In this document: piece after piece, positions 1-64,000 of the stretch | Numbering within the stretch: the first letter of the stretch is position 1 | How the letters are laid out: every line of letters starts with the position of its first letter | Assembly (NCBI GenBank): GCA_045644145.1 | Contig: JAZRGK010000058.1 | Location: 557 to 64,556 of the forward strand | Length of the DNA stretch: 64,000 bases | Direction: 5' to 3' | Source: Candidatus Flemingiibacterium sp. | GTDB lineage: Bacteria; Bacillota; Clostridia; Oscillospirales; CAG-272 | Program-made: the position numbers and the translations under genes | The notes under the pieces: generated by a model | Seen by the model: only the letters and a program-made list of their open reading frames with translations | What the model was told of the DNA's origin: nothing | Database searches by the model: none

Positions 1-254
1 TAGCTTGTGCGCCTTGCTTCGCTTACCGAGTCCGGTTGGAATGCATTTATACATGCATCTTTCTCCCTCGGCACAGACAAATGTCTGCTGTCCTGGCAAA
101 GCCGCGCCACAATATCCCGGCGGCAGGGTATTCAATTGTCGGGGGATGTTATTACATCCAACGGAGAAAGATGCCCCCTCATAACACATACGACATGAGA
201 TTTTATAAATGTTCCTGATTTTCAAAAATTTTTATGAAATTTTTTTGCAATAGG

Positions 255-279
255 AAAAGCCTGCCGTTTTGCGGCAGGC
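255..279 (-). terminator. Intrinsic terminator after 296..1231
   Basis: GCCTGCCG-TTTTG-CGGCAGGC hairpin with AAAA (U-tract on the minus strand) at 255-258. Confidence 0.6.
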
Positions 280-295
280 AAGTTTACAGTAAATT

Positions 296-1231
296 CTAAT
301 TTTCAATGGATTTTATCAGCATTTCGAACTTTTCACGCATCTTTTCCATACGCTTTGATACAGCACTTGCAGTTTTGAATCCAAGCTCATCGGCAATCTC
401 CTTCTGGGTCAGCTTATATTCACGCATGCGAAGTATCTGTTGATCAACACTGTCAAGCATGGAATGAAATATAGAATAGAGACGGTCATACTGTTCTTCT
501 TCATATTTCTCATTAATCCTTTTAGCAATCCAATCTGAACCAATATCGGGGTTATCAACAAGTTCTCCTGTTTCCGGATCTTCAATCGTATCCTCGGGAA
601 AATCATCGAGGGATACCATCTCTCCGAATTTGGTGCGAGTATGATACCAGTATCTGCGATAGTCTAAATATTTGAAGTTAGCGCACTTATTAGTGAAGTC
701 TTCCTCTGTGGGCATTTTCTTTGCGAGCGTTACAAGTTCAGGAATATTCTGAACTTGCAGCAAAAGATTCATCATGCGTGAAAGGAACTCGTCCGCAAAC
801 TGATCGATGATGGCATCAAGCTCGGTGTCAGTAAGTTTGTTTACAGACTTTTCGTGCTTTTTTGCATATTGTTGCGCCTCTTCAAAGAGAGGTGCTTTCA
901 TATCGGTCATAATCTGAGTGATAATGCTCTCACAGAGTGTGCCGTCTTCAAGTATTTCCATTACTGTACCTGCAACCAGCTTTTCCTCTGACTCTTCAAC
1001 GCAAGCGATAGGGGCGTTGCCTGAGTATCCGCGGAGCGAGGCAAGTCCAGCGAGTGCTTTCATCTGCTCGTTCCACGATTTTGAGAACAGTTCTTTCGCT
1101 TTTATGTAAATGCGATTTTTTGCATCAACTGCGTTTGTGTAATCGTATGTAGATTCTCTTGAACTGAAATCGTTTTGACGAAAGTTTTCGCGTAAAGATT
1201 CAATAGTAAGTTCGGTGGTTTCTTTTGTCAT
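296..1231 (-). CDS. Sigma-70 region 4-like HTH protein of the type carried by ICEs
   Basis: C-terminal LDSVDQQILRMREYKLTQKEIADELGFKTASAVSKRMEKMR matches a region-4 HTH; RBS GGGGAG. Confidence 0.75.
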   Translation of the reverse strand: MTKETTELTIESLRENFRQNDFSSRESTYDYTNAVDAKNRIYIKAKELFSKSWNEQMKALAGLASLRGYSGNAPIACVEESEEKLVAGTVMEILEDGTLCESIITQIMTDMKAPLFEEAQQYAKKHEKSVNKLTDTELDAIIDQFADEFLSRMMNLLLQVQNIPELVTLAKKMPTEEDFTNKCANFKYLDYRRYWYHTRTKFGEMVSLDDFPEDTIEDPETGELVDNPDIGSDWIAKRINEKYEEEQYDRLYSIFHSMLDSVDQQILRMREYKLTQKEIADELGFKTASAVSKRMEKMREKFEMLIKSIEN

Positions 1232-1295
1232 TTGCTCCCCTTTAATATATTTGTTCGTGTTTTAACTTTGATAAGCAGAACATACATTCGATTAT

Positions 1296-1324
1296 ATTGT
1301 ACCATAGCTCGCCGGTTTTGTCAA
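1296..1324 (-). promoter_or_regulatory. SigA promoter for 296..1231
   Basis: Minus strand TTGACA-N17-TACAAT with TG extension. Confidence 0.65.
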
Positions 1325-1655
1325 GAGCTTTTTCTTTGTTTATGGCGATTCAGATGTTGAGCAGCGAAGGACGGATACGGATGATTCAACAAACTAAAGT
1401 GGCCATGATTATGATTTGGTACATGACCACCTTAGGTGGGTAAAGCGCGTTTTTAAGAAATACCCTCGCGTTTCGTTAAGGCGTCTCATTAGATATGCGA
1501 AGGAGTCCCTGTTTCAGGGCACCCAATGATGCAGAGGCGGCTTCGCATATGATTTGCTACGAAAACTCTTTTTCGAAGGGAGACGTATTTAACGCCGCCT
1601 TTGATGAAAGGGATAGCGTCGCGTTTCATGATACTGTCCCCTTGCACGGAGGCGA

Positions 1656-1931
1656 TCATCCGTCGCCACCTGTTGCCATCACCTCAATGATGATCCTCGC
1701 GCCGATGGTGAATCCTTTTATAAATGCCTCACGCTCGGTCAGATCGTGCATCTCGCCAGCGCAGTCGGTGTATTTTTCGAAGATTTCCTTTTCGTCGTCG
1801 GTCAGCCGCCCACGAAGATCGTCATAGTGCCGCGCTATGAGTGTGAGTAGTTCCGAGTATGCGCCGCCTTTCTTGAACGGCCGCTCCCACGGAGAGATAT
1901 TGCCGAACCACAGATCTTCAAGTATGTTCAT
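1656..1931 (-). CDS. DUF6809 family protein
   Basis: MNILEDLWFGNISPWE...EAFIKGFTIGARIIIEV signature; RBS GAGGAGG upstream of ATG 1931. Confidence 0.8.
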   Translation of the reverse strand: MNILEDLWFGNISPWERPFKKGGAYSELLTLIARHYDDLRGRLTDDEKEIFEKYTDCAGEMHDLTEREAFIKGFTIGARIIIEVMATGGDG

Positions 1932-2175
1932 GATCGTCCTCCTCACATAGAGAAACGGTGACCGCATCTCCGAGTTCGCCCTCGGCTATGCAGTCACCGT
2001 TTTGCTTCATTTTTTCGGCTGTTTTGAAAGTCTGACGGACCAGTTCCATCTCGAGCCACGTTTGTACGTCCTCTGTGTGCGGATCAATGCTGGACATAAT
2101 TGTTTTTGCTCCGACGGCGGAGAGAATGGAGTATTTGTCCCCGTAGTAGAGCTCCTCGATAGTGTATTTTGCCAT
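1918..2175 (-). CDS. Small hypothetical protein
   Basis: RBS AAGGAGG before ATG 2175; overlaps the next gene as in an operon. Confidence 0.6.
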   Translation of the reverse strand: MAKYTIEELYYGDKYSILSAVGAKTIMSSIDPHTEDVQTWLEMELVRQTFKTAEKMKQNGDCIAEGELGDAVTVSLCEEDDHEHT

Positions 2176-2424
2176 TTGTGCTGCCTCCTTTTTTGTTGGT
2201 AGCACAAGGATATCACAGAATGAGGAAAATGTCCAGAGAGAATAGCGAAGAAAAAATAATATATCTACTTTGTCACAATGGGCACTACTTTCATGGCTTA
2301 GTCAATTCGATATTTATTTCAAAAAATAATGTATCTATACATAAATATCATCTGTGGCGAGGGTGCAACCAGCAAAATCGGTTGCACCCTCTTTTAATTA
2401 TTTTGTAATGATAATCACTCTGCC

Positions 2425-5400
2425 TTATTTCATTACATTTTCGCAGAATCTTCTGAGATATGCAGCAAGTTCAGCACGGCTTGCGCCCTTCGTGAGATTG
2501 CTGATATCCGAACCAATACCGTCAAACATACCATTGAGGTCTGCCCAAAGGACATTGTTTTCTGCCCACTCGCTGTTGGTGTAGGCATCATCAGCGTTTC
2601 CATTTACATTTTCGCTCAACTTCTTATAAACAGCATAGCGATTAAGAATTGCCGTAACCTGCTCATGGGTCAGATCATTGGTGGCACCAAATATACCGTC
2701 GCCATATCCATTGACAATACCATTAGCGGCTGCCCAGTTAACTGCGTCTGTATACCATTCGCCACTTGGGATATCTACAAAGTTAACAATACTGTCTACT
2801 ATGGGACTTCCTTCCAATCTCCACAGAACGGTCACAAGCATAGCACGATTGACAATCTCGGTTGTCGAGAAACTGTCGTCGCTCGTACCGATCATAAGAC
2901 CGGTTTCGTAAGCATACTCAATATCCTCATAGAACCAATCGTCATCATCGACATCACCGAAAGGATTCTCCCATGCGAGCTCTTTAAAGAGCGCTGTAAT
3001 AGCATGTGCTTCCTTTACGTTCTCAAAAGTATACTCGGAAACTGCACCAACGCTCTCGCCATCTACAACAACGTCGGCGATAGCATAGCCTTCATCGGGA
3101 GTTATTGAGTGTGTAATGTTATTACCATACTTCACTTCAGAAGTTCCATCGGGAGTTATTACTCCTCCATTGTTGGCAGTTGCGGTTATCTCGAATCTTT
3201 GATTACGCAGTTGTATAAGAAGCCAATATATATTAGTTTCACGATCGTCTGATAAATCATCTTTTTTCCAATGAGCATAGATAGTTGTGTCGGAGATGAA
3301 AACTGTAGAGGTTGTGATTTGGGTTCCAGTTACAGGATCGGTGTACCAACCGTCGAAAATGTAGCCATCGCGTGTAGCAATAGGGAGTGATGCCAATTTA
3401 CCATCAGACTTTGTTGAAAGCGAATTTATACTAACAGTACCTCCATTAGGTTCGAAAGTGATGGTATGTTCTGTATAATTATCTTTGGAATCTTCTATAA
3501 TTGCGAACAGGCAGAAATGATCTACTTCAAAGACTATCATACCATTATAAATCATTACCTCAACAAATACCCAATCCCCATGTTGATCTTGTTTATACAC
3601 CATTATAGATGACTGTGAGTATCCTTCTGGTACCGGGATATAAACCGTAACCGGTTTGTCCGGCTGCGCTTCCTGTCCGTTACGAACTAATGATATATCA
3701 TATAGTGTGTAGTTGTCATTTTCGTCGATATCTAAACCGTTTGCCGTATTTGAGTAATCGACTATTCTATATACTTGTAGTATTGTATCTGTGGGGAACT
3801 CAACTTCTGATTTGACTGTAATACCATCTTTAGAGGTGATTTCGCTCATTCCCCTATCTTCAATATAAGGAGTAAATACTGCCCATGCAATTTCATTGGT
3901 GGAATTATTTGCTAAATGCATTGTCTGCATGGCAAAATTCAGCATCTTCTGTACATAGAAAATTGCGGATAATGCTGCTCCTGCAGGACCGCCTCCTTTT
4001 TGCAACAAGCCTTGAACCGTTGAAAATGCATAACCGATTCCTGCATCTTTTAAGATATCTTCAAAATTAACGTCAATGGAATCGAAGAGCATATTAATAT
4101 TATCAGTCGCGATTCCGAATATTGTTGAAACACTTCCTTGAGCAATCGTAGTAGCATACTCTTTGAAGAAATCTTCATGTAATGTTGCTAATGTGCTTGT
4201 ACCATATTCAGACGATAGTACAGCCCATATTGTTTCTCTGCTAATGTAGTCGAAGGTGTCGGTATCAAATTTTACTGTACTGTCAATTAGTGAAGTGCCT
4301 GTCAAGAAATAATCTATCAAATTTACATACAGACACGCAGGAGAAAGAACGCAGCTATTAGTTACCACAACATATCCGTCAAACGGAACCTCGACACTTA
4401 TTTCTGTCTTTTTACTTGCAGAAACACCTCTAAATGAAAAACTATCACCATTCCAAAGATCAACGATCATGTCTTTTCCTCCATATACTACTGATTTCAA
4501 AGAGGATGGATCGCTGAATTTCTTAATGGTTTTTATATCAATAAGTTCTCCTTTTTCGTTGTAAACTTCAACAACTCCAGGTGTATAAGTTTCGTTATAT
4601 ACAGAAAAATCAAATGTGTATGTACCATAACTATTATACTTATAAGTAAAATCAGTTACATACATTCCGTTCACATATGCATTGTAGAAATCTTTATCTA
4701 TTACAATATCATACTCATACGTCGGAATATTATCAGCTCTTAAAGATTGGTACTTATCTTCGGCGATGTGTAATGTCACATTGATTGGCGCGGATGTAAT
4801 ATCATCAGAAATAGTTATTGTCACTACGCCGGGTTTATCCGCAACGAAAACGCACTCGGCAAAATCATCATATTCAATATGTTTTTTCAAACTTATCGTT
4901 TCATTGTCGCTGATCTGTATTACCAATCCTTCAGGTTTAGTCCAGTGCAAGTAATCATCTTCTGTTTCAGTACAATCATAAATAAAGAATCTTATTTCAT
5001 CTCCAACAAAATATGATTTGCCAGTGTTGTTGATCTCAACTGATAAATATTTGTTATCCGATGATAAAGACACAAGTGTATTGTCGTAAAGAACATAATC
5101 CTTAGAATAAAGGATTGATTGCTTGATTGTATTAATCAATTCGGTATCGGGATACACATTATAACCGGTATCATCAATATATACTATTGAATTAATCTCG
5201 TCATAATCTGTTATAACTCCACTTCCTTCAATCACATGAATAACCTTAAAAATCTGCTCACCAACACAGTATATACGAACCTGATCGCCTATCCAACTGC
5301 CGATCTGATCGCTCGGGAAGCTGCTTCCCGTGACATCGCTGACATAATAGCTGCCGGACGGGAGTGTGCTACCTTCAATAACTGGAGCAAATTGATCTGT

Positions 5401-6708
5401 ATCCACAACCTTAGTTGCAGGATCGTAACCTTCAAGTGTACATACAGTACCGGGAATAATTTTTGCTTCGGAGACTTCGTTGCTGTCATTGAGGTTATAT
5501 GCAATATAATAATAATCACCAAGATAGTTTGTGGGTAACAAAACTGATTCTTGCTCACAGGTATGAGCAACGTTATATGTAAATCCGTCGATTGTTACGG
5601 TTTCCATCAAGTTTTTGCCGAAACCGGTAGTAGGATCGGTTATGTATTTCTGCGTGGAGCCGTTGTATTTGCCAAAACGGGTGTAGGCCGTGTCAGCGGG
5701 AATAGAAGAATCCTCATCCAATGCCATAAAAGGAATGTGGTGTTCTGTAGCATAAGTTTCAACTGTAGAGCCAGTATAGCCGTAAAGTTCTAAGTTAGCG
5801 TGACAGTTAGAGAATACATCTGTACTTGTGCCAAATTTCACATCTATGGAATATACCATTACTTTTATGAGAGTATCACAATGGTTAAACGCACCGCCAT
5901 CGATGCTTTTTACACTATTAGGGATAGTTATGCTTGAAAGGGCAGTACATGACTGAAACGTAGCAACGCCAATGCTTTTTACTCCATCAGGAATGGTTAC
6001 ACTCTTAATATTAGTAGCTCCATCAAATGCAAATCTATTAATACTGATTACACCATTAGGAATCATATACATTTTTCTTGTATTACCTATGGGGTACCGT
6101 ATAAGTGTAGTTTTATCTTTGTTAAACAGTACACCGTATTCGTCACTTGAGTATATTTTATTGTTTATATCTACGGTAATTTTTGTAAGGTTGTCGCAGT
6201 GAGAAAATGCCCCCTCACCAATGCTTATTATACTGTTTGGGATAATTATGCTAGCAAGATCTCTACAGTAGGAAAATGCTACCTCACCAATGCTTGTTAT
6301 GCTATCTGGAATCATTACGTTTGTAAGAGCATAACAAAACGAAAATGCACCGTCGCCAATGCTAGTTACACTATTGGGTATGGAAATGCTCACAAGACTG
6401 CAATCGTAGAATGCATAGTTGCCAATATTTGTGACACCGTCCTCAATTATAACAGATTTTATGCTGTCGCAGTAAATATTCCACGGTGCAGTAGAATAAA
6501 ATGTGATAGAATCATAATAATAATCAGCCATCGCACCATTACCAGAGATAGTCAACGTCCCGTTTTCAGTGAATTTCCATGTCAGATTACTTCCATCGCC
6601 CTCGCCACCACAATAACCGCTTGCAACAATATCAGCGGCAGATGCAGATAATGGCAGCAATGACATCACCATGCAACAAATCAAAATGAAACTAATAATT
6701 TTTTTCAT
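2425..6708 (-). CDS. Secreted BspA-type leucine-rich-repeat surface protein with InlB B-repeat/Flg_new domain and C-terminal SLH domains
   Basis: Signal peptide; IPNSVTSIGDGAF repeats; ITFEPNGG...RDGYIFDGWYTD; SLH motifs (FGDVDDDDWFY, NRAMLVTVLWR, WAAANGIVNGY). Confidence 0.9.
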   Translation of the reverse strand: MKKIISFILICCMVMSLLPLSASAADIVASGYCGGEGDGSNLTWKFTENGTLTISGNGAMADYYYDSITFYSTAPWNIYCDSIKSVIIEDGVTNIGNYAFYDCSLVSISIPNSVTSIGDGAFSFCYALTNVMIPDSITSIGEVAFSYCRDLASIIIPNSIISIGEGAFSHCDNLTKITVDINNKIYSSDEYGVLFNKDKTTLIRYPIGNTRKMYMIPNGVISINRFAFDGATNIKSVTIPDGVKSIGVATFQSCTALSSITIPNSVKSIDGGAFNHCDTLIKVMVYSIDVKFGTSTDVFSNCHANLELYGYTGSTVETYATEHHIPFMALDEDSSIPADTAYTRFGKYNGSTQKYITDPTTGFGKNLMETVTIDGFTYNVAHTCEQESVLLPTNYLGDYYYIAYNLNDSNEVSEAKIIPGTVCTLEGYDPATKVVDTDQFAPVIEGSTLPSGSYYVSDVTGSSFPSDQIGSWIGDQVRIYCVGEQIFKVIHVIEGSGVITDYDEINSIVYIDDTGYNVYPDTELINTIKQSILYSKDYVLYDNTLVSLSSDNKYLSVEINNTGKSYFVGDEIRFFIYDCTETEDDYLHWTKPEGLVIQISDNETISLKKHIEYDDFAECVFVADKPGVVTITISDDITSAPINVTLHIAEDKYQSLRADNIPTYEYDIVIDKDFYNAYVNGMYVTDFTYKYNSYGTYTFDFSVYNETYTPGVVEVYNEKGELIDIKTIKKFSDPSSLKSVVYGGKDMIVDLWNGDSFSFRGVSASKKTEISVEVPFDGYVVVTNSCVLSPACLYVNLIDYFLTGTSLIDSTVKFDTDTFDYISRETIWAVLSSEYGTSTLATLHEDFFKEYATTIAQGSVSTIFGIATDNINMLFDSIDVNFEDILKDAGIGYAFSTVQGLLQKGGGPAGAALSAIFYVQKMLNFAMQTMHLANNSTNEIAWAVFTPYIEDRGMSEITSKDGITVKSEVEFPTDTILQVYRIVDYSNTANGLDIDENDNYTLYDISLVRNGQEAQPDKPVTVYIPVPEGYSQSSIMVYKQDQHGDWVFVEVMIYNGMIVFEVDHFCLFAIIEDSKDNYTEHTITFEPNGGTVSINSLSTKSDGKLASLPIATRDGYIFDGWYTDPVTGTQITTSTVFISDTTIYAHWKKDDLSDDRETNIYWLLIQLRNQRFEITATANNGGVITPDGTSEVKYGNNITHSITPDEGYAIADVVVDGESVGAVSEYTFENVKEAHAITALFKELAWENPFGDVDDDDWFYEDIEYAYETGLMIGTSDDSFSTTEIVNRAMLVTVLWRLEGSPIVDSIVNFVDIPSGEWYTDAVNWAAANGIVNGYGDGIFGATNDLTHEQVTAILNRYAVYKKLSENVNGNADDAYTNSEWAENNVLWADLNGMFDGIGSDISNLTKGASRAELAAYLRRFCENVMK

Positions 6709-6773
6709 AAATTAACCTCCAAAATAAATGTTTATAACTCAACAATTTACAATTGCAATTTAACCCGCTTCAA

Positions 6774-7916
6774 TTATTCTTTTATGCCTTTATCGGCATC
6801 AATGCGTTCACAAATACACTTGGTATGCTTGCAAACGCCCTGGGGACACCGATGCGGACAATACAATTTTTTAAGTATCGTAGTTGTTTCTTTTTTCTTT
6901 TCTGATTCTTTCGATTTAACAACAACGCCTGAACGTGGGCACATACCGCCTTCGCGTATCATATGCCTTATGTACATTTGCGAAAGTTCGCTTTCAAGTA
7001 ATGACTTGTATCCATTGAGAACATTTTTCTTGAACAGCTCCTTGTAGGCTTTTTCGTTTACCGGAGCACCATTTTCTCTTAATTTTCTGCCATATGTAGT
7101 AATGGTTAACATAGCTTTCACCAAAACCTTTTCCGGTACGTCATTCTTAACATTGATAGACAATCCAACGACCGAGCCTGTACGCCCATATTCCTGATCC
7201 TTTCCGGAAGGGATGTAGTACCTCCCTTCTTTAAGTTTATCATTGAAGAATATATAGTTGTTTTGGTCAAGCAAGAAATAGAAGGACTCTCTGCTAGTCA
7301 AGAAGTCATGCACTTTGTAATTCATGGAAGAACCATCTCGACTAGTGATAAGTCTCCACTTTTCTACTTCCTTTTTATCTGTGGGCAAATTTCCGTCAAA
7401 ATCTTCATCCGGATAGCAATACACTAAATCAACGGTCACCTCATCGTCATCTAATCCCGGCGTTGTAGCAAGTATTGCTTCTTTCAGCTCTAACAAAATA
7501 GTACGTATTTGCTCATGGACATCGTATACAAGCACATTTTCATAGTAGTCCAACGGATGCCATATAGGAATGCTTCCATATGTGATCTGCAAGACATGCC
7601 GTGTTTTATATGCATTTGCACGCTGTTCTACTTTCAGCATAGCAGACGAAAGTTTCTCGGACAGTTCAATTCTTTTATACTTTCGGTAAGTAACACGAGA
7701 ACAACAAAATAATATTATTTTTAGTACTAACGAAACAACCCAAATATAACCCATAATAGTTAAAAATCTATTACGGTTAATTATTGGCCATCCGAAAAAA
7801 TCATTCGTCGCTAAAAAAGCTGATGAAATAACAAATGCTAATTCAACAACAAAAGATATCGTCGGATATAAAACTTTCATTTTGCATTTAATCCATTTTT
7901 CGAAATGCTCTTTCAT
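6774..7916 (-). CDS. Hypothetical membrane protein (two N-terminal TM helices, soluble C-terminus)
   Basis: Long AT-rich ORF; RBS AAGGAG before ATG 7916; two hydrophobic stretches. Confidence 0.75.
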   Translation of the reverse strand: MKEHFEKWIKCKMKVLYPTISFVVELAFVISSAFLATNDFFGWPIINRNRFLTIMGYIWVVSLVLKIILFCCSRVTYRKYKRIELSEKLSSAMLKVEQRANAYKTRHVLQITYGSIPIWHPLDYYENVLVYDVHEQIRTILLELKEAILATTPGLDDDEVTVDLVYCYPDEDFDGNLPTDKKEVEKWRLITSRDGSSMNYKVHDFLTSRESFYFLLDQNNYIFFNDKLKEGRYYIPSGKDQEYGRTGSVVGLSINVKNDVPEKVLVKAMLTITTYGRKLRENGAPVNEKAYKELFKKNVLNGYKSLLESELSQMYIRHMIREGGMCPRSGVVVKSKESEKKKETTTILKKLYCPHRCPQGVCKHTKCICERIDADKGIKE

Positions 7917-7968
7917 TTTATACACTCCTTTTCCAATTAGATAAGCATAGCAGTGTGGTAGCATACCA

Positions 7969-8126
7969 ATGGAATTAAAGGTAGACCTTTAATTCCATAA
8001 AAAGATTGACAAAGCTATGCGTTAGTGATAAAATATTATATGTATAATTATAACAAATTCACGTTGTTGTGGTGGTCATGGATTAACTGTTTACAGGTGA
8101 AATTAAAGGTCTACCTTTATGCATTT
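7969..8126. repeat. Pair of inverted palindromic sites flanking a promoter (candidate inversion sites)
   Basis: ATGGAATTAAAGGT-AG-ACCTTTAATTCCAT (7969-7998) and GTGAAATTAAAGGT-CT-ACCTTTAT (8097-8120). Confidence 0.75.
8006..8034 (+). promoter_or_regulatory. Near-consensus SigA promoter inside the candidate invertible segment
   Basis: TTGACA-N17-TAAAAT with TG extension; no sense gene downstream in this orientation. Confidence 0.65.
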
Positions 8127-8153
8127 TTGTCCAATTGAACAAATCAAACATTT

Positions 8154-8759
8154 TCACGAAGCGTTTTCTTTATCATTTGCTATCCATTTGCGAAACAATG
8201 TGTGTGAAACGCCAAGTTCAATGGCCGCTTGTCTACCTGTGAGAACACCTTTTTGCCACGCGCTCTTAACAGCATCATAATTATCTGGTCGTTCTGCGGC
8301 CTTTCTGCCGAGATGCACACCGTTTGCTCGTGCATTTTCAATCCCCTCACGCTGACGCTGTTTGATGAATTCACGTTCAGTCTGTGCCACATAACTGAGA
8401 AGCTGAAGAACAATATCGGCAATCAATGTTCCTGTCAAATCACGCCCACTGCGTGTATCGAGCAACGGCATATCAAGTACCACAATGTCTGCCCGCTTTT
8501 CTTTAGTTATAATACGCCACTGTTCCAGTATTTCATTGTAATCACGTCCAAGTCGGTCAATGCTCTTGATAACGAGAGTATCGCCTGGCTTTATTTTTTT
8601 GATGAGCCGTTTATATCCTGGACGTTCAAAATCCTTGCCGGACTGTTTATCGCATATCATGCTGGCTGGCGGAACACCGAATTCCTCCATTGCTCGCACT
8701 TGCCGTTCCTCGTTCTGATCACGGGATGATACCCGGATATATCCATATATTTTTGTCAT
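8154..8759 (-). CDS. Small serine recombinase (resolvase/invertase family)
   Basis: YGYIRVSSRDQN catalytic motif, SIDRLGR, C-terminal HTH. Confidence 0.95.
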   Translation of the reverse strand: MTKIYGYIRVSSRDQNEERQVRAMEEFGVPPASMICDKQSGKDFERPGYKRLIKKIKPGDTLVIKSIDRLGRDYNEILEQWRIITKEKRADIVVLDMPLLDTRSGRDLTGTLIADIVLQLLSYVAQTEREFIKQRQREGIENARANGVHLGRKAAERPDNYDAVKSAWQKGVLTGRQAAIELGVSHTLFRKWIANDKENAS

Positions 8760-8869
8760 TCCGATTCCTCCATTACAGTATTTTCTGCTGCCTTTCTAAA
8801 GCAACTACATATATTATTTTACCTGTATATTGAAAAGAATCCGTGACCACCACAAAAATCATAACAATA

Positions 8870-8990
8870 CATCACAATATAGTGATGCATCACTATATTG
8901 TATCACAAAATCATTACATAGTGATGAATCACTAACATTCTTTTTGTCTATGATGTATCATATATATAGTGATAAATCATTAACAACGAT
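8870..8990. promoter_or_regulatory. Array of ATCA-N7-9-TGAT palindromes (operators or res subsites)
   Basis: Perfect 28-bp palindrome 8874-8901; further copies 8910-8925 and 8957-8973; lies between divergent recombinase and XRE genes. Confidence 0.65.
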
Positions 8991-9008
8991 TAAGGATGTG
9001 GATATACA

Positions 9009-9251
9009 TTGAATACTCAGCAAGCAGTTGCGAACCGAATACGTGAGCTGTGCAAGGAGCGTGGAATAACGCCTAACGGTATCAGTTTAATATCCGGCGT
9101 TCCGCAAGCTACAGTAAAGAGCATTTTGAATGGCGAAAGCAAAAATCCGGGCATTGTGAACATAAAGAAACTTTGTGATGGATTCGAGATTACACTCGGT
9201 GAGTTTTTCAGCACGCCCGAATTCGATGGATTAGAGCAAGAATTGCAGTAA
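9009..9251 (+). CDS. XRE-family HTH regulator
   Basis: RIRELCKERGITPNGISLISGVPQATVKSILNGESKNPG...LGEFF. Confidence 0.9.
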   Translation: MNTQQAVANRIRELCKERGITPNGISLISGVPQATVKSILNGESKNPGIVNIKKLCDGFEITLGEFFSTPEFDGLEQELQ

Positions 9252-9378
9252 TGAAAAAACATCCATTTGTGGTAGGGCGACATCGCCAAGCCTAACACAA
9301 ATGGATGTATCACTTTTTAAGCACAAATATTAATGTATAATATGCTGTGTAAAGAACATTAAAATAAAGGAAGATTAT

Positions 9379-10989
9379 ATGGATATTTTCACAACGCGTG
9401 AAATCGCGATTTTTATGTATGGCATACTTTTGCTTACATATATTCTCGTTCGCAATAAAGGCAAAAAGATTTTTATGCCAGTTATTAAAGCTGCTTGCCA
9501 CAAGAAACTTATCATTCCATTTTGCTTTCTTTTATTGTTAGCTATAGGTTTTGTTTGGGTGTGTACATATTCCTCTATTTGGGATTGGATATATGTAAAG
9601 GATATTGCTTTTTGGACTCTGTTTGTAGGTGTACCAGTGTGCTTTAATGCAACAAGCAGGCAATTAGAAGAACATTATTTTAAAAACATTTTAGTTGACA
9701 ATCTTAAATTTACCGCTTTAGTAGAATTCATTACAGGTACATTTACCCTCTCCTTTATAGGGGAATTGATATTACAACCGATCTTGGTTGTATTAATGAT
9801 TATGCAATCCTCGCTGGTAAAGAAAACAGAAGCCACTAAAAAGGTGGTTGATTGTATTGTTGGAATCGCAGGACTCATAATAATTGGTCTTACCGTAAAA
9901 TCGATAGTAGATTCCATCGGCGAGGTTTATTTTGTAGACATTTTGGTTGGTTTGCTTTTGCCAATAATATTATCGATTATATATTTACCTGTTGCTTATC
10001 TTTTTGCAATATATGCTAAGTACGAAATTCTATTTATGCGTATGGGATTTAAAGAGCCCGATGATAAAAAATTAAGACATAAACACCAACTTCAAGTATT
10101 TCTATGCTGCAAACTCTCTTATAAAAAAGTATGTAAATTTCTCAACGAGTACGTGCAAAAAATGTATATTAGAATGAGTACAACTGAATTCGAAACTATA
10201 ATTGATGAATTTAGGGGTACTACCCAGCATACATATTATGCGGTCATTCGGCACAATAGGAAGTACTATATAAGCAGAGATTTCAGCGAAGAAAGTTTTA
10301 AGTTTAACGAATACATTATACACAAAGGCGGATTATTTAGTTCACGAAATAAATCTCTTAGAAGAGAAATCGCTTTACAAATACAAGAAAAAACACCTTT
10401 TAAAAATACAGAATTTAATGACTCTAATATCCATTGTCCCGTTTCATTACGCAAGATGTTTTTATTCAAAAAAGGCGAGTTTTTTAAGCGTACAAATGTA
10501 GCACTATTTATAAGCAATTCATTCGAAAGAAGAAAAGAATCTGTTGATATACCTTTCGTCAAAGATGTTAAGGATCAATGTGACAAGAATGCAATAGCTT
10601 TAATGCGTGCAATGAAGAGAAGTGACTATTTCCCATCTTTTATTCCGACTCTATTCGGGTTTGCTGTATTCTTACTTTTATCACTTATCCAAACAGGTAT
10701 TAATACCAATTTGGACCTTGCTGCACTTATTTTCACAATTCTTTGTCAATTGGGAGTCTTTTTTAATAATCAAGATCCGCTACTTAGGATAAGAATAAAA
10801 CAACGAACAATATACTTATACAAAGATATTGTGTTTAAAGGCATACAGGAAGTACTTATGATTTATATTTCCTTGTTAATTAGCTATAGTCTCAGGTCTC
10901 TAAACATTAGTAGCGAATGGTTATCCAAATTTAGTATTGCAATTCTTTTTCTGTGCATGATAATAGACATCTGGGAAAAAGATCAATAG
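9379..10989 (+). CDS. Hypothetical multi-pass membrane protein
   Basis: 536-aa AT-rich ORF with many hydrophobic segments at both ends. Confidence 0.75.
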   Translation: MDIFTTREIAIFMYGILLLTYILVRNKGKKIFMPVIKAACHKKLIIPFCFLLLLAIGFVWVCTYSSIWDWIYVKDIAFWTLFVGVPVCFNATSRQLEEHYFKNILVDNLKFTALVEFITGTFTLSFIGELILQPILVVLMIMQSSLVKKTEATKKVVDCIVGIAGLIIIGLTVKSIVDSIGEVYFVDILVGLLLPIILSIIYLPVAYLFAIYAKYEILFMRMGFKEPDDKKLRHKHQLQVFLCCKLSYKKVCKFLNEYVQKMYIRMSTTEFETIIDEFRGTTQHTYYAVIRHNRKYYISRDFSEESFKFNEYIIHKGGLFSSRNKSLRREIALQIQEKTPFKNTEFNDSNIHCPVSLRKMFLFKKGEFFKRTNVALFISNSFERRKESVDIPFVKDVKDQCDKNAIALMRAMKRSDYFPSFIPTLFGFAVFLLLSLIQTGINTNLDLAALIFTILCQLGVFFNNQDPLLRIRIKQRTIYLYKDIVFKGIQEVLMIYISLLISYSLRSLNISSEWLSKFSIAILFLCMIIDIWEKDQ

Positions 10990-11031
10990 ACAAAAATACC
11001 GGTCATCAATGATGATGGCCGGTATTTTTGT
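10990..11031. terminator. Bidirectional intrinsic terminator
   Basis: ACAAAAATACCGGTCATC...GATGGCCGGTATTTTTGT between convergent genes. Confidence 0.8.
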
Positions 11032-11105
11032 TGTTTAAGCTATCCTATTCGGTTTGTGTGACTTCTCCGATAAGGATATCACGCTTTTCGGTGAGGAGTC
11101 TTTTA

Positions 11106-12767
11106 TCATTCTGCAGCAATATTTTCTGTATATCGTAAAATAATCGTTGCAACCTGCGCTCTGGTACAATCATCCTTCGGGGACAGAGTGGTATCACTTG
11201 TACCCTTTATAAGTCCCTTTGCATATGCCCACTGCACTGCAGGCTTCGCATAATCGCTAACGTCTGCGGCGTCTGTATATGCGTCAAGTGCCGTACCGTC
11301 TGACGGCGTCAAGCCCTTGTACTTTAGATAGCGGTACAGTATAGTCACCATATCCTGGCGGCTAATACTGTCGTTTGTACCAAAAGTGTCCGCGGTATAG
11401 CCGTTGACGATTCCGTTTTCACTCGCCCATGCAATTGCATCGGTGTACCACGTATCAGCCGCAACATCATTGAATGTCACGCCTACACTTGCAGCAGGCT
11501 TACCGTCAAGTCTGTGAAGAACCGTTACGAGCATCGCTCGTGTCATCGGCATATCGGGTGAAAACTCCGTAGCACTTGTTCCTGCGAAAAGTCCCATTTC
11601 GGTAATCTTTTCAACCGCATCAAAATACCAGCTACCGCGAGCAACGTCGGTAAAGCGTGGTGCTTTAGGCTTTTGTCTAAAGAAAAACTCAATATGAGTT
11701 TTCGAAATTACGCTTGCGATAGTAACCGTCGTATCATCGGGATACGCCACTCCGTTTACTACTACCTTTTCAACCTCATATCCTTCATCAGGAGCTGCAA
11801 GCACTGTGACGGAAGTGCCGTAACGAACAAGCTGTTTTTCATAGCCCTCGACGATCTTACCGTTCTCTCCTGCGTTTGCAGTGACCTCAATCAGATTCTT
11901 TTCGCCTGCAATAAGTCCACCGATGACTCCGGAAATGTCACTTTGCTTTTTACCGTAGAACTTGGCATCCTCGTATGCGTACAGGGCTGAATTAAGCGCC
12001 TTTTCAGCCTCTAAAAATTCATCGGGAAGCACAGCCTGCGAAAGCGCCTTTTCAGCCGCCTTTATAGCCGCGTCAAGAGCATCGTAAGCCGTCTGCGATA
12101 CGGTAAATGCAGGATATATCAGCTCAGACGTAGGATTCATCACAGCCGCATCGAGCTGTGCCTTGGCTTTTTCTACACTTCCGGCAAGCGTTTCTTCATT
12201 CGAAGTTGTCTCTCCTGTGCCTATGCTAATCTCAAGTGCCGAGGGCGCCGATACGATAGGTCTTGCATTGGCAGCCTTATCCGTCAACACCATATCCGAG
12301 AGTGACAAAGTCGATACTCCGTTATTGAGCGTTTTAAATGTGAATTTCGCCAAAACAAAATCCGTGCCAACATTGACTCCGACCAGCTCCGAGCCCGAAG
12401 TCCCGCAAAGATAGCTGAACGTTACTCTACCGGCTGATGCATTGTCGCTAAAGCTCGTAGAAGCAAACTTCTCCGAAGCCTCAACATTTGTCAACTGTAA
12501 GAGGAATGAATTGTAGTGCAGTATGCCGTTGAATGCATATACCGGCGCTGACACCTCACTATTCGCATTTCCCATCGCATCCCTTGTGGAAACGGCAACA
12601 GTTACTGTTACCGTCTCCCCAACAGCGTACGTTTCGCCTTTTTTCGGTGCCGTAGCCTCAAGGTTCAAAGCATAGCTTACATTACTGTCCTCGGATGCTG
12701 ACGTCTGCAAAGCAAGCACCGAAGAGAGCATAAAAATGCAAAGCATTAAGCTAACTATTTTTTTCAT
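11106..12767 (-). CDS. Cohesin-domain SLH anchoring protein
   Basis: Signal peptide; cohesin-like VGETVTVTV...GILHYNSFLLQL...VLAKFTFKTL; FIVAR-like helix; three SLH domains. Confidence 0.8.
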   Translation of the reverse strand: MKKIVSLMLCIFMLSSVLALQTSASEDSNVSYALNLEATAPKKGETYAVGETVTVTVAVSTRDAMGNANSEVSAPVYAFNGILHYNSFLLQLTNVEASEKFASTSFSDNASAGRVTFSYLCGTSGSELVGVNVGTDFVLAKFTFKTLNNGVSTLSLSDMVLTDKAANARPIVSAPSALEISIGTGETTSNEETLAGSVEKAKAQLDAAVMNPTSELIYPAFTVSQTAYDALDAAIKAAEKALSQAVLPDEFLEAEKALNSALYAYEDAKFYGKKQSDISGVIGGLIAGEKNLIEVTANAGENGKIVEGYEKQLVRYGTSVTVLAAPDEGYEVEKVVVNGVAYPDDTTVTIASVISKTHIEFFFRQKPKAPRFTDVARGSWYFDAVEKITEMGLFAGTSATEFSPDMPMTRAMLVTVLHRLDGKPAASVGVTFNDVAADTWYTDAIAWASENGIVNGYTADTFGTNDSISRQDMVTILYRYLKYKGLTPSDGTALDAYTDAADVSDYAKPAVQWAYAKGLIKGTSDTTLSPKDDCTRAQVATIILRYTENIAAE

Positions 12768-12776
12768 ACCGTCTCC

Positions 12777-15700
12777 TTATTTATTGATTCTGTAAATAAG
12801 CATGAGCTGTGCATCAATGACGTTGATAATACCGTCGCCGTTCACATCACCGCGGATGAATGCGTCATCGCCAAGACCATACTTGTTATCTCCGTGGAAT
12901 GTGTCAACGGCAAGATTCATATCGGTCACATTAACGTATCCGTTGCCGTCATAGTCACCTTTTAAAAGAGCTGTAGCCTTATCGTTTTCATCGACACTCT
13001 GTATGATCGTAAGACCGCCGAGAACGTCTTCCACATCAACATCGGATGCAAAGGATGCAACGTAGGTGTTATCTCCTACATAGTAGAACTTTGTTTCTTT
13101 TCCGCCTACGTTGGTAGTCACCGATGAGATATCGTCCTTGTCGATGATAAGCGCGATCTTCGAGTAGCTTGCAAAGTCCGTTCTGACGGCTTCAACGCTT
13201 ACCTCTACACCGTCATCGCCCGAGCCCACGCTAACCTTGCGCTCCGTAACCTCGATAACGATGACGTCGGTCAGAGTGCTCTTGACAACCTTACCGTCAA
13301 CCTCAAAGGATGCAATCTCATAAATAACGCTTATCGCGGTTTCTCCGGGAACAAGTGCAGTCAGAACGCCCTCGTTGAAGCTGATAATATTCTGCTCGTA
13401 AAGAATCTTCCACGAAACATCATCACCCTCAAGCGCAACACGGTTTGAATTGTATATGCCGAACGCGCTGAGATTTACTGTTGTTCCGACGGGAATTGTT
13501 ATCTTCTTCACATCGTTAACAATTGCAGTATCCTTGTCTGCTGTAAGCTCAACCGAACCGAAATCGGAAAGCGAAGGAGTAACAAGATGTATGAGAAGTG
13601 TGGTCTTGTTTCCTGCTTTATCTGCAGCAACCAGATTAAGCTCACTCTTACTTCTGTCTGCTGTCACCTTACGGCTGACAGTGAACGAGCCGTCCTTGTT
13701 TAAGGTAATACCGTCAGTTGTTCCGTCAAGTGTCAGAACAGTGTCGGGATCGGTAACACCGCTGAAGCTTATGATACCGTCATCGCCAACGACAACATTC
13801 TGCATGCTTATTGCGGTATATTCGTCCTCCTTCTCGATATTCACCGAAACATCCTGACCCACCTTCAAGAGAGGAGCTGTGGTATCCACAACAAATGCGA
13901 ACGCAGCTTCCTCGTGAATACGGCTGTCGGTGGTATCATACTCGGGAGTTACAGCATAGAAGTCGATTACATGGTCGCCCTCGATAAGCGGAACGCTTAC
14001 TGTATGTACCTTCTTGCATTCAGTTGAGTAAGACTTTGTGAGTGTATCTGCCACGATGAAGAAGTATACATCTCTGTCGAAGGTATATGTTGCCTCAAAT
14101 GTGTCAACACACTGTGCAGACTTGGAGTCATCGATGTTGCTTTCGACGCTGAGAAGCACAGGAGTCTGCTTTTCGGGCATTACAAGTGCATTGGAATATA
14201 CAGATTCGTTGCTGTAATACATCTTGTCACCGTCGTATTTTACGGTGTCCACCGCAACATAGTAGGTGTTGCCGACAACAAGTCCTTGGTTCTCACCGAA
14301 GTAGTAAACATCGTTCTCATATTCGCCGGTCTGTGTGTTATAGAACTTCTCTCCAACCTCCTGCTCGAATATGCCGTTTTCTATAACGTTCATGTTTTCG
14401 TCGAGAATGCGTATGAGATATGCGTTGTATTCCACGTCGTTTTCACGCTCGATTTCAATACGGAGATCGCCGTCGCCGCCGTAGGATATGGTCACATCGT
14501 CAACATTCTCGGGAAGCTTATCGTTTTCGAAGGTGAACGCGGTATCATTCATCGCAAGTGACATACCGCCGACATCCTGTGAAAGCATGCATACAACGTA
14601 GTAATCTCCGTTGAGAAGTGTGTCGGGAATATCCGCCACAACGCTTCCGTCACGCATATTTTCAAGCTCAAAGCGTCCGAGTGAGATAAGACCGGTATTC
14701 GGGTCAGCTACACTCTGACGGAGACTCGAAAGTGCATTGGGGTTTTCTGTGATGTAAACATCAAGTGCACCGGGAACATCACTTTCACCGTCAACATCGT
14801 AGTTTATGGTAAGCTGATACGGATTGGATGCATCATAGCTGTATGTTACACCTGCAAGATCGGGAAGATCGTCAACGCCGTTTACCGCGAAATCGGAAAC
14901 AGTTACGCCGTCAGTAGCAATGGAGAGTGTCCATTCACCCTCTTCGAGAAGTTCCTTATCGGTTACAGTGATGTAAATATACTTCTGTGCGCCCTCACCG
15001 CGGTCATTGATAAGGAAGTTACCTCCACCCTGTCCGTCATCGGGAATCATCTCAATCTGTTTTCCGGAAGGAGTGAGCAGAATGATTTCCTCAGCCGTGG
15101 GGAACTTAACTCCGTCAAAAGGCACCTCAAGAAGGAGTGCATCCTCTGCGGTGGGATCGAATACCTTCTTTATAAGTATATCCCCTGCTCTGCCGCTGTC
15201 AACCTTTGTTGAAGTAAGACGGCGTAAGTTTGTACCGTAAAGCGCTGTACACTGAACATATTTGCCGTTTTCATCGTAGTAAGAGGTGTCAAATGCCTTT
15301 ATAGCATCTCCTCTGCCGCTAAGATCGATTCCCTGTCCTATTTCCCAGTCTCCGCCCCAATAATAGATGAAACCGAACTTGATTCCGATAATCTTAAGGT
15401 TAGCACCGATAAAGTCGGTCGAGCCTGCAGCTTCAACGCCGCCAAGCTCCATGCCACCTATCAGCGGCACAGATTCGGGAATACCGAGTGTTGCATAATA
15501 GTATACGTAGAAGTAATCCTTACGGATAGTTACGGTCATACCGCCCTTCATAAGTCCCTGAAGCAGTGTACCGTTTCCGTAAATATTGATGTTGAAGTCG
15601 GGCTTCCAGCGTATATTCGCGCCTGCCTCCAGCTTCAGTATTTTTCCGTCATCATCGTTGTTGAGGGTTACCTCACCGGTAAGTGAAACGTGCTCAAGGT

Positions 15701-18700
15701 TAAATTCAACCTCAAAGACACCGTTAAGGATCTCCACAAAGCTCAGGTCAATACGTCCGTAGATCGTCGGGAAATAGAGTCCTTCATCCTCGTCCTTGTC
15801 TTTAAGCGTTTCGGCAAGGTCGGAAATACCGAATCCGCCGCCTGTGATAAATACACCGGGGATGCCAAAGAACGGAACCTTTACGGCCTCAACACTGAGA
15901 TATGCCTTAACTTCATCGGGGTAGTATCTTTCTACACCCTTTCTTGTAATCTGCTTGAGCATGAGAGTTACCTCGCACTCAAAAAGATTCTTCACCTCAA
16001 CTCCGAAATCAAAACCGAATTCCTTGTCTAAGGTATTGATGTAAACTGTAGCCTCAACGCCAAACTTATTCTTGAATACGCCTCCAAGAACATCCGCTGG
16101 GAGTTTTACCTCAAGTGAGGTATTGATTCCGACGAAACCGGTTTCGTATTCTCCGGTTTCCTCGTTATAGGATTTGTGACCGAAAATTATGTCTTCGATC
16201 TCTGCGGTTATTTCGCCGTCATCGGGTTCATCTTCAATCTTACCAAGGCTGTTTACATACTGTCCAAGCTTGGAGTCGGAAGTAGTAACTGTAAGCTGGG
16301 GGGGATTATCTCCTGAAGGAAGTGTGAGTCCGACTTTGTTTCCACTGCCGGAGGTGTTACCACCGGAAGTGTTTCCGCTGCCGGAAGTGTTTCCGCTGCC
16401 GGAGGTGTTTCCACTGCCGGAGGTGTTTCCACCGGAGGTGTTACCACCGGATGTGTTTCCACCGGATGTGTTTCCGCCGGAAGTGTTTCCGCTGCCGGAT
16501 GTGTTACCACCGGATGTGTTACCACCGGATGTGTTACCACCGGATGTGTTACCACCGGATGTGTTGCCGCCGGAAGTGTTGCCACCGGAGGTGTTACCAC
16601 CGGAGGTGTTACCACCGGAGGTGTTACCACCGGATGTGTTGCCGCCGGAAGTGTTGCCACCGGATGTGTTACCACTATCGGGTTTGGTCGAGTCACCGGG
16701 TTTGGTCGAGTCACCGGGCTTGCTTGCATCAGCCTGCTTTTTAGCCTTTATCGGAAGAGTAGCCTTACCGCCGAAGCTGATGCCGTAGAGATCTTCATCT
16801 CTTGTAAGCTGACCGTATTTAAGGTCGATAAGAATTCCGCCGATATACTGAATTATCGAACCACCGATACCGAGTTGAAGTATAAATGCCTCGTCTTCAT
16901 CTTCTGCCTCAAGAGTAGACATCACGCCGTCCTTACCCTCAAGACTCCAGCCGTTATGCCAAACGGTTATCGAACCTATAACTTTGATTCTGCCGTTACC
17001 TGCGATAGTAGCAATATTATCGTTCTGGGTACTCCACCAGTCGCCCTCGATTGACATAGTAAGCGGCTCGGCACCGTCATATACAAGAAGGTTATTGATA
17101 GTTACATCGCCATCAGTGGTATTAGCCTGATAGAATAGCTTGCCGTTTTCATTCATATAGCGGATCTTACCTCTAACGACAGCCATTATTTCGCTTGTTT
17201 CAGGGTCAAAAGTAATAAAGTCATGTTTAAGACCGCGTCCGGTGAATTCGCCTTCCTCAAACTGCTTTAGCTGTTCCTCGCTGATAAATGAAACAAAATC
17301 GTAAGCCGGATAGTTATCTTTCTCAAAACGAACCATTGCCACAAGGCCGTAGCTCTGTGCACGGTAGCGCTCATCATCAGACACCGAGAGAACCTCTGCC
17401 GCAATAACCTTGCTTGTAAGCTCATCCTTTAACTGCTTATCAGTTAAGTGCAGTTCGATCTTGTAATCACCCACCGAGAGTGACTCATCGGTGGAGAAGG
17501 TCATCGTCTTATAGGTTTCGTTCGGGAATGCTATGGTGCTCTTGTCAATTCTCACCTTGTGGAAGCCCTTGATGAGATAGAGTTCCCATCCGGTAGAAGC
17601 TTTGAGAGCTTTGAGAGCCTCCATATCGCCGGAAACGGTAATATTCTTTTCGCCATCGGTATATACCTTTTGGGGCGAAACAGACGTCATCTTAACGTCG
17701 GGAAGCACGCCGTCAACACCGGGGACAAGTACATTCTTCTGCGACGAATATGTTGCCTGCGTCCATTCGATTTCAGACGTGTATTCAGTAGCAGATACGT
17801 TTACTGTAATATTTTTTGACGTAAGGTTTGCCTCGGGTGAAACCACAACGGTTCTCTTTATGGTTTTAACAGTTCCCTTCGGTATACCCATATTAAGGAT
17901 TTCCACGCCGACATATTCTCCGTAAGTTAACTTCTCCTCGGATAAGCCGGAATCCTTGAATGTAAGTCCCTCTTCAAGGAAAATGTCAACCTGTGCGGTA
18001 ATAATATCGACAGCTCCGTCAACGCTGTTGTCAAGCGTTATGATAAGCTCGATCTCGCCGCCGTTCTGATAACCGTCGCCCTTACTGTTAAGCTTTACAG
18101 AAGGAACGTTAACGCTCATGCCGAGATGCTCTTTACTGAGGTCAGCGGTAAAGTTACCGATGCCGTAGAGCATTTCCATTGTTCTCGATCCGCCTGCCGC
18201 CACCTCTTCTTCAGACCAGTAGATCGCGGTTGCCGTGTCGGGAACTCTATGTGCATTTGAGTAGTTGGAGAAATCGCAGCTCGCATCGGGAGTGTAGTCA
18301 TATCTCGTGTTTGCGAGATTTGCCCAGTGACCCACGATGACCTTATCGGGAGTGGTGTCACTCTCACCGCTCCAGCCCTTGAGCATTGCATACGCCATCT
18401 TCTTGGTGTTTGCAAGAGAATCCACATATGTAAGCTGCTGGGGCATATTTCCTGCCATATCGGAATATTCGGTTTCCACAATGGTAGGCGAGAAAATCTC
18501 GCTGTTGATAACGTAAGGCGCATCAACCTTGGAGTCGAGGGCGTTATCAAGCAAAAGGCGGATACCGACGTTGCCGGGAGTATCGTTCATGTTTACAACT
18601 GTGTAACCGATGCCTATATTTCCGGCAAGATCACTGTCTTCTATCTCGGAGATGATAACATTCTGCGTAATGAGATAACCCTTAACGCCCCACGAAACGC

Positions 18701-19082
18701 TCATCAGTCTGCCGCCATTTGAAATAACGGGGGTATAAAGATCGGTTTCGATGCCGAAATAGCTGTAATCCTGTCCGAATATGTAATCCTTGCCGTCAAT
18801 ACGTACCGTTGTATAGGACGTACCGTTGCTTCTTGCCGCCGCCTCGTTATAAAGAAGCGGAATATTGTTGTCAAATGTCTTCTGCGGATGACCCTCTTTG
18901 GTTTCCACAGAGAACGCTCCAGTGTCCGCATCGTATGCGAAGCGGACATAATCGTTTGCGATCTTATATACGCTTCCGCTTATCAGCGACTCGATACCGA
19001 GAGCCGCCGCACTTTCGGCGAGAGTCGGTACCATCATAAAGATGACAAGCAGAATTGATATAATTCTTTTAGAAAGCTTCAT
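12777..19082 (-). CDS. 2101-aa secreted protein with GGNTS linker and C-terminal dockerin
   Basis: Signal peptide; duplicated Ca-binding loops GDYDGNGYVNVTD and GDVNGDGIINVID at the C-terminus. Confidence 0.85.
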   Translation of the reverse strand: MKLSKRIISILLVIFMMVPTLAESAAALGIESLISGSVYKIANDYVRFAYDADTGAFSVETKEGHPQKTFDNNIPLLYNEAAARSNGTSYTTVRIDGKDYIFGQDYSYFGIETDLYTPVISNGGRLMSVSWGVKGYLITQNVIISEIEDSDLAGNIGIGYTVVNMNDTPGNVGIRLLLDNALDSKVDAPYVINSEIFSPTIVETEYSDMAGNMPQQLTYVDSLANTKKMAYAMLKGWSGESDTTPDKVIVGHWANLANTRYDYTPDASCDFSNYSNAHRVPDTATAIYWSEEEVAAGGSRTMEMLYGIGNFTADLSKEHLGMSVNVPSVKLNSKGDGYQNGGEIELIITLDNSVDGAVDIITAQVDIFLEEGLTFKDSGLSEEKLTYGEYVGVEILNMGIPKGTVKTIKRTVVVSPEANLTSKNITVNVSATEYTSEIEWTQATYSSQKNVLVPGVDGVLPDVKMTSVSPQKVYTDGEKNITVSGDMEALKALKASTGWELYLIKGFHKVRIDKSTIAFPNETYKTMTFSTDESLSVGDYKIELHLTDKQLKDELTSKVIAAEVLSVSDDERYRAQSYGLVAMVRFEKDNYPAYDFVSFISEEQLKQFEEGEFTGRGLKHDFITFDPETSEIMAVVRGKIRYMNENGKLFYQANTTDGDVTINNLLVYDGAEPLTMSIEGDWWSTQNDNIATIAGNGRIKVIGSITVWHNGWSLEGKDGVMSTLEAEDEDEAFILQLGIGGSIIQYIGGILIDLKYGQLTRDEDLYGISFGGKATLPIKAKKQADASKPGDSTKPGDSTKPDSGNTSGGNTSGGNTSGGNTSGGNTSGGNTSGGNTSGGNTSGGNTSGGNTSGGNTSGGNTSGSGNTSGGNTSGGNTSGGNTSGGNTSGSGNTSGSGNTSGSGNTSGGNTSGSGNKVGLTLPSGDNPPQLTVTTSDSKLGQYVNSLGKIEDEPDDGEITAEIEDIIFGHKSYNEETGEYETGFVGINTSLEVKLPADVLGGVFKNKFGVEATVYINTLDKEFGFDFGVEVKNLFECEVTLMLKQITRKGVERYYPDEVKAYLSVEAVKVPFFGIPGVFITGGGFGISDLAETLKDKDEDEGLYFPTIYGRIDLSFVEILNGVFEVEFNLEHVSLTGEVTLNNDDDGKILKLEAGANIRWKPDFNINIYGNGTLLQGLMKGGMTVTIRKDYFYVYYYATLGIPESVPLIGGMELGGVEAAGSTDFIGANLKIIGIKFGFIYYWGGDWEIGQGIDLSGRGDAIKAFDTSYYDENGKYVQCTALYGTNLRRLTSTKVDSGRAGDILIKKVFDPTAEDALLLEVPFDGVKFPTAEEIILLTPSGKQIEMIPDDGQGGGNFLINDRGEGAQKYIYITVTDKELLEEGEWTLSIATDGVTVSDFAVNGVDDLPDLAGVTYSYDASNPYQLTINYDVDGESDVPGALDVYITENPNALSSLRQSVADPNTGLISLGRFELENMRDGSVVADIPDTLLNGDYYVVCMLSQDVGGMSLAMNDTAFTFENDKLPENVDDVTISYGGDGDLRIEIERENDVEYNAYLIRILDENMNVIENGIFEQEVGEKFYNTQTGEYENDVYYFGENQGLVVGNTYYVAVDTVKYDGDKMYYSNESVYSNALVMPEKQTPVLLSVESNIDDSKSAQCVDTFEATYTFDRDVYFFIVADTLTKSYSTECKKVHTVSVPLIEGDHVIDFYAVTPEYDTTDSRIHEEAAFAFVVDTTAPLLKVGQDVSVNIEKEDEYTAISMQNVVVGDDGIISFSGVTDPDTVLTLDGTTDGITLNKDGSFTVSRKVTADRSKSELNLVAADKAGNKTTLLIHLVTPSLSDFGSVELTADKDTAIVNDVKKITIPVGTTVNLSAFGIYNSNRVALEGDDVSWKILYEQNIISFNEGVLTALVPGETAISVIYEIASFEVDGKVVKSTLTDVIVIEVTERKVSVGSGDDGVEVSVEAVRTDFASYSKIALIIDKDDISSVTTNVGGKETKFYYVGDNTYVASFASDVDVEDVLGGLTIIQSVDENDKATALLKGDYDGNGYVNVTDMNLAVDTFHGDNKYGLGDDAFIRGDVNGDGIINVIDAQLMLIYRINK
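16338..16720 (-). repeat. Intragenic tandem repeat encoding (G/GS)GNTS units plus PGDSTK repeats
   Basis: 15/18-bp periodic GGNGGNAACACNTCC units on the minus strand. Confidence 0.95.
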
Positions 19083-19094
19083 TTGTTACTCCTT

Positions 19095-22000
19095 TCACTC
19101 AGCCGTGTCAACGAATACCGTAATGGTAAAGTAGTCGCGCTTATCGGTCTGAACAAATACGGTATACCAACCGTCCTCAAGGTCACGCGCAACAAATCTG
19201 CCGTTGTATGCGGTAAGGGGTGTACCGAGAGTCTTCATCTGACCCATTGTGTATATTCCCTTAGCAAACTTAGCGTAAGCAACGCCGCCAAAATTCTTCA
19301 GGCTTATTTCGATATCGTCGCTGTCAACGGTAATCGCGTTTGCGCTGTTGGGCATTTTACCGTTAATAAGAGCGATTGTATCGTAGAAGCCTATGAGTCT
19401 TACGGTTCTGCGAAGCTGTGTCTTGTTGCCGGCATCGTCGTATATGGTATAGGTTATTGTATACGGCTTTGTTCTGTCGAACACATTCGCACTGATATCA
19501 TCGGGATTGAAATCACCGAAGTCGATCTCAACCTTATCGGTAAGGTCTGTGCGTATATTCTGGAATATATCATACGCCACGAAATCGTAGAACTTCGACT
19601 TGTCGTACGCAAACTCGGGATCGCGTCCGCTCGTCATCCCCTCGATGAAGATAAGCTCGTTATTTCCTTCAAAGGTGAGTGTCGGAGCCTCCTTATCGAT
19701 GATCTCGATATCAACACCGTAGGAGGAAACTGTGCCGTTTACAGCCGCAAGGTTGAATGTAAACAGACCGTTTTCAGCATAAATAAGGCTGTTTGCCTTA
19801 CCCTTGATATCGTTGCTTCCGAGAATGGATGTGTCCTTATCGGTAACAACCGTAACAGTTACATCTCTGTTTGTGGTCTTATAGACGTCGGAAGCTACCG
19901 TGTAACCTGCTTCGGTTCCGCTTGTATCCTTACCGATTTCCAGAGTCTTCTCAAATGTCTTCTTTTCCCATACGCCGCCGTCATTTCTTTCAAGATACTC
20001 ATAGCTCCAGGAAACACTCTGTATTACAGGAGCACGGTCATCTATACCCGAAACTGTCAGCTTAATAGTCTGGGAAATACCGGATTCATCAAAAATAGTG
20101 AAGGTATAGTCACCGTTCTGCTTAACGGTAAAGGTCTTGTCTGTGGTATAGGTGATACCGTCGTAAACCACTGAAAGCTCGGAAAGCTTACGGTATATAT
20201 CGATCGGCATTCCGTTTTCGTCAAGCTTCTGTGCAAAGGAAATCTCGACGCTGAGCTCATCCTCTGCGAGAGTTGCAATCGCCTCGAGAGACGGAGGCTC
20301 AGCATAGATATTGTTAACGCTGATAACGCTCGCACCTTCATTGCCGTAATCGTCAATATAGAATACGCTTACATATCCGCTCTTCTTGAATCTTATCTCT
20401 GTTGCACCGGGAGTATAAACGATATCATACTGACCAAGGTTGTCGGAACGCTCAATTCCCGTTACAGTAACATTGGACTTCGAGAATTCCTCAATTTTCA
20501 CAAGCACGCTTCTCGCAGTAACAGTTGTGGGAGGAGTGCTGTAGGAAAGCCTTACAATTTCGGGCTTTACCTTGTCGATATTGGAAACTGTAATCTGCGC
20601 CGCGAACTCATTTCCGGCTGCATCGTATGCAGTTACGGTGTAGTTGCCGGAAAGCGGGATCACAACGCTGTATTCGTTTCCGAGCACCTCGTCGTTCCAT
20701 TCCATAAGCTCACCGGATGAGTTGCGAATCTCTGAGTAAACTATCTCATTTACGTTATCCTTGTCTGCGATAGTAACAAACGCGGTAATATCCTTGTTGG
20801 TCTTGTTATAGTTTGAAAGTGTCCATTCGATAGTTCCGCCGTCGTTATCGTAAAGCTCATAGGAAACCGTCTTCGTGGCTGTATTTCCTGCGCTGTCGGC
20901 AAGCTCAAAGGTAAACGAGGTCTTTCCGCTTGTAAGGATCGTTTCGGTCTGCGTTCCGTTGTTCGATACGCTCATATCCTTATCGGAAGTCGGGAAGGTT
21001 ATGACCGCCTTTACCGTGCGGTAGTATTTGCCTTCGGTGATGGGCTTCCACTTACCGAGATAATTCTCATAGTAGTAAGAAACCGTGTAATGCTCACCCT
21101 CTGTGATAGGAGTCTTGTCGATATTGGTAACGGTGTATGTTTCTTCATATGTCATACCGGCTTTGTTGGTAACGATATAGGTAACGCTGCCGTTTTCCGC
21201 AAACTCAACGCTGTCGGTTGTCTTCGCACCAAGCGCCTCGCTCTTTCCATCGACAATTCTCACAACGGATGCGATACCGCTTTCACTGTCGCCAAATGTC
21301 GCGTTTACGGTAACATTCTGATTTGTGGGAGTGCCGTTGGCAATGTCAGCCTTGAAGGAAACTGTCGGAACAGTTTCATCGAATACAGAGGTATAGATTA
21401 CCTCATCCTGATAGCGTTCAGCCTCAATGCCCTCTGCTGTGTATGAAACAAAACCTACGTTCTTCTCAACAGAGCCGTCGTGAAGCGCAGTGAACACGAG
21501 CTTCGTGTAAGCGGTCTGCTCGGACTCTGTTTCATATACTTCGGATTTTTCCGCATCAAAAACATATCCGTTAAGAACCGCATCTGAAAGATCAAACGTC
21601 TGAAGCTCATATTCGGGATTACCCTCTATGACAAGCTCTATAACGTCGTCCTCGGTGAACGATATAAACGAACCGTTTTCAATTATCTCACCGTTCTTAT
21701 AGAGATCATATACGAGCTTGAAGCCTTCAATAAACGTGGAATCCGACGCAAACGTGAAGGTGTAGGTGCGATTTGCCTCGTCAACCGCGTAGATCTTCTG
21801 CTCGGAGTTGTCGCTCGCCGTTCTGGTAATTGTTGTTACGTAGCTTCTGTCGGTTTGATTTGCCGCAATCTGCTCATTTTCATCATCACTGTCGCCCGTG
21901 ACTAGAGAGGGATTAAGAACTGCAAGCGGCACGTTAAAGTCAATCGTTACTGTAGCAACAGACTTGGTTATTTCGGGAGTACTTACAGTCGAAGTTACCT

Positions 22001-25000
22001 CAGCCTGCGCGTCCACCATACTAAATATGTTGGATTCGGGACGGAGCACGTAAGAGTTTCCGAGAATATCGGTGCTCATTACAGCAAGTCCCCAGTTTCC
22101 GTCAAGCCCACGCAGCACCATATCGTACTCTATGACACCGTCCGCGGTAGATTTTTCAACAGTAAACTTCGACTTGTGCTCGTTATAGAGGTTGAATGCT
22201 TCCTCGTCAATAACACTTTCAGCACTCGGATCTTTTACAAGTGCGAAATTAGTTATAACGGAGTTTGCATCCGTAACTTTAACTGTCATATTGACATCAG
22301 TACGTGCGCCGCTCTCAAAAGCTTCGCTTGCTGCACTGATTACCGGAGCATCCTTGTCAATGCACTTTACAGAGATCGGTACACGAACCTCGTTGCCTAC
22401 TGCATCCGAAAGGGTTGCGAAGGTGTCAACGTTTCTCTTTACTGTCAGGATATACTTAAGATCGCTTTCCTTTACGAAGGATACAAGAGAGTTGGAAAGT
22501 GCAAGATTTGTAATACCGTTCGCATCGCTTGCGCTTACGGTTACGGTTACATCGTCCTTGGTGGGATTTGATGTGCTGTATTCAATATCAAAGCTCGGAG
22601 CGGTCGTGTCGTAAATGATCTCGTAAGCATAAACGTCGCTCACAAGCGATATTGCGGGATCTGCGGTATTGCCCTTCTCTGCACACGCAACCTTGAAGTA
22701 AAGAGTGTTCTTGCCCTCTGTCAGTACCACGGGAGATACTATCACAGAGTTTTGTGTAAGGTAATTTCCAAACACTTCCATAGGTTCTGCAAGAGTCATC
22801 CACGGACCAAAGTTAATGCCGTCGGTGGACACCTGATATTTTACGAACTGCTCAGATGTAAGATCCTCTGCACAGATCATGTTATCAAGCACCTGGAGAT
22901 ATACGGTATAGTCCTGTGTGGGTGTTACGGAAATACCGTCAAGCTTCACCGCGATGTCGTCGCCTGCAGAAGCAATGGTCGGCTTCTTTGCACGAATCGA
23001 GAAGCTGTCGGGAACAGCATATGTAGCAGCGTCACCGTTTACGTCAGTTGCGGTTATCACAAGATAGTAAACGCCGTTTTCGTCAGGCTGAAGCTTGATG
23101 CTCTCGCGAACACCGATCTTGCCGTCGCCGTAAACAGTAGGTGTAAATGTTCCCTCTCCTGCGAGCACGCCGCCATTTGTATAAATCTGATAAGCGGCTT
23201 CCTTAACGCCGGAAACGTCCTCGATTACAACGGTCGCCTGCTGGAGTCGCTGTGGCTGTAAATATATGCTCTCCCACGAAACATCTATAACCGGGGCGAG
23301 ATTATCGAAGATATAATTCTTCTCAAAGGTCACATTGTTGCCCGATCTGATTTCGGTTACCTTATACTGCAGCTTATATGTGCCGTCGAGAGTAACCGGT
23401 ACTCCGTCATCGCCAATCTGCACACCTGCGCCCACATCCTGTCCGTTATACAAAATGTAGCTCTGCGTGAGCGGGTTTGCATTTGCGGAAACGGGAATCC
23501 AGCGGTACTCGGTCTTATAAATACCGTCAATACCGTCAACTGTTTCTCTAAAGGAGATATCAAAGCTCTTCTTGGGAACAAGATTCGAGCTTGTTTCGAT
23601 TGTATCGATTGTCTCATAGTTGTAGATCGCAAGATCAGAGGCAAACTTTATAACCTCTGTTTCGTTGCCTACGCTGTCCTTTGTGAGGATGTAGAGATCA
23701 CCCTCGAAGCTTTCTTTAAGCTTTGTGGAAATAACGATAGTCGGAAGATTTCCGTTTTCATCAGCCTCAACGAAATTCCACTTGCCTACGGTAGTATCAA
23801 TTTCACCGGTTATTGCTTCTGCATCAAATTCAGGAAGACTCTCACCACTCGGAACAAATACATAGTAAAGTCTTGCCCACGAAGCAAGCGTATCTCTGTA
23901 GGAATTACAGAAATCCGTAAGGGTGAAATTATACTCGGTATGCTTTACCTTCTGCGCATCCTGATACCAGCCGCTTTGAGTGAGCTCATATCTCGGAGCA
24001 ACCGAGTCGATAAGCACGTTTTCAACTCTGCTGTTAGATATTGGGTTACCTGCATCGTCATAACCGTCGAAAACAAGCGTGTATACGCCCTCGGATGCAG
24101 TTGCCGTCTTGAGCGTTATCGGGAAATCCGCAAGAGTTGCGGTTGATACCGGAACGGTTACATTAAGGTAAGAGCCGGTGCTGCCGGTATAGTTGTTTAC
24201 CGGCACCTTGGTTGTGCCGTCGAGAAGCGAATAGTTAACATAAGCCTCATCGTCTGCAGGGTGCGGAGCGGTGTTCGACTTATAAAGCTGTTCACTTGCA
24301 CTTACGTGGAAGGTGTGCGAGGGCGCGATATTGTTTGTAATATCGAGCGCTACGCCGTCCTTGTCGGTAATGCTTACAGTGGGCTTCAGGGTATCCACCT
24401 TAAGAGTGGAAATATAGTAATCCCATGTGGTGCTGCCGCTGTTGAGCTTGTAGGTTACATTATTATATTTGGTAGAAACGTTTGTAAGGTGGAGATTCAC
24501 ACCTTCACCGTTGCCGTTAAAGTCTGCCGGAACAGTTCCGGTGAATACGATCTTCTTGCCGTCGCTCGAGGGCGCGTAGTTAAGATCGGCAAGCTTAACG
24601 CTTGTGCCGTTGCCGCTGTAAAGAGCCGCGTTGCAGCTAAAATTACTTACCAACGTCTTAATGTCCGCATCGCTGATAGAGGATACACAGTGGAGCGATG
24701 TGGGAGAAACTGTAATGGTAACGTTCTTCTTTGCGCTGTTTACGTAATCGTAATCCTGACGTGCTGTGAACACGGGAGTTTCCGAGTAGCTTACCTTACC
24801 GATATCGAAGCACTTACGGTAGATTGTAACTGTTTCGACATGTACGAGGTTACTGCCACTCGTTGTAAAAAGCGAGCCTGCGTTTGACGAGCGTGCGGGG
24901 ATCGAAAGCGTAAAGTTAAGCGTAGCCTTACCGATCCCCTTCGCCTTCATCTCGTTGTAGATCTGAGCATATGTAAGGCTCATACCGCCGGAAGCATCAG

Positions 25001-25697
25001 AGGTCGGCGCCTTGAAGGCGTTTGTAAACAGGGTTGTTGTACCTGCATTGAAGCTGTTGGAAATGGTAAGTGTCGGCGCATCGTCGCATCCAAACGGGTT
25101 GTATGTGCCGTACTGGTCAGTTGTCTGACCGTTCCATGAAAGAGAAAGCGAGCCGCCTTCATCTCCACCGATGTAAATGGTTTTTCCCCAGTTGTCAAAC
25201 GAACCGATAGAAGTAAAATTACGCTTGGTATACGAGGTTATATCCTTTTCCCAATAGTCGCCGCCGTCCCATGTTCCACCTATATAATAGGCAGTGCCGT
25301 TGGTAAGGTCGGGAGTGTTGGGGTTCCAATAGGTCGGAAGCCAGAACTCAATGTTTCCGGGTTTCCAGTCTGATGCAACACCTTTATTATCACCCTGGTG
25401 AACGTGAAGGGACTTTATCATCCAAGGATAGGTATAAAGGTCAATATAGTAGTTATGCTTTGAACCCTTCTCGAAGTCATCGTAGTCGGGATCGTCGAGA
25501 TGAACGCGGCGAAGACCGTCGTTATGGGTTTGGAATCCTGCATAAATGGATGCATTTGTACCTGCATTGGATTCATCACGCGTAGAAATTCTGAATCTAT
25601 ATCTGAACGTGGATGCCGGCAAAGCGCTGACGAACTGTGTCATCGCAGGCAGCATCATTGCAAGTACGAGAACAAATGCCATTAATCTATTTTTCAT
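19095..25697 (-). CDS. ~2200-aa secreted protein with N-terminal PLAT/LH2 domain and many Ig-like repeats
   Basis: YRFRISTRDESNAGTNASIY...DDFEKGSKHNY (PLAT signature); repeated D.AGN....ID..AP Ig-like motifs; RBS GGAGG before ATG 25697. Confidence 0.8.
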   Translation of the reverse strand: MKNRLMAFVLVLAMMLPAMTQFVSALPASTFRYRFRISTRDESNAGTNASIYAGFQTHNDGLRRVHLDDPDYDDFEKGSKHNYYIDLYTYPWMIKSLHVHQGDNKGVASDWKPGNIEFWLPTYWNPNTPDLTNGTAYYIGGTWDGGDYWEKDITSYTKRNFTSIGSFDNWGKTIYIGGDEGGSLSLSWNGQTTDQYGTYNPFGCDDAPTLTISNSFNAGTTTLFTNAFKAPTSDASGGMSLTYAQIYNEMKAKGIGKATLNFTLSIPARSSNAGSLFTTSGSNLVHVETVTIYRKCFDIGKVSYSETPVFTARQDYDYVNSAKKNVTITVSPTSLHCVSSISDADIKTLVSNFSCNAALYSGNGTSVKLADLNYAPSSDGKKIVFTGTVPADFNGNGEGVNLHLTNVSTKYNNVTYKLNSGSTTWDYYISTLKVDTLKPTVSITDKDGVALDITNNIAPSHTFHVSASEQLYKSNTAPHPADDEAYVNYSLLDGTTKVPVNNYTGSTGSYLNVTVPVSTATLADFPITLKTATASEGVYTLVFDGYDDAGNPISNSRVENVLIDSVAPRYELTQSGWYQDAQKVKHTEYNFTLTDFCNSYRDTLASWARLYYVFVPSGESLPEFDAEAITGEIDTTVGKWNFVEADENGNLPTIVISTKLKESFEGDLYILTKDSVGNETEVIKFASDLAIYNYETIDTIETSSNLVPKKSFDISFRETVDGIDGIYKTEYRWIPVSANANPLTQSYILYNGQDVGAGVQIGDDGVPVTLDGTYKLQYKVTEIRSGNNVTFEKNYIFDNLAPVIDVSWESIYLQPQRLQQATVVIEDVSGVKEAAYQIYTNGGVLAGEGTFTPTVYGDGKIGVRESIKLQPDENGVYYLVITATDVNGDAATYAVPDSFSIRAKKPTIASAGDDIAVKLDGISVTPTQDYTVYLQVLDNMICAEDLTSEQFVKYQVSTDGINFGPWMTLAEPMEVFGNYLTQNSVIVSPVVLTEGKNTLYFKVACAEKGNTADPAISLVSDVYAYEIIYDTTAPSFDIEYSTSNPTKDDVTVTVSASDANGITNLALSNSLVSFVKESDLKYILTVKRNVDTFATLSDAVGNEVRVPISVKCIDKDAPVISAASEAFESGARTDVNMTVKVTDANSVITNFALVKDPSAESVIDEEAFNLYNEHKSKFTVEKSTADGVIEYDMVLRGLDGNWGLAVMSTDILGNSYVLRPESNIFSMVDAQAEVTSTVSTPEITKSVATVTIDFNVPLAVLNPSLVTGDSDDENEQIAANQTDRSYVTTITRTASDNSEQKIYAVDEANRTYTFTFASDSTFIEGFKLVYDLYKNGEIIENGSFISFTEDDVIELVIEGNPEYELQTFDLSDAVLNGYVFDAEKSEVYETESEQTAYTKLVFTALHDGSVEKNVGFVSYTAEGIEAERYQDEVIYTSVFDETVPTVSFKADIANGTPTNQNVTVNATFGDSESGIASVVRIVDGKSEALGAKTTDSVEFAENGSVTYIVTNKAGMTYEETYTVTNIDKTPITEGEHYTVSYYYENYLGKWKPITEGKYYRTVKAVITFPTSDKDMSVSNNGTQTETILTSGKTSFTFELADSAGNTATKTVSYELYDNDGGTIEWTLSNYNKTNKDITAFVTIADKDNVNEIVYSEIRNSSGELMEWNDEVLGNEYSVVIPLSGNYTVTAYDAAGNEFAAQITVSNIDKVKPEIVRLSYSTPPTTVTARSVLVKIEEFSKSNVTVTGIERSDNLGQYDIVYTPGATEIRFKKSGYVSVFYIDDYGNEGASVISVNNIYAEPPSLEAIATLAEDELSVEISFAQKLDENGMPIDIYRKLSELSVVYDGITYTTDKTFTVKQNGDYTFTIFDESGISQTIKLTVSGIDDRAPVIQSVSWSYEYLERNDGGVWEKKTFEKTLEIGKDTSGTEAGYTVASDVYKTTNRDVTVTVVTDKDTSILGSNDIKGKANSLIYAENGLFTFNLAAVNGTVSSYGVDIEIIDKEAPTLTFEGNNELIFIEGMTSGRDPEFAYDKSKFYDFVAYDIFQNIRTDLTDKVEIDFGDFNPDDISANVFDRTKPYTITYTIYDDAGNKTQLRRTVRLIGFYDTIALINGKMPNSANAITVDSDDIEISLKNFGGVAYAKFAKGIYTMGQMKTLGTPLTAYNGRFVARDLEDGWYTVFVQTDKRDYFTITVFVDTAE

Positions 25698-25698
25698 G

Positions 25699-27399
25699 TT
25701 ATCCTCCGTTTGTTTCATTTATTTTATCAAGTGCGGATATCGCCCCTTCGGGATATCCGACCTCGAATAAATCGTTTCTCACATCAGGGTAATCGCTATG
25801 CCGTATAAGCGGCAGGTAAATCGCAAGACCGCTGTATTTACCCTCTATGGCACTTCGCTTATAGTAAATCGCACTCTCAAGTGCAACCGCTATATCGCTT
25901 GTGTTCATGTCGAGTGTGTCAAACACAGCAAACAGATCGTATTGATCCTTGCCTCCGTTATCGCCGTACGGAACAAGTCCTGCAGATGCAAGCTTCGCGG
26001 AAAGTCCGCCGCTGTTTAACTTTTCAAGCATCCGCGTGACTTCATCTGTCAGCGCCGTAACCTTGTCAAGCCGTATCACCGACATCATCACGTCTTCCCT
26101 GTTCTGGGGCGCATGAACTACGAACGAATCGACTATAAGTCTTGCAAGCTCATGTGTCGTGAGCTTTGGATCAGCCGAAAGTGAATTCAGCCATGTTGTG
26201 TAGTAAATTCCGTCTGTCGGAGTGATATCCTCCGAGGCGATCATATATTCGCCAACATCCTTCAGAGCGTACGCCGTTTCAAGCGTTCCCATTAGGCAGG
26301 CATCGAACACAATAAGGTCGAATTTCTCACCGAACGCCCCCATAGCGGACTTCATATCCGCAAGAGAGAGTGAGGCGTCGCCGTTTAGCTCATCTCGTCC
26401 GAATCCGCCGAGCGTTCCCTCTCCGTGGTCCCACATGACAAGCACGTATCTGTCGGCAACCACGTTTTCTTTAGCGTAAACGAGGAAATCCTCGAGTGTC
26501 TGCCGCTCACACATATTCACATCCTCAAGCACCGTAATATCGGTCAGTGAATTATCCGTTATGCGAAGCCGCTGTGTTGCTCCGTCATGAAGCTGTGTGT
26601 TGCGGTAATTCTTGGTTCCGCCGGTCTGCATCAGTATCTCGATATTAGTAGTTGGTGCATCGAGAATTTCGTTTATGTCCATTGAGAGCATGCCAAGCTT
26701 GCTTTCAAGATCGGATGCCACCGCGTATATCAGCACCGCGGTCTTTTGCTCACTTCCCGGTATCCTTGCTTTTGCCGCCGCGAACTGACTCTGTGTAAAC
26801 ACCTTGTTTGACATCAGCTCTTTTGCGAGCGTTTTGCTTGAACCCAGCATCGGTGTATTCAGCGCGGCGTAGGTCAGCCTTGCAAGCTCACCGCGAGTGA
26901 ATGTGTCCGGACCTTTTTTTGTAGCAAACTTATGAAGCGCAAATTCATAAGCTTCCGAATACCTGAACTGTCCGCCAACGTCATCGGAGTATCCGAGTGC
27001 ACGAAGTAAAAGCGTCGAATACTGCCTGTGATCTATCGGCATATTTGAGCCGAATTCGGTTTGTGATATGCCCTTTGAGATATTGTTTTCGTATGCGTAG
27101 CCGATATAGGCGTCTGCCCATCCGGCATCTGTGAACGGATGCTCGAAGTCGCCCGTGAGCGCCTCATCCTCCTTGCCGAGCACACGTATGAGAAGCGTTA
27201 TCGCCTCGGCTCTTGTTGTGGTACGCTCAAGCTCGTATCCGTTTCCGGTTCCCCTAAAAAGTCCGATTTGTGCAAGCGCATCGGCATACGGCTCGTTTGC
27301 CTCCGCCGCACTTATAGGCAAAGCCATAAGCAGTACAAGTATTACTGTCAAAAATATGATAATTCTAATTTTTATATTGATCACCTCTTTCACGGACAA
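25699..27399 (-). CDS. SLH-like domain plus clostripain-family (C11) cysteine peptidase
   Basis: LVMWDHG.G and FDACLM catalytic His/Cys motifs, YMIASE; N-terminal TRAEAITLLIR SLH-like repeats; start codon uncertain. Confidence 0.85.
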   Translation of the reverse strand: MSVKEVINIKIRIIIFLTVILVLLMALPISAAEANEPYADALAQIGLFRGTGNGYELERTTTRAEAITLLIRVLGKEDEALTGDFEHPFTDAGWADAYIGYAYENNISKGISQTEFGSNMPIDHRQYSTLLLRALGYSDDVGGQFRYSEAYEFALHKFATKKGPDTFTRGELARLTYAALNTPMLGSSKTLAKELMSNKVFTQSQFAAAKARIPGSEQKTAVLIYAVASDLESKLGMLSMDINEILDAPTTNIEILMQTGGTKNYRNTQLHDGATQRLRITDNSLTDITVLEDVNMCERQTLEDFLVYAKENVVADRYVLVMWDHGEGTLGGFGRDELNGDASLSLADMKSAMGAFGEKFDLIVFDACLMGTLETAYALKDVGEYMIASEDITPTDGIYYTTWLNSLSADPKLTTHELARLIVDSFVVHAPQNREDVMMSVIRLDKVTALTDEVTRMLEKLNSGGLSAKLASAGLVPYGDNGGKDQYDLFAVFDTLDMNTSDIAVALESAIYYKRSAIEGKYSGLAIYLPLIRHSDYPDVRNDLFEVGYPEGAISALDKINETNGG

Positions 27400-27400
27400 T

Positions 27401-27607
27401 CTAATTCGTCTGTCTTATGGGGTATTTGCATACCCCAACCTCGGGTACGCCTGACCTTTGTTCCTTGAAGTATGCGTATTTGCAAAACCAACAGTTGGTT
27501 ATCGGCTTGCCGAGGCATTTTCGATTTGAAAAATGCTCACACGCAGTAGAACGCGTTATTTTCACATTCGCTTCGGAACATGCCAATACCATATGTTCAA
27601 TGTTCAT
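27401..27607 (-). CDS. Small six-cysteine protein, first gene of the operon
   Basis: RBS GGAGG before ATG 27607; CWFC and GVCKYP motifs; stop abuts the next gene. Confidence 0.6.
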   Translation of the reverse strand: MNIEHMVLACSEANVKITRSTACEHFSNRKCLGKPITNCWFCKYAYFKEQRSGVPEVGVCKYPIRQTN

Positions 27608-27650
27608 GTACTCCTCCAAAAAGCATTCGAATATGTGCATATTTGTCTAA

Positions 27651-27719
27651 ATTATACCATATATATGGGGCTTAATATAGGTTTTGGAACGAAATGCATT
27701 CCTTGTGGAACGAAATGCA
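27651..27719 (-). promoter_or_regulatory. LytTR-type activated promoter
   Basis: Extended -10 TGGTATAAT (27651-27659, minus strand), no -35, two TGGAACGAAATGCA direct repeats 21 bp apart (27685, 27706). Confidence 0.75.
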
Positions 27720-27801
27720 ACGCAAATTGTTGAAAAAGATTGTCTTTTCTGATATAATTATATCAACACATAATAATTGTTATAGACAAGGAGGTAGTTA
27801 C

Positions 27802-28524
27802 TTGCTGCGAATTGCAATCTGCGACGATATGCCGGATTTTCTCGCACGTGCAGGCTCTTTGGTATCCTCATGGAAAGAAGATATCGAGGACGTTATCGTT
27901 GAGCTTTTTTCTGACGGGGACTCACTTATCGACGCTCACGTTAAGAATCCGTTTGATATTATCTTACTCGACATAGTAATGCCCCTTACGAATGGAATAT
28001 ACACAGCGACGCAAATACGAAAAAACGATAAATCGGTAAAGCTCGTATTTCTCACATCATCCCCCGAATTTGCAATCGAATCATATTCGGTGCACGCAAA
28101 CGGCTATCTTTTAAAGCCCATTGACAAAGAAAGACTTTACGCGTGTCTTGACGATCTGTATGAAGATATCTCCGAGGTAACAAAGTACATCCTCATCAAG
28201 GATGCGCCATCTGTACACCGTATTGAGCTTCGCAGCATCGAATACGCAGAGGCACAAGGCAAGCACGTAGTTTTCACCTTATCAAGTGGAAAGCAGATCA
28301 AATCAAGTGAGCCGTTTTACGCTTACAACGATAAGCTCACGCCGCAGGACGGTTTCTTAAAGTGTCACCGAAGCTACATAGTAAATATTTTTCGCATAAG
28401 CAAATACACCCCAAAGGAAATAACAATGCGTTCAGGATATCGTATACCGATCTCCAGAACCGCGCACAAGGATTTTGAAGCGGCATACTTTGAATTAACC
28501 TTCGGAAAGGTAGGAGATATATAA
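27802..28524 (+). CDS. LytTR-family response regulator
   Basis: RIAICDD, DIILLDIVMP receiver domain; FLKCHRSYIVN LytTR motif; RBS AAGGAGG before TTG 27802. Confidence 0.95.
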   Translation: MLRIAICDDMPDFLARAGSLVSSWKEDIEDVIVELFSDGDSLIDAHVKNPFDIILLDIVMPLTNGIYTATQIRKNDKSVKLVFLTSSPEFAIESYSVHANGYLLKPIDKERLYACLDDLYEDISEVTKYILIKDAPSVHRIELRSIEYAEAQGKHVVFTLSSGKQIKSSEPFYAYNDKLTPQDGFLKCHRSYIVNIFRISKYTPKEITMRSGYRIPISRTAHKDFEAAYFELTFGKVGDI

Positions 28525-29789
28525 TGACAGAGCAAATCATGGTACTACTTCACGGCTTTATAGTCCTGCTGTTCGGCGTATTTTTGTCCGCCTCATTTGC
28601 AAACATCCCGCTGAATAAAAAGAATACTCTTATAATGCTGCTTTTTTCCGTCTTAACGGGTGCACTTCAATGGGTCATTCAAATTTTCGTCAGCGAGTCT
28701 TTTTTGTGGAAGGCGTATCCACTCATCACGCATCTGCCGCTCATACTCTTTATTGTATTTTTCTTTGGCAAGCGTCCAATCTCCGCGATCGTTTCGACAT
28801 TTACTGCATACCTGCTGTGCCAGCCCGCGAAGTGGTTCGGTGTGCTCACCTATTCGCTGTCCGATAATAAAATCGCAGAATTCTGTGCAAGAATTGCAGT
28901 CCTGCTCACCGTTTTTGTTGTAACGCTTATATTTTTATCACGCTCATTTTCGGAAATATTCGAAAAGGATACGAAAAGCGTTTGTATATTCGCGATAGTC
29001 CCGACGGTATATTATGTGTTCGACTATTCAACCGTTGTTTACACAAGCATATGGACTGACAACAACCGCATCGCCGCAGAGTTTTTACCGTTTTTTCTGT
29101 GCATTATGTTTACGGTATTCTGCGTTGTATACTACAAAGAGCACGAGAAAAAGTCCGATGCCGAGCGAAACGAGCAGATAATACGCATCACCGTCGAGGA
29201 GCAGGCAAAGGAGCTCGAAGCATTCAAACGGAGCGAGCGTGAAATTAAAATGCTCCGACACGATCTGCGTCTGTTTTTGGCTACACTTTCCGTGTGTGTT
29301 GATACAGACGATAAGGCGACTGCAAGGGATTTGATAAATTCCTACACGGAACAGGTCGACAGATCAAAGCCGAAGCGTTTTTGCGCGAATGATACCGTAA
29401 ATTACGTTCTCTCGGATTTTGACGCAAAATGTGAAGCGCATGAAGTCAAGTTTGTCCATTCAGTCGGCGTTGAAAACATATCCGTAAATGAGATCATGTT
29501 TTCTTCCATACTCTCAAATGCACTTGACAATGCCCTCAACGCAGTAATAGAGCTTCCGCTTGAGCAGCGTACCGTTTCTCTTATGCTTAAAGCAGCAAAC
29601 GGCAAGATTCTTCTCTCTGTGAAAAATCCCATAAGCAAAAAGCCCGTCTTTTCAGACGGACTTCCGGTAGCGAGCCAAAAGGGTCACGGATACGGCACAA
29701 AAAGCATCCGTTATATGACAGAAAAGCTCTGCGGCAATTGTCAATTCACCGCAGACGATGAGCTTTTCATGACAAGAGTTATAATATGA
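28524..29789 (+). CDS. AgrC-like GHKL sensor histidine kinase
   Basis: Multi-TM N-terminus; LRHDLR H-box, NALDNA, GHGYGTKSI. Confidence 0.92.
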   Translation: MTEQIMVLLHGFIVLLFGVFLSASFANIPLNKKNTLIMLLFSVLTGALQWVIQIFVSESFLWKAYPLITHLPLILFIVFFFGKRPISAIVSTFTAYLLCQPAKWFGVLTYSLSDNKIAEFCARIAVLLTVFVVTLIFLSRSFSEIFEKDTKSVCIFAIVPTVYYVFDYSTVVYTSIWTDNNRIAAEFLPFFLCIMFTVFCVVYYKEHEKKSDAERNEQIIRITVEEQAKELEAFKRSEREIKMLRHDLRLFLATLSVCVDTDDKATARDLINSYTEQVDRSKPKRFCANDTVNYVLSDFDAKCEAHEVKFVHSVGVENISVNEIMFSSILSNALDNALNAVIELPLEQRTVSLMLKAANGKILLSVKNPISKKPVFSDGLPVASQKGHGYGTKSIRYMTEKLCGNCQFTADDELFMTRVII

Positions 29790-30174
29790 CACATCAGCGA
29801 TATTTGTACTATCAAGCCGCGTTACACATCGTACGAGCATCACGTTTTCTTTGTCTTATGCGCCTCAAATATTGCTTCATAAGTTTGACCACAGAGTTGA
29901 CCACTTTCACGCATGGACTACATGTACACAACGCACACGAAAGCGTCAAACGAAAAAACTTCCGCTCTGTATGTGGTCAAAAAGCGCTAAAAAAGCCCGT
30001 CACCACGGGCTTTTACGGCTTTGGGAGCATGCAGTCGTTTTCGGCTGTGATTTTCAAAAAAGCGAGCAAACGGGCGAAAAACGGCGGAAACGCGAGGAAA
30101 TCGTGATCGAGCGGTGGCGGAAAATGCGGCTTGACCACAGGTTTGACCATAGTTGAGAAAAAATTGAATATTTT

Positions 30175-30249
30175 CGGGGTGTTGCCTAATGGTAAGGCGC
30201 TTGGTTTGGGAGCAGGATGTCGCAGGTTCAAATCCTGTCATTCCGACCA
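30175..30249 (+). tRNA. tRNA-Pro(TGG), chimeric with mispaired stems
   Basis: Cloverleaf with loop TTTGGGA, GGTTCAAATCC T-arm and CCA end; anticodon stem CTTGG/GCAGG has a G-G mismatch. Confidence 0.8.
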
Positions 30250-30256
30250 AAAATGG

Positions 30257-30290
30257 CAGATGTCCCGTAATGGGACATCTGACGTTTTTC
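30257..30290 (+). terminator. Terminator after tRNA-Pro
   Basis: CAGATGTCCC-GTAAT-GGGACATCTG then T-rich tail. Confidence 0.7.
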
Positions 30291-30337
30291 TTTGAAAATG
30301 TGAGGATGCTGAAACCGAAAAATCCTACATATTATAT

Positions 30338-30414
30338 GGAAGCATAGCTCAGCTGGTTAGAGTACTTGCTTGACATGCAAGGGGTCACTGGTTCGATTCC
30401 AGTTGTTTCCACCA
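30338..30414 (+). tRNA. tRNA-Val(GAC)
   Basis: Acceptor GGAAGCA/TGTTTCC, anticodon arm CTTGC-TTGACAT-GCAAG, GGTTCGATTCC, CCA end. Confidence 0.97.
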
Positions 30415-30416
30415 TG

Positions 30417-30444
30417 AAAACCATCGCGAAAGCGGTGGTTTTTT
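30417..30444 (+). terminator. Terminator after tRNA-Val
   Basis: AAAACCATCGC-GAAA-GCGGTGGTTTTTT. Confidence 0.8.
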
Positions 30445-30543
30445 CGTAGGTGGGATGTGCGCAGACCACAGAATTGACCACTTATAAAATATAAAAAACC
30501 CCTTATGATTAAAAATAAATAATAGATATAACGAGGCTGTTTT

Positions 30544-31113
30544 ATGAATGAAATGAAAGAAATAAATGAAGATGAATCTATACTACTTCAACATTTAGCT
30601 ATTCCATCCTTTTTGGCAGAACTTTTTAATGCCGATTTTTTAAATAGCGAATATTTCAAAAACTTACATTATGAAAATGAAATACACAAAGATATTTTAC
30701 GTCGATCTGGGCTTGGCAATCCCGCATGCATGCAAATCATGCTATATTCTCTATTAGTAGTTCCGCAAGAACTACTGTCCAAGCCACAATTTAAATCCTT
30801 TGAGAATTATCAACTAAAGCATTTAAATCCTAAAATACCCACTTACATCGAAGACGGAACTTACTCTACCTATGAAAATGAAGATACTTGTGAAAAAATC
30901 AATTATGTTAGACACATCCGAAATTCTATAGCACATGCTAATATGCATTATTTTGAACGAAACGGAATACCACATGTAAAATTTATTGACAGTTCATTAG
31001 ATAAGAAATCTAAGTGTGAGATTGTTATGCAGTGCAGATATGTCGGATCAATTTTAATGGATTTGCAAAAGAACACTATGAATCTTCTCGATTCTATGCT
31101 ATTTTCTAAATAA
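30544..31113 (+). CDS. HEPN-domain protein (pEK499_p136-like), putative RNase
   Basis: RHIRNSIAH R-X4-H motif and upstream LYSLLVVPQE segment; AT-rich. Confidence 0.7.
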   Translation: MNEMKEINEDESILLQHLAIPSFLAELFNADFLNSEYFKNLHYENEIHKDILRRSGLGNPACMQIMLYSLLVVPQELLSKPQFKSFENYQLKHLNPKIPTYIEDGTYSTYENEDTCEKINYVRHIRNSIAHANMHYFERNGIPHVKFIDSSLDKKSKCEIVMQCRYVGSILMDLQKNTMNLLDSMLFSK

Positions 31114-31191
31114 ACATAAGAATATTTCCGCACAATAGTGCATCTACGGTCAATACCTTTTCATAAAATTTCTGAAAAATTTATTTTCCGT

Positions 31192-31219
31192 TTTCTTTGT
31201 TTACCCCGACGCAAATTTT
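31192..31219 (+). repeat. 28-bp site 1
   Basis: TTTCTTTGTTT-ACCCCG-ACGCAAATTTT. Confidence 0.7.
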
Positions 31220-31252
31220 AAAGGGCGACCGCCTTGGTCGCCCTTCTCTCTA

Positions 31253-32555
31253 TCACGCATTCGCCGCCTTTTTCATCTCCGCAATCTCCGCTTTCATCTC
31301 GCGTATCATTTCTGCCAGCTTCTCCTCGCATTCTTCTCTCGTGTTGGCGTACACATTCCTCGCCATCCGCTTGCCGCCCACTTTCGGCGAATAGCGCCCC
31401 TCGTATAGATGCTCGTTTATCATCGATATACATCCCGTGCCGGGCTTGCGAATCTTGCCTGTGTACGGCTCAAATTTCGCCTCTGTGGCGTTTTCTTGCA
31501 GTTTGTCGGTACTTGCCGCCTTGCTTTCGCTCATATCCGCCATCTCCGCGTTTGTGCCGCCTATCTCGCGATCGATCTTCGCCGCCGCTTGCTGCTGCAT
31601 AGTGTCTGTAATATGGCTGTAGATATCAAGCGTAGTTTCCGCGCTGACGTGACCGATCATAGCAGATAGCGTCTTTACATCCATCCCGTTCTCGATCGCC
31701 ATCGTGGCAAAGGTGTGGCGCAGATCGTGAAACCGCACCTTCTTGCATTTAGCACGCTCGAGTATCAGCTGAAACCGACGGTACACCGCCGACGGATCTC
31801 TCGGTGCATCTTCTTTCACTGGTGACGGGAACATCCACTCGCTTTTTGCTGTTTGTTTCATCTCCGTGAGTAGTTGCACCATTTCCTTCGCTAACCGTAT
31901 CGTGCGTATTGAAGATTTCGTCTTGAGCGTAGATACTGTAGTTTTGCCTTCAACCTTCACCACTTGTCGTGAGATATTGAGGTCGCCCGTCTGCGTTAGC
32001 ACCTGCATTTCTTTTGATTTCTTCGGTGGCAGTTTGCATCAGATTGCGGGATTTGTTGTGATCAGTCCCTCGGCAACCGCCTTTTCGAGTGCCGCTCTGC
32101 ATGTGGTGTGACATGAGCGCACCATGCGGGCGGACAATCCCTCGCCGTATTTTTCGGTTAGGTGCTTTCGCCCCGATTTTTCAGCTTTGCGTAAAACTGC
32201 TGCAGGTCGTTCTGCGTGAGCTTATTGAGCGGTATTTTGCCTATCATTGGAATGATGTGCGTATATATTCTGTTTTCATAACACGCTTGTGTTTTAGGTT
32301 TTACCGTCAGCTTGCAGAAGTTTTGATACCAGAAATCAAGCCAGTCGCCAAACGGCATGTCTGCCTTTAATTTCTCATTTGACCGACCGCACTCCTCTTT
32401 TAGTGCTTTGAGCTTTTGCGCACACTCCGTCTTGGTATCCGCCAAGACGTTTTTGGTTTTGGGATAACCGTTATCGTTGTATCCGACAACTACACGGCCT
32501 TCCCAACGTCCGTCCTTACGAAGGAATATACTACCCTCGCCGTTCTTTTTGCCAT
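31253..32555 (-). pseudogene. Tyrosine integrase 2 (Tn916-like), disrupted
   Basis: NGEGSIFLRKDGRWEGR arm-binding domain; RFHDLRHTFAT, GHVS..TTLDIYSH; frameshifts near 32545 and 32175, stop near 32040, catalytic box I deleted near 31990. Confidence 0.9.
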
Positions 32556-32571
32556 GATATATTCCCACTTT

Positions 32572-33062
32572 TTACATTATCATAATATTTTTCATCATAT
32601 TACTAACCACTTCCGAGGCATTCTTCTCCATATCGGCGGTTACATGCGTGTAAGTATCAAGCGTAAAGCTTGCATTGGTGTGGCCGAGTATGCCTGAGAG
32701 CGTTTTTGCATCCACTCCGCCTTGCATTGCGTGGGTGGCGAAGGTATGACGCAGGTCGTGGAAGCGTACCATTGGCAGCTCAGCACGTTTCAGAAGCGCT
32801 TTCAGCTTACGGTATGCCGCGGCAAGATTAACCGGATACTCGGGATGAAACAAATTCGGGAATATCCATTCACTTACCGCTGTTTTCTGTCGTGTGCGAA
32901 GCATCTCGATCACGCTTTGCGGTAGCGTGATACTGCGCACACCTTTGTCTGTCTTGGTTTCGCCGATATTTACTCCCCCTCCTTTCTTTACCGACACTGA
33001 TCTCTGTATGCGAAGTTTGCCGGTATCCATGTTGAAGTCGCTCCACTTGAGTCCACATATCT
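32572..33062 (-). pseudogene. Tyrosine integrase 1, 5'-truncated
   Basis: ICGLKWSDF...RFHDLRHTFAT...LGHTNASFTLDTYTH; N-terminal half missing. Confidence 0.9.
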
Positions 33063-33379
33063 TTCCGCAACTGCGAGGCCTTGGCATGAACTCTATGGCA
33101 TATACCTACGGCATTGCCGATCTCACCGAAGCAACATCATATTTCGCACATCCGGTTTTGTCAGCTCGGCTTATCGGGATGTGCGAGGTGTTGCTTACGC
33201 ATAAAAACAATAATGCTGAATATATTTTCGGCTATACCGATGCGATGAAACTACGATCCTCTATGACTCTGTTCGCTTTGGTCAGCGAAAACGGCTCTGT
33301 GTTTCATAGAGTATTAGAGCAGTTTTATTCAGGCAAAATGGATAATAGGACTTTAGAGATTTTACAACGTCAACAGTGA
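33057..33379 (+). pseudogene. DUF1810 family gene, 5'-truncated
   Basis: IFPQLRGLG...YGIADLTEATSYFAHPVL...DAMKLRSSMTLF; N-terminus absent. Confidence 0.8.
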
Positions 33380-33420
33380 TACGTAAAACGCCGATGAGGA
33401 ATCGAAACCTCATCGGCTGT

Positions 33421-33448
33421 TTTCTTTGTCTAATGCGGCGCAAATATT
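33421..33448 (+). repeat. 28-bp site 2
   Basis: TTTCTTTGTCT-AATGCG-GCGCAAATATT, directly after a GCCGATGAGG hairpin. Confidence 0.85.
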
Positions 33449-33528
33449 GCACTCCACTCCCCTTGACCAATTCACGAATTTATGGTACAACATACCCACA
33501 CCAATCTCACTACACACGAGGGCACACC

Positions 33529-34182
33529 ATGGAAAACATCACCATCCGTTTAGAAACCAAAAAAGACTACCGCGCAGTCGAGGAACTCACACGCGAGGCG
33601 TTTTGGAACGTCTACAAGCCCGGCGCGGACGAGCATTACTATGTACACATGATGCGTTCTCATCCCGATTTCATCCCCGAGCTTGCGTTCATACTTGAAA
33701 AGGACGGTGAAATCGTGGGCAACATCATGTACACGAAGGCGTGGCTTGAGGACGAGAACGGCAATCGCAAAGAGATACTCTCCTTCGGACCGCTTTGCGT
33801 TGCTCCCAAGTATCAGCGTCAGAAGCTCGGAAAGATTCTCATCGAGCACTCCTTCAATGTGGCACGCAAGATGGGATATGACGTGAACATCAATTTCGGC
33901 AATCCCGGCAACTATGTCAGCCGCGGATTTGTCAGTTGCAAAAAGAAAAACGTCAGCTTTGTCGTGGACGGCAACTTCCCGACGGCACTTCTCGTAGCCG
34001 AGCTTGTTCCGGGCGTGCTTGACGGCAAAAAGTGGATGTACATTCCCTCAACTGCCGCCGACTGCTGTGTGGACACCGCTGCTGTGGAGGCGTTCGATGC
34101 GACTTTCCCTGTGAAGGAAAAGAAGTGGATGCCGAGCCAGGAGGAGTTCTATATTTACAGCCATTCTTCGGTTGTGAGATAA
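33529..34182 (+). CDS. GNAT N-acetyltransferase (YhbS-like)
   Basis: IRLETKKDYRAVEELTREAF, GPLCVAPKYQRQKLGKILI; own promoter TTGACC-N17-TACAAC. Confidence 0.9.
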   Translation: MENITIRLETKKDYRAVEELTREAFWNVYKPGADEHYYVHMMRSHPDFIPELAFILEKDGEIVGNIMYTKAWLEDENGNRKEILSFGPLCVAPKYQRQKLGKILIEHSFNVARKMGYDVNINFGNPGNYVSRGFVSCKKKNVSFVVDGNFPTALLVAELVPGVLDGKKWMYIPSTAADCCVDTAAVEAFDATFPVKEKKWMPSQEEFYIYSHSSVVR

Positions 34183-34222
34183 ACGTAGAATGCCGATGTG
34201 ATTTCTATTCCTCATCGGCGTA

Positions 34223-34250
34223 TTTTTTTGTCTAATGCGGCGCAAATATT
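34223..34250 (+). repeat. 28-bp site 3
   Basis: TTTTTTTGTCT-AATGCG-GCGCAAATATT. Confidence 0.85.
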
Positions 34251-34399
34251 TGATGCTTGCCCCAGACGCGAGCATCGGGGAAGTAGAATATGAATATAAA
34301 AGTAAGCGTTTTCTGTCAAGACAAATTCATAACTATATGCTATAATGGTATCACAAACATACAGCTGAACGTTTGAATCAAAGATTAGGAGGGCTATTC

Positions 34400-35632
34400 A
34401 TGGAAAATAGCGATCTTATTACAAAAGCGTTGAACTATATAAGATCCGAGAATAAGAAAAGCGATATTACCATTGATGACATAGCAACCCATGCAGGCTT
34501 TTCTACGGATTACTTCAACCGTTTTTTCTTTGCACACACCGGGTTTAATATTATGGAATATGTTCGGTTCAGCAGAATGAAAAAAGCTGCACGGCTTTTA
34601 CGCGTAACGAATAACGATATTCTTGACATTGCTTTGGATTGCGGATATGAAGCACACGAAAGTTTTTCAAGAGCATTCAAAAATCAATACGGCATATCGC
34701 CGAGCGAATACAGAAAAAAGTATGAAAAAGTAGAAGCATATTACGGCGATTTTTATAATGACACAATCGGAGCAAGACTTTTGCATGAGTTCAAAAACTT
34801 CAAGATTGCTGACAGCGATGAAGTAATCGATTACCTTCTCGAAACGGATGCGCTCCGCTTCGGATATATCGCCGTTTGCTTCCGTGTCAACGGCGGTGTC
34901 GCTCTATATAATGGTGAAGACTTCAAAGAAGGTTTTGTTTGGTTTACCGAATGGGATAACCGAATTGAAGGAGAGATCATTTGTGATGATTGGGATAAAA
35001 TTGCTGAATATAAAAGTATTTTCTCGGATGAACGCTTTGATATAATTCTGTATACTATGGAATCCGATCAAGTTATTAAAAATGAATTATTTAAGCGTGG
35101 AGTAACTATAGGCACTGTCAAACGCCGTCAATACAATATCTACACCGGGGAACCGTACACACTGTCATCCATAGAAGATATTTCTATGAGACTTATCAAA
35201 TACGATGATATCGATCTTGTTGAGAAATTCTTTTATGAAAGAGATCCGAGCCGGGGAAGTAATTCTCCGAGGCTAAAGCAGTTGAAGCATGAACTGTATC
35301 AAAGAGATGTGCTTGGTAATACCGAGCATTCTGTATTTATGTACGGCATATTTAGAGGCGTACGCTTAATCGGAGTAAGCGACGGAGGGTTACAGAGCGC
35401 ACACGGATTTGTCATAAACAATTGCGTAGTAACTACTGCTTTACCGGAATATGAAACCGAAGAGCTGTATCAGTATGCTTTCAAATTTGTAACCAATGCC
35501 GCCCTTGAAAAAGGCGCATTACCGATTGACGATACACAAACGCCAAATACACCTGATGAAAACAAAAGTGGCGTTTTCAATTCTACCGACCTCGGCTATA
35601 AAACGGTTACGAACGTCTGTATTTTGAAGTAA
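34400..35632 (+). CDS. AraC-family regulator with long C-terminal domain
   Basis: ILDIALDCGYEAHESFSRAFKNQYGISPSEYR; RBS AGGAGG. Confidence 0.9.
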   Translation: MENSDLITKALNYIRSENKKSDITIDDIATHAGFSTDYFNRFFFAHTGFNIMEYVRFSRMKKAARLLRVTNNDILDIALDCGYEAHESFSRAFKNQYGISPSEYRKKYEKVEAYYGDFYNDTIGARLLHEFKNFKIADSDEVIDYLLETDALRFGYIAVCFRVNGGVALYNGEDFKEGFVWFTEWDNRIEGEIICDDWDKIAEYKSIFSDERFDIILYTMESDQVIKNELFKRGVTIGTVKRRQYNIYTGEPYTLSSIEDISMRLIKYDDIDLVEKFFYERDPSRGSNSPRLKQLKHELYQRDVLGNTEHSVFMYGIFRGVRLIGVSDGGLQSAHGFVINNCVVTTALPEYETEELYQYAFKFVTNAALEKGALPIDDTQTPNTPDENKSGVFNSTDLGYKTVTNVCILK

Positions 35633-35658
35633 TCACCTGCCCCGCCTTGCGCGGGGCT

Positions 35659-35686
35659 TTTCTTTGTCTACGGTGCCGCATTATTT
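35659..35686 (+). repeat. 28-bp site 4
   Basis: TTTCTTTGTCT-ACGGTG-CCGCATTATTT. Confidence 0.75.
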
Positions 35687-35857
35687 GGTGGTCGACACTG
35701 CGCGCTATGCTTGCCCAGACGCAAGCGTCGGGGAAAGTGGAAAATACATTTATGTCAATGAACACTTGATGTTCTTAACAACGAATTGATAATTGTTTTT
35801 TTGCAAATATATGCTATAATATAATCACACCGGTGATAAACATTTTGGAGGTACGAT

Positions 35858-36963
35858 ATGAACATTAAAATAGGTGCGATTATCAAAAAACTTCGCGCAG
35901 AAAATAACATCACACAAGAAACGCTTGCCACTGCCATAGGGGTGACACCCCAAGCGATATCTCGTTGGGAAGTCGAAGGCGGTTATCCCGACATCGAACT
36001 ACTGCCTGCACTGGCTGATTTCTTCTCCGTCAGCACTGATGAACTTCTCGGGTATAAATTGTCTGAAAGAGAACAGGAACTCGCTGACATGAAAAAGGAG
36101 ATAGAACGCCTTGCAGAGGTTGGTTCTGTTGAAGAACGAGTAGCATATGCAAGAAATGCGTATGCTCATTATCCGAACGATTATGAGATTCGTTATAATC
36201 TTGCGGTTTGCCTGTATCATGTATGGGACGAAACCCATGATGAGGCACTTTTTGCAGAGATTGAATCTCTGCTCAACTCGGTAGCCAATGAATGTAACGA
36301 TGAGAATATTCGATACGACGCCATCAATACACTTATCATACTGTATGGAGAAGTCAAACAACCTGAAAAAGCAAAAGAGTGGGCGAACCGCCTGAGCCCT
36401 ATGAAATACTGCCGCGAAACGGCGCTTTCGGCGGAATTGGTGATGGGAAAACCAAATTCTATATTCAAGATGAAATTGATAAGTTGACTGATGGCCTCGG
36501 ACTTACTATTCGTAATCTTGTACTAAACGATGATCTTCCTAACGATTCGTCCACGTGGGAGAGTAAAATTGAAATGCTCCGTATTTCTAATCAACTGTAT
36601 TTTATGATTTACGGCAACGATCTGCTTTACCATCATAACAGGCTTTCCAAGAATCACTGGCTTATCTCTACCTATCAGATAGCTCTGGGCAAAGCGGATG
36701 AGGCACTCAAATCCCTTGAAAAAATGTGCGATCATGCCGTAAGTTATGACATTTCCTATCAGAATGATCACGGCAAGTATTTCACATCCTTCTTGGTTGA
36801 TACTCAGTTCTATCCCGAAAAAAGCAAAGATTTCCACGAACTCACCGGACATACAGATTGCTATCATATGCTGGATCGTTTACAGCATGGTCGATATGAC
36901 AGTATCCGTCAGGATCCTCGTTTCGTTGCCATTGTTGAAAGATTGAATCAATACGCAATATGA
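35858..36963 (+). pseudogene. XRE-HTH/TPR-like regulator, frameshifted near 36430
   Basis: HTH ITQETLATAIGVTPQAISRWE; ORFs 35858..36487 and 36379..36963 overlap and read as one protein. Confidence 0.75.
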
Positions 36964-36991
36964 TTTCTCTTGCCCCGCCTCGCGCGGGGCA

Positions 36992-37019
36992 TTTTTTTGC
37001 CTGATACGGCGCAAATATT
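36992..37019 (+). repeat. 28-bp site 5
   Basis: TTTTTTTGCCT-GATACG-GCGCAAATATT. Confidence 0.85.
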
Positions 37020-37032
37020 GTACGCTGATCTC

Positions 37033-37175
37033 TTGACTTTCATCTCAATCCATGCTATAATAATAAAAACGAAAACGTCACCGGAGGCAGAACGCCGTAG
37101 TGTTCAATTGCCGGATTAGGTGTCCGAGTGAGCTCGGGTTATTGTGTGTGCAATAGCCGGAGTTTTATTTTTTGG
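37033..37175 (+). promoter_or_regulatory. SigA promoter and structured leader with terminator-like hairpin
   Basis: TTGACT-N17-TATAAT; CTCGGGTTATTG/CAATAGCCGGAG hairpin plus T-tract just before the RBS. Confidence 0.55.
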
Positions 37176-37184
37176 AGGCATATT

Positions 37185-37739
37185 ATGAAAAACACAACCG
37201 TAACCCTCGTACCGCTCACAGAAGACGACCGCGAACAGTTCATTCTCGATAACCAATGGTCGTTCAAATACGGCGCAATGCAGGAATTCGGCGAGCGCGA
37301 TGACCACATCGACGGCGACGGCGAGATCATCTCCCGCAAAACCATCGAGCGCTGCATCGACGATCCGCAGAACGAAACCTACCGCATCATTGTTGACGGC
37401 AGAAAGGTCGGCGGCGTGATTTTGAAGATCGACCGCGAGACTAACCACAATCACCTCGAGATTCTGTTTACCGCGCCCGAGGAGCACAGCAAAGGCATCG
37501 GATACGGCGCGTGGCTGGCAGTAGAAGCACTCCATCCCGAAACGAAGGTATGGGAAACCTGCACGCCCTATTTCGAGAAGCGCAACATCCATTTTTACGT
37601 CAACAAGTGCGGCTTCAAAATCGACCAGTTCTGGTGCGAATATTTCCAGCCGAGTGAGCTGATGATCGACGATGAGGAGCACGATCCCGACGAAGGTCCG
37701 GATGAAATGTTCCGATTTGTGAAGGTGATGAAGCCGTAA
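37185..37739 (+). CDS. GNAT N-acetyltransferase
   Basis: LFTAPEEHSKGIGYGAW, RNIHFYVNKCGF; RBS GGAGG. Confidence 0.9.
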   Translation: MKNTTVTLVPLTEDDREQFILDNQWSFKYGAMQEFGERDDHIDGDGEIISRKTIERCIDDPQNETYRIIVDGRKVGGVILKIDRETNHNHLEILFTAPEEHSKGIGYGAWLAVEALHPETKVWETCTPYFEKRNIHFYVNKCGFKIDQFWCEYFQPSELMIDDEEHDPDEGPDEMFRFVKVMKP

Positions 37740-37740
37740 G

Positions 37741-37768
37741 TACATTCATCTGCCGTGGTGCAAATATT
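37741..37768 (+). repeat. 28-bp site 6 (left arm diverged)
   Basis: TACATTCATCT-GCCGTG-GTGCAAATATT immediately after the stop codon. Confidence 0.65.
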
Positions 37769-37832
37769 GCCGCCCACACCGCATAAATCCCCCGTTTTGC
37801 CGCAAACTAAAAAGAAACGGGAGAGTGGCAAA

Positions 37833-38510
37833 ATGGATATTATTAAGGTCATACTAACAGCACTTCTATCGGTGGGAGCGCTGTTCATCATCACAAAGAT
37901 CATGGGACACAAGCAGGTGGCACAGCTTGACTTTTTCGATTACGTTGGCGGTATCACCATCGGCTCTATTGGCGCGGAGCTTGCGACAGAGCTTGAAGAA
38001 CCGTGGAAGCCGCTTATCGCGCTCGCGGTCTACGGTCTTGCATCGGTCGTGCTTACCTTAGCCGCACACAAAATGCCTCGCACACGCAAATATATCAACG
38101 GCACACCCACGATTTTGATGAACAATGGCAAGCTTTACCGTGCAAACCTCAAAAAAGCGAAGCTCGACCTATCCGAGTTTTTGCTTCTCTGCCGCGAACA
38201 GGGATATTTCGACCTCGACGAGATACAGACGGCGGTGTTTGAGCATAACGGAAAGCTGTCCATACTGCCGAAATCCGCAAACCGCCCTGCAACTCCCGAG
38301 GATTTGGGTATTACGGTAAAATCCGCAGAGATCGGCGTGGAGGTTATTATGGACGGGCGTATAATGGGCGAAAATCTTTCCCGTATGGGACGAAACGAAA
38401 GATGGCTCGAAAAACAGCTCAAATCACAAAGGCACAAAAACGCGAAAGACATCTTTCTCGGCATTTACCGTGCAGATGATGACACCCTTACACTTTATCA
38501 AAGCGAATAA
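37833..38510 (+). CDS. DUF421/YetF family membrane protein
   Basis: KIMGHKQVAQLDFFDYVGGITIGSI, AVFEHNGKLSILPK. Confidence 0.9.
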   Translation: MDIIKVILTALLSVGALFIITKIMGHKQVAQLDFFDYVGGITIGSIGAELATELEEPWKPLIALAVYGLASVVLTLAAHKMPRTRKYINGTPTILMNNGKLYRANLKKAKLDLSEFLLLCREQGYFDLDEIQTAVFEHNGKLSILPKSANRPATPEDLGITVKSAEIGVEVIMDGRIMGENLSRMGRNERWLEKQLKSQRHKNAKDIFLGIYRADDDTLTLYQSE

Positions 38511-38553
38511 GCCGCGCATATACTGATACTGTACCTGATAAGGAGGTATCAAT

Positions 38554-38991
38554 ATGCGAAATCACAACTGCGGCAGGCATCCCGAAGTGCGCGACTACGG
38601 TGCCGAGCCGTTTGTATTCAATATTAGTCACGCAACTAACATGAACCGCAATTTCCGCACCACGCTCTGGACGGGATGTCATATGCAGTTAACGCTCATG
38701 TGTATCCCCGTCGGCGGCGAAATCGGCGTTGAAATGCACGAAGACGTTGACCAGTTTATCCGCATCGAGAGCGGTCACGCCAAGGTTTATATGGGAAGCT
38801 GCCGTCATTCGCTCTGCGAAAAAGCGTGCGTGGACGGGAATTATGCAGTTATCATTCCTGCCGGTACGTGGCACAACATCGTCAACGTCGGAAACCGACC
38901 GCTGAAGCTGTATTCGCTATACGCGCCGCCCCAGCATCCATACGGAACGGTGCATCAGACGAAAGCCGACGCCGAGCACGAGGGGCACTGA
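38554..38991 (+). CDS. Cupin-domain protein
   Basis: EIGVEMHEDVDQFIRIESG, IPAGTWHNIVN, LYSLYAPPQH. Confidence 0.9.
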   Translation: MRNHNCGRHPEVRDYGAEPFVFNISHATNMNRNFRTTLWTGCHMQLTLMCIPVGGEIGVEMHEDVDQFIRIESGHAKVYMGSCRHSLCEKACVDGNYAVIIPAGTWHNIVNVGNRPLKLYSLYAPPQHPYGTVHQTKADAEHEGH

Positions 38992-39033
38992 AATAATAAT
39001 CGCCGATGAGGAATGCAAAACCTCATCGGCGTA

Positions 39034-39061
39034 TTTCTTTGTCTGCGGCATAAACATTTAT
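39034..39061 (+). repeat. 28-bp site 7 (left arm intact, spacer or right arm altered)
   Basis: TTTCTTTGTCT-GCG-GCATAAACATT after a GCCGATGAGG hairpin. Confidence 0.6.
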
Positions 39062-39318
39062 CCGCGAAACCTCTCGGCAAGATCAGCGCGGTGCAAGCCT
39101 ATACTTCCGATCGGCTTGCCGTCCTCTTTCAGACAAACTGCGTAGGTTTCAGTAGCGCTGAGCACCGTGCGGATGATCTCACGGCTGTTCTCAACACTCG
39201 TGTGCGGCTGCCAGCCGGCAGGCGGACCTACCTCGGGATCGCAGGCATATTTATATAGACCCTGGGCATCATCCTCGCGCCATGGACGGAGAATGAGGCG
39301 GCTTGTTTCAAGTGTCAT
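39058..39318 (-). pseudogene. RimJ/RimL-type GNAT, 3'-truncated
   Basis: [18 protein letters not shown]...KPIGSIGL then a stop before the expected ELGYW and CoA-binding motifs. Confidence 0.75.
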
Positions 39319-39337
39319 TTCACACCTCCACACAGTT

Positions 39338-39880
39338 TTATTTCATCATTCCGTAGCCGCCGGCATATTTGCTGACCTCGGACGCAACGACGAAAACATT
39401 ATTTTGGCAGAGCTTTCGTATTTCTTTGAGCACCGAAAGCGAATCACGGCGAGGCAGGATTATAAGGATCATGTTCATCTTATCTGTGGAGCCGTGCCCC
39501 TCGAAAACAGTGTATCCGCGGGAGTTCTCGCGGAGATATTCGATTATCTTCCCCGTATTCTCGTCATTTGCAATAAGCTGAAGATTCGACGTTCCAAGCG
39601 CAATTTTGCCCTCAAGCGTTGAGCCAAGGAACAGACCCGTGGCATACCCCAGACAATAAAACGCAAGAAGAAACAAATTGTCGCCGAGTGTTCCTATAAT
39701 GGTTGAGATGACAAGTCCCCATATCGTGCACTCAATAAAACCAAGCCCTGCCGCTTTCAGCCGTTGTCCCTTTACCATCATGCAGGTTTTAAGTGACTGA
39801 ATCGTTATCTCGATTATTTTCGCGGCGCATACGATGAAGCACACCGCTGCGGGGTGAATTGATGCCAAAAATTCTGACAT
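39338..39880 (-). CDS. DUF5698/DUF2179 (UPF0316-like) membrane protein
   Basis: [34 protein letters not shown]; RBS AAGGAG. Confidence 0.8.
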
Positions 39881-40074
39881 GATCGATTCTCCTTTTAAAA
39901 TCACAGCACTGCTGCTTAATTTATAAATATCTATAGGTACAATTATACCATATCTTTTGCCAAATAGCAATAACATGCGAACGCAAATTAGGTTATCGCG
40001 AATTTTTTGCATACGGTATAAATCTCCATCTGCCTGCATACACTGCATTATAAATCCATTTCGCAGGTGAATAC

Positions 40075-40599
40075 ATGAACCGATCAATAAACCTTGCCCA
40101 ACTTCTCGGCTTCGCCGTAACCTCGCTGGGCGGCACGATACTTCATTTCTTATATGACTGGCTCGGCAAGGCGGCAATCGCCGCACCGTTCTCCGGCGTG
40201 AACGAATCTACATGGGAGCACATGAAGCTGCTATTTTGGCCTATGTTCATCTTCGCCATCGTGCAGAGCTTTTTCTTTAAGGATCGCAAGGAATTTTGGT
40301 GCGTCAAGCTGAAAGGCATCACGCTCGGTCTTGGCTTGATTCCCGTAATCTTTTACACCTACAACGGTGTGATCGGCAAATCGCCGGACTGGATCAACAT
40401 TGCGATTTTCTTTATCGCGGCTGCGGCTGCGTATATCTATGAAACGCGGCAGTTTAACAATGAAACGACAAGATGTAAGTCGCAGAAATTGGCGTTTGCA
40501 GTACTCTGCGTGATTGCCGTTATGTTTATCATTTTCACCTTTGCAACCCCCGAAATTGGTATCTTCAAGGATCCGCTGACGGGAACTTATGGAATATGA
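40075..40599 (+). CDS. DUF6512-like membrane protein
   Basis: GTILHFLYDW...VNESTWEHMKLLFWP. Confidence 0.75.
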   Translation: MNRSINLAQLLGFAVTSLGGTILHFLYDWLGKAAIAAPFSGVNESTWEHMKLLFWPMFIFAIVQSFFFKDRKEFWCVKLKGITLGLGLIPVIFYTYNGVIGKSPDWINIAIFFIAAAAAYIYETRQFNNETTRCKSQKLAFAVLCVIAVMFIIFTFATPEIGIFKDPLTGTYGI

Positions 40600-40600
40600 G

Positions 40601-40640
40601 AAACACCGATGAGGTTACCTGTAACCCTCATCGGTGTTTC
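40601..40640 (+). terminator. CCGATGAGG-family hairpin terminator
   Basis: AAACACCGATGAGG...CCTCATCGGTGTTT. Confidence 0.75.
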
Positions 40641-40964
40641 TATATAACCGCGCGTATATCTCACTCCGCTTTGCTGCACAGCATATCACCCAACTATGAC
40701 GTATGGGTGAACAAACAAACTGCTATTTGTTAACGTAGCTTTGCGAAGCACATATTCCCGAAACGATTACGCCAAATTTTTCCTTATTATAACATTTGTA
40801 CATAGAAATGGATTGACAGCGAGAATCCCGCAAAAACTGCATACAATTTCACATGTCGGAATATACGGGAAACTTCGGATCGTATAAATCTGAACACAAA
40901 AAAATCCCCATGATTTCAGGAAATCACGCTTCATTCCGGTAATACCGCTATGCACTAAATACCA

Positions 40965-40993
40965 TTGACAAGCTATATATTTCATGGTATAAT
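40965..40993 (+). promoter_or_regulatory. SigA promoter of the rnf operon
   Basis: TTGACA-N17-TATAAT with TG extension. Confidence 0.8.
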
Positions 40994-41076
40994 ACCTAAA
41001 GATGCGTTTGTGTATTTTATAACAATGATTATATGATCCCAAGGCTAAAAAATGCCGGAAAGGAATGATAAAAGCA

Positions 41077-42399
41077 ATGTCGTTTTCTTTAAAAGGTATT
41101 CGCGTTCCTCACAGAAAAAATACCGCAAATACTGCGGCAGAACGTATGCCTGCCCCAACATCCGTCACCATCTCTATGTCTATGCACATCGGTGCGCCTG
41201 CCGTACCCGTTGTAAAGGTAGGAGATTCAGTTAAAGTCGGAACAAAAATAGCTGAATCCGGCGGAAATATCTCCACCCCCATCTTTGCCAGCGTTTCTGG
41301 CAAAGTAACAAAAATCGCGGACATGCGTTGTTTCCACGGAAATGTGCCTGCCATAACTATCGAGTCAGACGGCGAAATGGCGGCGGACGAAAATCTCTCA
41401 GTTCCCGTAATAAACTCAGCAGAGGACCTTATTCTGGCTGTGCACGACAGCGGTGTAGTGGGACTTGGCGGCGCAGGCTTCCCTTCTCATTTCAAGCTTA
41501 ACGTAGATTCAAGGCGTATAGAGCACCTCATTATCAACTGCGCCGAATGCGAACCTTATATCACAAGCGACACCCATACCATGATCACCAGAGGTGACGA
41601 TATGGCGTATGCCCTTGAAGCCATGAAAAAGCATCTTGGCATAAAGAGCGTAATAATCGGAATCGAATTAGGCAATCCGAAATCCGTAGAATCCATGAAA
41701 AAGCTTGCCGCTTCCGTAAGCGATGCAGGATGCGCGGCTAAAGTAAAGGTGCTTCCCTCGGTATACCCTCAGGGCGGCGAAAAAGTACTCATTTACCATA
41801 CCACAGGAAAGGTAGTTCCCGTGGGCAAGCTCCCAATTGACGTTGGATGTGTTGTACTCAACTGCACCACCCTCGCCGTTATCGGAAACTATTTAAAAAC
41901 CGGTATGCCCCTTGTAGAGAAGTGCGTTACCGTTGACGGCGGCGCCGTTAAAATGCGAAAAAACGTAATCGTACCCATCGGTACCGCTATCTCTGACGTA
42001 TTCGACTTCTGCGGGGGACTTACGGATGATCCCGAAAAGGTGATCTACGGAGGTCCCATGATGGGTATCACAGTACCGGATGTGAGCGCACCTGTTCTCA
42101 AGACCACAAACGCGATTCTTGCGCTTACAAAAAAGGAAGCAAAGCTTCCGAAAACCACCGCCTGCATCAGATGCGGTGCATGCACCAACAACTGTCCTTT
42201 TGGACTTGCTCCGGCCGGTATACTCAGAGCATTTGACCGAAAGGATGTGGAAACGCTTGAAAAACTCAGCGTGAACGCTTGTATGGAGTGCGGCTGCTGC
42301 AGCTTCGTCTGCCCTGCTAACCGTCCTCTCACACAGACAAACAAGTTAGCAAAGGTGCTTTTAAAAGAAGCAAAAGCAAAGGAGGCAAACAAGTCATGA
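41077..42399 (+). CDS. rnfC: Rnf complex subunit C
   Basis: GVVGLGGAGFP, INCAECEPYITSD, CIRCGAC/CMECGCC clusters. Confidence 0.95.
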   Translation: MSFSLKGIRVPHRKNTANTAAERMPAPTSVTISMSMHIGAPAVPVVKVGDSVKVGTKIAESGGNISTPIFASVSGKVTKIADMRCFHGNVPAITIESDGEMAADENLSVPVINSAEDLILAVHDSGVVGLGGAGFPSHFKLNVDSRRIEHLIINCAECEPYITSDTHTMITRGDDMAYALEAMKKHLGIKSVIIGIELGNPKSVESMKKLAASVSDAGCAAKVKVLPSVYPQGGEKVLIYHTTGKVVPVGKLPIDVGCVVLNCTTLAVIGNYLKTGMPLVEKCVTVDGGAVKMRKNVIVPIGTAISDVFDFCGGLTDDPEKVIYGGPMMGITVPDVSAPVLKTTNAILALTKKEAKLPKTTACIRCGACTNNCPFGLAPAGILRAFDRKDVETLEKLSVNACMECGCCSFVCPANRPLTQTNKLAKVLLKEAKAKEANKS

Positions 42400-43331
42400 A
42401 CAAATTAAAGATCTCTGTTTCTCCTCATATTCACAGCGGAAACTCAACACAAGCCATCATGCGTGATGTGATCATCGCGCTCCTGCCGGCGGCTGTGGCA
42501 GGTACGGTAATTTTCGGATTACGGGCATTACTTGTAATTGCGGTGTGCACCGCATCCTGCGTCCTATTTGAGGCTTTATTCAACATTATAACAAAAAAAT
42601 CACAGACTGTGGGTGACCTGAGCGCCGCCCTCACCGGCTTACTTTTAGCGCTTAACCTGCCGGCAGGGATTCCGCTCTGGCAGTGTGTTATAGGTTCCGT
42701 ATTCGCTATCATCATCGTAAAATGTCTTTTCGGCGGAATCGGTGCAAATCCCGTAAACCCCGCCATTACGGCAAGAGTGTTTATGCTTATATCCTTCGGC
42801 GCGGTAGCCGTTCCGTCCTTCCCCACACTTGTAGATACAGCTTCCGGTGCAACGCCTCTTTCGGTGGCACCGAGCGAGAATCTGCCGCAGGTACGAGATC
42901 TTTTCCTCGGACTCCACGGCGGCGCTATCGGCGAAACCTGTGCGGCGGCGCTTCTCCTTGGTTTCGCTTATCTTCTCATACGCCGCGTGATCTCCTGGCA
43001 TATTCCCGTTTCATTTGTGAGCACGGTGTTTGTGTTCTCGCTTTGCATGGAGGGCTTTGATCCTATGACAGCGCTTTCCATGATACTTTCAGGAAGCCTT
43101 CTTATCGGCGCAATCTTTATGGCAACGGATTACGTTACCTCGCCTGCAACTCCATGGGGCAAGATAATCTGCGGACTTGGCGCAGGACTCATTACCGCTC
43201 TTATCAGATACTTCGGAACATATCCCGAGGGCGTATCCTTTGCCATACTGTTTATGAATATCCTCACACCTTATATCGAATCTTTGACCAAGCATAAAGT
43301 GTTCGGTGTGGGCAGAAAGGAACGTGCATAA
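42396..43331 (+). CDS. rnfD: Rnf complex subunit D
   Basis: SGATPL FMN site, GGAIGET, FMATDYVTSP, YPEGVSFAIL. Confidence 0.95.
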   Translation: MNKLKISVSPHIHSGNSTQAIMRDVIIALLPAAVAGTVIFGLRALLVIAVCTASCVLFEALFNIITKKSQTVGDLSAALTGLLLALNLPAGIPLWQCVIGSVFAIIIVKCLFGGIGANPVNPAITARVFMLISFGAVAVPSFPTLVDTASGATPLSVAPSENLPQVRDLFLGLHGGAIGETCAAALLLGFAYLLIRRVISWHIPVSFVSTVFVFSLCMEGFDPMTALSMILSGSLLIGAIFMATDYVTSPATPWGKIICGLGAGLITALIRYFGTYPEGVSFAILFMNILTPYIESLTKHKVFGVGRKERA

Positions 43332-43333
43332 CG

Positions 43334-44512
43334 ATGAAGAAACTACTTAAAGATATAATCGTGCCTGTATGTATCTGCGCAGTATTTGCGCTGATCCTTG
43401 CACTCACAAACGAAATAACAGCACCTATTATAGAAAAAAATCAGAATTCCGCAAAGGATGCGGCATTTCTTGAAGTCATGCCAAACGGCGAAGGCTTTGA
43501 GCTTCTTGATGTTTCTCCATACGAGCTTCCGAAAACCGTTACGGAAGCATACCGTGAATCAGACGGCGGATATGTGTTTAAGCTTGAAACCACGGGCTTT
43601 GCTCCCGGTCTTGTAATAATGTGCGGCGTAAACCCCGACGGTACAATAAGCGGAGCTGTATGCCTTGCTTCAAACGAAACCTGGGGCAAGGAAAAGACCT
43701 TCGGCGCACTTGCTGCAGGTAAGAACTCCGAAACTCTTGCGGATGTTGAAGCCGGCGCAACCAGCCTTACGGTAAACGCTTACCGCGGCGCACTGGGTGA
43801 TGCCCTTAATGCGGCGCTTATACTTGACGGCGGCTCTGTGGATCTGCGCACCGAGGAAGAGATCCTCGCGGATAACCTTAGTGCGGCGCTTCCTGTATCT
43901 GAGGGTAAATTCACCAAGCTCTTTATCGTAGAAGAAATCGAGGGCATTGATGCCGTATACACCGCAGACAACGGCGAAGGCATGGTATTTATTATCGGCG
44001 AAGAATTTATAGCCGTTGATAAAGCCGGAAACGTGATTACCGAAACCACAGAGGAATTTACTCTTGCGGTGACTGATGCGGCAGTTGTGATAAGCGGAAG
44101 TTCCACCGAAGATGTTGATATCTCTGCTTACGAGGGCTTGCCGAAACAGCTTATATCTGCTAAAAAGACCGCAAGCGGCAACTTTATCATTGAGATAAAG
44201 GGCGTTGGCTACGGTATCAAGGGCGGCGACGACTACCACCCTGCATCCGGCGAATATATCGTTATCCGTATCGCCATTACGGCAGACGGAAAAGTGCTTG
44301 ACTGCGTGACCCTCTCCCACGGTGAAACCGCTAACATCGGCGGCGTTATTGTAGAGGATGCGGACTACTACAGTCAGTTTGTAGGAAAGACCGAGGCTGA
44401 ATGCGGCGAGGTTGACATTATCGCAGGTGCGACCTACACCACCGCAGGCTACAGAGAAGCTGTTCTCCGCGCCTTTGAATCGGTAAAAGTCTTTATGGGA
44501 GGAACAGCATGA
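43334..44512 (+). CDS. rnfG: Rnf complex subunit G, extended with two FMN-binding domains
   Basis: Operon position; N-terminal anchor LALTNEITAPII; two AGAT motifs. Confidence 0.85.
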   Translation: MKKLLKDIIVPVCICAVFALILALTNEITAPIIEKNQNSAKDAAFLEVMPNGEGFELLDVSPYELPKTVTEAYRESDGGYVFKLETTGFAPGLVIMCGVNPDGTISGAVCLASNETWGKEKTFGALAAGKNSETLADVEAGATSLTVNAYRGALGDALNAALILDGGSVDLRTEEEILADNLSAALPVSEGKFTKLFIVEEIEGIDAVYTADNGEGMVFIIGEEFIAVDKAGNVITETTEEFTLAVTDAAVVISGSSTEDVDISAYEGLPKQLISAKKTASGNFIIEIKGVGYGIKGGDDYHPASGEYIVIRIAITADGKVLDCVTLSHGETANIGGVIVEDADYYSQFVGKTEAECGEVDIIAGATYTTAGYREAVLRAFESVKVFMGGTA

Positions 44513-44625
44513 AAAACGTAACATTTTTCATGCCAATAAGTTTTGCGCCTTTTGCGCCGCCGGCGCAAATTTCCTTGCGGAAAACGTCACAAAACTTTAC
44601 AACTTTTTGAAAGGAATGGTCAAGC

Positions 44626-45306
44626 TTGAAAAATAAAAATATATCTCTCGTTACGAGAGGAATCCTAAAAGAGAACCCTGTATTCGTGCTGATTCTCGGC
44701 ACATGCCCTACCCTTGCCACCACTACTAATGTTGTAGGCGCTCTGTGCATGGGAATTGCGGCTTTGGCGGTGCTTGTATGCTCCAACATCCTTGTTTCTC
44801 TGCTTCGTAGGATAATCCCTGACAATATGCGTATCCCCTGCTATATTATCATCATCGCCGGCTTTGTTACGGTGGTTCAGATGATAATTCAGGCGTTTTT
44901 CCCGACTCTCTATGATATGCTGGGCGTATATCTTGCCCTTATCACCGTAAACTGCATAATTCTCGGCAGAGCGGAAATGTTCGCAAGCAAGAATTCTCCC
45001 CTAATATCCGCACTCGACGGTCTTGGCATGGGAATTGGCTTTACAGTGGCACTCACCGCCATGGCTGTTATCCGTGAGGTACTCGGAAACGCGAGCTTCG
45101 CCGGAATATCTATACCGCTTCTTGAAAACTACAAAATAGAATTTCTTGCAAAAGCACCCGGCGGCATGCTGGTTTACGGTTTACTCATCGCCCTTGTATA
45201 TGTGATCACTAAGGGCAAAGCTCCCGTAAAGAAAAGCTTTGCCTGCGAGGGCTGTCCCTCAAAATCCACCTGCGAAACAGGTATGTGTAAGGAAAGGGGA
45301 GAATAA
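44626..45306 (+). CDS. rnfE: Rnf complex subunit E
   Basis: ENPVFVLILGTCPTLA, LITVNCIILGRAE. Confidence 0.95.
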   Translation: MKNKNISLVTRGILKENPVFVLILGTCPTLATTTNVVGALCMGIAALAVLVCSNILVSLLRRIIPDNMRIPCYIIIIAGFVTVVQMIIQAFFPTLYDMLGVYLALITVNCIILGRAEMFASKNSPLISALDGLGMGIGFTVALTAMAVIREVLGNASFAGISIPLLENYKIEFLAKAPGGMLVYGLLIALVYVITKGKAPVKKSFACEGCPSKSTCETGMCKERGE

Positions 45307-45309
45307 ATA

Positions 45310-45906
45310 ATGGATACCTTAAAAACTCTTATCGTAATTCTCCTTTCATCAGTTCTTATCAACAACTATGTTCTTACACGCTTCCTCGGAATATGCCCGT
45401 TCCTCGGCGTATCAAAGAAGCTTGATCAATCAGTGGGTATGGGCGTTTCCGTAACCCTCGTTATGATTCTGGCATCAGCGGTTACTTGGCCTATTCAGTG
45501 TGTACTTGATGCCGCAGGTCTTGGATACATGCAGACTATTGTGTTTATCCTTGTTATCGCCTCTCTTGTACAGCTTCTTGACCTTGCTACAAAAAAGCTT
45601 CTGCCTGCGCTCCACAGAGGGCTTGGCGTATATTTACCCCTTATCACCACCAACTGCGCGGTGCTTGGTGTTGCTATCAACAATATTACCGACGGCTATA
45701 GCTTCCTTGAATCTATGGTAAGCTCCCTCGGATGCGGTCTTGGCTTTATGCTTGCCATGATCCTCTTTTCCGGCATGCGCAGTCGAATCGACGAAACCCG
45801 TGTACCCGAACCTTTCCGCGATCTTGCTATTACTCTTATTGCGGCGTCCTTTATTTCCCTTGCCTTTATGGGATTCTCGGGTATTGTTGACTCACTCTTT
45901 TCTTAA
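45310..45906 (+). CDS. rnfA: Rnf complex subunit A
   Basis: FLGICPFLGVSKK, LPLITTNCAVLG. Confidence 0.95.
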   Translation: MDTLKTLIVILLSSVLINNYVLTRFLGICPFLGVSKKLDQSVGMGVSVTLVMILASAVTWPIQCVLDAAGLGYMQTIVFILVIASLVQLLDLATKKLLPALHRGLGVYLPLITTNCAVLGVAINNITDGYSFLESMVSSLGCGLGFMLAMILFSGMRSRIDETRVPEPFRDLAITLIAASFISLAFMGFSGIVDSLFS

Positions 45907-45917
45907 GGAGGAACATT

Positions 45918-46739
45918 ATGACCAATATCTTAATCGCAGTAGGACTGGTAGCTGCTATCGGTCTTGTGTCTGCACTTTTGCTCACTGCCGCCGCACACTT
46001 TTTCGATGTTCCATACGATGAAAAAAGAAAAGCCATCCGTGCCTTCTTACCGGGAATAAACTGCGGTGCCTGCGGCTGTAAGGGCTGTGATGACTACGCA
46101 GAGGCTGTTGCCGCGGGCAAAGCCGCGCCCAATAAGTGCATCCCCGGCGGTGCACCTGTGGCGGAAGAAATAGGAAGCATTCTCGGCGTAGAAATTCCAC
46201 CCCCAAAGGATGTGGTAGCTTTCGTTCACTGCAACGGCAACTGCACGGCGACATCGGTAAAAAACGTATACATCGGCATTGGATCATGCAGAGCATCCTC
46301 TGCCATTTACAGCGGCCCAAATTCCTGCACCTACGGATGCCTCGGCTTCGGTGACTGTGCCGCTGCCTGCCCCGTGGGCGCTATATGCATGAAGGATGGC
46401 ATTGCACATATAGATTCATCTCTGTGTATCGGATGCACTCTTTGCGAAACCACCTGCCCTAAGCATATTATCTCCATGATTCCGAGAAAAAATCACACGG
46501 CTGTCATGTGCAGTAATACCGATAAGGGCGCGGATGCCAGAAAAGTATGCAAAAACGCCTGCATCGGCTGTAAAAAGTGCGAGAAGTCCTGCGCTTTCGG
46601 CGCGATTGCAGTTTTGAATAATTTGGCGGTAATTGACCATGCTAAATGTACCGGATGCGGTGCTTGCATCGATGCATGTCTCACCGGCTGTTTAAAGCCA
46701 TGCACGTTTTCAGATTCCACCGTACCTTGTGAGGCTTGA
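45918..46739 (+). CDS. rnfB: Rnf complex subunit B
   Basis: LPGINCGACG, multiple CxxCxxC ferredoxin motifs. Confidence 0.95.
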   Translation: MTNILIAVGLVAAIGLVSALLLTAAAHFFDVPYDEKRKAIRAFLPGINCGACGCKGCDDYAEAVAAGKAAPNKCIPGGAPVAEEIGSILGVEIPPPKDVVAFVHCNGNCTATSVKNVYIGIGSCRASSAIYSGPNSCTYGCLGFGDCAAACPVGAICMKDGIAHIDSSLCIGCTLCETTCPKHIISMIPRKNHTAVMCSNTDKGADARKVCKNACIGCKKCEKSCAFGAIAVLNNLAVIDHAKCTGCGACIDACLTGCLKPCTFSDSTVPCEA

Positions 46740-46743
46740 ATCT

Positions 46744-47160
46744 ATGAACAAAAATCAACCGGAGTTGCCGGATAAGAAAAAACGTAAGCGGATTTTAAGA
46801 AACGACCTATTGTTTGTTTTTGGACTTTTGGCGGTTATTTCTATTGCCTGCGCGGTGCTTTTTCTAACGTCAGGCGAGGGCGATACCGTTACCGTGAGTA
46901 TTGACGGCAAGGTTTACGAAAGCTATTCCCTTTCCGAAAATGTCACTGTGGATATCCGCAGTGGGGAGAACGCTGACGGACTTAATGTGCTGGTTATCGA
47001 AAACGGCGAAGCGTATGTGTCACATGCAAGCTGTCCCGACGGCATATGCTCAGCCCACAAGCCTATAAAAAGAAACGGGGAAAGCATAATCTGCCTTCCC
47101 AACAGGGTTGTTATCTCCGTAAATTCGGAAAAATCCAACGCTCCCGATATTATTTCATGA
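46744..47160 (+). CDS. NusG domain II-containing protein
   Basis: ASCPDGICS...ESIICLPNRVVI. Confidence 0.85.
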   Translation: MNKNQPELPDKKKRKRILRNDLLFVFGLLAVISIACAVLFLTSGEGDTVTVSIDGKVYESYSLSENVTVDIRSGENADGLNVLVIENGEAYVSHASCPDGICSAHKPIKRNGESIICLPNRVVISVNSEKSNAPDIIS

Positions 47161-47173
47161 GTAGGTTGCTATA

Positions 47174-47692
47174 ATGATAAACAACAGTAGGAAAATACGA
47201 AGGCTCACATTTTTTGGGCTTGTGGCTGCTGTGGCGATTCTCCTTTCCTATGTGGAAGTGTTAATTCCGCCCATATTCGCCGCAGTTCCCGGTATAAAGT
47301 TAGGGCTTCCCAACATTGCCGTTATCTACATGCTGTATACCTGCGGTATACGCGAAGCCGCCGCGGTTTCTTTTGTGAGAATCGCGGTTGTTTCCATGCT
47401 TTTCGGCAACGCCATGATATTTTTGTACAGTATTGCCGGCGCATGCCTCAGTCTTGCGGTTATGGCACTTCTTAAGCAGTTTGCACCTCTTTCCATGGCG
47501 GCTGTCAGCATCGCAGGTGCAATAAGTCACAACATAGGTCAGATAATTGTTGCGATTCTGGTTCTTAAAACCGTGGAAATTGCTTACTATACCATTATAC
47601 TTACCCTAACCGGTACGGTTTCCGGACTCTTTGTGGGCCTTGCGGGGATATTTATGGTAAAACGCCTTCCGCCAAAAAGATTCTATCGTTAA
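47174..47692 (+). CDS. Gx transporter family (heptaprenyl diphosphate synthase component I-like)
   Basis: PGIKLGLPN, SIAGAISHNIGQI. Confidence 0.85.
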   Translation: MINNSRKIRRLTFFGLVAAVAILLSYVEVLIPPIFAAVPGIKLGLPNIAVIYMLYTCGIREAAAVSFVRIAVVSMLFGNAMIFLYSIAGACLSLAVMALLKQFAPLSMAAVSIAGAISHNIGQIIVAILVLKTVEIAYYTIILTLTGTVSGLFVGLAGIFMVKRLPPKRFYR

Positions 47693-47728
47693 TGCCTTCA
47701 GAGAATATAAGATTTCCTAAGTTACATG

Positions 47729-47757
47729 TTGACATACAAGTACTTGTATGGTATAAT
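47729..47757 (+). promoter_or_regulatory. SigA promoter with an embedded 18-bp palindromic operator
   Basis: TTGACA-N17-TATAAT overlapping CATACAAGTACTTGTATG (47733-47750). Confidence 0.8.
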
Positions 47758-47804
47758 GTATGCGGTCAATTTTATAATATAAAACATAACCAGGAGAAAC
47801 AATT

Positions 47805-48788
47805 ATGAAAAAATTTTCAGCACTTTTAATGGCAGTTCTTATGCTTGCTTCTGCTACTCTTTTCGCCGCATGCGGCGAAAAGAAGGAAGCCGCTCTTAAG
47901 CTCGGTCTTGGCGTTGACGTTGCAGTTAAGGCTGAGGACGCTACCGATGAAAAGGACGGCTACGGTCAGGCAACTGTTACCGTTGCGGCTGTTCTTCTTG
48001 ACGCTGAGGGCAAAATCGTTAAATGCGTTATCGACTGCGCTGACAACAAGGCAACCTTTACCGCTGACGGCAAGGCGATTGCAAGCGATTCCTTCGCAAC
48101 CAAATATGAGCAGGGCGATGGCTACGGCATGAAGGCTTACGGCGGCGCGGCTAAGGAATGGTACGAGCAGGTTGACGCTTTCTGCGCTCTCGCCGCAGGC
48201 AAGACCGCAGACGAAGTAAAGGCACTCCTCGCTTCCGACAACAAGGGGACAGAGGATGTTATCAACGCAGGATGCACCATTCTTATTGATTCCTTCGTAA
48301 AGGCTATCGACGAGGCTATTGCTAACGCAGCTGAGTCCGCGGCAACTGCTTCCGATAAGCTTACGATCGGCGTTCATACCGCTCAGTCCACCGGTGATGC
48401 TACCGATGAGAAAGACGGTCAGAATCAGCTTGAAACCACCGTATTCGCGGCGGCTGTTGACGCTGAGGGCAAGATCACTGCCGCAAGCAGTGACTGTGCT
48501 CAGGTTAAGTTCACCTTTGACATGACAGGTGTTTCCACCCTCGACACCTCAAAGGAAGTTCTCACCAAGAAAGAGCTTGGCGACAACTACAACATGAAGG
48601 CATACGGCGGCGCGGCTAAGGAATGGTACGAGCAGGCAGCGGCATTTGATGCAGCTTGCATTGGCAAGACTGCTTCCGATGTTTCCGCTCTCATGGGCGA
48701 GGACAGCTATGGAAGTGCCGACCTTAAGGCGGCAGGATGCACCGTTCTCGTTGACGGCTTCGTAAAAGCGGCTGGAAAGATCGGCTGA
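47805..48788 (+). CDS. Lipoprotein with two internal repeats, probable FMN-binding (PplA-like)
   Basis: Lipobox FAAC; duplicated MKAYGGAAKEWYEQ...AGCT; adjacent to apbE. Confidence 0.7.
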   Translation: MKKFSALLMAVLMLASATLFAACGEKKEAALKLGLGVDVAVKAEDATDEKDGYGQATVTVAAVLLDAEGKIVKCVIDCADNKATFTADGKAIASDSFATKYEQGDGYGMKAYGGAAKEWYEQVDAFCALAAGKTADEVKALLASDNKGTEDVINAGCTILIDSFVKAIDEAIANAAESAATASDKLTIGVHTAQSTGDATDEKDGQNQLETTVFAAAVDAEGKITAASSDCAQVKFTFDMTGVSTLDTSKEVLTKKELGDNYNMKAYGGAAKEWYEQAAAFDAACIGKTASDVSALMGEDSYGSADLKAAGCTVLVDGFVKAAGKIG

Positions 48789-48884
48789 TCTTAAATACGA
48801 CAAATATACAAAACGGGAGGCGTGCCTCCCGTTTTGATATAGGTATACTAAGTTATTACTTTTGTGAGGGGGAAATATCAAACC

Positions 48885-49934
48885 GTGAAAAAAATTCTCT
48901 GTTTTCTGATTACAGCCGCCTTGGCTTTGCACACTGTTACCCTCTCCTCATGCGAGAAAACGAGGCAAAAATTCACCGAATATTCTTTTGAATATTTCGA
49001 TACCGTAACTACCATTGTGGGGTACGCTGACAGCAAAGAGGAATTTGATGGCGTAGCAGGCGATGTCCTTAACGAGCTTGCGGAGTATCACAGGCTGTTC
49101 ACCATTTATCACAGATTCGAGGGGCTTAACAACCTCTGTACGGTAAATGAGCTGACGAATGGGGTACATCCTGCCGTCACCGTTGACGAAAAAATAATCG
49201 ACATGCTTCTTTACGCGAAGGAAATGTATGCGCTCACCGACGGCAAAGTGAATATCGCCATGGGAAGCGTGCTTTCCATATGGCACGACTATAGAAGCGA
49301 GGGCATGAATGATCCCGCTGCCGCAAAACTTCCCGATACGGAATCACTGAAAGAAGCGGCAGAACACACGGATATAAATGATCTTATAATAGATACCGAA
49401 AACAACACCGTCACACTTTCAGATTCCGAGATGAAGCTTGACGTGGGAGCTATAGCCAAGGGATACGCCGTAGAAATGACGGCACGTTCCCTTGAAGAGC
49501 GCGGAATTTCCGGATACGTTATAAACGTAGGCGGAAACGTGCGTGCAGTCGGTTCAAAGCCTGACGGTAAAAGCTGGACGGCAGGAATCGAGAATCCGGA
49601 AGATACAACAGCCGATTATATTGCATATCTTGGTCTGACAAATGAAGCCCTTGTAACCAGCGGCTCATATCAGAGATACTATGTGGTTGACGGCGAAAGA
49701 TACCATCACATTATTGACCCCGAAACGCTGATGCCTGCAGATGGATATTTATCCGTATCGGTGGTATGCGGCGACTCAGGGCTTGGCGATGCGCTTTCCA
49801 CCGCGTTATTCTGCATGCCCCTTTCCGAGGGAATGGAGCTTGTGGAATCCCTTACAGATGTTGAAGCAATGTGGGTGATTGGCGACGGAAGCAAGCACTT
49901 TTCCGCCGGTTTCGAGAAGTATATTACAAATTGA
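48885..49934 (+). CDS. apbE: FAD:protein FMN transferase
   Basis: LDVGAIAKGYAV, VTSGSYQRY, YHHIIDP, DALSTALF. Confidence 0.95.
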   Translation: MKKILCFLITAALALHTVTLSSCEKTRQKFTEYSFEYFDTVTTIVGYADSKEEFDGVAGDVLNELAEYHRLFTIYHRFEGLNNLCTVNELTNGVHPAVTVDEKIIDMLLYAKEMYALTDGKVNIAMGSVLSIWHDYRSEGMNDPAAAKLPDTESLKEAAEHTDINDLIIDTENNTVTLSDSEMKLDVGAIAKGYAVEMTARSLEERGISGYVINVGGNVRAVGSKPDGKSWTAGIENPEDTTADYIAYLGLTNEALVTSGSYQRYYVVDGERYHHIIDPETLMPADGYLSVSVVCGDSGLGDALSTALFCMPLSEGMELVESLTDVEAMWVIGDGSKHFSAGFEKYITN

Positions 49935-49992
49935 TGCATCCGCCGAACCGTTTTTTCGGCGTACAGCGGTATTTAAAAATACAGGAGGCTTT

Positions 49993-50370
49993 ATGGCACA
50001 GTTTATTGAAAGCTACGAATACATTCTGCATCATCTTGCGGAAATCGTAGTTTATACATTGGAGCTTATCGGTATACTTATTATTGTAATAGGCACGTTT
50101 CACGCCCTTTCGCTTTTTCTTGTAAGAATAAAGAGAAAAGAACCTATAAACGTGGTTCTGGCGCTTGGCAGATCACTTGCTTTGGCGCTTGAATTCAAGA
50201 TGGGCGCTGAGATCGTCAACACGGTAATCGTAAGGGAGCTGAGCGAGCTTGCGGTTTTGACGGTGGTTATTCTTATCCGCGCCCTTCTTGCTTTCATCAT
50301 CCACTGGGAAATGCGCATGGAAAACAATCACGCGCCCACAGATAAAAAACACAAGGATGAAAAGAAATGA
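49993..50370 (+). CDS. DUF1622 family membrane protein
   Basis: LGRSLALALEFKMGAEIVNTV. Confidence 0.85.
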   Translation: MAQFIESYEYILHHLAEIVVYTLELIGILIIVIGTFHALSLFLVRIKRKEPINVVLALGRSLALALEFKMGAEIVNTVIVRELSELAVLTVVILIRALLAFIIHWEMRMENNHAPTDKKHKDEKK

Positions 50371-50530
50371 CATCACCCAAATAATTGCCGACGGTAGGCA
50401 GACTGCACATGGATGAATGCACAAAAAGCGGCGAATAGTCTTATTTCCCCGATTTATCACACAAAATTACACAAAAAAACACAAAATCCCTTGACATCGC
50501 CGCCTCGATGTGCTAAAATATATAAAATTA

Positions 50531-50800
50531 AAGGCTGTGACGAAGAATGGGCGGGGATATACGCACTGCAGAGAGCCGATGGATGCTGTGAATCGGTGTG
50601 CCAAACCTTTGCTTCTCTCACTTCTGAGCCGGGAGTCCCAAAGGTGAACCTCACTCAGTAGATACTCCCCGCGTAAACATGCTGCGTCAGTGCATAGTAA
50701 GTGGCGGATCAAATTCCGCAATTTGAGTGGTACCGCGAGTGTAAATTTTAAATTTATGCCCGTCTCAAAGCTTAGTGTAGCTTTGGGGCGTTTTTTCTTT
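50531..50800 (+). ncRNA. T-box riboswitch, probable Leu (CUC) specifier
   Basis: GA motif, AGAGA and GCTG boxes, T-box AATTTGAGTGGTACCGCG, terminator with T-tract; upstream of ridA-leuA. Confidence 0.9.
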
Positions 50801-50842
50801 ATCTGAAAGACGCCCACGTTTAAAAAGAAAGGCAGAATAAAT

Positions 50843-51229
50843 ATGTATAAAAAAGTTGAAACTTCATCGGCTCCTGCCGCAATCGGTCCTTATTCTCAGG
50901 CAATAATCGCCGACAGCCTTGTTTTCACATCGGGGCAGATCCCCCTTGATCCCGAAACCGGCGAAATGGTATGCGGCGGTATAACAGAGCAGGCACACAG
51001 GGTGTGCATGAATCTAAAAGCAGTTCTTGAATCGTCGGGAGCATCCCTAAAAACCGTGATTAAAACCGTGTGCTATTTAAACGATATGGTAGATTTCGCT
51101 GCTTTCAACGCCGTATACGCCGAATATTTCACGGAAAAGCCGGCACGCTCCTGCGTAGCTGTAAAGGCACTTCCCAAGGGTGCATTACTTGAAATAGAGG
51201 CGGTTGCCGTTCTGGAGAACAAGGCATGA
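50843..51229 (+). CDS. ridA: RidA family enamine/imine deaminase
   Basis: APAAIGPYSQA, FTSGQIP, KPARSCVAV, IEA. Confidence 0.9.
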   Translation: MYKKVETSSAPAAIGPYSQAIIADSLVFTSGQIPLDPETGEMVCGGITEQAHRVCMNLKAVLESSGASLKTVIKTVCYLNDMVDFAAFNAVYAEYFTEKPARSCVAVKALPKGALLEIEAVAVLENKA

Positions 51230-52905
51230 TGGATCCATCAAAATACTGTGTGGGATATTTCCCGGTATCCGAAAAATACAGCGGTTGGGTGAAAAAGGAT
51301 CATATCGAAAAGCCGCCAACTTGGTGCTCCGTGGACATGCGTGACGGAAACCAAAGCCTTGTCATCCCCATGAATTTAAACGAAAAGCTGGAATTTTACA
51401 AGCTTTTACTCCATGTGGGCTTCAAAGAGATCGAAGTGGGCTTCCCTGCAGCAAGCGATACCGAATACGAATTTTTACGCACCCTGATAGGCAGAAAAAT
51501 GATTCCCGAGGATGTTACGGTTCAGGTTCTTACCCAGTGTCGGGAGCATATTATCAGAAAGACTTTTGAAGCCTGCAAGGGCGCGCCCAACGCCATAATA
51601 CACTTCTACAATTCCATCAGCGCGGCTCAAAGAGATCAGGTCTTTAAAATGACCAAAGATGAAATCAAAAAGATAGCCGTAGACGGTGCAGCGCTTGTAA
51701 AGAAGCTGTCAAAGGAATACGATGGAAATTTCCGCTTTGAGTATTCGCCGGAATCTTTTACAGGTACTGAGCCGGAATTCGCCCTTGAGGTATGCAATGC
51801 AGTGCTTGACGTGCTTGAGCCGGATGAAAACAACAACGTGATCATCAATCTTCCGGCAACAGTGGAAATGAGTTTACCCCACATTTACGCCTCTCAAGTT
51901 GCATATATGAGCGAAAATCTCAAATACCGCGAATTTGTGACTCTTTCGCTTCATCCCCACAATGACCGCGGTACAGGTGTAGCGGATACAGAGCTTGCTC
52001 TGCTTGCAGGCGCCGACCGTGTTGAGGGAACGCTTTTTGGTAACGGTGAGCGCACCGGCAACGTGGATATTATAACCCTTGCTATGAATATGTACACCCA
52101 CGGAGTCGATCCGAAGCTGGATTTTTCGGATATACCGTATTTGGTTGAAAAATACGAGGCCTGCACCGGTATGCAGGTTCCGCCGCGTACTCCGTATTCA
52201 GGTGCACTTGTATTTGCGGCGTTCTCAGGCGGTCATCAGGATGCTATCGCTAAGGGAATGAAGTACAGAGAAACCAATAATCTCCACAAATGGAGCGTTC
52301 CTTATATCCCCGTAGATCCGGTAGATATTGGACGAACATACGATGCTGACGTTATTCGCGTGAACTCCCAATCCGGCAAGAGCGGCATTGCATATCTGCT
52401 TGAGCATAGCTTCGGATATAACATGCCCGGAAAAATGCGCGAACACTTCGGAAATCTTTGCAAGGGCATATCCGACAGAGAGGAACGAGAGCTTAAGGTC
52501 GAGGAGATATTCCATATATTTAGTGAGAACTACCTTGACGTTCCATGTGAGATCACCGTAAGCGCATTAAACTTTACCCGTGAAAAGGAAACGGTAAAAA
52601 TCCGCATCACCTTTTCTGAAAACGGGAAGGAAACCACCATTGAAGCGGAAGGCAACGGTTCGCTCAACGCCTTCAGCAACGCCCTCAAGGCTTACACGGG
52701 GACACAGTACACCCTCGAGGTCTTCTCACAGCACAGCATGCAGGGTAAAGGCTCAGAGAGTATGGCAGCATCCTACATCGGGCTTGAACGTGCCGACGGC
52801 AAAATGTTCTGGGGTGTTGGAACCCACACGGACGTTATCAAGGCAAGCAACAACGCGCTTCTGTCGGCGTTCCACAATATGGCAAAAGATACCCCTCAAA
52901 AATAG
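51226..52905 (+). CDS. leuA: 2-isopropylmalate synthase (yeast/actinobacterial type)
   Basis: WCSVDMRDGNQSL, SLHPHNDRG, GNGERTGNVD. Confidence 0.95.
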   Translation: MMDPSKYCVGYFPVSEKYSGWVKKDHIEKPPTWCSVDMRDGNQSLVIPMNLNEKLEFYKLLLHVGFKEIEVGFPAASDTEYEFLRTLIGRKMIPEDVTVQVLTQCREHIIRKTFEACKGAPNAIIHFYNSISAAQRDQVFKMTKDEIKKIAVDGAALVKKLSKEYDGNFRFEYSPESFTGTEPEFALEVCNAVLDVLEPDENNNVIINLPATVEMSLPHIYASQVAYMSENLKYREFVTLSLHPHNDRGTGVADTELALLAGADRVEGTLFGNGERTGNVDIITLAMNMYTHGVDPKLDFSDIPYLVEKYEACTGMQVPPRTPYSGALVFAAFSGGHQDAIAKGMKYRETNNLHKWSVPYIPVDPVDIGRTYDADVIRVNSQSGKSGIAYLLEHSFGYNMPGKMREHFGNLCKGISDREERELKVEEIFHIFSENYLDVPCEITVSALNFTREKETVKIRITFSENGKETTIEAEGNGSLNAFSNALKAYTGTQYTLEVFSQHSMQGKGSESMAASYIGLERADGKMFWGVGTHTDVIKASNNALLSAFHNMAKDTPQK

Positions 52906-52908
52906 TAT

Positions 52909-52943
52909 TAAGGAGCTGTTGCATTTAGGTGCAACAGCTCCTT
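52909..52943. terminator. Terminator hairpin between convergent genes
   Basis: AAGGAGCTGTTGCA-TTTAGG-TGCAACAGCTCCTT. Confidence 0.75.
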
Positions 52944-52992
52944 ATCTTCTTCCTAACAAAAACCGGCAACAGCCAAGCTGTCGCCGGAAAAA

Positions 52993-53676
52993 TTATGCAA
53001 TTTGTGCGTCAATCGCTTTTACGACCTTCACGGATTCACCGTTTACCGTAACAGTTGAGGTGTATTCACATACAACCTTCTGCAGTTCTTTAACGGAGTT
53101 GATGTAGTAAGACAACACCACGTCGGTGCAGTCCGTAGTCATATCATCCTCGGTAATATCAAACTTGTTGGCATACTGTGAGTTCATAGTAAGCGAATAA
53201 AGCTGTATGCCCTTTTCGAGCCATACCACCTCAACAGACTTTATATCCTTTACGTCATACTCAAGACGGAAAAGCTCAAATATATCCGGAAGCACCGCAT
53301 CCTCGATAAAAGCCCCCTCACCGTTGGTAAGCTCAAGTACGTTCTCTCCGTCCTTTATAAGCTCATAGGTGTCTGCTTGGCCGGCATCAACCGCTGTTAT
53401 TGTAGCGCTGAGATTAAAATCCGGATCCTCCGTACCTGTAAAGCGGATGTATGTTTCGGATGATTTATTAAGGGCATATCCCTCAAAATCTTTATCCGCC
53501 GTATTCATTTCGTAAATCAGTATTTCACCGCTTTCGATGCTCAGTGCCTTATCGGTGCTCTCTTTAATAATTGTATAAGCTTCTGCAGTCTGACCGTTAT
53601 CCCCACAGGCAAAAGCCGCGGAAGCCGCAAGCAGAAGTGATATACCGAGCGCAGCGATTCTTACGTTTTTCTTCAT
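52993..53676 (-). CDS. Hypothetical lipoprotein
   Basis: Signal peptide with lipobox AFAC; acidic mature region. Confidence 0.75.
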   Translation of the reverse strand: MKKNVRIAALGISLLLAASAAFACGDNGQTAEAYTIIKESTDKALSIESGEILIYEMNTADKDFEGYALNKSSETYIRFTGTEDPDFNLSATITAVDAGQADTYELIKDGENVLELTNGEGAFIEDAVLPDIFELFRLEYDVKDIKSVEVVWLEKGIQLYSLTMNSQYANKFDITEDDMTTDCTDVVLSYYINSVKELQKVVCEYTSTVTVNGESVKVVKAIDAQIA

Positions 53677-53789
53677 TGTTTTTTCTCCGTTTTCTGGATT
53701 TTTAAACTACACACAAAAGCTTAAAAACCCACATTATGCCGCAAATCCCCGATTTGCGGCATAATGCAGATAAGCACTTAATGTATTAT

Positions 53790-54197
53790 TTAGAGGTATT
53801 TCTTGATTGTATCGGTTGCCGCCTCAGCCGCAAGGGATACAGTCATCACGCACTTAACCTCGCACTTCTTAAGAAGCTCGTTAACCTCGTCGCAGAGCTT
53901 ATCGAAGCTTGCAAGATCGTTTTCACAGATCTTAAGCGCGGAATCAATATATATGTCGGTAACGTCATGGTTGCTGGCAATGATACCTGCAACAAAACCG
54001 AACAGCGACTGACCATCGCATATGCCGTACTGAACAGTATCAATAAGACGGGCGGTATGCTTGATATCGTAGGTCAGCTTTGTACCCTTTTCGATGCAGA
54101 CCACGGAACCCTTGGACTGCTCGGAAGCGGTATTAACCATTTCGATAAGCTGCTTTGTCTTGCCTGTACCTTTGACGCCGATAATTAACTTTAACAT
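53790..54197 (-). CDS. Small conserved P-loop-containing protein
   Basis: IIGVKGTGKT; RBS AAGGAGG. Confidence 0.8.
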   Translation of the reverse strand: MLKLIIGVKGTGKTKQLIEMVNTASEQSKGSVVCIEKGTKLTYDIKHTARLIDTVQYGICDGQSLFGFVAGIIASNHDVTDIYIDSALKICENDLASFDKLCDEVNELLKKCEVKCVMTVSLAAEAATDTIKKYL

Positions 54198-54389
54198 AGT
54201 GTGTTTCCTCCTTGAATTTGTGATGTCAATACCAAGTTTGTTTGTATCTGTTTATATTTTACACTAAAACTCAGAAAATTTCAAGAGGATTTCATGAGAA
54301 AATATATAATTTAGCAAAGTTTTTACAAGTTGTACAAAACCACTTTATATACTTGTGCTAACTGACGATTTTTTGTGCAGTATGCACTT

Positions 54390-55724
54390 TTACATTCTGG
54401 CTTCAAGCTCAGCCTTCTGCGACTCGTATCCGGGCTTTCCCAGAAGCGCATACATATTCTTCTTGTACGCTTCAACACCCGGCTGATTGAAGGGATTAAC
54501 TCCAAGGGTGTAGCCGGAAATCGCGCATGCAAGCTCAAAGAAGTATACAAGCCATCCGAAGGAATACTCGCTTCTGTCCGCAAGCTCCAGAACGATATTA
54601 GGAACGCCGCCGTCCACATGTGCAAGTAAAGTTGCACTCATAGCCGCCTTGTTTACCTTGTGAAGCTCCTCTCCCGAGAGGAAGTTAAGACCGTCCACAT
54701 TCGCGGGATCGTTAGGTATAATAACGGTATCGTTTGACTTTTCTATGGACACAACAGTTTCAAAGAGATTGCGTCTGCCCTCTTGGATGTACTGACCGAG
54801 GGAATGGAGATCCGTTGAGAATATTACGGACGCAGGGAAAATTCCCGTGTTGTCTTTACCCTCAGACTCGCCGTAAAGCTGCTTCCACCACTCGTTCATC
54901 ATAAGCATGGATGTTTCATAGGAAACAAGTATTTCGGTGGTCTTGCCCTTTCTGAACATAAGGTTGCGAAGCGCCGCATATTTTGCCGCGTCGTTGTTTT
55001 GGGTGTCCTCGGATGCATAGGCTTCGCGCGCATCAGCCGCGCCCTTCATCATGGCATCAATGTCACAGCCTGCCGCCGCGATAGGAAGAAGCCCCACAGC
55101 GGTAAGAACTGAGTAACGGCCGCCTACATCATCCGGCACAACGAAGGTTTCATAGCCCTTTTCATCGGAAAACGCCTTAAGAGTGCCGCGCGCCTTATCA
55201 GTGGTAACGAAGATGCGCTCTCTTGCGCCTTCCTCGCCGTATTTTTTTACAAGAAGCTCACGGAAGATACGGAATGCAACCGCAGGCTCGGTAGTTGTAC
55301 CGGACTTGGAGATAACATTGACGCAAATATCCTTGCCCTCGCAAAGCTCGACGATCTCAGCAAGAGCGGAGGAGCAGATGTTGTTGCCTGCGAAGTATAT
55401 GGAGGGGGTGTCCTTCTTCTTTTCATTGTACATAGGGGATTTTACGAACTCAATAGCGGCACGTGCTCCGAGATAAGAGCCGCCGATACCGATAACCACG
55501 AGAATATCGCAGGTCTTCTTGATTTTTTCCGCCGCCGCCTTGATTCGTGCAAATTCCTCGCGGTCATAGTTTACGGGAAGATCTGCCCAGCCGAGAAAAT
55601 CGTTTCCAAGTCCGTTCTTCTCTTTTACTTGCCTGATCGCGCATTTTACCGCAGGCTCAATACCGCACATATCCTCTGCGGCAAGAAAATTGCTGATGTA
55701 TTTATCATTAAGCTTGAGTGTCAT
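54390..55724 (-). CDS. pgi: Glucose-6-phosphate isomerase
   Basis: [45 protein letters not shown]. Confidence 0.97.
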
Positions 55725-56081
55725 AATAACTGACCCCTTTCATTTATAAGATACACAAAATGTTTCGTAACAGTATTATACTACTGTACAGTATCATATT
55801 ACTACATTTTCGCAGATTTTGCAAGTAGTATTATCAAAGTTCTTACAAATGTAACAAAAAACATTTTCTCACACAGGGTCATATTTTTGTAATCTTTCAA
55901 CAAAAGCCGAGCAAAATACCGCCCTGTGTGCTGCAAAACTTGAAAAAAGAGAAAATTTTCAAAAAACTTTTCAAAAGGCTATTGCAATTTAGAAAAATAT
56001 ATGATATAATAGCTGTTGTTAGTTATGAATCAGCATCGCCATGCTATGAAACATGGCGGCTTAAATACGGAGGTAAATATC

Positions 56082-56270
56082 ATGGCAAAGTGCAGCATCT
56101 GCGGAAAAGCAGTACAGTTCGGACTTGCAGTATCCCATTCCAACCGCAAGACCAACAGAACCTGGAAGCCCAATATCAGACGAGTTAAGGCTATCGTAAA
56201 CGGCACCCCTAAGACCGTTAACGTTTGCTCTCGCTGCCTGCGTTCCGGTAAAGTTACCAGAGCGGTTTAA
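56082..56270 (+). CDS. rpmB: 50S ribosomal protein L28
   Basis: MAKCSICGK...VSHSNRKTNRTWKPN...CSRCLRSGKV. Confidence 0.97.
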   Translation: MAKCSICGKAVQFGLAVSHSNRKTNRTWKPNIRRVKAIVNGTPKTVNVCSRCLRSGKVTRAV

Positions 56271-56345
56271 TTTAATGTAATTGAAGAAGCCTGTGCTGTG
56301 CACGGGCTTTTTCTGTATTTATGCTTCCCAAGGAAGGAGAATTTC

Positions 56346-57035
56346 ATGCCATATATTTTATCCTGTGAACCGTGCCTTAATATATATGCAGACGAGCTTG
56401 CAAAGTATGACTTCACGCCCATTCCGCTTCCTGCCGACGAATGGATATCGCCGCCCGTTAACACCCACGCGGATACACTCATATACAGCGATGGTATAAA
56501 CCATATAATAAACCGTCTATACTCTGAAAAACTTCCGTCCGAGATTCTTGCACACTTTATCGTAGTCCCGGATTCCCCTGCCGGCAGATATCCCACCGAC
56601 ACCGCGTTCAATACTCTTCGCATAGGAAAGTATCTTTTTGCACGCACAAAAAGTCTGTCAGACGCAGTACGCAAAAACGCCGAGGAAAACGGGTTGGCGC
56701 TTGTAAATGTAAATCAGGGCTACGCTAAATGCTCTACCCTTGCGCTGTCATCGGCAAATGCCGCCGTAACCGCAGACGAGGGAATGGCGCGCGCTATGGA
56801 AGCCTGCAAAGTCAACGTACTCCGCATCACGCCCGGTCATATCGCCCTTGAGGGGTGCGAATACGGCTTTATCGGCGGCGCATCCTTTGTATATAGGGAC
56901 ACGGTTTATTTTTTCGGTACACTTGGCGACCACCCCGACAGCGAACGCATTTCGCGGTTCCTTTCAGACTACGGCTACCGCCAAATAGAGCTTGGCGGCA
57001 CACTCACAGATTTTGGCGGCGCGGTAATTATTTGA
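56346..57035 (+). CDS. DUF6873-like protein
   Basis: VNQGYAKCS, GHIALEGCEYGFIGGAS, LTDFGG. Confidence 0.75.
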   Translation: MPYILSCEPCLNIYADELAKYDFTPIPLPADEWISPPVNTHADTLIYSDGINHIINRLYSEKLPSEILAHFIVVPDSPAGRYPTDTAFNTLRIGKYLFARTKSLSDAVRKNAEENGLALVNVNQGYAKCSTLALSSANAAVTADEGMARAMEACKVNVLRITPGHIALEGCEYGFIGGASFVYRDTVYFFGTLGDHPDSERISRFLSDYGYRQIELGGTLTDFGGAVII

Positions 57036-57088
57036 TGTTAATACCACTTCGGCAAGCGCTTTCCGTTGTGAGATTTTATTGTTTTCGG

Positions 57089-57165
57089 GTGGGGGGGGGG
57101 TTTACTCCCGCCGTTTTGTGCGATTTTGAACGATCATGGCGGCGGGAGCAAGCCCCCCGCCCTAC
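57089..57165. repeat. Inverted pair of GTAG-type REP sequences (REPIN-like doublet)
   Basis: GTAGGGCGGGGGGCTTGCTCCCGCCG on the minus strand (57140-57165) and a degenerate plus-strand copy (57089-57113). Confidence 0.7.
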
Positions 57166-57219
57166 AGTGCATGTCTTTTCTTGATGCGGAAGCATAAATG
57201 TAATTGAGATAATGCCGCA

Positions 57220-57936
57220 TCACAGTCCAAGAAGCTTCCTTATAACGAAGCCGCCGATAATAAGCCCTGCCGCAGAGGGCACAAATGAAATTGAGCCGGG
57301 GATGTGACGCGACGTTGCCCCATCAAGCTCGCTCGGCGCGGTGTTTTTAACCGGAAGCTCATCGGAAAACAGCACATCGCAGTGGGCGATGCCCATTTCA
57401 CGAAGCTTAAGGCGCATAACCTTTGCAAGCGGGCAGGTATGCGTCTTTGTTATATCAACTATTTTAAAGCGCGTGGGGTCAAGCTTTGAGCCTGTGCCCA
57501 TAGACGATATTACGGGAATCCCACGTTCCTTTGCTTCCTTTATTATGGCAAGTTTGGCTGTAACCGTATCTATGGCATCGATTATGAAGTCAGGATTTGT
57601 TTCATCTATTATACCCGGTATATTGGACGGTTCGGCAAAAGTATCGTATCTCCGGACAAAAATGACGGGATTTATTTTTTTTGCCCTCTCCTCGGCAACC
57701 TCGGTTTTAAGCCTCCCTACTGTGGTGGTATCGGCAATAAGCTGCCGGTTGATGTTTGTTACCGACACAGTATCGTTGTCCACAAGTGTAGCAGCCCCTA
57801 CGCCTGCGCGTACCACGGCTTCAAGGGCATAGCTTCCAACTCCGCCGATACCGAATATCAGCACATTTTTATTCTGTAAGCTATCCACAGCATCATCACC
57901 AAGCATCATGCGCTCACGGTGCAGCCAATCGTTCAT
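57220..57936 (-). CDS. tcdA: tRNA threonylcarbamoyladenosine dehydratase (ThiF family)
   Basis: FGIGGVGS, TNINRQ, IDAIDTVTAK, THTCPLAK, GSISFVPS. Confidence 0.9.
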   Translation of the reverse strand: MNDWLHRERMMLGDDAVDSLQNKNVLIFGIGGVGSYALEAVVRAGVGAATLVDNDTVSVTNINRQLIADTTTVGRLKTEVAEERAKKINPVIFVRRYDTFAEPSNIPGIIDETNPDFIIDAIDTVTAKLAIIKEAKERGIPVISSMGTGSKLDPTRFKIVDITKTHTCPLAKVMRLKLREMGIAHCDVLFSDELPVKNTAPSELDGATSRHIPGSISFVPSAAGLIIGGFVIRKLLGL

Positions 57937-58162
57937 TTCGCACACCTCCGAAAGGTTTTAGTAATTGCTCGAATTATATTTTGCAACATCAATTATATAC
58001 TATTCCGATCATATTGTCAACGAAAAAATATTTTTCCGCAAAAGCGTTTCCACAAAATTTCGAAACATTTTCGTTCTTAGATTTATTGACTTCCACATAT
58101 GAATAATGATATACTGTTATTGTAGAAATACAAAATAATATTTTGCGAAAGGAATATGAAAA

Positions 58163-59512
58163 ATGGCAAAGGCAGCATTTATAGGCTTTGGAGAAGTAAA
58201 TACACCAAAGGACATAATAATAAAGAAATGTGCAAACGCGGCAAAGGCACTGGAAGCCGAAGGTGAGGAGCTTATTAAAGTATACCCCGTTACCGACGAT
58301 TACGAGGAAAATGATATTAAAAATGCAATATCAGAGCTTCGCGGCAAGGAATTCGACTATCTCGTTATCTGCATTGCAGGTTGGATTCCGACTCATGCTG
58401 TTGTTAAGATCACCGAGCATTACAGAAATATTCCCATGGTGCTTTGGGGACTCTGCGGTTGGATAGAAGACGGAAGAATCGTTACAACCGCCGATCAGGC
58501 AGGCACCACGGCTATCCGCAAGACCTTCTTTGACCTCGGCTATACCTTCAAGTACATATACGATATCATAGGTCTTCCCACAAACTCAAAAAAGGTTGCC
58601 GATTACGGTCGTGCGGCAGCGGCGGCTAAAAAGCTTCGCCACGCTCGTGCCGGCATGGCGGGCTACCGCGATATGAACCTTTACGGCACACAGTGTGACG
58701 GTCCATCTCTCAAGCGCACTATCGGTCCGGAAATCGAAACCTTTGAAATGCTCGAAATCGAGCAGAGATACAACAAGATCACCCCAGAAGAAAAGCAGGC
58801 TGTGATTGATGGCTGTATGTCTAAATGGAAATTCTTAAAGCCGGCTAAACGAGAGGGACTCGAAAAGGCGGCAGGATACTATCTCGCAGTAAAATCCATA
58901 TGCGAGGAACGCGGATATGAAGCTATATCTCTTAAGGATGTAGACGGCATGAAAAAGCTCCTTGGCTTCCCCCCTGCACCTATCTTTATGCTTCTTTCCG
59001 ACGAAATGGATCTCTGCACAATACCCGAGAATGACTGCCTTGGCAATATCACCCAGCTTATGGTTAAAGCCGTAACCGGACAGGCGGCTCCCTATCTTGA
59101 ATTTTATGAGTTCTTTGAAAACAGCGTTATTGCAGGTGTACCGGACTACGTTCCTGCGGCGGTGGTTGACGGCGATGTGACAGTTATGCCTGCCGCATTC
59201 GGTGAGCTTTCCGAGGGAATTCTCAATGTCAGCAAGGTTAAGACCGGACTTCTTACCATGTGCCGTCTTACCACTATTGACGGCAAATATTATATGCACA
59301 TGGTAACCGGCAACGGTAAGACTCCGAACAAATGGGAAGAAGCCGGTTGGACTCAGCCTGCGCCTCAGCTTCCCGGTCTTGAAGTAGAGCTTGCGGACGT
59401 GCCTGCATTTGCGGAAAATGTAATGTGTCAGCATTACATCATCTCTTACGGTGACAACACCGGTGTTATTACTGACCTTTGCAAGATTTTAGGTATCGAA
59501 ATAATCAGATAA
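58163..59512 (+). CDS. L-fucose/L-arabinose isomerase-like protein
   Basis: Overall layout incl. YLAVKSICEERGYEAI, PENDCLG, QHYIISYGD. Confidence 0.65.
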   Translation: MAKAAFIGFGEVNTPKDIIIKKCANAAKALEAEGEELIKVYPVTDDYEENDIKNAISELRGKEFDYLVICIAGWIPTHAVVKITEHYRNIPMVLWGLCGWIEDGRIVTTADQAGTTAIRKTFFDLGYTFKYIYDIIGLPTNSKKVADYGRAAAAAKKLRHARAGMAGYRDMNLYGTQCDGPSLKRTIGPEIETFEMLEIEQRYNKITPEEKQAVIDGCMSKWKFLKPAKREGLEKAAGYYLAVKSICEERGYEAISLKDVDGMKKLLGFPPAPIFMLLSDEMDLCTIPENDCLGNITQLMVKAVTGQAAPYLEFYEFFENSVIAGVPDYVPAAVVDGDVTVMPAAFGELSEGILNVSKVKTGLLTMCRLTTIDGKYYMHMVTGNGKTPNKWEEAGWTQPAPQLPGLEVELADVPAFAENVMCQHYIISYGDNTGVITDLCKILGIEIIR

Positions 59513-59576
59513 TCTTTTGAAGTTATCATAGAAGATCATAGTTCCTTATTTTTAGTAATATATAGGAGATATCATC

Positions 59577-61070
59577 ATGAGCAAAATCAAAATCGGTTGG
59601 GCTGAAGAAGAATTCAAGTTTGACAAGCCCATTTCTCTTATCGGTCAGTTTGCCGAGCGAATTTCCGAATACACGGAAAAACCTATTACTGCAACCGCAT
59701 TTGCTGTTGATTCCGGCGACGATCAGATGGTAATTTGCAGTACCGATCTTGCCTATATCGGATCTTTGCTTCTTGAAACTGTTCGAGATAAGTTAGCAAA
59801 CAACAATGTTGGGCTTGATGTAAACAAGATCGTCATAGGCGCAACACATATTCACACCGGTCCCGCACAGTTAGTTGCACATGATCCCTTCCCTGTTTTA
59901 CGCAAAATGCTTGAAGCGGAGCTGATGCCGGGTCAGAAGTATGTTGAAAGTGCGAATATCTCGGACAATAAGGACATCATGCAGGTCGAAGACCTGCATG
60001 AAATACTGACAAATGCCATCGCAAAAGCCATTCTTGACGCTTGGAATAACCGCAGTGACGGTCATTTTTCAAACGCATTCGGACGTGCGGCTGTTGGAAT
60101 GTGCAGACGCGCTTCCTACAGCGACGGCACTGCACAGATGTGGGGCGATGCAAACCGTGCGGTATTTACCGAGCTTGAAGGCGGAAACGACTCGGGAATG
60201 GAGCTTCTGTACGTTTTTGACGGTAACAAGAAGCTTACGGGTATAGTTGCGAACATCGCCTGCCCCGCCCAGTGCGTACAGCACAGACTGTTTATATCTC
60301 CCGACTTCTGGGGTGAAGCAAAGATGCTGTTAAGACAGCACTTCGGAGAGGATATATTCTTACTGCCCCTTTGCAGCGCGGCGGGAGATCAGTGCCCCGT
60401 TGACCTCGTTCGCTGGGTAGAGCCCGAAAGCGATGTCAATGACCCTAATCTTAAGAGAAGCAATCCGCCGAAGCGTAAGGCTGATCCCTCTATGTTTGAC
60501 CTTTCGGGTATGAGAAAAGCCGGCAAGCGCGTTGCAAATGAGATTATTGAGGTTTACAACGAAGGCTTTGATAACGAGCAATCCGATATAGCATTTGAGC
60601 ACAGAGTTTGCAATATGAAGCTCCCTCTCCGACGCGCGACCCTTGCAGACGAAATCGCGGCAAAAAAGGGAATCACAGAATATTTACAGCGCAAACAAGG
60701 CGATGTTGACTTTAACGATCTTGCAAATCTTCAGATTCATCTCGGTATTTTAGAGCGCATGGAGCTTCAGGATAGACAGGATGTCCTTGAAACCGAGATC
60801 CATATAATTCGCTTTGGCAGTGTTGCTATCGCAACCAATCCCTTTGAGCTTTTCCTCGATTACGGCAACCAAATAAGAGCGAGAAGCGATGCAGAGCAGA
60901 CCTTCCTTATTCAGCTTGCCAACGGTTCGGATGGATATCTGCCTACCGAAAAAGCGGAAAAGGCAGGCCACTACAGTGCATTTATTTCCAGCGGAACAGT
61001 GGGTCATGCAGGCGGCGAACAGCTTGTACGCGAAACCCTTTCGGAAATCCGCGATATGTTTAAGGAATAA
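59577..61070 (+). CDS. Neutral/alkaline ceramidase-like hydrolase, unknown substrate
   Basis: GATHIHTGP, ISPDFWG, AAGDQCP, NPFELF, GYLPT. Confidence 0.6.
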   Translation: MSKIKIGWAEEEFKFDKPISLIGQFAERISEYTEKPITATAFAVDSGDDQMVICSTDLAYIGSLLLETVRDKLANNNVGLDVNKIVIGATHIHTGPAQLVAHDPFPVLRKMLEAELMPGQKYVESANISDNKDIMQVEDLHEILTNAIAKAILDAWNNRSDGHFSNAFGRAAVGMCRRASYSDGTAQMWGDANRAVFTELEGGNDSGMELLYVFDGNKKLTGIVANIACPAQCVQHRLFISPDFWGEAKMLLRQHFGEDIFLLPLCSAAGDQCPVDLVRWVEPESDVNDPNLKRSNPPKRKADPSMFDLSGMRKAGKRVANEIIEVYNEGFDNEQSDIAFEHRVCNMKLPLRRATLADEIAAKKGITEYLQRKQGDVDFNDLANLQIHLGILERMELQDRQDVLETEIHIIRFGSVAIATNPFELFLDYGNQIRARSDAEQTFLIQLANGSDGYLPTEKAEKAGHYSAFISSGTVGHAGGEQLVRETLSEIRDMFKE

Positions 61071-61154
61071 TCAAGGCATACCGATATAACCATAAAAAGC
61101 ATCTGCTGCAGTTAATTTATCGCAGCAGATGCTTTTACAGTTAAAATTGTATTT

Positions 61155-62132
61155 TTAAGCATTTTCACACAGCTTTGCACTTGAATCTCTTATGATGAGT
61201 TCGCACTTTAATTTGATCTGCTTTGAAATATGCTCCCTCGGGTTCTTAATATTATTAAGGAGTAATTCTACGGCGGTTTTAGTTACCTCGTAGCTGTAGG
61301 TTTTTATAGTCGTAAGCGGTATAGGTGCAGTTGATGCGCTGGGTATATCATTGATTCCGATAATAGATATATCACCCGGAATGTTTATTCCAAACTTACC
61401 GAACGTGCGAATCGCTCCCAGTGCAATCTCGTCATATGCGGCAATAATTGCGGTAGGCGGAGAAGAAAGATTAGCGTAATATTCAGCCGCCTCGCAGCCC
61501 ACATCATCAAACCGTTTCTTACTGACGAAAATATTTTTCAGTTTTAATGCAACTCCCGCGTTGTTTGCGGCAGATTTGAAGTATTCGAGTTTCCTTGAAG
61601 TACCTTTTTCACTTATAAATCCGATATCCCTATGCCCAAGCGATACAAGATAATCAACCGCATCCTGTATTCCGCTTTCCATATCGCAGTAAACTGCATC
61701 GAATCTGTCCTGCTTGTCGCAATAGCTCGGGGCTACCATGGGTATTTCGTAATTAAGCGGATATATATCACGGGCGAATGTGATAATTCCATCTGCAATT
61801 TGCTCATCTGATATACGTCTTAAAAGATCAAAGTATCTCTCACGGGTGAAACCGCAGGTGTAAACAAAAGCTTCAATTTCATTTAACCTAAGCTCCTCGA
61901 TAATCGCGCTTGCCATTTCTGAATAGTAATAGCTGACGATTTCGGGCACTATGATGGCAATTCTGAGGGTGGAGCGCGATTTATGATATTGAGGCGGCTC
62001 TACATTGTTTTCCTTGGCAATACGCAAAACCAGCTCAGCGGTTTCACGGCTGATTTCAGAGCTTCCGGACATAACCTTGGATACAGTAGACGCAGATACG
62101 TTTGCAAGCTTTGCAATCATGTTGTATTTCAC
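61155..62132 (-). CDS. LacI-family transcriptional regulator
   Basis: IAKLANVSASTVSKV; LGHRDIGFI, PGDISIIGINDI, PLTTI; GTG start after GAGGAGAGG. Confidence 0.92.
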   Translation of the reverse strand: MKYNMIAKLANVSASTVSKVMSGSSEISRETAELVLRIAKENNVEPPQYHKSRSTLRIAIIVPEIVSYYYSEMASAIIEELRLNEIEAFVYTCGFTRERYFDLLRRISDEQIADGIITFARDIYPLNYEIPMVAPSYCDKQDRFDAVYCDMESGIQDAVDYLVSLGHRDIGFISEKGTSRKLEYFKSAANNAGVALKLKNIFVSKKRFDDVGCEAAEYYANLSSPPTAIIAAYDEIALGAIRTFGKFGINIPGDISIIGINDIPSASTAPIPLTTIKTYSYEVTKTAVELLLNNIKNPREHISKQIKLKCELIIRDSSAKLCENA

Positions 62133-62292
62133 TTTGTTTATCCTCTCCTCTATTGCAATCTCCCTTGAAATTATAGCACAATTTAGCATTATAGTCAATC
62201 GCTTAGCAGAAATTATGCCGAATTCCACAATGAAAAAATATTTTTCAAAAAACTATTGACATTTCCGAAAATGTGTGATATAATATCAAAGT

Positions 62293-62452
62293 TGAATCCA
62301 AAGACCGCAGGTTACAGCAGACGGACCTCGTCCTTACTGCCGTGTAAAAGGGCAACCTTCCTGCCGAGGAAACACTTTATAAATAAAGATATAATTCTGC
62401 ATTTGTGAAGTCCCTCGTTGCGTCATTGGTTCGCACGAAGGATTTTTTATTT
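62293..62452 (+). ncRNA. Ribosomal protein L10 leader
   Basis: AAGACCGCAGG...CCTGCCGAGG motif followed by a terminator hairpin; promoter TTGACA-N17-TATAAT at 62256-62284. Confidence 0.85.
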
Positions 62453-62472
62453 TTACCCGGGAGGTGAAAATC

Positions 62473-62994
62473 ATGGCAAGTGAGAAGATTTTAAATGCAA
62501 AAAAGCAGATGGTCGCTGACCTGACTGAAAAGATCAAGGCTGCTCCCGCAGGCGTTATCGTTAACTACTCCGGTATCACCGTTGCAGACGACACCGCACT
62601 CCGCGCAGCTCTCCGTAAGGCAGGCGTAAATTACAGCGTTTACAAGAATTCCATTACCGGAAGAGCTTGTGAAGAGGCTGGTTACAGCGATCTCAAGAAG
62701 GTTCTCGAAGGTATGACTGCAATCGCAGTTGCTACCGAAGATCCTGTTGCTCCTGCAAAGATCCTCAAGGAGTATGCCGACAAGATCGAGTCTTTCGAGC
62801 TTAAGGGCGGCTTCGTTGAAGGCAACGTGCTGGATGTTAAGGGTGTAGAAGAGCTTGCAGCAATTCCGCCGAAGCCCATGCTTGTTGGCAAGATGCTCGG
62901 TTCTCTTCAGAAATCCCTCTACGGTCTTGCTTATGTACTTCAGGCAAAGATCGACAAGGAAAACGGCGGAGCAGAGGCTCCCGCAGAGGCGTAA
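62473..62994 (+). CDS. rplJ: 50S ribosomal protein L10
   Basis: YSGITVADDTALRAALR, VYKNSI, ELKGGFVEG. Confidence 0.97.
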   Translation: MASEKILNAKKQMVADLTEKIKAAPAGVIVNYSGITVADDTALRAALRKAGVNYSVYKNSITGRACEEAGYSDLKKVLEGMTAIAVATEDPVAPAKILKEYADKIESFELKGGFVEGNVLDVKGVEELAAIPPKPMLVGKMLGSLQKSLYGLAYVLQAKIDKENGGAEAPAEA

Positions 62995-63069
62995 GCTTTA
63001 TAAAAGCATCGCCGCGGCGTAATATGATACGCCAAACACAAATTTTATTATAATTGGAGGTTACTTAAA

Positions 63070-63447
63070 ATGGCTACCGAAAAGATCACAAACATTCTTG
63101 AAGAAATCAAAACTCTCACCATTCTCGAACTCGCAGACCTCGTTAAGGCTCTTGAGGAAGAATTCGGCGTTTCCGCTGCTCCCGTAGCAGTTGCAGGCGC
63201 TGCTGCTGCTCCCGCTGCTGCTGCAGCTGAGGAGAAGACCGACTTCGACGTTGTACTTGCTTCCGCAGGTGCTAACAAGCTCGCAGTTATCAAGGTTGTT
63301 CGCGAGCTCACCGGTCTTGGTCTTAAGGACGCTAAGGACATGGTGGAGGGCGCTCCCAAGACCATCAAGGAAGGCGCAACCAAGGAAGAGGCTGAGGACA
63401 TCAAGGCTAAGCTTACCGAGGCTGGCGCAACTGTTGAGCTTAAGTAA
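63070..63447 (+). CDS. rplL: 50S ribosomal protein L7/L12
   Basis: [35 protein letters not shown]. Confidence 0.98.
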
Positions 63448-63561
63448 TTTAAGCCTGACATCGTCTATATTCAAAGACACCAAAATGGGGCTGTTGCAAA
63501 TACAGAAGAAGTATTTGCAACAACCCCATTTTTTATCATTCGTCCATATAACGGTCACTTG

Positions 63562-64000
63562 TCAGTGCGCGTGATGGTGGCATCCGCCGATTCTACACGC
63601 CTTGGCTTGGCATATTTTATGGTGACACTCATCATATTCACCTTCCAATTCAATGGTCACATGGCTTATTCCGTGCTTGCACAGCTCCTCACGGATCTGC
63701 TCTTTGATTCTGTGTGCATCTCCGGATGCAACGACGTGCATGGTGGCACAGTGGTTTTGACCGTCCATACTCCAGATATGAACATGATGAATACCTAAAA
63801 CTCCGTCTATGCGCATAAGGCGGCAAATCATCTTATCCGTATCAACGCCGTCGGGGGCTTTTTCAAGAAGTACAGAAAGCCCCTGCTTTAATCCTTTTAC
63901 TGCATTTATCATGATGAATACCGCAAGGCATACAGACATAATCGGGTCGATAAGCCCAAATCCCGTAAATTTCATTATAACAGCACCAATAAGTACAACC
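63562..64000 (-). CDS. Cation diffusion facilitator (CzcD-like), C-terminal part; runs off the window
   Basis: IDPIMS, LLEKAP, IHHVHIWSMDG, GISHVTIELE, His-rich tail. Confidence 0.85.
   Translation of the reverse strand, partial: VVLIGAVIMKFTGFGLIDPIMSVCLAVFIMINAVKGLKQGLSVLLEKAPDGVDTDKMICRLMRIDGVLGIHHVHIWSMDGQNHCATMHVVASGDAHRIKEQIREELCKHGISHVTIELEGEYDECHHKICQAKACRIGGCHHHAH

Follow-up and report, generated by a model that had tools for sequence, protein, structure and literature searches.

The window, that is, the whole 64,000-nucleotide stretch of Candidatus Flemingiibacterium sp. DNA analysed here, carries a gene for a small serine recombinase. Two palindromic sites in inverted orientation are located just behind it, with a near-consensus promoter between them. 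The gene of a 380-aa protein, referred to here as the target gene, follows beyond the outer site. Upstream of the recombinase lie several candidate control elements and a divergent regulator gene. The whole putative device measures about 900 bp in total. Its features and the neighbouring genes are:

2425-6708, minus strand: LRR-SLH surface-protein gene, 65 bp behind the target gene
6774-7916, minus strand: target gene, encoding a 380-aa protein of no named family; ribosome-binding site (RBS) at 7925-7929
7969-7998: putative distal crossover site, a perfect palindrome with 14-bp arms and the core AG at 7983-7984; family matrix score 17.8
7985-8110: putative invertible segment of 126 bp (128 bp core to core, about 12 helical turns), predicted to be OFF as assembled
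8006-8034, plus strand: sigma-A-type promoter TTGACA-17-TAAAAT with a TG extension, matching the consensus at 11/12 positions
8047-8055, minus strand: possible extended -10 TGTTATAAT, facing the downstream gene; strain-specific candidate for a leak in the OFF state
8064-8084, plus strand: inner copy of a duplicated motif, 19/21 identical to the reverse complement of 8838-8858
about 8098-8125: putative recombinase-proximal crossover site, core CT at 8111-8112, inverted with respect to the distal site
8154-8759, minus strand: small serine recombinase of 201 aa with intact RVSS (Ser10) and DRLGR motifs and a C-terminal helix-turn-helix region
8767-8771, minus strand: recombinase RBS GGAGG, read from the sequence
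8816-8821, minus strand: candidate proximal -10 TAAAAT of the recombinase, placed by aligned upstream regions
8832-8858, minus strand: second copy of the duplicated motif, on the upstream side; pairing of its 3' part with the RBS and start codon of the recombinase is predicted (anti-RBS hairpin)
8876-8898, 8915-8937 and 8963-8985: three related palindromic operator-like repeats between the recombinase and HTH genes
9009-9251, plus strand: divergent Cro/C1-type (XRE) HTH gene of 80 aa (PF13443, PF01381)

The recombinase has a PF00239 domain (105.4 bits against a cut-off of 23.3, residues 4-148), with no second Pfam domain reported. The match to Tn3 resolvase covers residues 3-196 and there is no large recombinase domain. 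The catalytic motifs were judged by alignment to Sin/Bin3 and gamma-delta resolvase, and the enzyme sequence is without lesion. Its sequence matches among solved structures are Sin/Bin3 (102 bits), gamma-delta (87), Tn3 (75) and Gin (55). A reading of the DNA made earlier from the sequence alone had placed a serine recombinase beside the segment, with Hin/Gin-type invertases as the known model; the serine recombinase is there, and among solved structures it resembles Sin/Bin3 more closely than Gin. In an NCBIfam search no model reached its cut-off, the Mpi model NF009949 scoring 52.8 against 272 bits. Six further PF00239 matches exist in the genome, all of them large recombinases or truncated forms of these.

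The two palindromic sites, their AG and CT cores, the 19-bp inverted identity and the enclosed 126 bp are all present as the sequence-only reading had described them, with 19 contiguous bases common to both sites in inverted orientation. Without mismatch, the site core occurs at these two places only in the whole 2.09-Mb genome. We searched the assembly, which is 95% complete, for further pairs using a family site matrix. The window pair is the top of 18 matrix-scored pairs (16.5, the next being 10.6) and the sole one with a promoter of at least 9/12 at the offset that is fixed in the family. None of the 18 scored pairs in this 95% complete assembly constitutes an orphan promoter-bearing segment for flipping in trans.

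The promoter at 8006-8034 ranks first of 14 promoter-like sites in positions 6500-9500, a total that is near the shuffled mean of 11.1. Its -35 box begins 21 bp from the distal core, which is the fixed offset of the family. It faces the recombinase gene from its 3' side, in line with the earlier claim of a near-consensus promoter facing that end, and at 11/12 it is the best match in 3 kb. Judged from its sequence, the segment is predicted to be assembled in the OFF orientation for the 380-aa membrane-protein gene. The minus-strand TGTTATAAT, which had been pointed out at the same positions, is present in the window but missing in the three closest named relatives L001, L002 and L011.

To place the locus in its family, we collected recombinase relatives in a scan of one genome per species. 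The scan returned 444, of which the best 80 were kept, and 11 more in viral contigs brought the set to 91 loci. The record titles are gut Clostridia almost throughout. With 444 relatives in one scan and the cassette recombinase in 47/300 genomes of the same family, the locus belongs to a common serine-recombinase cassette. The site matrix was seeded from the two sites of the window and then trained on the same loci that it scored, so it was frozen for a held-out test. An inverted site pair is found just behind the recombinase in 51 of the 91 loci (the best 80 of 444 plus 11) and in 0 upstream control regions. At least 200 bp of downstream DNA was available in 75 loci, and 24 of these have no pair at the matrix threshold, which suggests that many family members are decayed or locked. 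In a further 33 loci, all new and de-duplicated, the frozen matrix finds 19 pairs and 0 upstream. An earlier, unbiased scan for the best inverted repeat gave 19/78 loci at 20/24 or better vs 0/76 controls; the separation was partial and the matrix was used instead. A pattern scan of metagenomes produced two matches, both without a recombinase, which we take as chance.

The cores are identical after reversal in 46/47 distinct pairs, compared to a shuffle mean of 15.7 and a maximum of 28 in 20,000 shuffles, and they are complementary in 19/19 held-out pairs. Across the loci the dinucleotides AC, AG, GT, AA, AT, GC and GA are used. Crossover by a serine recombinase requires a matching 2-bp core, which an operator does not. 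The -35 box begins 20-22 bp from one core across the family, and the core-to-core spacings cluster at about 94, 115, 127, 137 and 148 bp with a best period of 10.66 bp over 66 pairs. The site spacings thus fall whole helical turns apart. The held-out loci give R 0.68 (Rayleigh p 1.6e-4 at 10.6), and when one row per 80% cluster is used, 3 and 0 of 5000 null draws reach the value observed on the 20 clusters; as the loci are related, tests across them overstate significance. Three site-like sequences instead of two are located behind the recombinase in L067 (146-bp segment) and L113, possibly a nested or multi-state switch. The proximal core lies 30-60 bp before the recombinase stop in L024, L026, L030, L031, L032, L036, L037, L059, L070, L072, L074, L077 and L080. 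As the proximal site is inside the 3' end of the gene in these 13 relatives, inversion would alter the enzyme's own C-terminal tail.

Both orientations of the segment are observed among the relatives. Orientation was scored by the promoter at the fixed offset, with OFF facing the recombinase and ON facing away from it. Among 52 loci, the window included, 29 are OFF, 12 are ON and 11 are unclear. The 19 held-out pairs comprise 4 OFF and 0 ON, and in the remaining 15 no clear sigma-A promoter stands at that offset. Descent was examined on a tree of 44 recombinases, made up of the 41 rows with an orientation call and of L007, L017 and L018 with labels given by eye; the 11 unclear rows were excluded. 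On this tree, orientation changes 13 times vs 12.1 for shuffled labels, with 426/500 shuffles as low, and at least 7 of the changes are forced by the starred branches. Orientation therefore does not follow recombinase descent.

The most direct comparison is provided by L060, an isolate genome, and L081. Their left flanks show 2 mismatches over 600 bp and their right flanks 5 over 310 bp. The 92-bp segment between them is 91/92 identical after reversal and 36% identical in the same orientation, while the AG and CT cores are unchanged. The pair is below the matrix threshold and lies outside the 52 loci. Its segment has no strong sigma-A promoter at the usual offset and may use another sigma factor. 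Reversed alignment is also the better one for L024/L037 (96 v 45), L019/L045 (105 v 54), L020/L045 (106 v 52) and L014/L128 (82 v 54), and in L024/L037 the outer arms are kept and the inner arms swapped. The segment of the window itself aligns better in reverse to the ON relatives L003 (68 v 53) and L012 (76 v 54).

Contig ends are concentrated close to the recombinase stop: 16 of the 91 loci end within 200 bp of it, four of them at the stop itself, compared to 0-3 in each of 19 further 200-bp bins downstream. Such an excess is expected where a sample mixes both orientations. One contig (L046:760-1037) crosses the segment and then re-enters the reversed end of the recombinase gene, as would be expected when a mixed population is assembled. 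In 20/36 loci the arms paired within a site in the OFF state are more alike than those paired in the ON state; in 5 loci they are less alike. This likeness may bias the switch, or may merely reflect palindrome repair in the commoner state.

An invertible promoter beside a serine recombinase, the central proposal of the sequence-only reading, is thus upheld by both orientations in relatives, by covarying cores and by a near-identical pair with an exact reversal. We consider it highly probable that the locus is a self-contained promoter switch, in which the 126-bp segment is flipped by the adjoining small serine recombinase.

The region upstream of the recombinase contains several candidate layers of control. 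In the long transcript the recombinase RBS has a predicted unpaired probability of 0.02, compared to 0.80 in the short one from the proximal -10, and this short transcript would lack the anti-RBS. The RBS is less open than the shuffled median in 31/36 loci, and the upstream anti-RBS duplex reaches p<=0.05 in 23/45 loci vs 12/150 genes of the own genome. The anti-RBS partner shifts together with the RBS flank: the pairing is GAATC/GATTC in the window, GAAAC/GTTTC in most loci, GAGCC/GGCTC in L066 and GGTCA/TGACTT in L049. A covarying hairpin is predicted to hide the recombinase RBS.

The inner copy of the duplicated motif ends 26 bp from the proximal core. Locus-matched duplication of the motif scores at least 20 in 9/36 loci and in 0 reverse-strand or flank controls; a de novo matrix search for the motif across the family did not converge. 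The inner copy was also considered as an RNA anti-RBS, and this role was rejected, as a duplex is predicted in trans on the recombinase in 1/36 and in cis on the target in 2/28. Since the inner copy pairs with neither RBS, its likeliest role would be that of a DNA site bound by either the recombinase or a helper, making 8064-8084 a candidate accessory protein site.

The operator-like repeats at 8876-8985 would be bound by the HTH protein. A divergent XRE homologue is found no more than 700 bp away in 20/82 relatives that have that much upstream DNA. The extended -10 region of the segment promoter (8019-8037) is similar to half of these repeats; the XRE protein might bind there too, or the resemblance is merely that of a TG-TATAAT-like motif.

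We propose that recombinase dimers would occupy both sites and synapse, closing a loop of about 12 turns; cleavage at the 2-bp cores would then lead to inversion of the segment in cis. In the ON state the promoter would transcribe the 380-aa target gene, and in the OFF state it would fire antisense into the recombinase gene. The short DNA loop would have to close in helical phase, the spacings being quantised at about 10.6 bp. A DNA-bending protein would probably aid closure, with the duplicated motif acting as an accessory site. Three layers of control would keep flipping rare: the anti-RBS hairpin, the divergent XRE protein and, in the OFF state, antisense transcription. The first and probably the second would limit the supply of enzyme, which would lead to slow stochastic switching. 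Each of these control layers (hairpin, XRE and antisense) is rated below the switch itself.

Two other explanations of the paired sites were weighed. The palindromes could be simple operators, bound by the recombinase, by the XRE protein or by a repressor of the host, with the promoter making antisense RNA against the recombinase. The left site is indeed perfectly palindromic and lies 8 bp from the -35 box, and a regulator gene with operator-like repeats is located nearby. However, operators have no need for complementary central dinucleotides that covary (46/47), and they would not yield exact core-to-core reversals between near-identical loci. The XRE repeats moreover differ in sequence from the sites, and the XRE gene is present in only 20/82 relatives. 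Simple operators, which had been named as the alternative at the outset, fail to explain the complementary covarying cores or the reversed segments; they are disfavoured on these grounds and we regard them as very improbable. The region could also be one res site, with subsites I and II, of a Sin/Tn3-type resolvase that resolves or excises a mobile element together with a distant partner site. The best solved-structure match of the enzyme is Sin/Bin3 (102 bits), Sin needs an accessory site II and a bending protein according to the available text of PMC2764113, and positions 2000-11000 are AT-rich relative to the right flank. Against this, both sites are of the crossover type with matching cores, and the cores are inverted in the window and in 46/47 distinct pairs instead of directly repeated as in res. 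There is no second copy in the 95% complete assembly, and it is the DNA between the sites, not outside them, that differs in orientation among relatives. A res site is accordingly just as hard to credit as operators, and the promoter switch is the preferred reading.

A more serious alternative is that the switch is real in origin, but that the copy in the window is frozen or too OFF-biased to matter. Nine of 24 listed sequencing runs contained 5-18% of the words of the locus, and four were compared as contigs of relatives, not of this strain. Of the 17 joints in these contigs, none of 15 inspected changes strand, although contigs drop rare variants, and the contigs crossing the segment in runs X1, X2 and X3 are collinear with the window, i.e. 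OFF. The nearest full copies are all OFF, namely L011 (97% protein identity) and L002 (88%), and the nearest ON copy is L003 at 81%. Every copy at 88% identity or more that spans the segment is thus OFF, OFF outnumbers ON 29 to 12 across the family, and the greater likeness of the OFF-state arms in 20/36 loci (less in 5) could bias binding. The window contig itself passes through the segment unbroken. On the other side, a consensus assembly displays the majority state only, and the contig of L001 (90%) breaks inside the segment. The window sites score high (16.5 and 17.8), their cores match, the spacing is in phase and the enzyme is without lesion. We regard a frozen copy as rather unlikely, and the copy in the window is probably still active in flipping, given that its sites and enzyme look intact.

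In the inverted orientation, the promoter start would lie about 140 bases ahead of the target gene (7916-6774), which has its own RBS. The start at 7916 had been proposed from the sequence and is confirmed by a Met that is invariant in 22 aligned homologues; a longer ORF from 7964 was rejected, as it would run into the distal site. Predictions for the target protein show two hydrophobic helices at the N terminus, followed by a GAF-like domain and a tail rich in Cys. It has 144 homologues, none of them named, and searches of Pfam and PADLOC gave no family of note, with one weak NCBIfam match far under its cut-off. The structure model has a mean pLDDT of 75. Its middle domain resembles GAF domains (Z 12.2, rmsd 3.4, 164 aligned; Foldseek matches to GAF proteins at E about 5e-4). 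The GAF-like fold together with the hydrophobic helices makes a membrane-anchored sensor the likeliest reading of the modelled protein. The gene is found in 1/400 other genomes of the order, in broken form.

No terminator-like site is listed in the 65-bp gap between the target and LRR-SLH genes, and their co-transcription is possible in the genome of the window. Control of the LRR-SLH gene by the switch had also been suggested. It does not hold as a conserved feature, since L011 has the same target gene without the LRR-SLH gene.

Across the family, a co-oriented gene lies beyond the distal site in 46/52 loci (4 are too short and 2 face the opposite way). Of 45 first downstream ORFs 40 were scanned, and 29 have a Pfam match, to many unrelated kinds of protein. 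The first downstream genes of these 40 relatives include restriction-modification methylases (3), helicases (4), peptide-synthetase or AMP-binding enzymes (4) and surface proteins. This variety of unrelated genes indicates that the cassette is portable. Eco57I-type restriction-modification genes are located behind the switch in L024, L072 and L080, and peptide-synthetase or AMP-binding genes in L005, L006, L025 and L028. In L023 (4765-5361) and L033 (1020-1610) the gene behind the switch encodes a second, weakly scoring Resolvase-domain protein; the switch possibly controls its own helper or inhibitor there.

Hin/hix, Gin/gix, Cin and Pin flip a promoter or a gene segment between two inverted sites, each about 26-28 bp long and asymmetric in its 2-bp core. 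Their segments measure about 1 kb or more and need the Fis enhancer. The cassette shares with them a small serine recombinase and inverted sites with matching asymmetric 2-bp cores (46/47 and 19/19). In contrast, its segments measure 91-164 bp, and Gin matches the enzyme with only 55 bits vs 102 for Sin/Bin3.

Mpi of Bacteroides fragilis, as described in the available parts of PMC10403206, is a serine recombinase acting in trans on 7-13 capsule loci, where it turns short promoter segments, flanked by inverted repeats, to ON or OFF. The mode of switching is alike, whereas here one enzyme lies beside one segment, the Mpi model NF009949 scores 52.8 against its cut-off of 272, and of the 18 pairs scored in the 95% complete assembly a single one bears a promoter, where Mpi has several dispersed targets. 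The proposed switch would work like Hin and Mpi, but by sequence it is a member of neither group. Staphylococcal Sin (PDB 2r0q), with its need for an accessory site and an HU-type bending protein (PMC2764113, text available in part), belongs to the closest solved sequence, Sin/Bin3, and its accessory-site model is borrowed here for the duplicated motif. Sin differs in resolving directly repeated res sites, while the crossover sites of the window face each other 128 bp apart.

The nearest described arrangement is found in a 2026 paper on Flavonifractor, where hin genes are followed by inversions of about 120 bp with a FliA-dependent (flagellar) promoter (PMC13418256, as far as its text is available). 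It shares the invertase gene with a promoter inversion of about 120 bp directly behind it, the gut Clostridia and the comparison of related loci. The FliA promoter drives csrA-tldR there, whereas a sigma-A-type promoter faces unrelated genes here. The likeness is by description, as the available Flavonifractor text gives no site sequence, spacing rule or recombinase control (PMC13418256).

Promoter inversion as a route to phase variation has been mapped well in gut Bacteroidota, and in Clostridia it is mostly tied to tyrosine recombinases, according to the available text of PMC11892184. The Clostridial inverton group 139 and invertase group 35 of that work resemble the cassette as gut-Clostridia invertons with an adjoining recombinase, but group 35 is a tyrosine recombinase family and the enzyme here a serine one; the words "serine" and "resolvase" are absent from the main text of PMC11892184 as available. 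The parts available of PMC11602134 and PMC8493755 are uninformative on the enzyme. In our literature search no account was found of the sigma-A serine cassette, of its site or of its leader hairpin, though supplementary inverton tables, including those of PMC11892184, could list members.

In a broader and more tentative proposal, which we hold to be possible but doubtful, the cassette is a portable, very compact, Fis-independent serine-invertase module of gut Clostridia. It would combine a 9-16-turn loop with autoregulation through an accessory site that has a second copy at the promoter of the enzyme; a conserved anti-RBS hairpin would keep translation of the enzyme shut, and two arm types would give unequal OFF and ON flip rates. 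If so, it would be a main undescribed phase-variation route in these bacteria, placed ahead of restriction-modification, peptide-synthetase, sugar-transfer and surface genes, and would provide a ready-made memory switch for use in Gram-positive anaerobes. Defence, metabolites and the cell surface may all be switched by the cassette. The presumed Fis-free inversion of a 92-164 bp segment by a serine recombinase poses a concrete mechanistic question. Owing to the recognisable site, the fixed promoter offset and the quantised spacing, assemblies alone suffice to predict members, which existing reads can then test.

Several other features of the window surround the locus. Strong hairpins are located at 9259-9308, behind the XRE gene, and at 10990-11031, behind the 536-aa membrane-protein gene at 9379-10989, which has no family match. 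They are followed by an SLH/cohesin-like gene at 11106-12767 and, at 12777-25718, by two very large secreted-looking proteins of 2101 and 2207 aa, with a GNTSG repeat tract near 16200-16780. Near the start of the window, the 311-aa protein at 296-1231 shows a weak sigma-70 ECF match under the cut-off.

Follow-up and report, generated by a model that had tools for sequence, protein, structure and literature searches.

How are cohesin and dockerin modules put to use in an operon that holds no glycoside hydrolase, and what do the very large proteins encoded next to them build? In this study we analysed a window of 64,000 nucleotides from a gut Clostridia bacterium, in which a tightly packed operon encodes two secreted proteins 2,100-2,200 residues long, here called giant A and giant B.

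The operon and its gene products

The ORF listing gives five genes in the same direction on the minus strand, spanning 11106-27640 (all operon features below lie on this strand), and the original prediction of five packed, co-oriented genes with named domains is confirmed by ORFs and Pfam. From low to high coordinates these are the anchor gene (11106-12767, 553 aa), encoding a signal peptide, a divergent cohesin, a helical/Flg_new_2 spacer and three SLH repeats; giant B (12777-19082, 2101 aa), which ends in a dockerin; giant A (19095-25718, 2207 aa), headed by a PLAT domain; an SLH-anchored C11 peptidase (25699-27399, 566 aa, TTG start); and a small Cys-rich ORF (27401-27640, 79 aa) without signal peptide. 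Neighbours are separated by 9 nt (anchor/giant B), 12 nt (giant B/giant A) and 1 nt (peptidase/Cys-rich ORF), and giant A and the peptidase overlap by 20 nt. Read by eye, all four large proteins begin with a hydrophobic signal-like segment. The upper border had been placed at 27719, past the end of the last ORF, where two 17-nt direct repeats occupy the promoter region between the genes. As had been claimed, Pfam finds no glycoside hydrolase or CBM family in the four large proteins, nor, with relaxed E-values, in four pieces of giant B and five of giant A.

The peptidase carries a Peptidase_C11 domain at residues 225-463 (nt 26011-26727, Pfam 134.9 bits) and an SLH region at about residues 38-215 (Pfam SLH 22.4 bits). 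Its motifs WDHGEG and FDACLMG, read by eye, presumably represent the catalytic His/Cys dyad. With the clostripain equivalog TIGR02806 the protein reaches only 37 bits, where the cut-off is 550. The Cys-rich ORF belongs to no Pfam family; judged from its substitution pattern it is a real coding sequence. Over the last 60 codons the differences from three relatives fall mostly in third positions (7/7/23, 6/11/28 and 7/9/29), and the frame is open and 68-75% identical in three of the five closest relatives, its conserved part beginning at Met12 (27607).

A wall-bound cohesin and a dockerin-ended giant

In the anchor protein, Pfam matches three SLH repeats at about residues 371-545 (nt 11133-11655, 117.6 bits), Flg_new_2, and, at residues 45-171, a divergent cohesin whose 24.2 bits are borderline against the cut-off of 24.1; the latter reaches 27.9 bits in a six-frame search of the host's own genome. 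Such a borderline call needs profile-level support, and this is supplied by a profile of 15 orthologous anchor modules, which matches the PDB cohesins 1g1k, 2vn5 and 4ums with E-values of 8e-5 to 6e-4. The cohesin proposed at approx. 12230-12650 agrees with the Pfam envelope (nt 12255-12635), and the call holds at profile level, though by Pfam alone it is borderline. All nine orthologous anchors are missed by the Pfam Cohesin model at E<=1e-3.

Giant B ends in a type I dockerin (12786..12968, residues 2039-2099), in agreement with the proposed approx. 12780-12970. From the dockerin loop pattern we take its two loops, DYDGNGYVNVTD and DVNGDGIINVID, to be F-hand-like. The whole-protein Pfam scan of giant B gave no family; when the C-terminal 99 aa were scanned alone, Dockerin_1 scored 25.6 bits (cut-off 22.9), and the module matches the PDB dockerin 5nrk_B with E 3.7e-4. 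It differs from the other seven dockerin matches of the genome, six of which end in a W.GY(E/D).LP-type motif, and two further, canonical cohesins sit elsewhere in the host genome, which together fits a dedicated pair of anchor and giant B. As far as the sequences tell, giant B is probably plugged via its dockerin into the wall-bound cohesin protein, and the idea of a surface complex in which cohesin and dockerin provide the wall tether is supported; no CAZyme catalytic domain was detected.

Predicted folds and conservation of the two giants

Giant B consists, in order, of a signal peptide, a supersandwich, beta-sandwich domains, a low-complexity linker, a porin-like beta-meander, a further beta-rich region and the dockerin; its modelled folds are predicted to be a galactose-mutarotase-like supersandwich at the N-terminus and a porin-like sheet in the centre. 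The supersandwich (18138..19001, residues 28-315, AF2 mean pLDDT 79.5), which neither Pfam nor NCBIfam recognises, is the best-conserved part of the protein, with peaks at residues 51-100 and 251-300. With VIA-align, 211 residues of the predicted domain align to 3dcd with an rmsd of 2.9 A and Z 16.8, and GH94 enzymes match through their N-terminal domains at Z about 15. The linker (about residues 780-940) contains a tandem repeat of 15 bp in 17 copies at 16417..16675 (Tandem Repeats Finder), encoding its (GGNTS)n part, and is absent or different in most relatives (gap fraction 0.63-0.87). The porin/VDAC/usher-like beta-meander (15318..16220, residues about 955-1255) has about 20 long antiparallel strands in the AF2 model, whose mean pLDDT is 70, with blocks of 80-90 across model residues 80-310. 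The predicted sheet matches VDAC1 with E 2e-4 (Foldseek) and, with VIA-align, MtrB 6r2q at Z 12.6 and porins at Z 10-12, where an rmsd of 5-9 A and TM-scores of 0.3-0.4 indicate a common up-and-down topology only.

Giant A is made of a signal peptide, the PLAT head, a long run of repeated beta-sandwich modules and a conserved C-terminal module, and has no anchor. The PLAT domain (25347..25601, residues 40-124) scores 28.4 bits in Pfam (cut-off 23), and a profile of 15 heads matches PDB entries for the PLAT domain of C. perfringens alpha-toxin (E 1.2e-9) and for those of lipoxygenases; PLAT was found in seven of 27 giant A heads. The head is only 43-44% identical in relatives in which the whole protein is 88% and 76% identical, and it cannot be aligned at the nucleotide level in three of five close relatives. 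The beta-sandwich modules carry recurring D.AGN ... ID..AP motifs, and beyond PLAT Pfam gives only weak Big_3_2 and Bact_surface_Ig-like matches. Conservation is highest at residues 1950-2200; the C-terminal module delimited by the conservation profile (19098..20030, residues 1897-2207) is a candidate junction with giant B, and residues 1961-2207 used as a BLAST query retrieve 73 ORFs in 72 loci.

A family of paired giants with interchangeable anchors

What the original prediction overlooked is that the operon is one member of a very large paired-giant family with interchangeable anchors: giants A and B are a conserved gene pair within a large and widespread family of paired surface giants. 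At E<=1e-30, the first 770 aa of giant B define a family of 761 clusters. A co-oriented ORF ends at most 250 nt upstream of giant B in 76 of 77 related loci (median gap 12 nt), and 68 of these 76 ORFs are BLAST-similar to giant A; a weak search found no fused A-B protein. A dependence of the PLAT giant, which lacks an anchor, on the dockerin giant had been proposed, and this fits both the adjacency of the genes and the fact that the C-terminus of A and the N-terminus of B are the best-conserved parts.

Giant B homologues carry fused SLH repeats at their C-terminus in 28 loci, end in a hydrophobic tail followed by basic residues (read by eye) in G188, L101 and L108, or show the third anchor type, the dockerin. 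Among 54 loci in which giant B is complete and 1.8 kb or more of downstream sequence is available, B is directly followed by a homologue of the window's cohesin module in 20/20 dockerin-ended, 0/28 SLH-ended and 0/6 remaining cases. The cohesin module thus tracks the dockerin-ended B, so that the split anchor occupies the place of the wall anchor that is fused elsewhere. Because the dockerin type forms one clade, the 20/20 association stands for one evolutionary event, that is, for linkage and not for repeated invention. The cassette has remained intact across this clade, which spans gut Clostridia, Sedimentibacter and Paenibacillus at 45-50% identity. The expected co-occurrence was borne out by synteny: 20 of 21 dockerin-type loci have the complete set of C11, giant A, dockerin-ended giant B and the cohesin-SLH gene, and in the remaining one the contig stops short of where C11 would lie. 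None of the 28 SLH-type loci has a C11 gene, hence proteolysis is no general need of the giant pair. In G194 a homologue of giant B has a tail that, by eye only, resembles a dockerin; the gene after it encodes a membrane protein not recognisable as a cohesin, and the Pfam Cohesin model also misses this neighbouring gene.

Regulation and distribution

Divergent from the operon, on the plus strand, lie genes for a LytTR response regulator and a GHKL (HATPase_c_5) histidine kinase (27694..29789, Pfam), both of which stay beside the operon in L031-L035. The true start of the regulator is probably near 27800, after a GGAGG in the sequence. Between the divergent promoters, the two 17-nt direct repeats at 27682..27719 (21 bp start to start, core TGGAACGAAATGCA) form a candidate LytTR binding site, and a promoter-like site on the plus strand follows at 27730-27758. 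The two exact 14-mers of the pair occur nowhere else in the 2.09-Mb genome, and copies with at most two mismatches are found in the same intergenic region of all five close relatives.

The suggestion that the operon is carried on an island is weak: its GC of 0.46-0.48 equals that of the rest of the window, and the GC-poor stretch lies beside it, at 4-12 kb. The closest relative is syntenic as far as 11091, just past the anchor gene. The distribution is patchy, with matches in four of 31 other genomes of the genus; in a sample of 200 other genomes of the host family, four match the N-terminal part of giant B, three of them with full-length homologues. The dockerin-type clade, common to Clostridia and Paenibacillus, argues for transfer of the cassette and not for an island defined in the window. 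Overall, the original prediction is supported in part: the wall-tethered cohesin-dockerin complex and the co-occurrence of the genes hold, a dependence of A on B fits the data, maturation by the protease and adhesion or membrane targeting are possible roles, and the island is weak.

A possible surface fibre and its alternatives

We think there is a somewhat better than even chance that the operon builds a wall-tethered surface fibre from the two giants, with a fast-evolving PLAT tip and an adjacent LytTR system, and most likely with a role in adhesion. The SLH repeats would fix the anchor to a wall polymer and the cohesin would hold the dockerin of giant B, which would then have its N-terminus facing outward. 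There the conserved C-terminal module of giant A would be held by giant B, most likely by the N-terminal supersandwich; adjacency and conservation point to this contact, and A and B are probably joined end-to-end. The distal tip would then be the fast-diverging PLAT head, binding a ligand or a membrane. The wall-bound C11 peptidase may cleave one component, for maturation or release, and the divergent two-component system might turn the operon on via the repeat pair. Adhesion to a surface, a particle or another cell is the most likely biological role, which we infer from the architecture only.

The outward end of giant B is the system's most conserved part, unusual for a ligand-binding tip, and has a sugar-enzyme fold, which both speak against the fibre model; a simple adhesin model also leaves the porin-like sheet without a place. 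It might be possible that the operon encodes a contact-dependent membrane-targeting device for antagonism or nutrient acquisition and not for plain adhesion, in which the PLAT head binds a target membrane and the sheet of about 20 strands in giant B, or both giants, inserts, permeabilises or moves lipid. In C. perfringens alpha-toxin and in lipoxygenases, the domain matched by the PLAT profile is the one that binds membranes; the best structural neighbours of the middle domain of giant B are transmembrane beta-barrels (Z 10-12.6; VDAC1 E 2e-4), and a plasmid of Bacillus cereus encodes a protein in which a distant homologue of the supersandwich precedes an LCAT-like lipase fold. However, the barrel matches share only topology with the sheet, PLAT was found in few of the heads whereas all of the family retains the sheet, the pair has no conserved immunity-like neighbour, and no toxin or lipase domain was found in giants A or B; we regard such a device as unlikely.

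Just as improbable to us is an appendage for glycan capture or processing, a non-catalytic relative of cellulosome- or amylosome-like systems, whose mutarotase-like domain would bind or convert sugars and whose fibre would keep polysaccharide particles at the cell surface. Structural matches to the supersandwich include aldose 1-epimerases (Z 15-16.8) and N-terminal domains of GH94, GH97, GH36 and GH15 enzymes, and it has the invariant residues R175, D179, H252, W253, D282 and Y288; the genome holds a second cohesin-dockerin system, and the hosts come from herbivore guts or soil. Yet the supersandwich is followed by beta-sandwich domains only, with no catalytic barrel, no GH, PL, CE or CBM family was found in either of the giants, and proteins that do not act on carbohydrates, copper amine oxidases among them, share the fold. 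We give slightly less credence still to a purely structural envelope component, in which the giants would cover the S-layer or cell wall as a coat or spacer, for protection or cell-cell spacing and without a specific ligand. SLH anchoring is common across the family, the stalks are long and repetitive and the family is retained in very different habitats, but the patchy distribution (4/31 genomes of the genus, 4/200 of the family), the varied dedicated regulators and the fast-evolving head point to an accessory, interaction-driven function.

Comparison with known systems

The adhesive fibre that we favour recalls several known systems. Cellulosome proteins that combine cohesin and SLH modules are found in Acetivibrio thermocellus (SdbA, OlpB and Orf2p). 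'SLH-anchoring scaffoldins' are described as a class (PMC11557425). Likewise secreted, with an N-terminal cohesin and C-terminal SLH repeats, the window's anchor would tether a dockerin-bearing partner to the wall. In contrast to that class, it has a single divergent cohesin, its cargo is one adjacent non-enzymatic giant of 2101 aa that is neither scaffoldin nor enzyme, its operon lacks CBM3 and GH, and the giant B family elsewhere bears SLH repeats itself. The fold of giant B residues 28-315 is shared with galactose mutarotase-like domains (aldose 1-epimerases and the N-terminal domains of GH94 phosphorylases), but sequence identity is 6-15% and the domain sits at the tip of a surface protein, with no catalytic domain after it.

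Cohesin-dockerin pairs also serve outside plant cell-wall degradation, as in the glycosidase/toxin complexes of Clostridium perfringens, and Peer et al. reportedly described in 2009 'Noncellulosomal cohesin- and dockerin-like modules in the three domains of life'. Here, unlike in those pairs, the plug stands in for a covalently fused wall anchor, and the conserved two-giant cassette to which it belongs also brings along a C11 peptidase. In the portions of the literature available to us we found no published description of a two-giant cassette with C11 and a split cohesin-dockerin anchor.

Giant repeat adhesins with a dedicated surface-release protease are known from LapA/LapG of Pseudomonas and the MpIBP-type RTX adhesins. 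In these, too, Ig-like repeats form a very long stalk, the distal end binds a ligand and a terminal module retains the protein at the cell surface, and genes for a cysteine peptidase and a signalling system lie next to the adhesin gene. The present hosts, however, are monoderm, export is by signal peptide, as we read it, and not by type I secretion, RTX repeats are missing, and what is one protein there is two here; the peptidase is of the C11 type with SLH and not LapG-type, and any cleavage by it is hypothetical. By analogy, the likeness to these adhesins may indicate how the system works and not to which family it belongs.

The operon and its cohesin-dockerin pair

Five tightly spaced genes on the minus strand form an operon with a non-cellulosomal cohesin-dockerin wall anchor. 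Its two giant surface proteins represent a large family of such pairs that is so far uncharacterised. The five-gene operon of the original prediction was recovered from the reading frames and their Pfam domains: a Cys-rich ORF of 79 aa (27401-27640), a peptidase of 566 aa with SLH and C11 domains (25699-27399), the PLAT-headed giant A of 2207 aa (19095-25718), the dockerin-ended giant B of 2101 aa (12777-19082) and an anchor of 553 aa with a cohesin and three SLH repeats (11106-12767). From the Cys-rich ORF towards the anchor the genes are separated by 1 nt, overlap by 20 nt, and are then separated by 12 and 9 nt. Neither the four large proteins nor the giants cut into nine overlapping pieces gave a glycoside hydrolase (GH) or CBM family in Pfam, and on the giants Pfam and NCBIfam together returned only PLAT, dockerin and weak Ig-like matches. 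A cellulosome would be recognised by a multi-cohesin scaffoldin, a CBM and dockerin-bearing GHs; this operon has a single cohesin, and its four large proteins contain neither GH nor CBM.

Pfam placed the cohesin and the dockerin at about the predicted positions. The anchor cohesin is a borderline match to PF00963 (24.2 bits against a cut-off of 24.1 for the protein; 27.9 bits in a six-frame search of its own genome). Because the Pfam Cohesin model matched none of nine orthologous anchors at E<=1e-3, we aligned 15 orthologous N-terminal anchor modules and ran the resulting profile against the PDB, where the top three matches were all cohesins (1g1k, 2vn5 and 4ums; E 8.4e-5 to 6.1e-4). Judged by its profile, the module is a divergent cohesin. 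The anchor also carries SLH (PF00395, 117.6 bits in 3 stretches, corresponding to three tandem repeats) and Flg_new_2. In giant B, Dockerin_1 (PF00404) reached 25.6 bits against a cut-off of 22.9 when the last 99 aa were scanned alone; it was absent from the whole-protein scan and stayed below the cut-off in the genome search (21.0 bits). The C-terminal dockerin matched 5nrk_B in the PDB (E 3.7e-4), and two loops of the form D.[DN].[DN]G.....D can be read in it, which we take to be F-hand calcium loops.

Elsewhere in the genome the dockerins are of a different sequence type and other contigs encode two additional canonical cohesins, which fits a dedicated pairing of the operon cohesin with the giant B dockerin. 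These other modules make up a second, separate cohesin-dockerin system, with cohesin proteins at 1383-3059 of contig C61 and 17813-19414 of contig C27, one of which by eye ends in SLH-like sequence, and with dockerin ORFs on contigs C3, C50, C82 (two), C30 and C22. A tail of the W.GY(E/D).LP type ends 6 of the 7 other dockerin matches.

The peptidase matches Peptidase_C11 (PF03415) with 134.9 bits over residues 225-463. Its SLH match (22.4 bits against a cut-off of 20.8) is accompanied by BLAST similarity to SLH regions. It contains WDHGEG and FDACLMG motifs, presumably the catalytic His/Cys dyad. It had been called a clostripain; the family assignment stands, and the narrower name does not, since the TIGR02806 equivalog of NCBIfam scored 37.4 bits against a cut-off of 550. 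In three of five close relatives the reading frame of the Cys-rich ORF is intact, at 68-75% identity, and the differences concentrate at third codon positions. It has neither a signal peptide nor a match in Pfam. The ORF encodes a genuine small protein of the cytoplasm, and nothing evident ties it to the surface complex.

A large family of paired giants

The genome bearing the operon has 2.09 Mb and is 95% complete. At E<=1e-3 a word-indexed search with the first 770 residues of giant B returned 121 proteins, of which the 120 listed have lengths of 1173-3062 aa and come from Clostridia and Paenibacillus. Where they are named, they are called 'hypothetical', 'S-layer homology domain-containing' or 'dockerin type I domain-containing', with two JGI entries called 'trimeric autotransporter adhesin'; none of the database names of the listed matches conveys a function, and the conserved parts have no Pfam family. 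A profile search with the N-terminal part of giant B against 1.84 billion cluster representatives (50% identity clusters) gave 2613 proteins at E<=1e-3, 1719 at E<=1e-10 and 761 clusters at E<=1e-30. Among the best 150 matches the alignment always begins within the first 54 residues of the protein, and in 149 within the first 24. The species-representative genome scan returned 92 relatives, and we retained 80 loci. The top match, at 89% identity, comes from a MAG of Candidatus Flemingiibacterium; further relatives come from Clostridia MAGs of ruminant and human guts and from Sedimentibacter, Lutispora and about 15 Paenibacillus species. Twenty DNA data sets from 10 studies, all animal-gut metagenomes, also matched; no RNA data set was among the matches. 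A literature search short of full-text depth returned work on cellulosomes and amylosomes and no description of this cassette.

Giant B is regularly preceded by a partner. Among the 77 loci with at least 300 nt of sequence upstream of giant B, 76 have a co-oriented ORF ending no more than 250 nt before its N-terminus (median gap 12 nt), and 68 of these 76 ORFs are BLAST-similar to giant A (E<=1e-5). The last 247 residues of giant A alone, used as query, found matches in 72 loci, and the same arrangement occurs in three distant family members (G099, G188 and G024). A fused A-B protein was not found among proteins of 3678-5000 aa, which is a weak test. A three-chain complex prediction (giant B residues 28-320 and 950-1262 with giant A residues 1897-2207) scored 0.76, 0.79 and 0.76, falling to 0.00 and 0.00 with the partner replaced and remaining at 0.75 with chain 2 replaced; its three-chain design gives it no weight either way. 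A human-gut Clostridia MAG carries two such pairs in tandem (L082:2913-25556). In a Clostridiaceae MAG (L092:7853-15109) the dockerin-type cassette looks reduced: giant A is represented by just two ORFs (188 and 515 aa), giant B matches from residue 247 on, and the C11 and cohesin-SLH genes are retained.

Interchangeable wall anchors

The homologues of giant B end in three ways: in most cases in SLH repeats (SLH-type loci), in others in a dockerin (dockerin-type loci), and in G188, L101 and L108 in a hydrophobic segment followed by basic residues. Of the 79 loci with a giant B match we evaluated 54, in which giant B is complete and the sequence continues for at least 1.8 kb downstream; 25 were dropped as cut. 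A homologue of the cohesin module lies directly downstream of all 20 dockerin-ended genes, and of none of the 28 SLH-ended and 6 other genes, so the expected co-occurrence of these genes elsewhere is upheld. A further close relative (L032) also has the cohesin anchor gene, cut by the contig end. The 8 dockerin-type rows group together with SH-aLRT 99 in a quick maximum-likelihood tree built on the N-terminal 743 residues. As they make up a single clade, the association of dockerin and cohesin counts as one event. This clade unites Oscillospirales-like MAGs, Sedimentibacter and Paenibacillus, which argues that the whole dockerin-type cassette moved between classes and stayed intact. The only possible second case is G194, where a giant B homologue with a dockerin-like tail (by eye) is followed by a membrane protein; a cohesin in this neighbour found no support (none by Pfam, hhalign probability 4%, no PDB cohesin matches).

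The C11 gene follows the same division. With the catalytic part as query (E<=1e-3) it was found in 23 loci, all of dockerin type or truncated close relatives of that type, and in none of the 28 SLH-type loci. In a 33-ORF sample of the flanks of SLH-type pairs, proteases were found only in G099 and G024 (S8) and in L071 (transglutaminase-core with SLH). Peptidase-type genes adjoining SLH-type pairs lie at L025:6144-7721, L028:15133-16062 and L071:16993-19773, and one S8 subtilase has SLH. Such S8 and transglutaminase-core genes may be analogues of the C11 gene.

Predicted folds of the giants

Residues 28-770 of giant B were modelled as all-beta with a mean pLDDT of 79.5. In this model residues 28-315 resemble a galactose-mutarotase-like supersandwich (3dcd: Z 16.8, rmsd 2.9 A, 211 residues aligned), with Z scores of 13-16 to many aldose epimerases and of about 15 to the N-terminal domains of GH94 phosphorylases; the predicted fold is thus that of a sugar enzyme or of an accessory domain. 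Beta-sandwich domains would follow. The model has no catalytic barrel, so that the CAZyme catalytic domain that would have refuted the original prediction does not appear in this part of giant B. R175, D179, H252, W253, D282 and Y288 of the supersandwich are invariant, and in the conservation profile residues 51-100 and 251-300 are the best-kept parts of giant B (identity to the window sequence 0.61-0.62). A distant homologue of the supersandwich forms the N-terminus of a 1192-aa hypothetical protein on the Bacillus cereus plasmid NZ_AP022929.1 (L111:5812-9390), ahead of an LCAT-like alpha/beta-hydrolase fold, a hint that lipid-acting enzymes can make use of the domain. The match spans residues 13-288 of the 743-aa query (giant B residues 40-315) at 28% identity. 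No full-length relative was present in 72,556 plasmids.

Residues 940-1330 of giant B were modelled with a mean pLDDT of 70 (blocks of 80-90 over most of the region) as about 20 long antiparallel strands. Among solved structures, transmembrane barrels come closest to this predicted sheet: MtrB (Z 12.6), porins and TonB-dependent receptors (Z 10-12), PapC and TOM40 (rmsd 5.3 A) and VDAC1 (Foldseek E 2e-4). With rmsd values of 5-9 A and TM-scores of 0.3-0.4 these matches are at the topology level, and only the up-and-down topology is common to the sheet and the barrels. The porin-like domain of ~20 strands is kept throughout the family. At least Paenibacillus lacks an outer membrane. A low-complexity linker connects the two folded parts, and in it a 15-bp in-frame tandem repeat of 17 copies (16417-16675) encodes (GGNTS)n. 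Most relatives have no linker or a different one in the conservation profile, and in the close relatives L034 and L035 its length and sequence vary, so that it is likely a length-variable spacer.

In giant A, PLAT/LH2 (PF01477) covers residues 40-124 (28.4 bits against a cut-off of 23). A profile of 15 aligned giant A heads matched in the PDB the PLAT domain of Clostridium perfringens alpha-toxin (E 1.2e-9) and those of lipoxygenases (E 2e-8 to 1e-7); like the cohesin call, the PLAT call holds at profile level. The head is highly variable: its identity is 43-44% in relatives with the whole protein 88% and 76% identical, a nucleotide alignment is impossible in three of five close relatives, and PLAT was detected in only 7 of 27 heads (Pfam, E<=1e-3). 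The best-kept part is residues 1950-2200 (identity to the window sequence 0.41-0.49 in 31 relatives). A PDB sequence search with giant A gave no match, and the ESM Atlas returned only unnamed clusters and Ig-like leads.

Regulation and genomic neighbourhood

Genes for a LytTR response regulator and a GHKL (HATPase_c_5) kinase lie divergently upstream of the operon and adjoin it in all five closest relatives. Between the divergent genes, at 27682-27719, a 17-nt sequence is directly repeated, its two copies starting 21 bp apart. Exact copies of their 14-nt core, TGGAACGAAATGCA, occur in the genome only at these two sites, and the core recurs with at most two mismatches in the same intergenic region of all five close relatives. 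LytTR regulators usually bind paired direct repeats spaced about like these; the pair is probably the LytTR box of the divergent promoters, and control of the operon by the adjacent system is likely. The annotated regulator ATG (27694) falls inside the repeats, so the true start is probably near 27800. More distant loci have TetR-like, OmpR-type, LuxR-type or AraC-type regulators in the same place. A promoter and terminator scan gave counts equal to those of shuffled sequence.

The original prediction also placed the operon on an island, which we could not confirm as an island with defined ends: the operon has the GC content of the window, and the low-GC stretch is the adjoining 4-12 kb with a resolvase. 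At 2425-8759 (GC 0.37-0.39) a 1427-aa surface protein of BspA-type LRR, Flg_new and SLH composition stands beside a serine resolvase, and a recent insertion is more plausible for this stretch than for the operon itself. Integrase fragments were found at 31253-33087. They belong to a set at 30544-33087 in which a HEPN (pEK499_p136-type) protein precedes two tyrosine-integrase fragments of 251 and 171 aa, possibly mobile-element remnants on the regulator side of the operon. Synteny with the close relative L031 stops at 11091, and 4 of 31 other genomes of the genus, many of them incomplete, have a giant B homologue (97, 85, 43 and 29% identity). The operon is accessory, and probably mobile over evolutionary time.

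Possible functions and comparison with known systems

Starting from the observed domain content, anchor exchange and gene linkage, we infer the contacts, the cleavage and the adhesive role of the following arrangement, which we consider the most likely. The SLH repeats would bind the anchor to the wall, and its cohesin would hold giant B through the dockerin. Giant B would project outward and, with its conserved N-terminal part, hold the anchorless giant A by the latter's conserved C-terminal module, with the variable PLAT head as distal ligand-binding tip. The wall-bound C11 peptidase might trim or release one component, and the LytTR system would switch the operon.

Other functions can be imagined for the same parts. 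PLAT and the porin-like sheet together could make a membrane-targeting device; the head profile does match a toxin PLAT domain, PLAT is found in a minority of the heads, and the likeness of the sheet to barrels ends at topology, and we consider this unlikely. To a glycan-capture appendage working through the mutarotase-like domain we give the same low probability. That the giants form a structural coat seems slightly less probable again. Least probable of all is a new monoderm surface machine, in which the mutarotase-like domain of giant B captures giant A end to end, the porin-like domain of ~20 strands and the PLAT tip act on contact as a pore or lipid conduit, by inserting into a foreign membrane or bridging it, and the C11 peptidase arms or releases the device under quorum-type LytTR control.

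If the giants do form wall-anchored fibres with a ligand-binding tip, their ligands would bear on the attachment of abundant gut Firmicutes to particles, hosts and each other. Through the operon a large family comes into view, so far unstudied, in which two secreted proteins of ~2,000 residues are encoded side by side in gut Clostridia and soil Paenibacillus. Since the same four-gene cassette is present in cultured Paenibacillus species, P. polysaccharolyticus (L041) among them, the system is open to genetic tests.

Cohesin-dockerin pairs are best known from cellulosomes; the cohesin-dockerin complexes of C. perfringens and the LapA/LapG system offer further comparisons. Non-cellulosomal cohesin and dockerin modules were reportedly treated by Peer et al. 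in 2009. 'SLH-anchoring' and 'single-cohesin' scaffoldin classes are defined in PMC11557425. In the operon described here, such a pair takes over from the wall anchor fused to a very large, non-enzymatic surface protein. This is anchor-module swapping as it occurs in nature, with SLH repeats, a membrane tail, or a dockerin and its cohesin-SLH partner taking the same place.

Follow-up and report, generated by a model that had tools for sequence, protein, structure and literature searches.

The window, a 64,000-nt stretch of a contig of Candidatus Flemingiibacterium sp., contains a row of small unrelated genes separated by copies of a 28-bp site, next to two tRNA genes and the remains of two tyrosine recombinase genes, IntA and IntB (Table 1). 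The element family to which these remains belong is anchored in the chromosome at the tRNA-Pro/tRNA-Val pair. The slot between the tRNA-Val flank, which ends at 30485, and site S1 is variable: it holds a HEPN gene in the window and measures 25 nt, 0.9 kb or 3.7 kb elsewhere.

Table 1. Features of the locus, in window positions
Feature	Position	Strand	Description
Site S0	29846..29873	+	TTTCTTTGTCT-TATGCG-CCTCAAATATT; 55 nt past the histidine-kinase stop, upstream of the tRNA pair
tRNA pair	30175..30414	+	tRNA-Pro(TGG) 30175-30249, tRNA-Val(GAC) 30338-30414
HEPN (pEK499_p136) cargo gene	30544..31113	+	low GC (0.32)
Site S1	31192..31219	+	candidate integrase-proximal att core, followed by IntA terminator hairpin 31221-31247
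IntA pseudogene	31253..32568	-	C-terminal catalytic part 31253-32008; N-terminal SAM-like part 32158-32568
IntB remnant	32572..33087	-	C-terminal catalytic part alone; ~210 N-terminal residues gone
DUF1810 gene	33035..33379	+	~26 N-terminal profile positions missing; terminal hairpin 33390-33417
Module 1	33421..34220	+	S2 33421-33448, promoter-like region, GNAT 33529-34182, terminator hairpin 34192-34220
Module 2	34223..35657	+	S3 34223-34250, promoter-like 34318-34346, AraC-family regulator 34400-35632, hairpin 35639-35657
Module 3	35659..36991	+	degenerate S4 35659-35686, XRE-TPR gene 35858-36487 + 36379-36963, hairpin 36971-36991
Module 4	36992..37739	+	S5 36992-37019, promoter-like 37033-37061, second GNAT 37185-37739
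YetF + cupin interval	37741..39061	+	YetF 37833-38510, cupin 38554-38991; half-sites 37741-37768 and 39034-39061
Acetyltransf_3 gene	39058..39333	-	cut after profile position 76/138, exactly at the last half-site

The first-pass annotation placed a tandem integrase pair in the first interval; both genes are present, but as dead pseudogenes. IntA is broken into three pieces, with a deletion of ~125 bp near 31990 and a TGA in one piece, and the IntB remnant has been fused by deletion to an N-truncated DUF1810 gene. The relaxase and the remaining backbone have been deleted. The pair is the remnant of an integrative mobilizable element (IME) of ~5.6 kb that encoded IntA, IntB and a MobP3 relaxase. 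Intact IntA/IntB pairs are found in the same assembly on contigs C7 and C32, together with relaxase fragments, and C7 also carries a 3' fragment of IntA alongside the full copy.

Pfam upheld the gene identities proposed earlier for the successive intervals (GNAT, AraC, XRE, GNAT, YetF plus cupin) and detected only the first four in the four small modules, where fragments of an integrase, a relaxase or the small ORFs were absent. A frameshift interrupts the XRE gene, its homologue in the congener G007 being a single frame of 368 aa. In a consensus scan, the promoter-like match of Module 4 was strong (11/12, with TG) and that of Module 2 scored 10/12. GC content across the modules ranges from 0.32 to 0.52. 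YetF and cupin had also been taken for a cassette; the genes are as named, but only half-sites surround the pair. In G007 it is syntenic with the next gene and lacks sites, which speaks against shuffling at this site, so YetF and cupin may represent older chromosome rather than a cassette.

The 28-bp site and its element family

A pattern search of the window with up to three mismatches returned five matches (29846, 31192, 33421, 34223 and 36992), all on the plus strand, vs none in 100 dinucleotide-preserving shuffles. The motif is therefore real, and its copies lie at module boundaries. All seven sites listed in the first-pass annotation were located, but their quality is uneven and an eighth, at 29846, had been missed: the site at 35659 is weak, with a degenerate right arm (nhmmer E = 0.67), whereas 37741 keeps the right arm alone and 39034 the left arm alone. 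The six spacers (ACCCCG, AATGCG, AATGCG, ACGGTG, GATACG and GCCGTG) were confirmed on re-reading. The 6-bp spacer does differ among sites, but it is not free, because positions 16 and 17 are C and G in 63/65 and 58/65 sites, respectively. The TTTG/CAAA dyad of the arms is centred on positions 14/15, which makes an 11-6-11 layout sound in geometric terms. Sites 33421 and 34223 are identical at 27 of 28 bp.

Site pairs that share only the left flank average 0.88 identity, those that share only the right flank 0.85, and those that share neither 0.76. Position-by-position covariation across sites places no crossover point and did not reveal the expected breakpoints inside the spacer. A terminator hairpin precedes five sites in the window, where the left arm serves also as its T-tract. 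Among 73 sites of the genus, 41 have an abutting hairpin on neither side and 12 have one on the left. Some copies lie between divergent promoters, and Rfam gave no match to the site. Shared hairpin families adjoin sites and lengthen the repeat to stretches of 30-60 bp (site plus hairpins).

Copies of the site (nhmmer E<=1) number 25 on 10 of the 82 contigs of this assembly, a draft in which, given that fragmentation, some copies may be strain variants. Of its 16 PF00589 matches, 12 form six tandem pairs, every one of them on a site-bearing contig, and 17/25 sites lie within 8 kb of an integrase pair (hand count). The genome-wide spread after terminators that the first-pass annotation had named as its refutation was thus not found, given the 10/82 contigs and the hairpin-free sites. 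In 32 genomes of the genus, which as relatives are not independent samples, the pattern matched 74 times (13 in this assembly) vs four times for a reversed-pattern control, and the site was absent from 12 of these congeners. The distribution is patchy in the order too: a match is present in 36 of 401 genomes, and this genome alone has more than three.

The intact element consists of the site, a terminator hairpin, IntA, IntB, a MobP3/MobL relaxase, two small genes and a second direct site. In one such element (L023, 6204-11836), the direct sites occupy 6204-6237 and 11804-11836. IntA has ~440-480 aa and IntB, 40% identical to it, ~375 aa; both contain PF00589 and PF14659 and retain the R, K, HxxR, H and Y residues. 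The relaxase of the relatives scores 295.7 bits with the MobP3 model NF041499 (cut-off 150) and 107.5 bits with PF18555 (MobL). The association of the sites with a conserved pair of tandem integrases, claimed earlier, was borne out in this assembly, in the genus and in other species. IntB adjoins IntA at 19/22 IntA loci of the genus (hand count), the three misses being contig ends or partial loci. Other species supplied 59 IntA loci. Of the 39 that could be assessed, 31 have the site 29-76 nt downstream of the IntA stop codon; 60/62 sites share a single polarity; and on the side of IntB, 7/12 loci with enough flank have a second direct site at a distance of 7.3-9.8 kb. Likewise, four of five distant genomes picked solely for the presence of the site contain an IntA homologue or fragment nearby. 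A tRNA-Pro gene in the same orientation occupies the IntA-3' side of 30/59 loci, and in six loci its terminator is directly followed by the site. The record of Hominenteromicrobium mulieris represents a cultured carrier of the family (IntA 65% identical).

Assortment of flanks and a possible mechanism of module exchange

From genome to genome, what lies to the left of a site assorts independently of what lies to its right. Across 73 sites, left-flank cluster L1 occurs with R2, R4 and R5; R2 is seen with L1, with L3 and with one flank outside any cluster; and R1, the IntA flank, is combined with L4 and also with six left flanks that are unrelated. Two congeners possess S0 with the same right flank (cluster R3) and different left neighbours. 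The Module 1 unit recurs in contig C84 of congener G016 at 89% identity, with homology running from the left arm of the site to the end of the hairpin. The Module 4 unit stands between two sites in contig C182 of G016 and next to another left neighbour in congener G004 (contig C71). In metagenome X1, one contig matches 34253-35716 (the AraC module) except for 11 differences and has another left neighbour, and in a further contig GNAT1 is followed by ~1.7 kb of other DNA and then by a site and GNAT2. A contig of metagenome X2 has 3,727 other letters in place of the HEPN slot; a weaker X2 joint has GNAT2 immediately followed by a site and GNAT1. The congener flanks and metagenome contigs together support the earlier proposal in that species differ in which modules they have and in how these are ordered, and in that the breaks fall at the sites.

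On balance, it is probable that the motif is the att core of a small IME family of gut Clostridia, at which modules composed of promoter, gene and terminator accrete and are shuffled via IntA and IntB. IntA and IntB would recombine any two 28-bp sites. Integration beside a resident site would add one module and duplicate the site, recombination between direct sites would remove or move modules, and repeated rounds would yield a row of units, each with site, promoter, gene(s) and terminator. Because the resident element is decayed, the array in the window would be mobile only in trans, through the intact pairs on C7 and C32. That each recombinase occupies a different arm of the asymmetric site is a guess, based on the conservation of the IntA/IntB pair and on the dyad geometry.

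Several observations speak against shuffling at an att core. The hexamers of adjacent sites are unlike one another (AATGCG, ACGGTG, GATACG, ACCCCG), and most tyrosine recombinases require identical overlaps. In G016:C84, non-site DNA follows immediately after the hairpin of the GNAT module, and the match of the X1 AraC contig begins at the site's right-hand border, preceded by unrelated DNA. Six element-free congeners have no such site after tRNA-Pro/tRNA-Val, and the 73 sites include no empty/occupied pair with outer flanks in common.

A broader possibility, which we advance tentatively and consider rather doubtful, is a functional counterpart of the integron in Firmicutes, in which IntA and IntB, acting jointly on the 28-bp duplex site, would release single modules in circular form for reinsertion at any other copy, the relaxase element being one such module and its neighbours reaching new hosts through conjugative mobilisation. 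No junction of the excised cassette circles proposed in the first-pass annotation was seen in four metagenome runs, represented by assembled contigs rather than reads.

It is unlikely that the array is a product of accretion alone, in which whole elements integrated serially and deletions trimmed them to their cargo, leaving the sites as scars and single modules immobile. The element in the window did decay through deletions outside the sites (the broken IntA, the IntB-DUF1810 fusion), the IntA fragment on C7 sits beside a full copy, and the site is missing at some module ends. Tandem structures with decayed remnants are also the norm in Firmicutes as described in parts of PMC5704250 and PMC12084326. 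However, the four small modules are tidy units of site, promoter, gene and terminator that contain no backbone remnant, and units with exact site edges recur with varying neighbours, both in metagenome contigs and in several species, a pattern not to be expected of independent random deletions.

Shuffling by RecA-type or microhomology recombination at repeats of 30-60 bp, with the integrases using the site for their own element only, would benefit from the near identity of sites 33421 and 34223 and from the hairpin-lengthened repeats, and one boundary does fall at a hairpin instead of a site. Nevertheless, we judge this very improbable: at an average identity of 0.76, unrelated sites are a poor substrate, 41/73 sites lack an adjacent hairpin, and every array site has the polarity that the integrase defines. 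That the motif is an operator or terminator T-tract travelling with acquired genes, matching boundaries merely by its intergenic position, is scarcely credible despite the hairpins before five window sites, the left arm acting as their T-tract and the copies behind the tRNA-Pro terminator in six loci, since a left hairpin is present at only 12/73 sites, some sites separate divergent promoters, the site marks the 3' end of IntA and flanks elements as two direct copies, 12/32 congeners do without it and Rfam has no match.

Read as an att core at which modules accrete and move, the locus represents a second route to the integron outcome in gut Clostridia, whereby unrelated self-expressed genes are stacked, reordered and passed on. 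The 28-bp profile, together with the IntA/IntB pair beside tRNA-Pro, provides a handle for mapping accessory-gene hotspots and their cargo in metagenome-assembled genomes; such regions usually break metagenome assemblies. A conserved pair of active-looking recombinases with an asymmetric site also makes a possible heteromeric integrase outside the Xer system accessible to study, and since H. mulieris is in culture, a bench test of the idea is feasible.

Comparison with known systems

Several tyrosine recombinases are also present in Tn554 and in recombinase-in-trio elements. Other elements encode two (SEs, PMC9345347) or three (GInts, PMC5385486), and in these, as here, the recombinase genes stay together as a mobility unit. 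All of these are proteobacterial (or staphylococcal) and differ in accessory genes and targets; the portions of the SE and GInt papers used do not describe them as builders of site-bounded module arrays.

The locus is distinct from both integrons and XerCD/dif modules, as the first-pass annotation had held. It shares with integrons (as outlined in parts of PMC4889954) a one-orientation array of small unrelated modules, a recurring site, a tyrosine recombinase, and strain-to-strain variation in module content and order. Neither recombinase, however, is an integron integrase: IntA and IntB score 43.5 and 38.8 bits with TIGR02249 (cut-off 265) and 36.4 and 24.4 bits with PRK15417 (cut-off 435). 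Judged on anatomy, the site is no attC, which is an imperfect palindrome at the 3' end of a cassette that is recombined in folded single-stranded form; it is a 28-bp asymmetric core of duplex type, without an abutting hairpin in 41/73 copies. In contrast to promoterless integron cassettes, which depend on a shared promoter next to attI, the modules have promoter-like sites of their own (by consensus scan only) and terminators, and the genes for the recombinases are part of a mobilizable, relaxase-encoding element. The IntegronFinder survey, as reported in the same parts of PMC4889954, found a complete integron in no Firmicutes genome.

Similarly, the dif (pdif) modules of Acinetobacter, served by XerC/XerD (parts of PMC13141974 and PMC12907356), have 28-bp sites of 11-6-11 geometry, a likeness that at our locus refers to layout and not to mapped cleavage points, and these sites bound small accessory modules in many combinations. 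IntA and IntB nevertheless fall far below the cut-offs for XerD (TIGR02225, 68.0 and 77.8 bits vs 329.6) and XerC (TIGR02224, 67.4 and 64.4 bits vs 335.15). The recombinases are encoded by the element instead of being the host XerC/XerD, the sites are all direct and not alternating (all plus in the window; 60/62 of one polarity at related loci), the arm sequences are unrelated, and the island is chromosomal and tRNA-linked where pdif modules are carried by plasmids.

The first-pass annotation recognised no described system here. If the site is the att core of a tRNA-Pro-linked element family, the nearest described concept is the tandem accretion of IMEs with cis-mobilizable remnants (PMC5704250). 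As in the IME/CIME accretions treated in parts of PMC5704250 and PMC12084326, an element with integrase and relaxase lies beside a tRNA gene, direct att repeats mark both ends, the resident element has decayed, and tandem segments without integrase or transfer genes are each bounded by the same att. The relatives have the hallmarks of IMEs: integrases of their own, their own relaxase without mating-pore genes, and direct end repeats. The modules at 33421-37739 resemble CIMEs in being att-bounded, free of integrase and transfer genes and adjacent to the decayed IntA/IntB element; derivation from a decayed ICE or IME is not apparent, the modules having no backbone remnants, although complete loss would look alike. 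The locus differs from IME/CIME accretion in its up to seven site-bounded intervals, mostly single-gene units of 0.8-1.4 kb with their own promoter and terminator and without backbone remnant, in its two paralogous recombinases instead of one, and in an att core that follows the tRNA-Pro terminator and does not lie inside the tRNA. The sections of the two papers on which this comparison draws make no mention of a two-integrase IME or of this site. The outcome at this locus is integron-like, and in kind it is IME/CIME-like.

Sites and modules of the array

We identified five copies of the 28-bp site in the window by searching for TTTCTTTGTCT-N6-GCGCAAATATT with up to 3 mismatches, all of them on the + strand; a match was seen in 0 of the 100 shuffles that served as a control. 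The first-pass annotation had listed seven sites. Reading of the sequence does reveal three places beyond the pattern matches, but two of them, 37741 and 39034, are only half-sites, and the copy at 29846 had been overlooked. The gene content was described correctly, as Pfam yields the same succession of GNAT, AraC, XRE and GNAT genes followed by YetF and cupin. The XRE gene is frameshifted; its homologue in the congener G007 is a single 368-aa frame. The G+C content of the modules ranges from 0.32 to 0.52, and a consensus scan of the window found promoter-like sites before two of them.

Features of the array, related hairpins and the intact element (contig coordinates carry the prefix C)
Feature	Position	Detail	Source
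Site	29846, 31192, 33421, 34223, 36992	+ strand	pattern search
Site	35659	left arm good, right arm degenerate	sequence reading
Half-site	37741	right arm only	sequence reading
Half-site	39034	left arm only	sequence reading
HEPN gene	30544-31113		Pfam
DUF1810 gene		N-truncated	Pfam
Acetyltransf_3 gene	39074-39318	cut at profile position 76 of 138, exactly at last half-site	Pfam
Promoter-like site	37033-37061	11 of 12	consensus scan
Promoter-like site	34318-34346	10 of 12	consensus scan
Terminator hairpins	33390, 35639, 36971		same scan
GCCGATGAGG ... CCTCATCGGC hairpins	33390-33417, 34192-34220, 39003-39031, 40605-40635; C15:7735, C15:9491; C16:103958; C56:18189
Intact element (relatives)	locus L023 of congener G013, 6204-11836	about 5.6 kb; site + hairpin, IntA, IntB, relaxase, two small genes, second direct-orientation site
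IntA of intact element		439 aa from first listed start; open frame about 480 aa
IntB of intact element		375 aa
Relaxase of intact element		MobL 107.5 bits; MobP3 295.7 bits vs cut-off 150	Pfam; NCBIfam

The second GNAT gene is separated from the strong promoter-like site by a leader of ~120 nt (37062-37184) with hairpins at 37122-37139 and 37137-37158 and no Rfam match; a Rfam scan of 29000-40000 gave nothing above thresholds except two tRNAs. PADLOC returned generic HTH matches only and no defence system for the window modules. Hairpins of the GCCGATGAGG ... CCTCATCGGC family end many unrelated genes in site-rich regions and sometimes serve two convergent genes, while the AraC and XRE modules close with a second family (GCCCCGCC..GCGGGGC). 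In one case a hairpin of such a family, not a site, forms the module boundary.

The right-hand end of the array fits less well. In G007, the YetF, cupin and Acetyltransf_3 genes occur in the same order with no site, so the last interval may be older chromosome flanked by half-sites. The truncated Acetyltransf_3 gene, in turn, has 79%-identical copies at C2:32409-32653 and C17:16394-16629, both on element-rich contigs, so that mobile DNA may also make up the supposedly chromosomal right-hand border.

The two-integrase element and its link to the site

The draft assembly comprises 82 contigs (2.09 Mb, 46% G+C), with the window on contig C58. With a site profile, 25 copies reach E<=1, and they are confined to 10 of these contigs, six on C58 and the others on C2, C5, C7, C15, C16, C17, C32, C51 and C56, which disposes of a motif spread genome-wide. 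The reading of the site as the tail of a terminator was likewise rejected: among 73 copies, drawn from the assembly and from congener loci, a hairpin abuts on the left at only 12 and on the right at 22, and several copies lie between divergent promoters. With 41 of the 73 free of any abutting hairpin, the earlier view that the motif is not scattered after terminators holds. Within the genus, 20 of 32 genomes carry the pattern at <=2 mismatches, with 74 matches in all (4 for the pattern read backward), 13 of them in this assembly and none in the larger-genome species, in related genomes that are not independent samples and with an assembly that may mix strains. At <=1 mismatch, 36 of 401 genomes sampled from the order had a match, and only this assembly had more than 3 (11).

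The assembly has 16 integrase-domain matches, 12 of which form six tandem pairs on C2, C7, C16, C17, C32 and C58, and all six contigs bear sites; by hand count, 17 of the 25 sites are <=8 kb from a pair. The 3' end of a reverse-strand integrase, with a hairpin, directly follows the sites at C7:282, C32:1228 and window 31192. At C17:2247 the hairpin is next, but the adjoining reverse-strand gene encodes an ADP-ribosylglycohydrolase and IntA is 4.3 kb off. The window pair, annotated at first as a tandem integrase pair, is a wreck, with IntA in three pieces (~125 bp gone near 31990, plus a TGA) and IntB reduced to its catalytic C-terminal part. For anything in the window to move, the intact pairs that the assembly has on C7 and C32 would be needed.

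By its parts, the intact two-integrase element of relatives is an integrative mobilizable element (IME). IntA and IntB share 40% identity, and both retain the active-site arginine, lysine, HxxR, histidine and tyrosine. Across the genus, IntB is next to IntA at 19 of 22 IntA loci (hand count), the three misses being partial or at contig ends. The best IntA match in the plasmid collection was 40%. An arm-binding domain at the N terminus of IntA and IntB was considered, but Pfam returns no match even at E<=5, and none is assigned. IntA also carries an extra C-terminal tail of ~100 aa (congener locus L021, 15973-17421; matching tail at window 31253-31560), similar in sequence to the RKDGRWEGR module at the N terminus of both integrases; Pfam has no family for either copy. 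Two copies hold defence-like cargo between site and IntA: an FRG-domain protein, the only cargo to match a candidate system (PADLOC PDC-S15, E = 2e-34), with an AIPR protein at C7:904-3829, and ADP-ribosylglycohydrolase, Macro and HNH proteins at C17:2338-6392.

A scan for IntA relatives, one genome per species, gave 59 loci in gut Clostridia assemblies; those at 88-100% identity are titled Candidatus Flemingiibacterium, and a cultured Hominenteromicrobium mulieris strain has 65%. The proposed link between site and tandem pair was borne out by the 39 assessable loci (complete IntA 3' end, >=150 nt beyond it, >=50% identity), 31 of which have a site 29-76 nt past the IntA stop. Polarity relative to IntA is the same in 60 of the 62 sites found. 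A second direct site lies 7.3-9.8 kb off on the IntB side in 7 of the 12 loci with enough sequence there, and 9 loci have additional sites 0.27-6 kb past the first. Of five distant genomes chosen solely for having a site, four also have IntA close by, as a homologue or a fragment, with the full IntA/IntB pair at 65-66% in G329 and G218. The pair is also present on three unverified human-faecal 'Bacteriophage sp.' scaffolds. By profile scan the site abuts IntA in two of these, one with two extra direct sites 9.5 and 12.7 kb off, and the third (L072) gave no site.

A tRNA-Pro is found on the IntA-3' side, in a single relative orientation and 0.1-5 kb off, in 30 of the 59 loci. In six loci its terminator hairpin directly precedes the site, so that the T-run of the terminator is the left arm. 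From the site-IntA link, the fixed polarity and the tRNA-Pro flank, the site is probably the att core of an element family that has two integrases and is linked to tRNA-Pro. Where the element is missing, in six congeners, no site follows tRNA-Pro or tRNA-Val.

A tRNA-Val(GAC) with the same 71-nt downstream flank occurs in three copies, ~90% alike, on C58, C7 (106-182) and C32 (199-275), each followed by a copy of the element; possible explanations are genuine paralogy and strain variation within the assembly. At L023 12171-12305 (contig C30 of G013), one element copy is preceded by a tRNA-Val reduced to its last 12-13 nt, together with the downstream flank usual for that gene, a remnant that probably marks another element integrated into tRNA-Val itself. 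The word GACCAC(A) (TTGACCACAGnnTTGACCAC and variants) is repeated in tandem near sites, at window 29885-29906, 30132-30150 and 30464-30485 and at C7:231-250, C16:102712-103068, C15:6525-6555 and C56:18036-18055; 25 of the 160 genome copies of TGACCAC are <=1.5 kb from a site, against about 5 expected. These repeats could be arm-type sites, binding sites of accessory proteins or tRNA promoter elements. A 27-bp variant of the site, with its centre one base shorter and right arm GCGCAGTTTTT, is seen at C2:22882, C17:10019 and C51:1054, on the IntB side of three elements and directly after the stop of a gene for a 281-299-aa HTH_36 protein.

Assortment of modules at the site

When the 120-nt flanks on either side of the 73 sites were clustered, left and right ones were found to combine freely. 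Left cluster L1 (7 sites) pairs with right clusters R2 (3), R4 (3) and R5 (1), and R2 (5) with L1 (3), L3 (1) and one unclustered flank; R3 pairs with L5, L8 and one unclustered flank. The IntA flank R1 (9) is joined to the tRNA-Val flank L4 (3) and to six unrelated left flanks. The GNAT module is 89% identical to one in G016 (contig C84), and the left arm of site 33421 is precisely where homology starts; no site follows the G016 module, which stops at its own hairpin. The second GNAT module has a site on either side in G016:C182 and a different left neighbour in G004:C71. Its apparent joining to the Acetyltransf_3 gene in G016:C182 proved wrong, the flank being the promoter of another module.

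Four animal gut or faeces metagenome runs were compared as assembled contigs; no public run contained more than 0.14 of the sampled words. No circle was seen in them, an absence that carries no weight in assembled contigs, and the same goes for parts left uncovered. A contig of run X2 carries 30385-30485, then 3,727 other letters, then 31188-31472; here other cargo occupies the slot that precedes site 31192. In run X1, one contig continues from 33609-34198 through ~1.7 kb of other DNA to 36991-37125; another has the AraC module (34253-35716, 11 differences) beside another left neighbour, starting at the right edge of a site with unrelated DNA before it. A weaker X2 joint places 37738 directly before 33419, that is, the second GNAT module before the site and the first. 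A joint going back 792 (34198 to 33407; X1, X2 and X8) was considered as a circle junction and is explained by the similar hairpins before 33421 and 34223. The assorting flanks and the differing metagenome contigs agree with the expectation that module content and order vary with breaks at the sites. No empty and occupied pair with the same outer flanks was seen among the 73 sites in a table read by eye. Neighbouring sites differ in the central hexamer, and site identity is 0.88 where only the left flank is shared, 0.85 where only the right is and 0.76 where neither is, a covariation that places no crossover.

Proposed mechanism and comparison with known systems

The data show that the site goes with IntA/IntB, lies at the ends of whole elements and is the point at which flanks assort. 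On our model, sites would be recombined two at a time by IntA/IntB: integration alongside an existing site would give one more unit and a second copy of the site, and recombination between direct sites would remove or transfer units. The relaxase-bearing element would be one unit among others, so that its neighbours could leave with it. That each recombinase takes one arm of the site is a guess, made because of the conserved pairing and a TTTG/CAAA dyad symmetric about positions 14/15. Single cassettes may be mobile. The original observation is confirmed, its interpretation supported in part.

The array is not an integron: its integrases fall outside the integron-integrase model, its sites show no attC-type fold, and its modules bring promoters of their own. 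Neither is it a Xer/dif module system, since the recombinases fall outside the Xer models and the sites are direct instead of alternating; IntA and IntB score far under all Xer and integron-integrase cut-offs. Both distinctions had been drawn from the start and stand. Several tyrosine recombinases in one element are known from SEs (PMC9345347) and GInts (PMC5385486). Our literature search found no publication with both motif arms and no account of the element, although the supplementary tables of PMC12084326 and PMC5704250 may list two-integrase IMEs. The real interest of the array is that it would give Firmicutes an integron-like means of stacking genes, one that is directly testable. Not recognised at first as a described system, it is not without precedent: the nearest described concept is the tandem accretion of IMEs with cis-mobilizable remnants (PMC5704250, PMC12084326). 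The array departs from it in how many units there are and how small they are, in their tidy promoter-gene-terminator structure free of backbone remnants, in having two recombinases and in a target that lies after the tRNA-Pro terminator.
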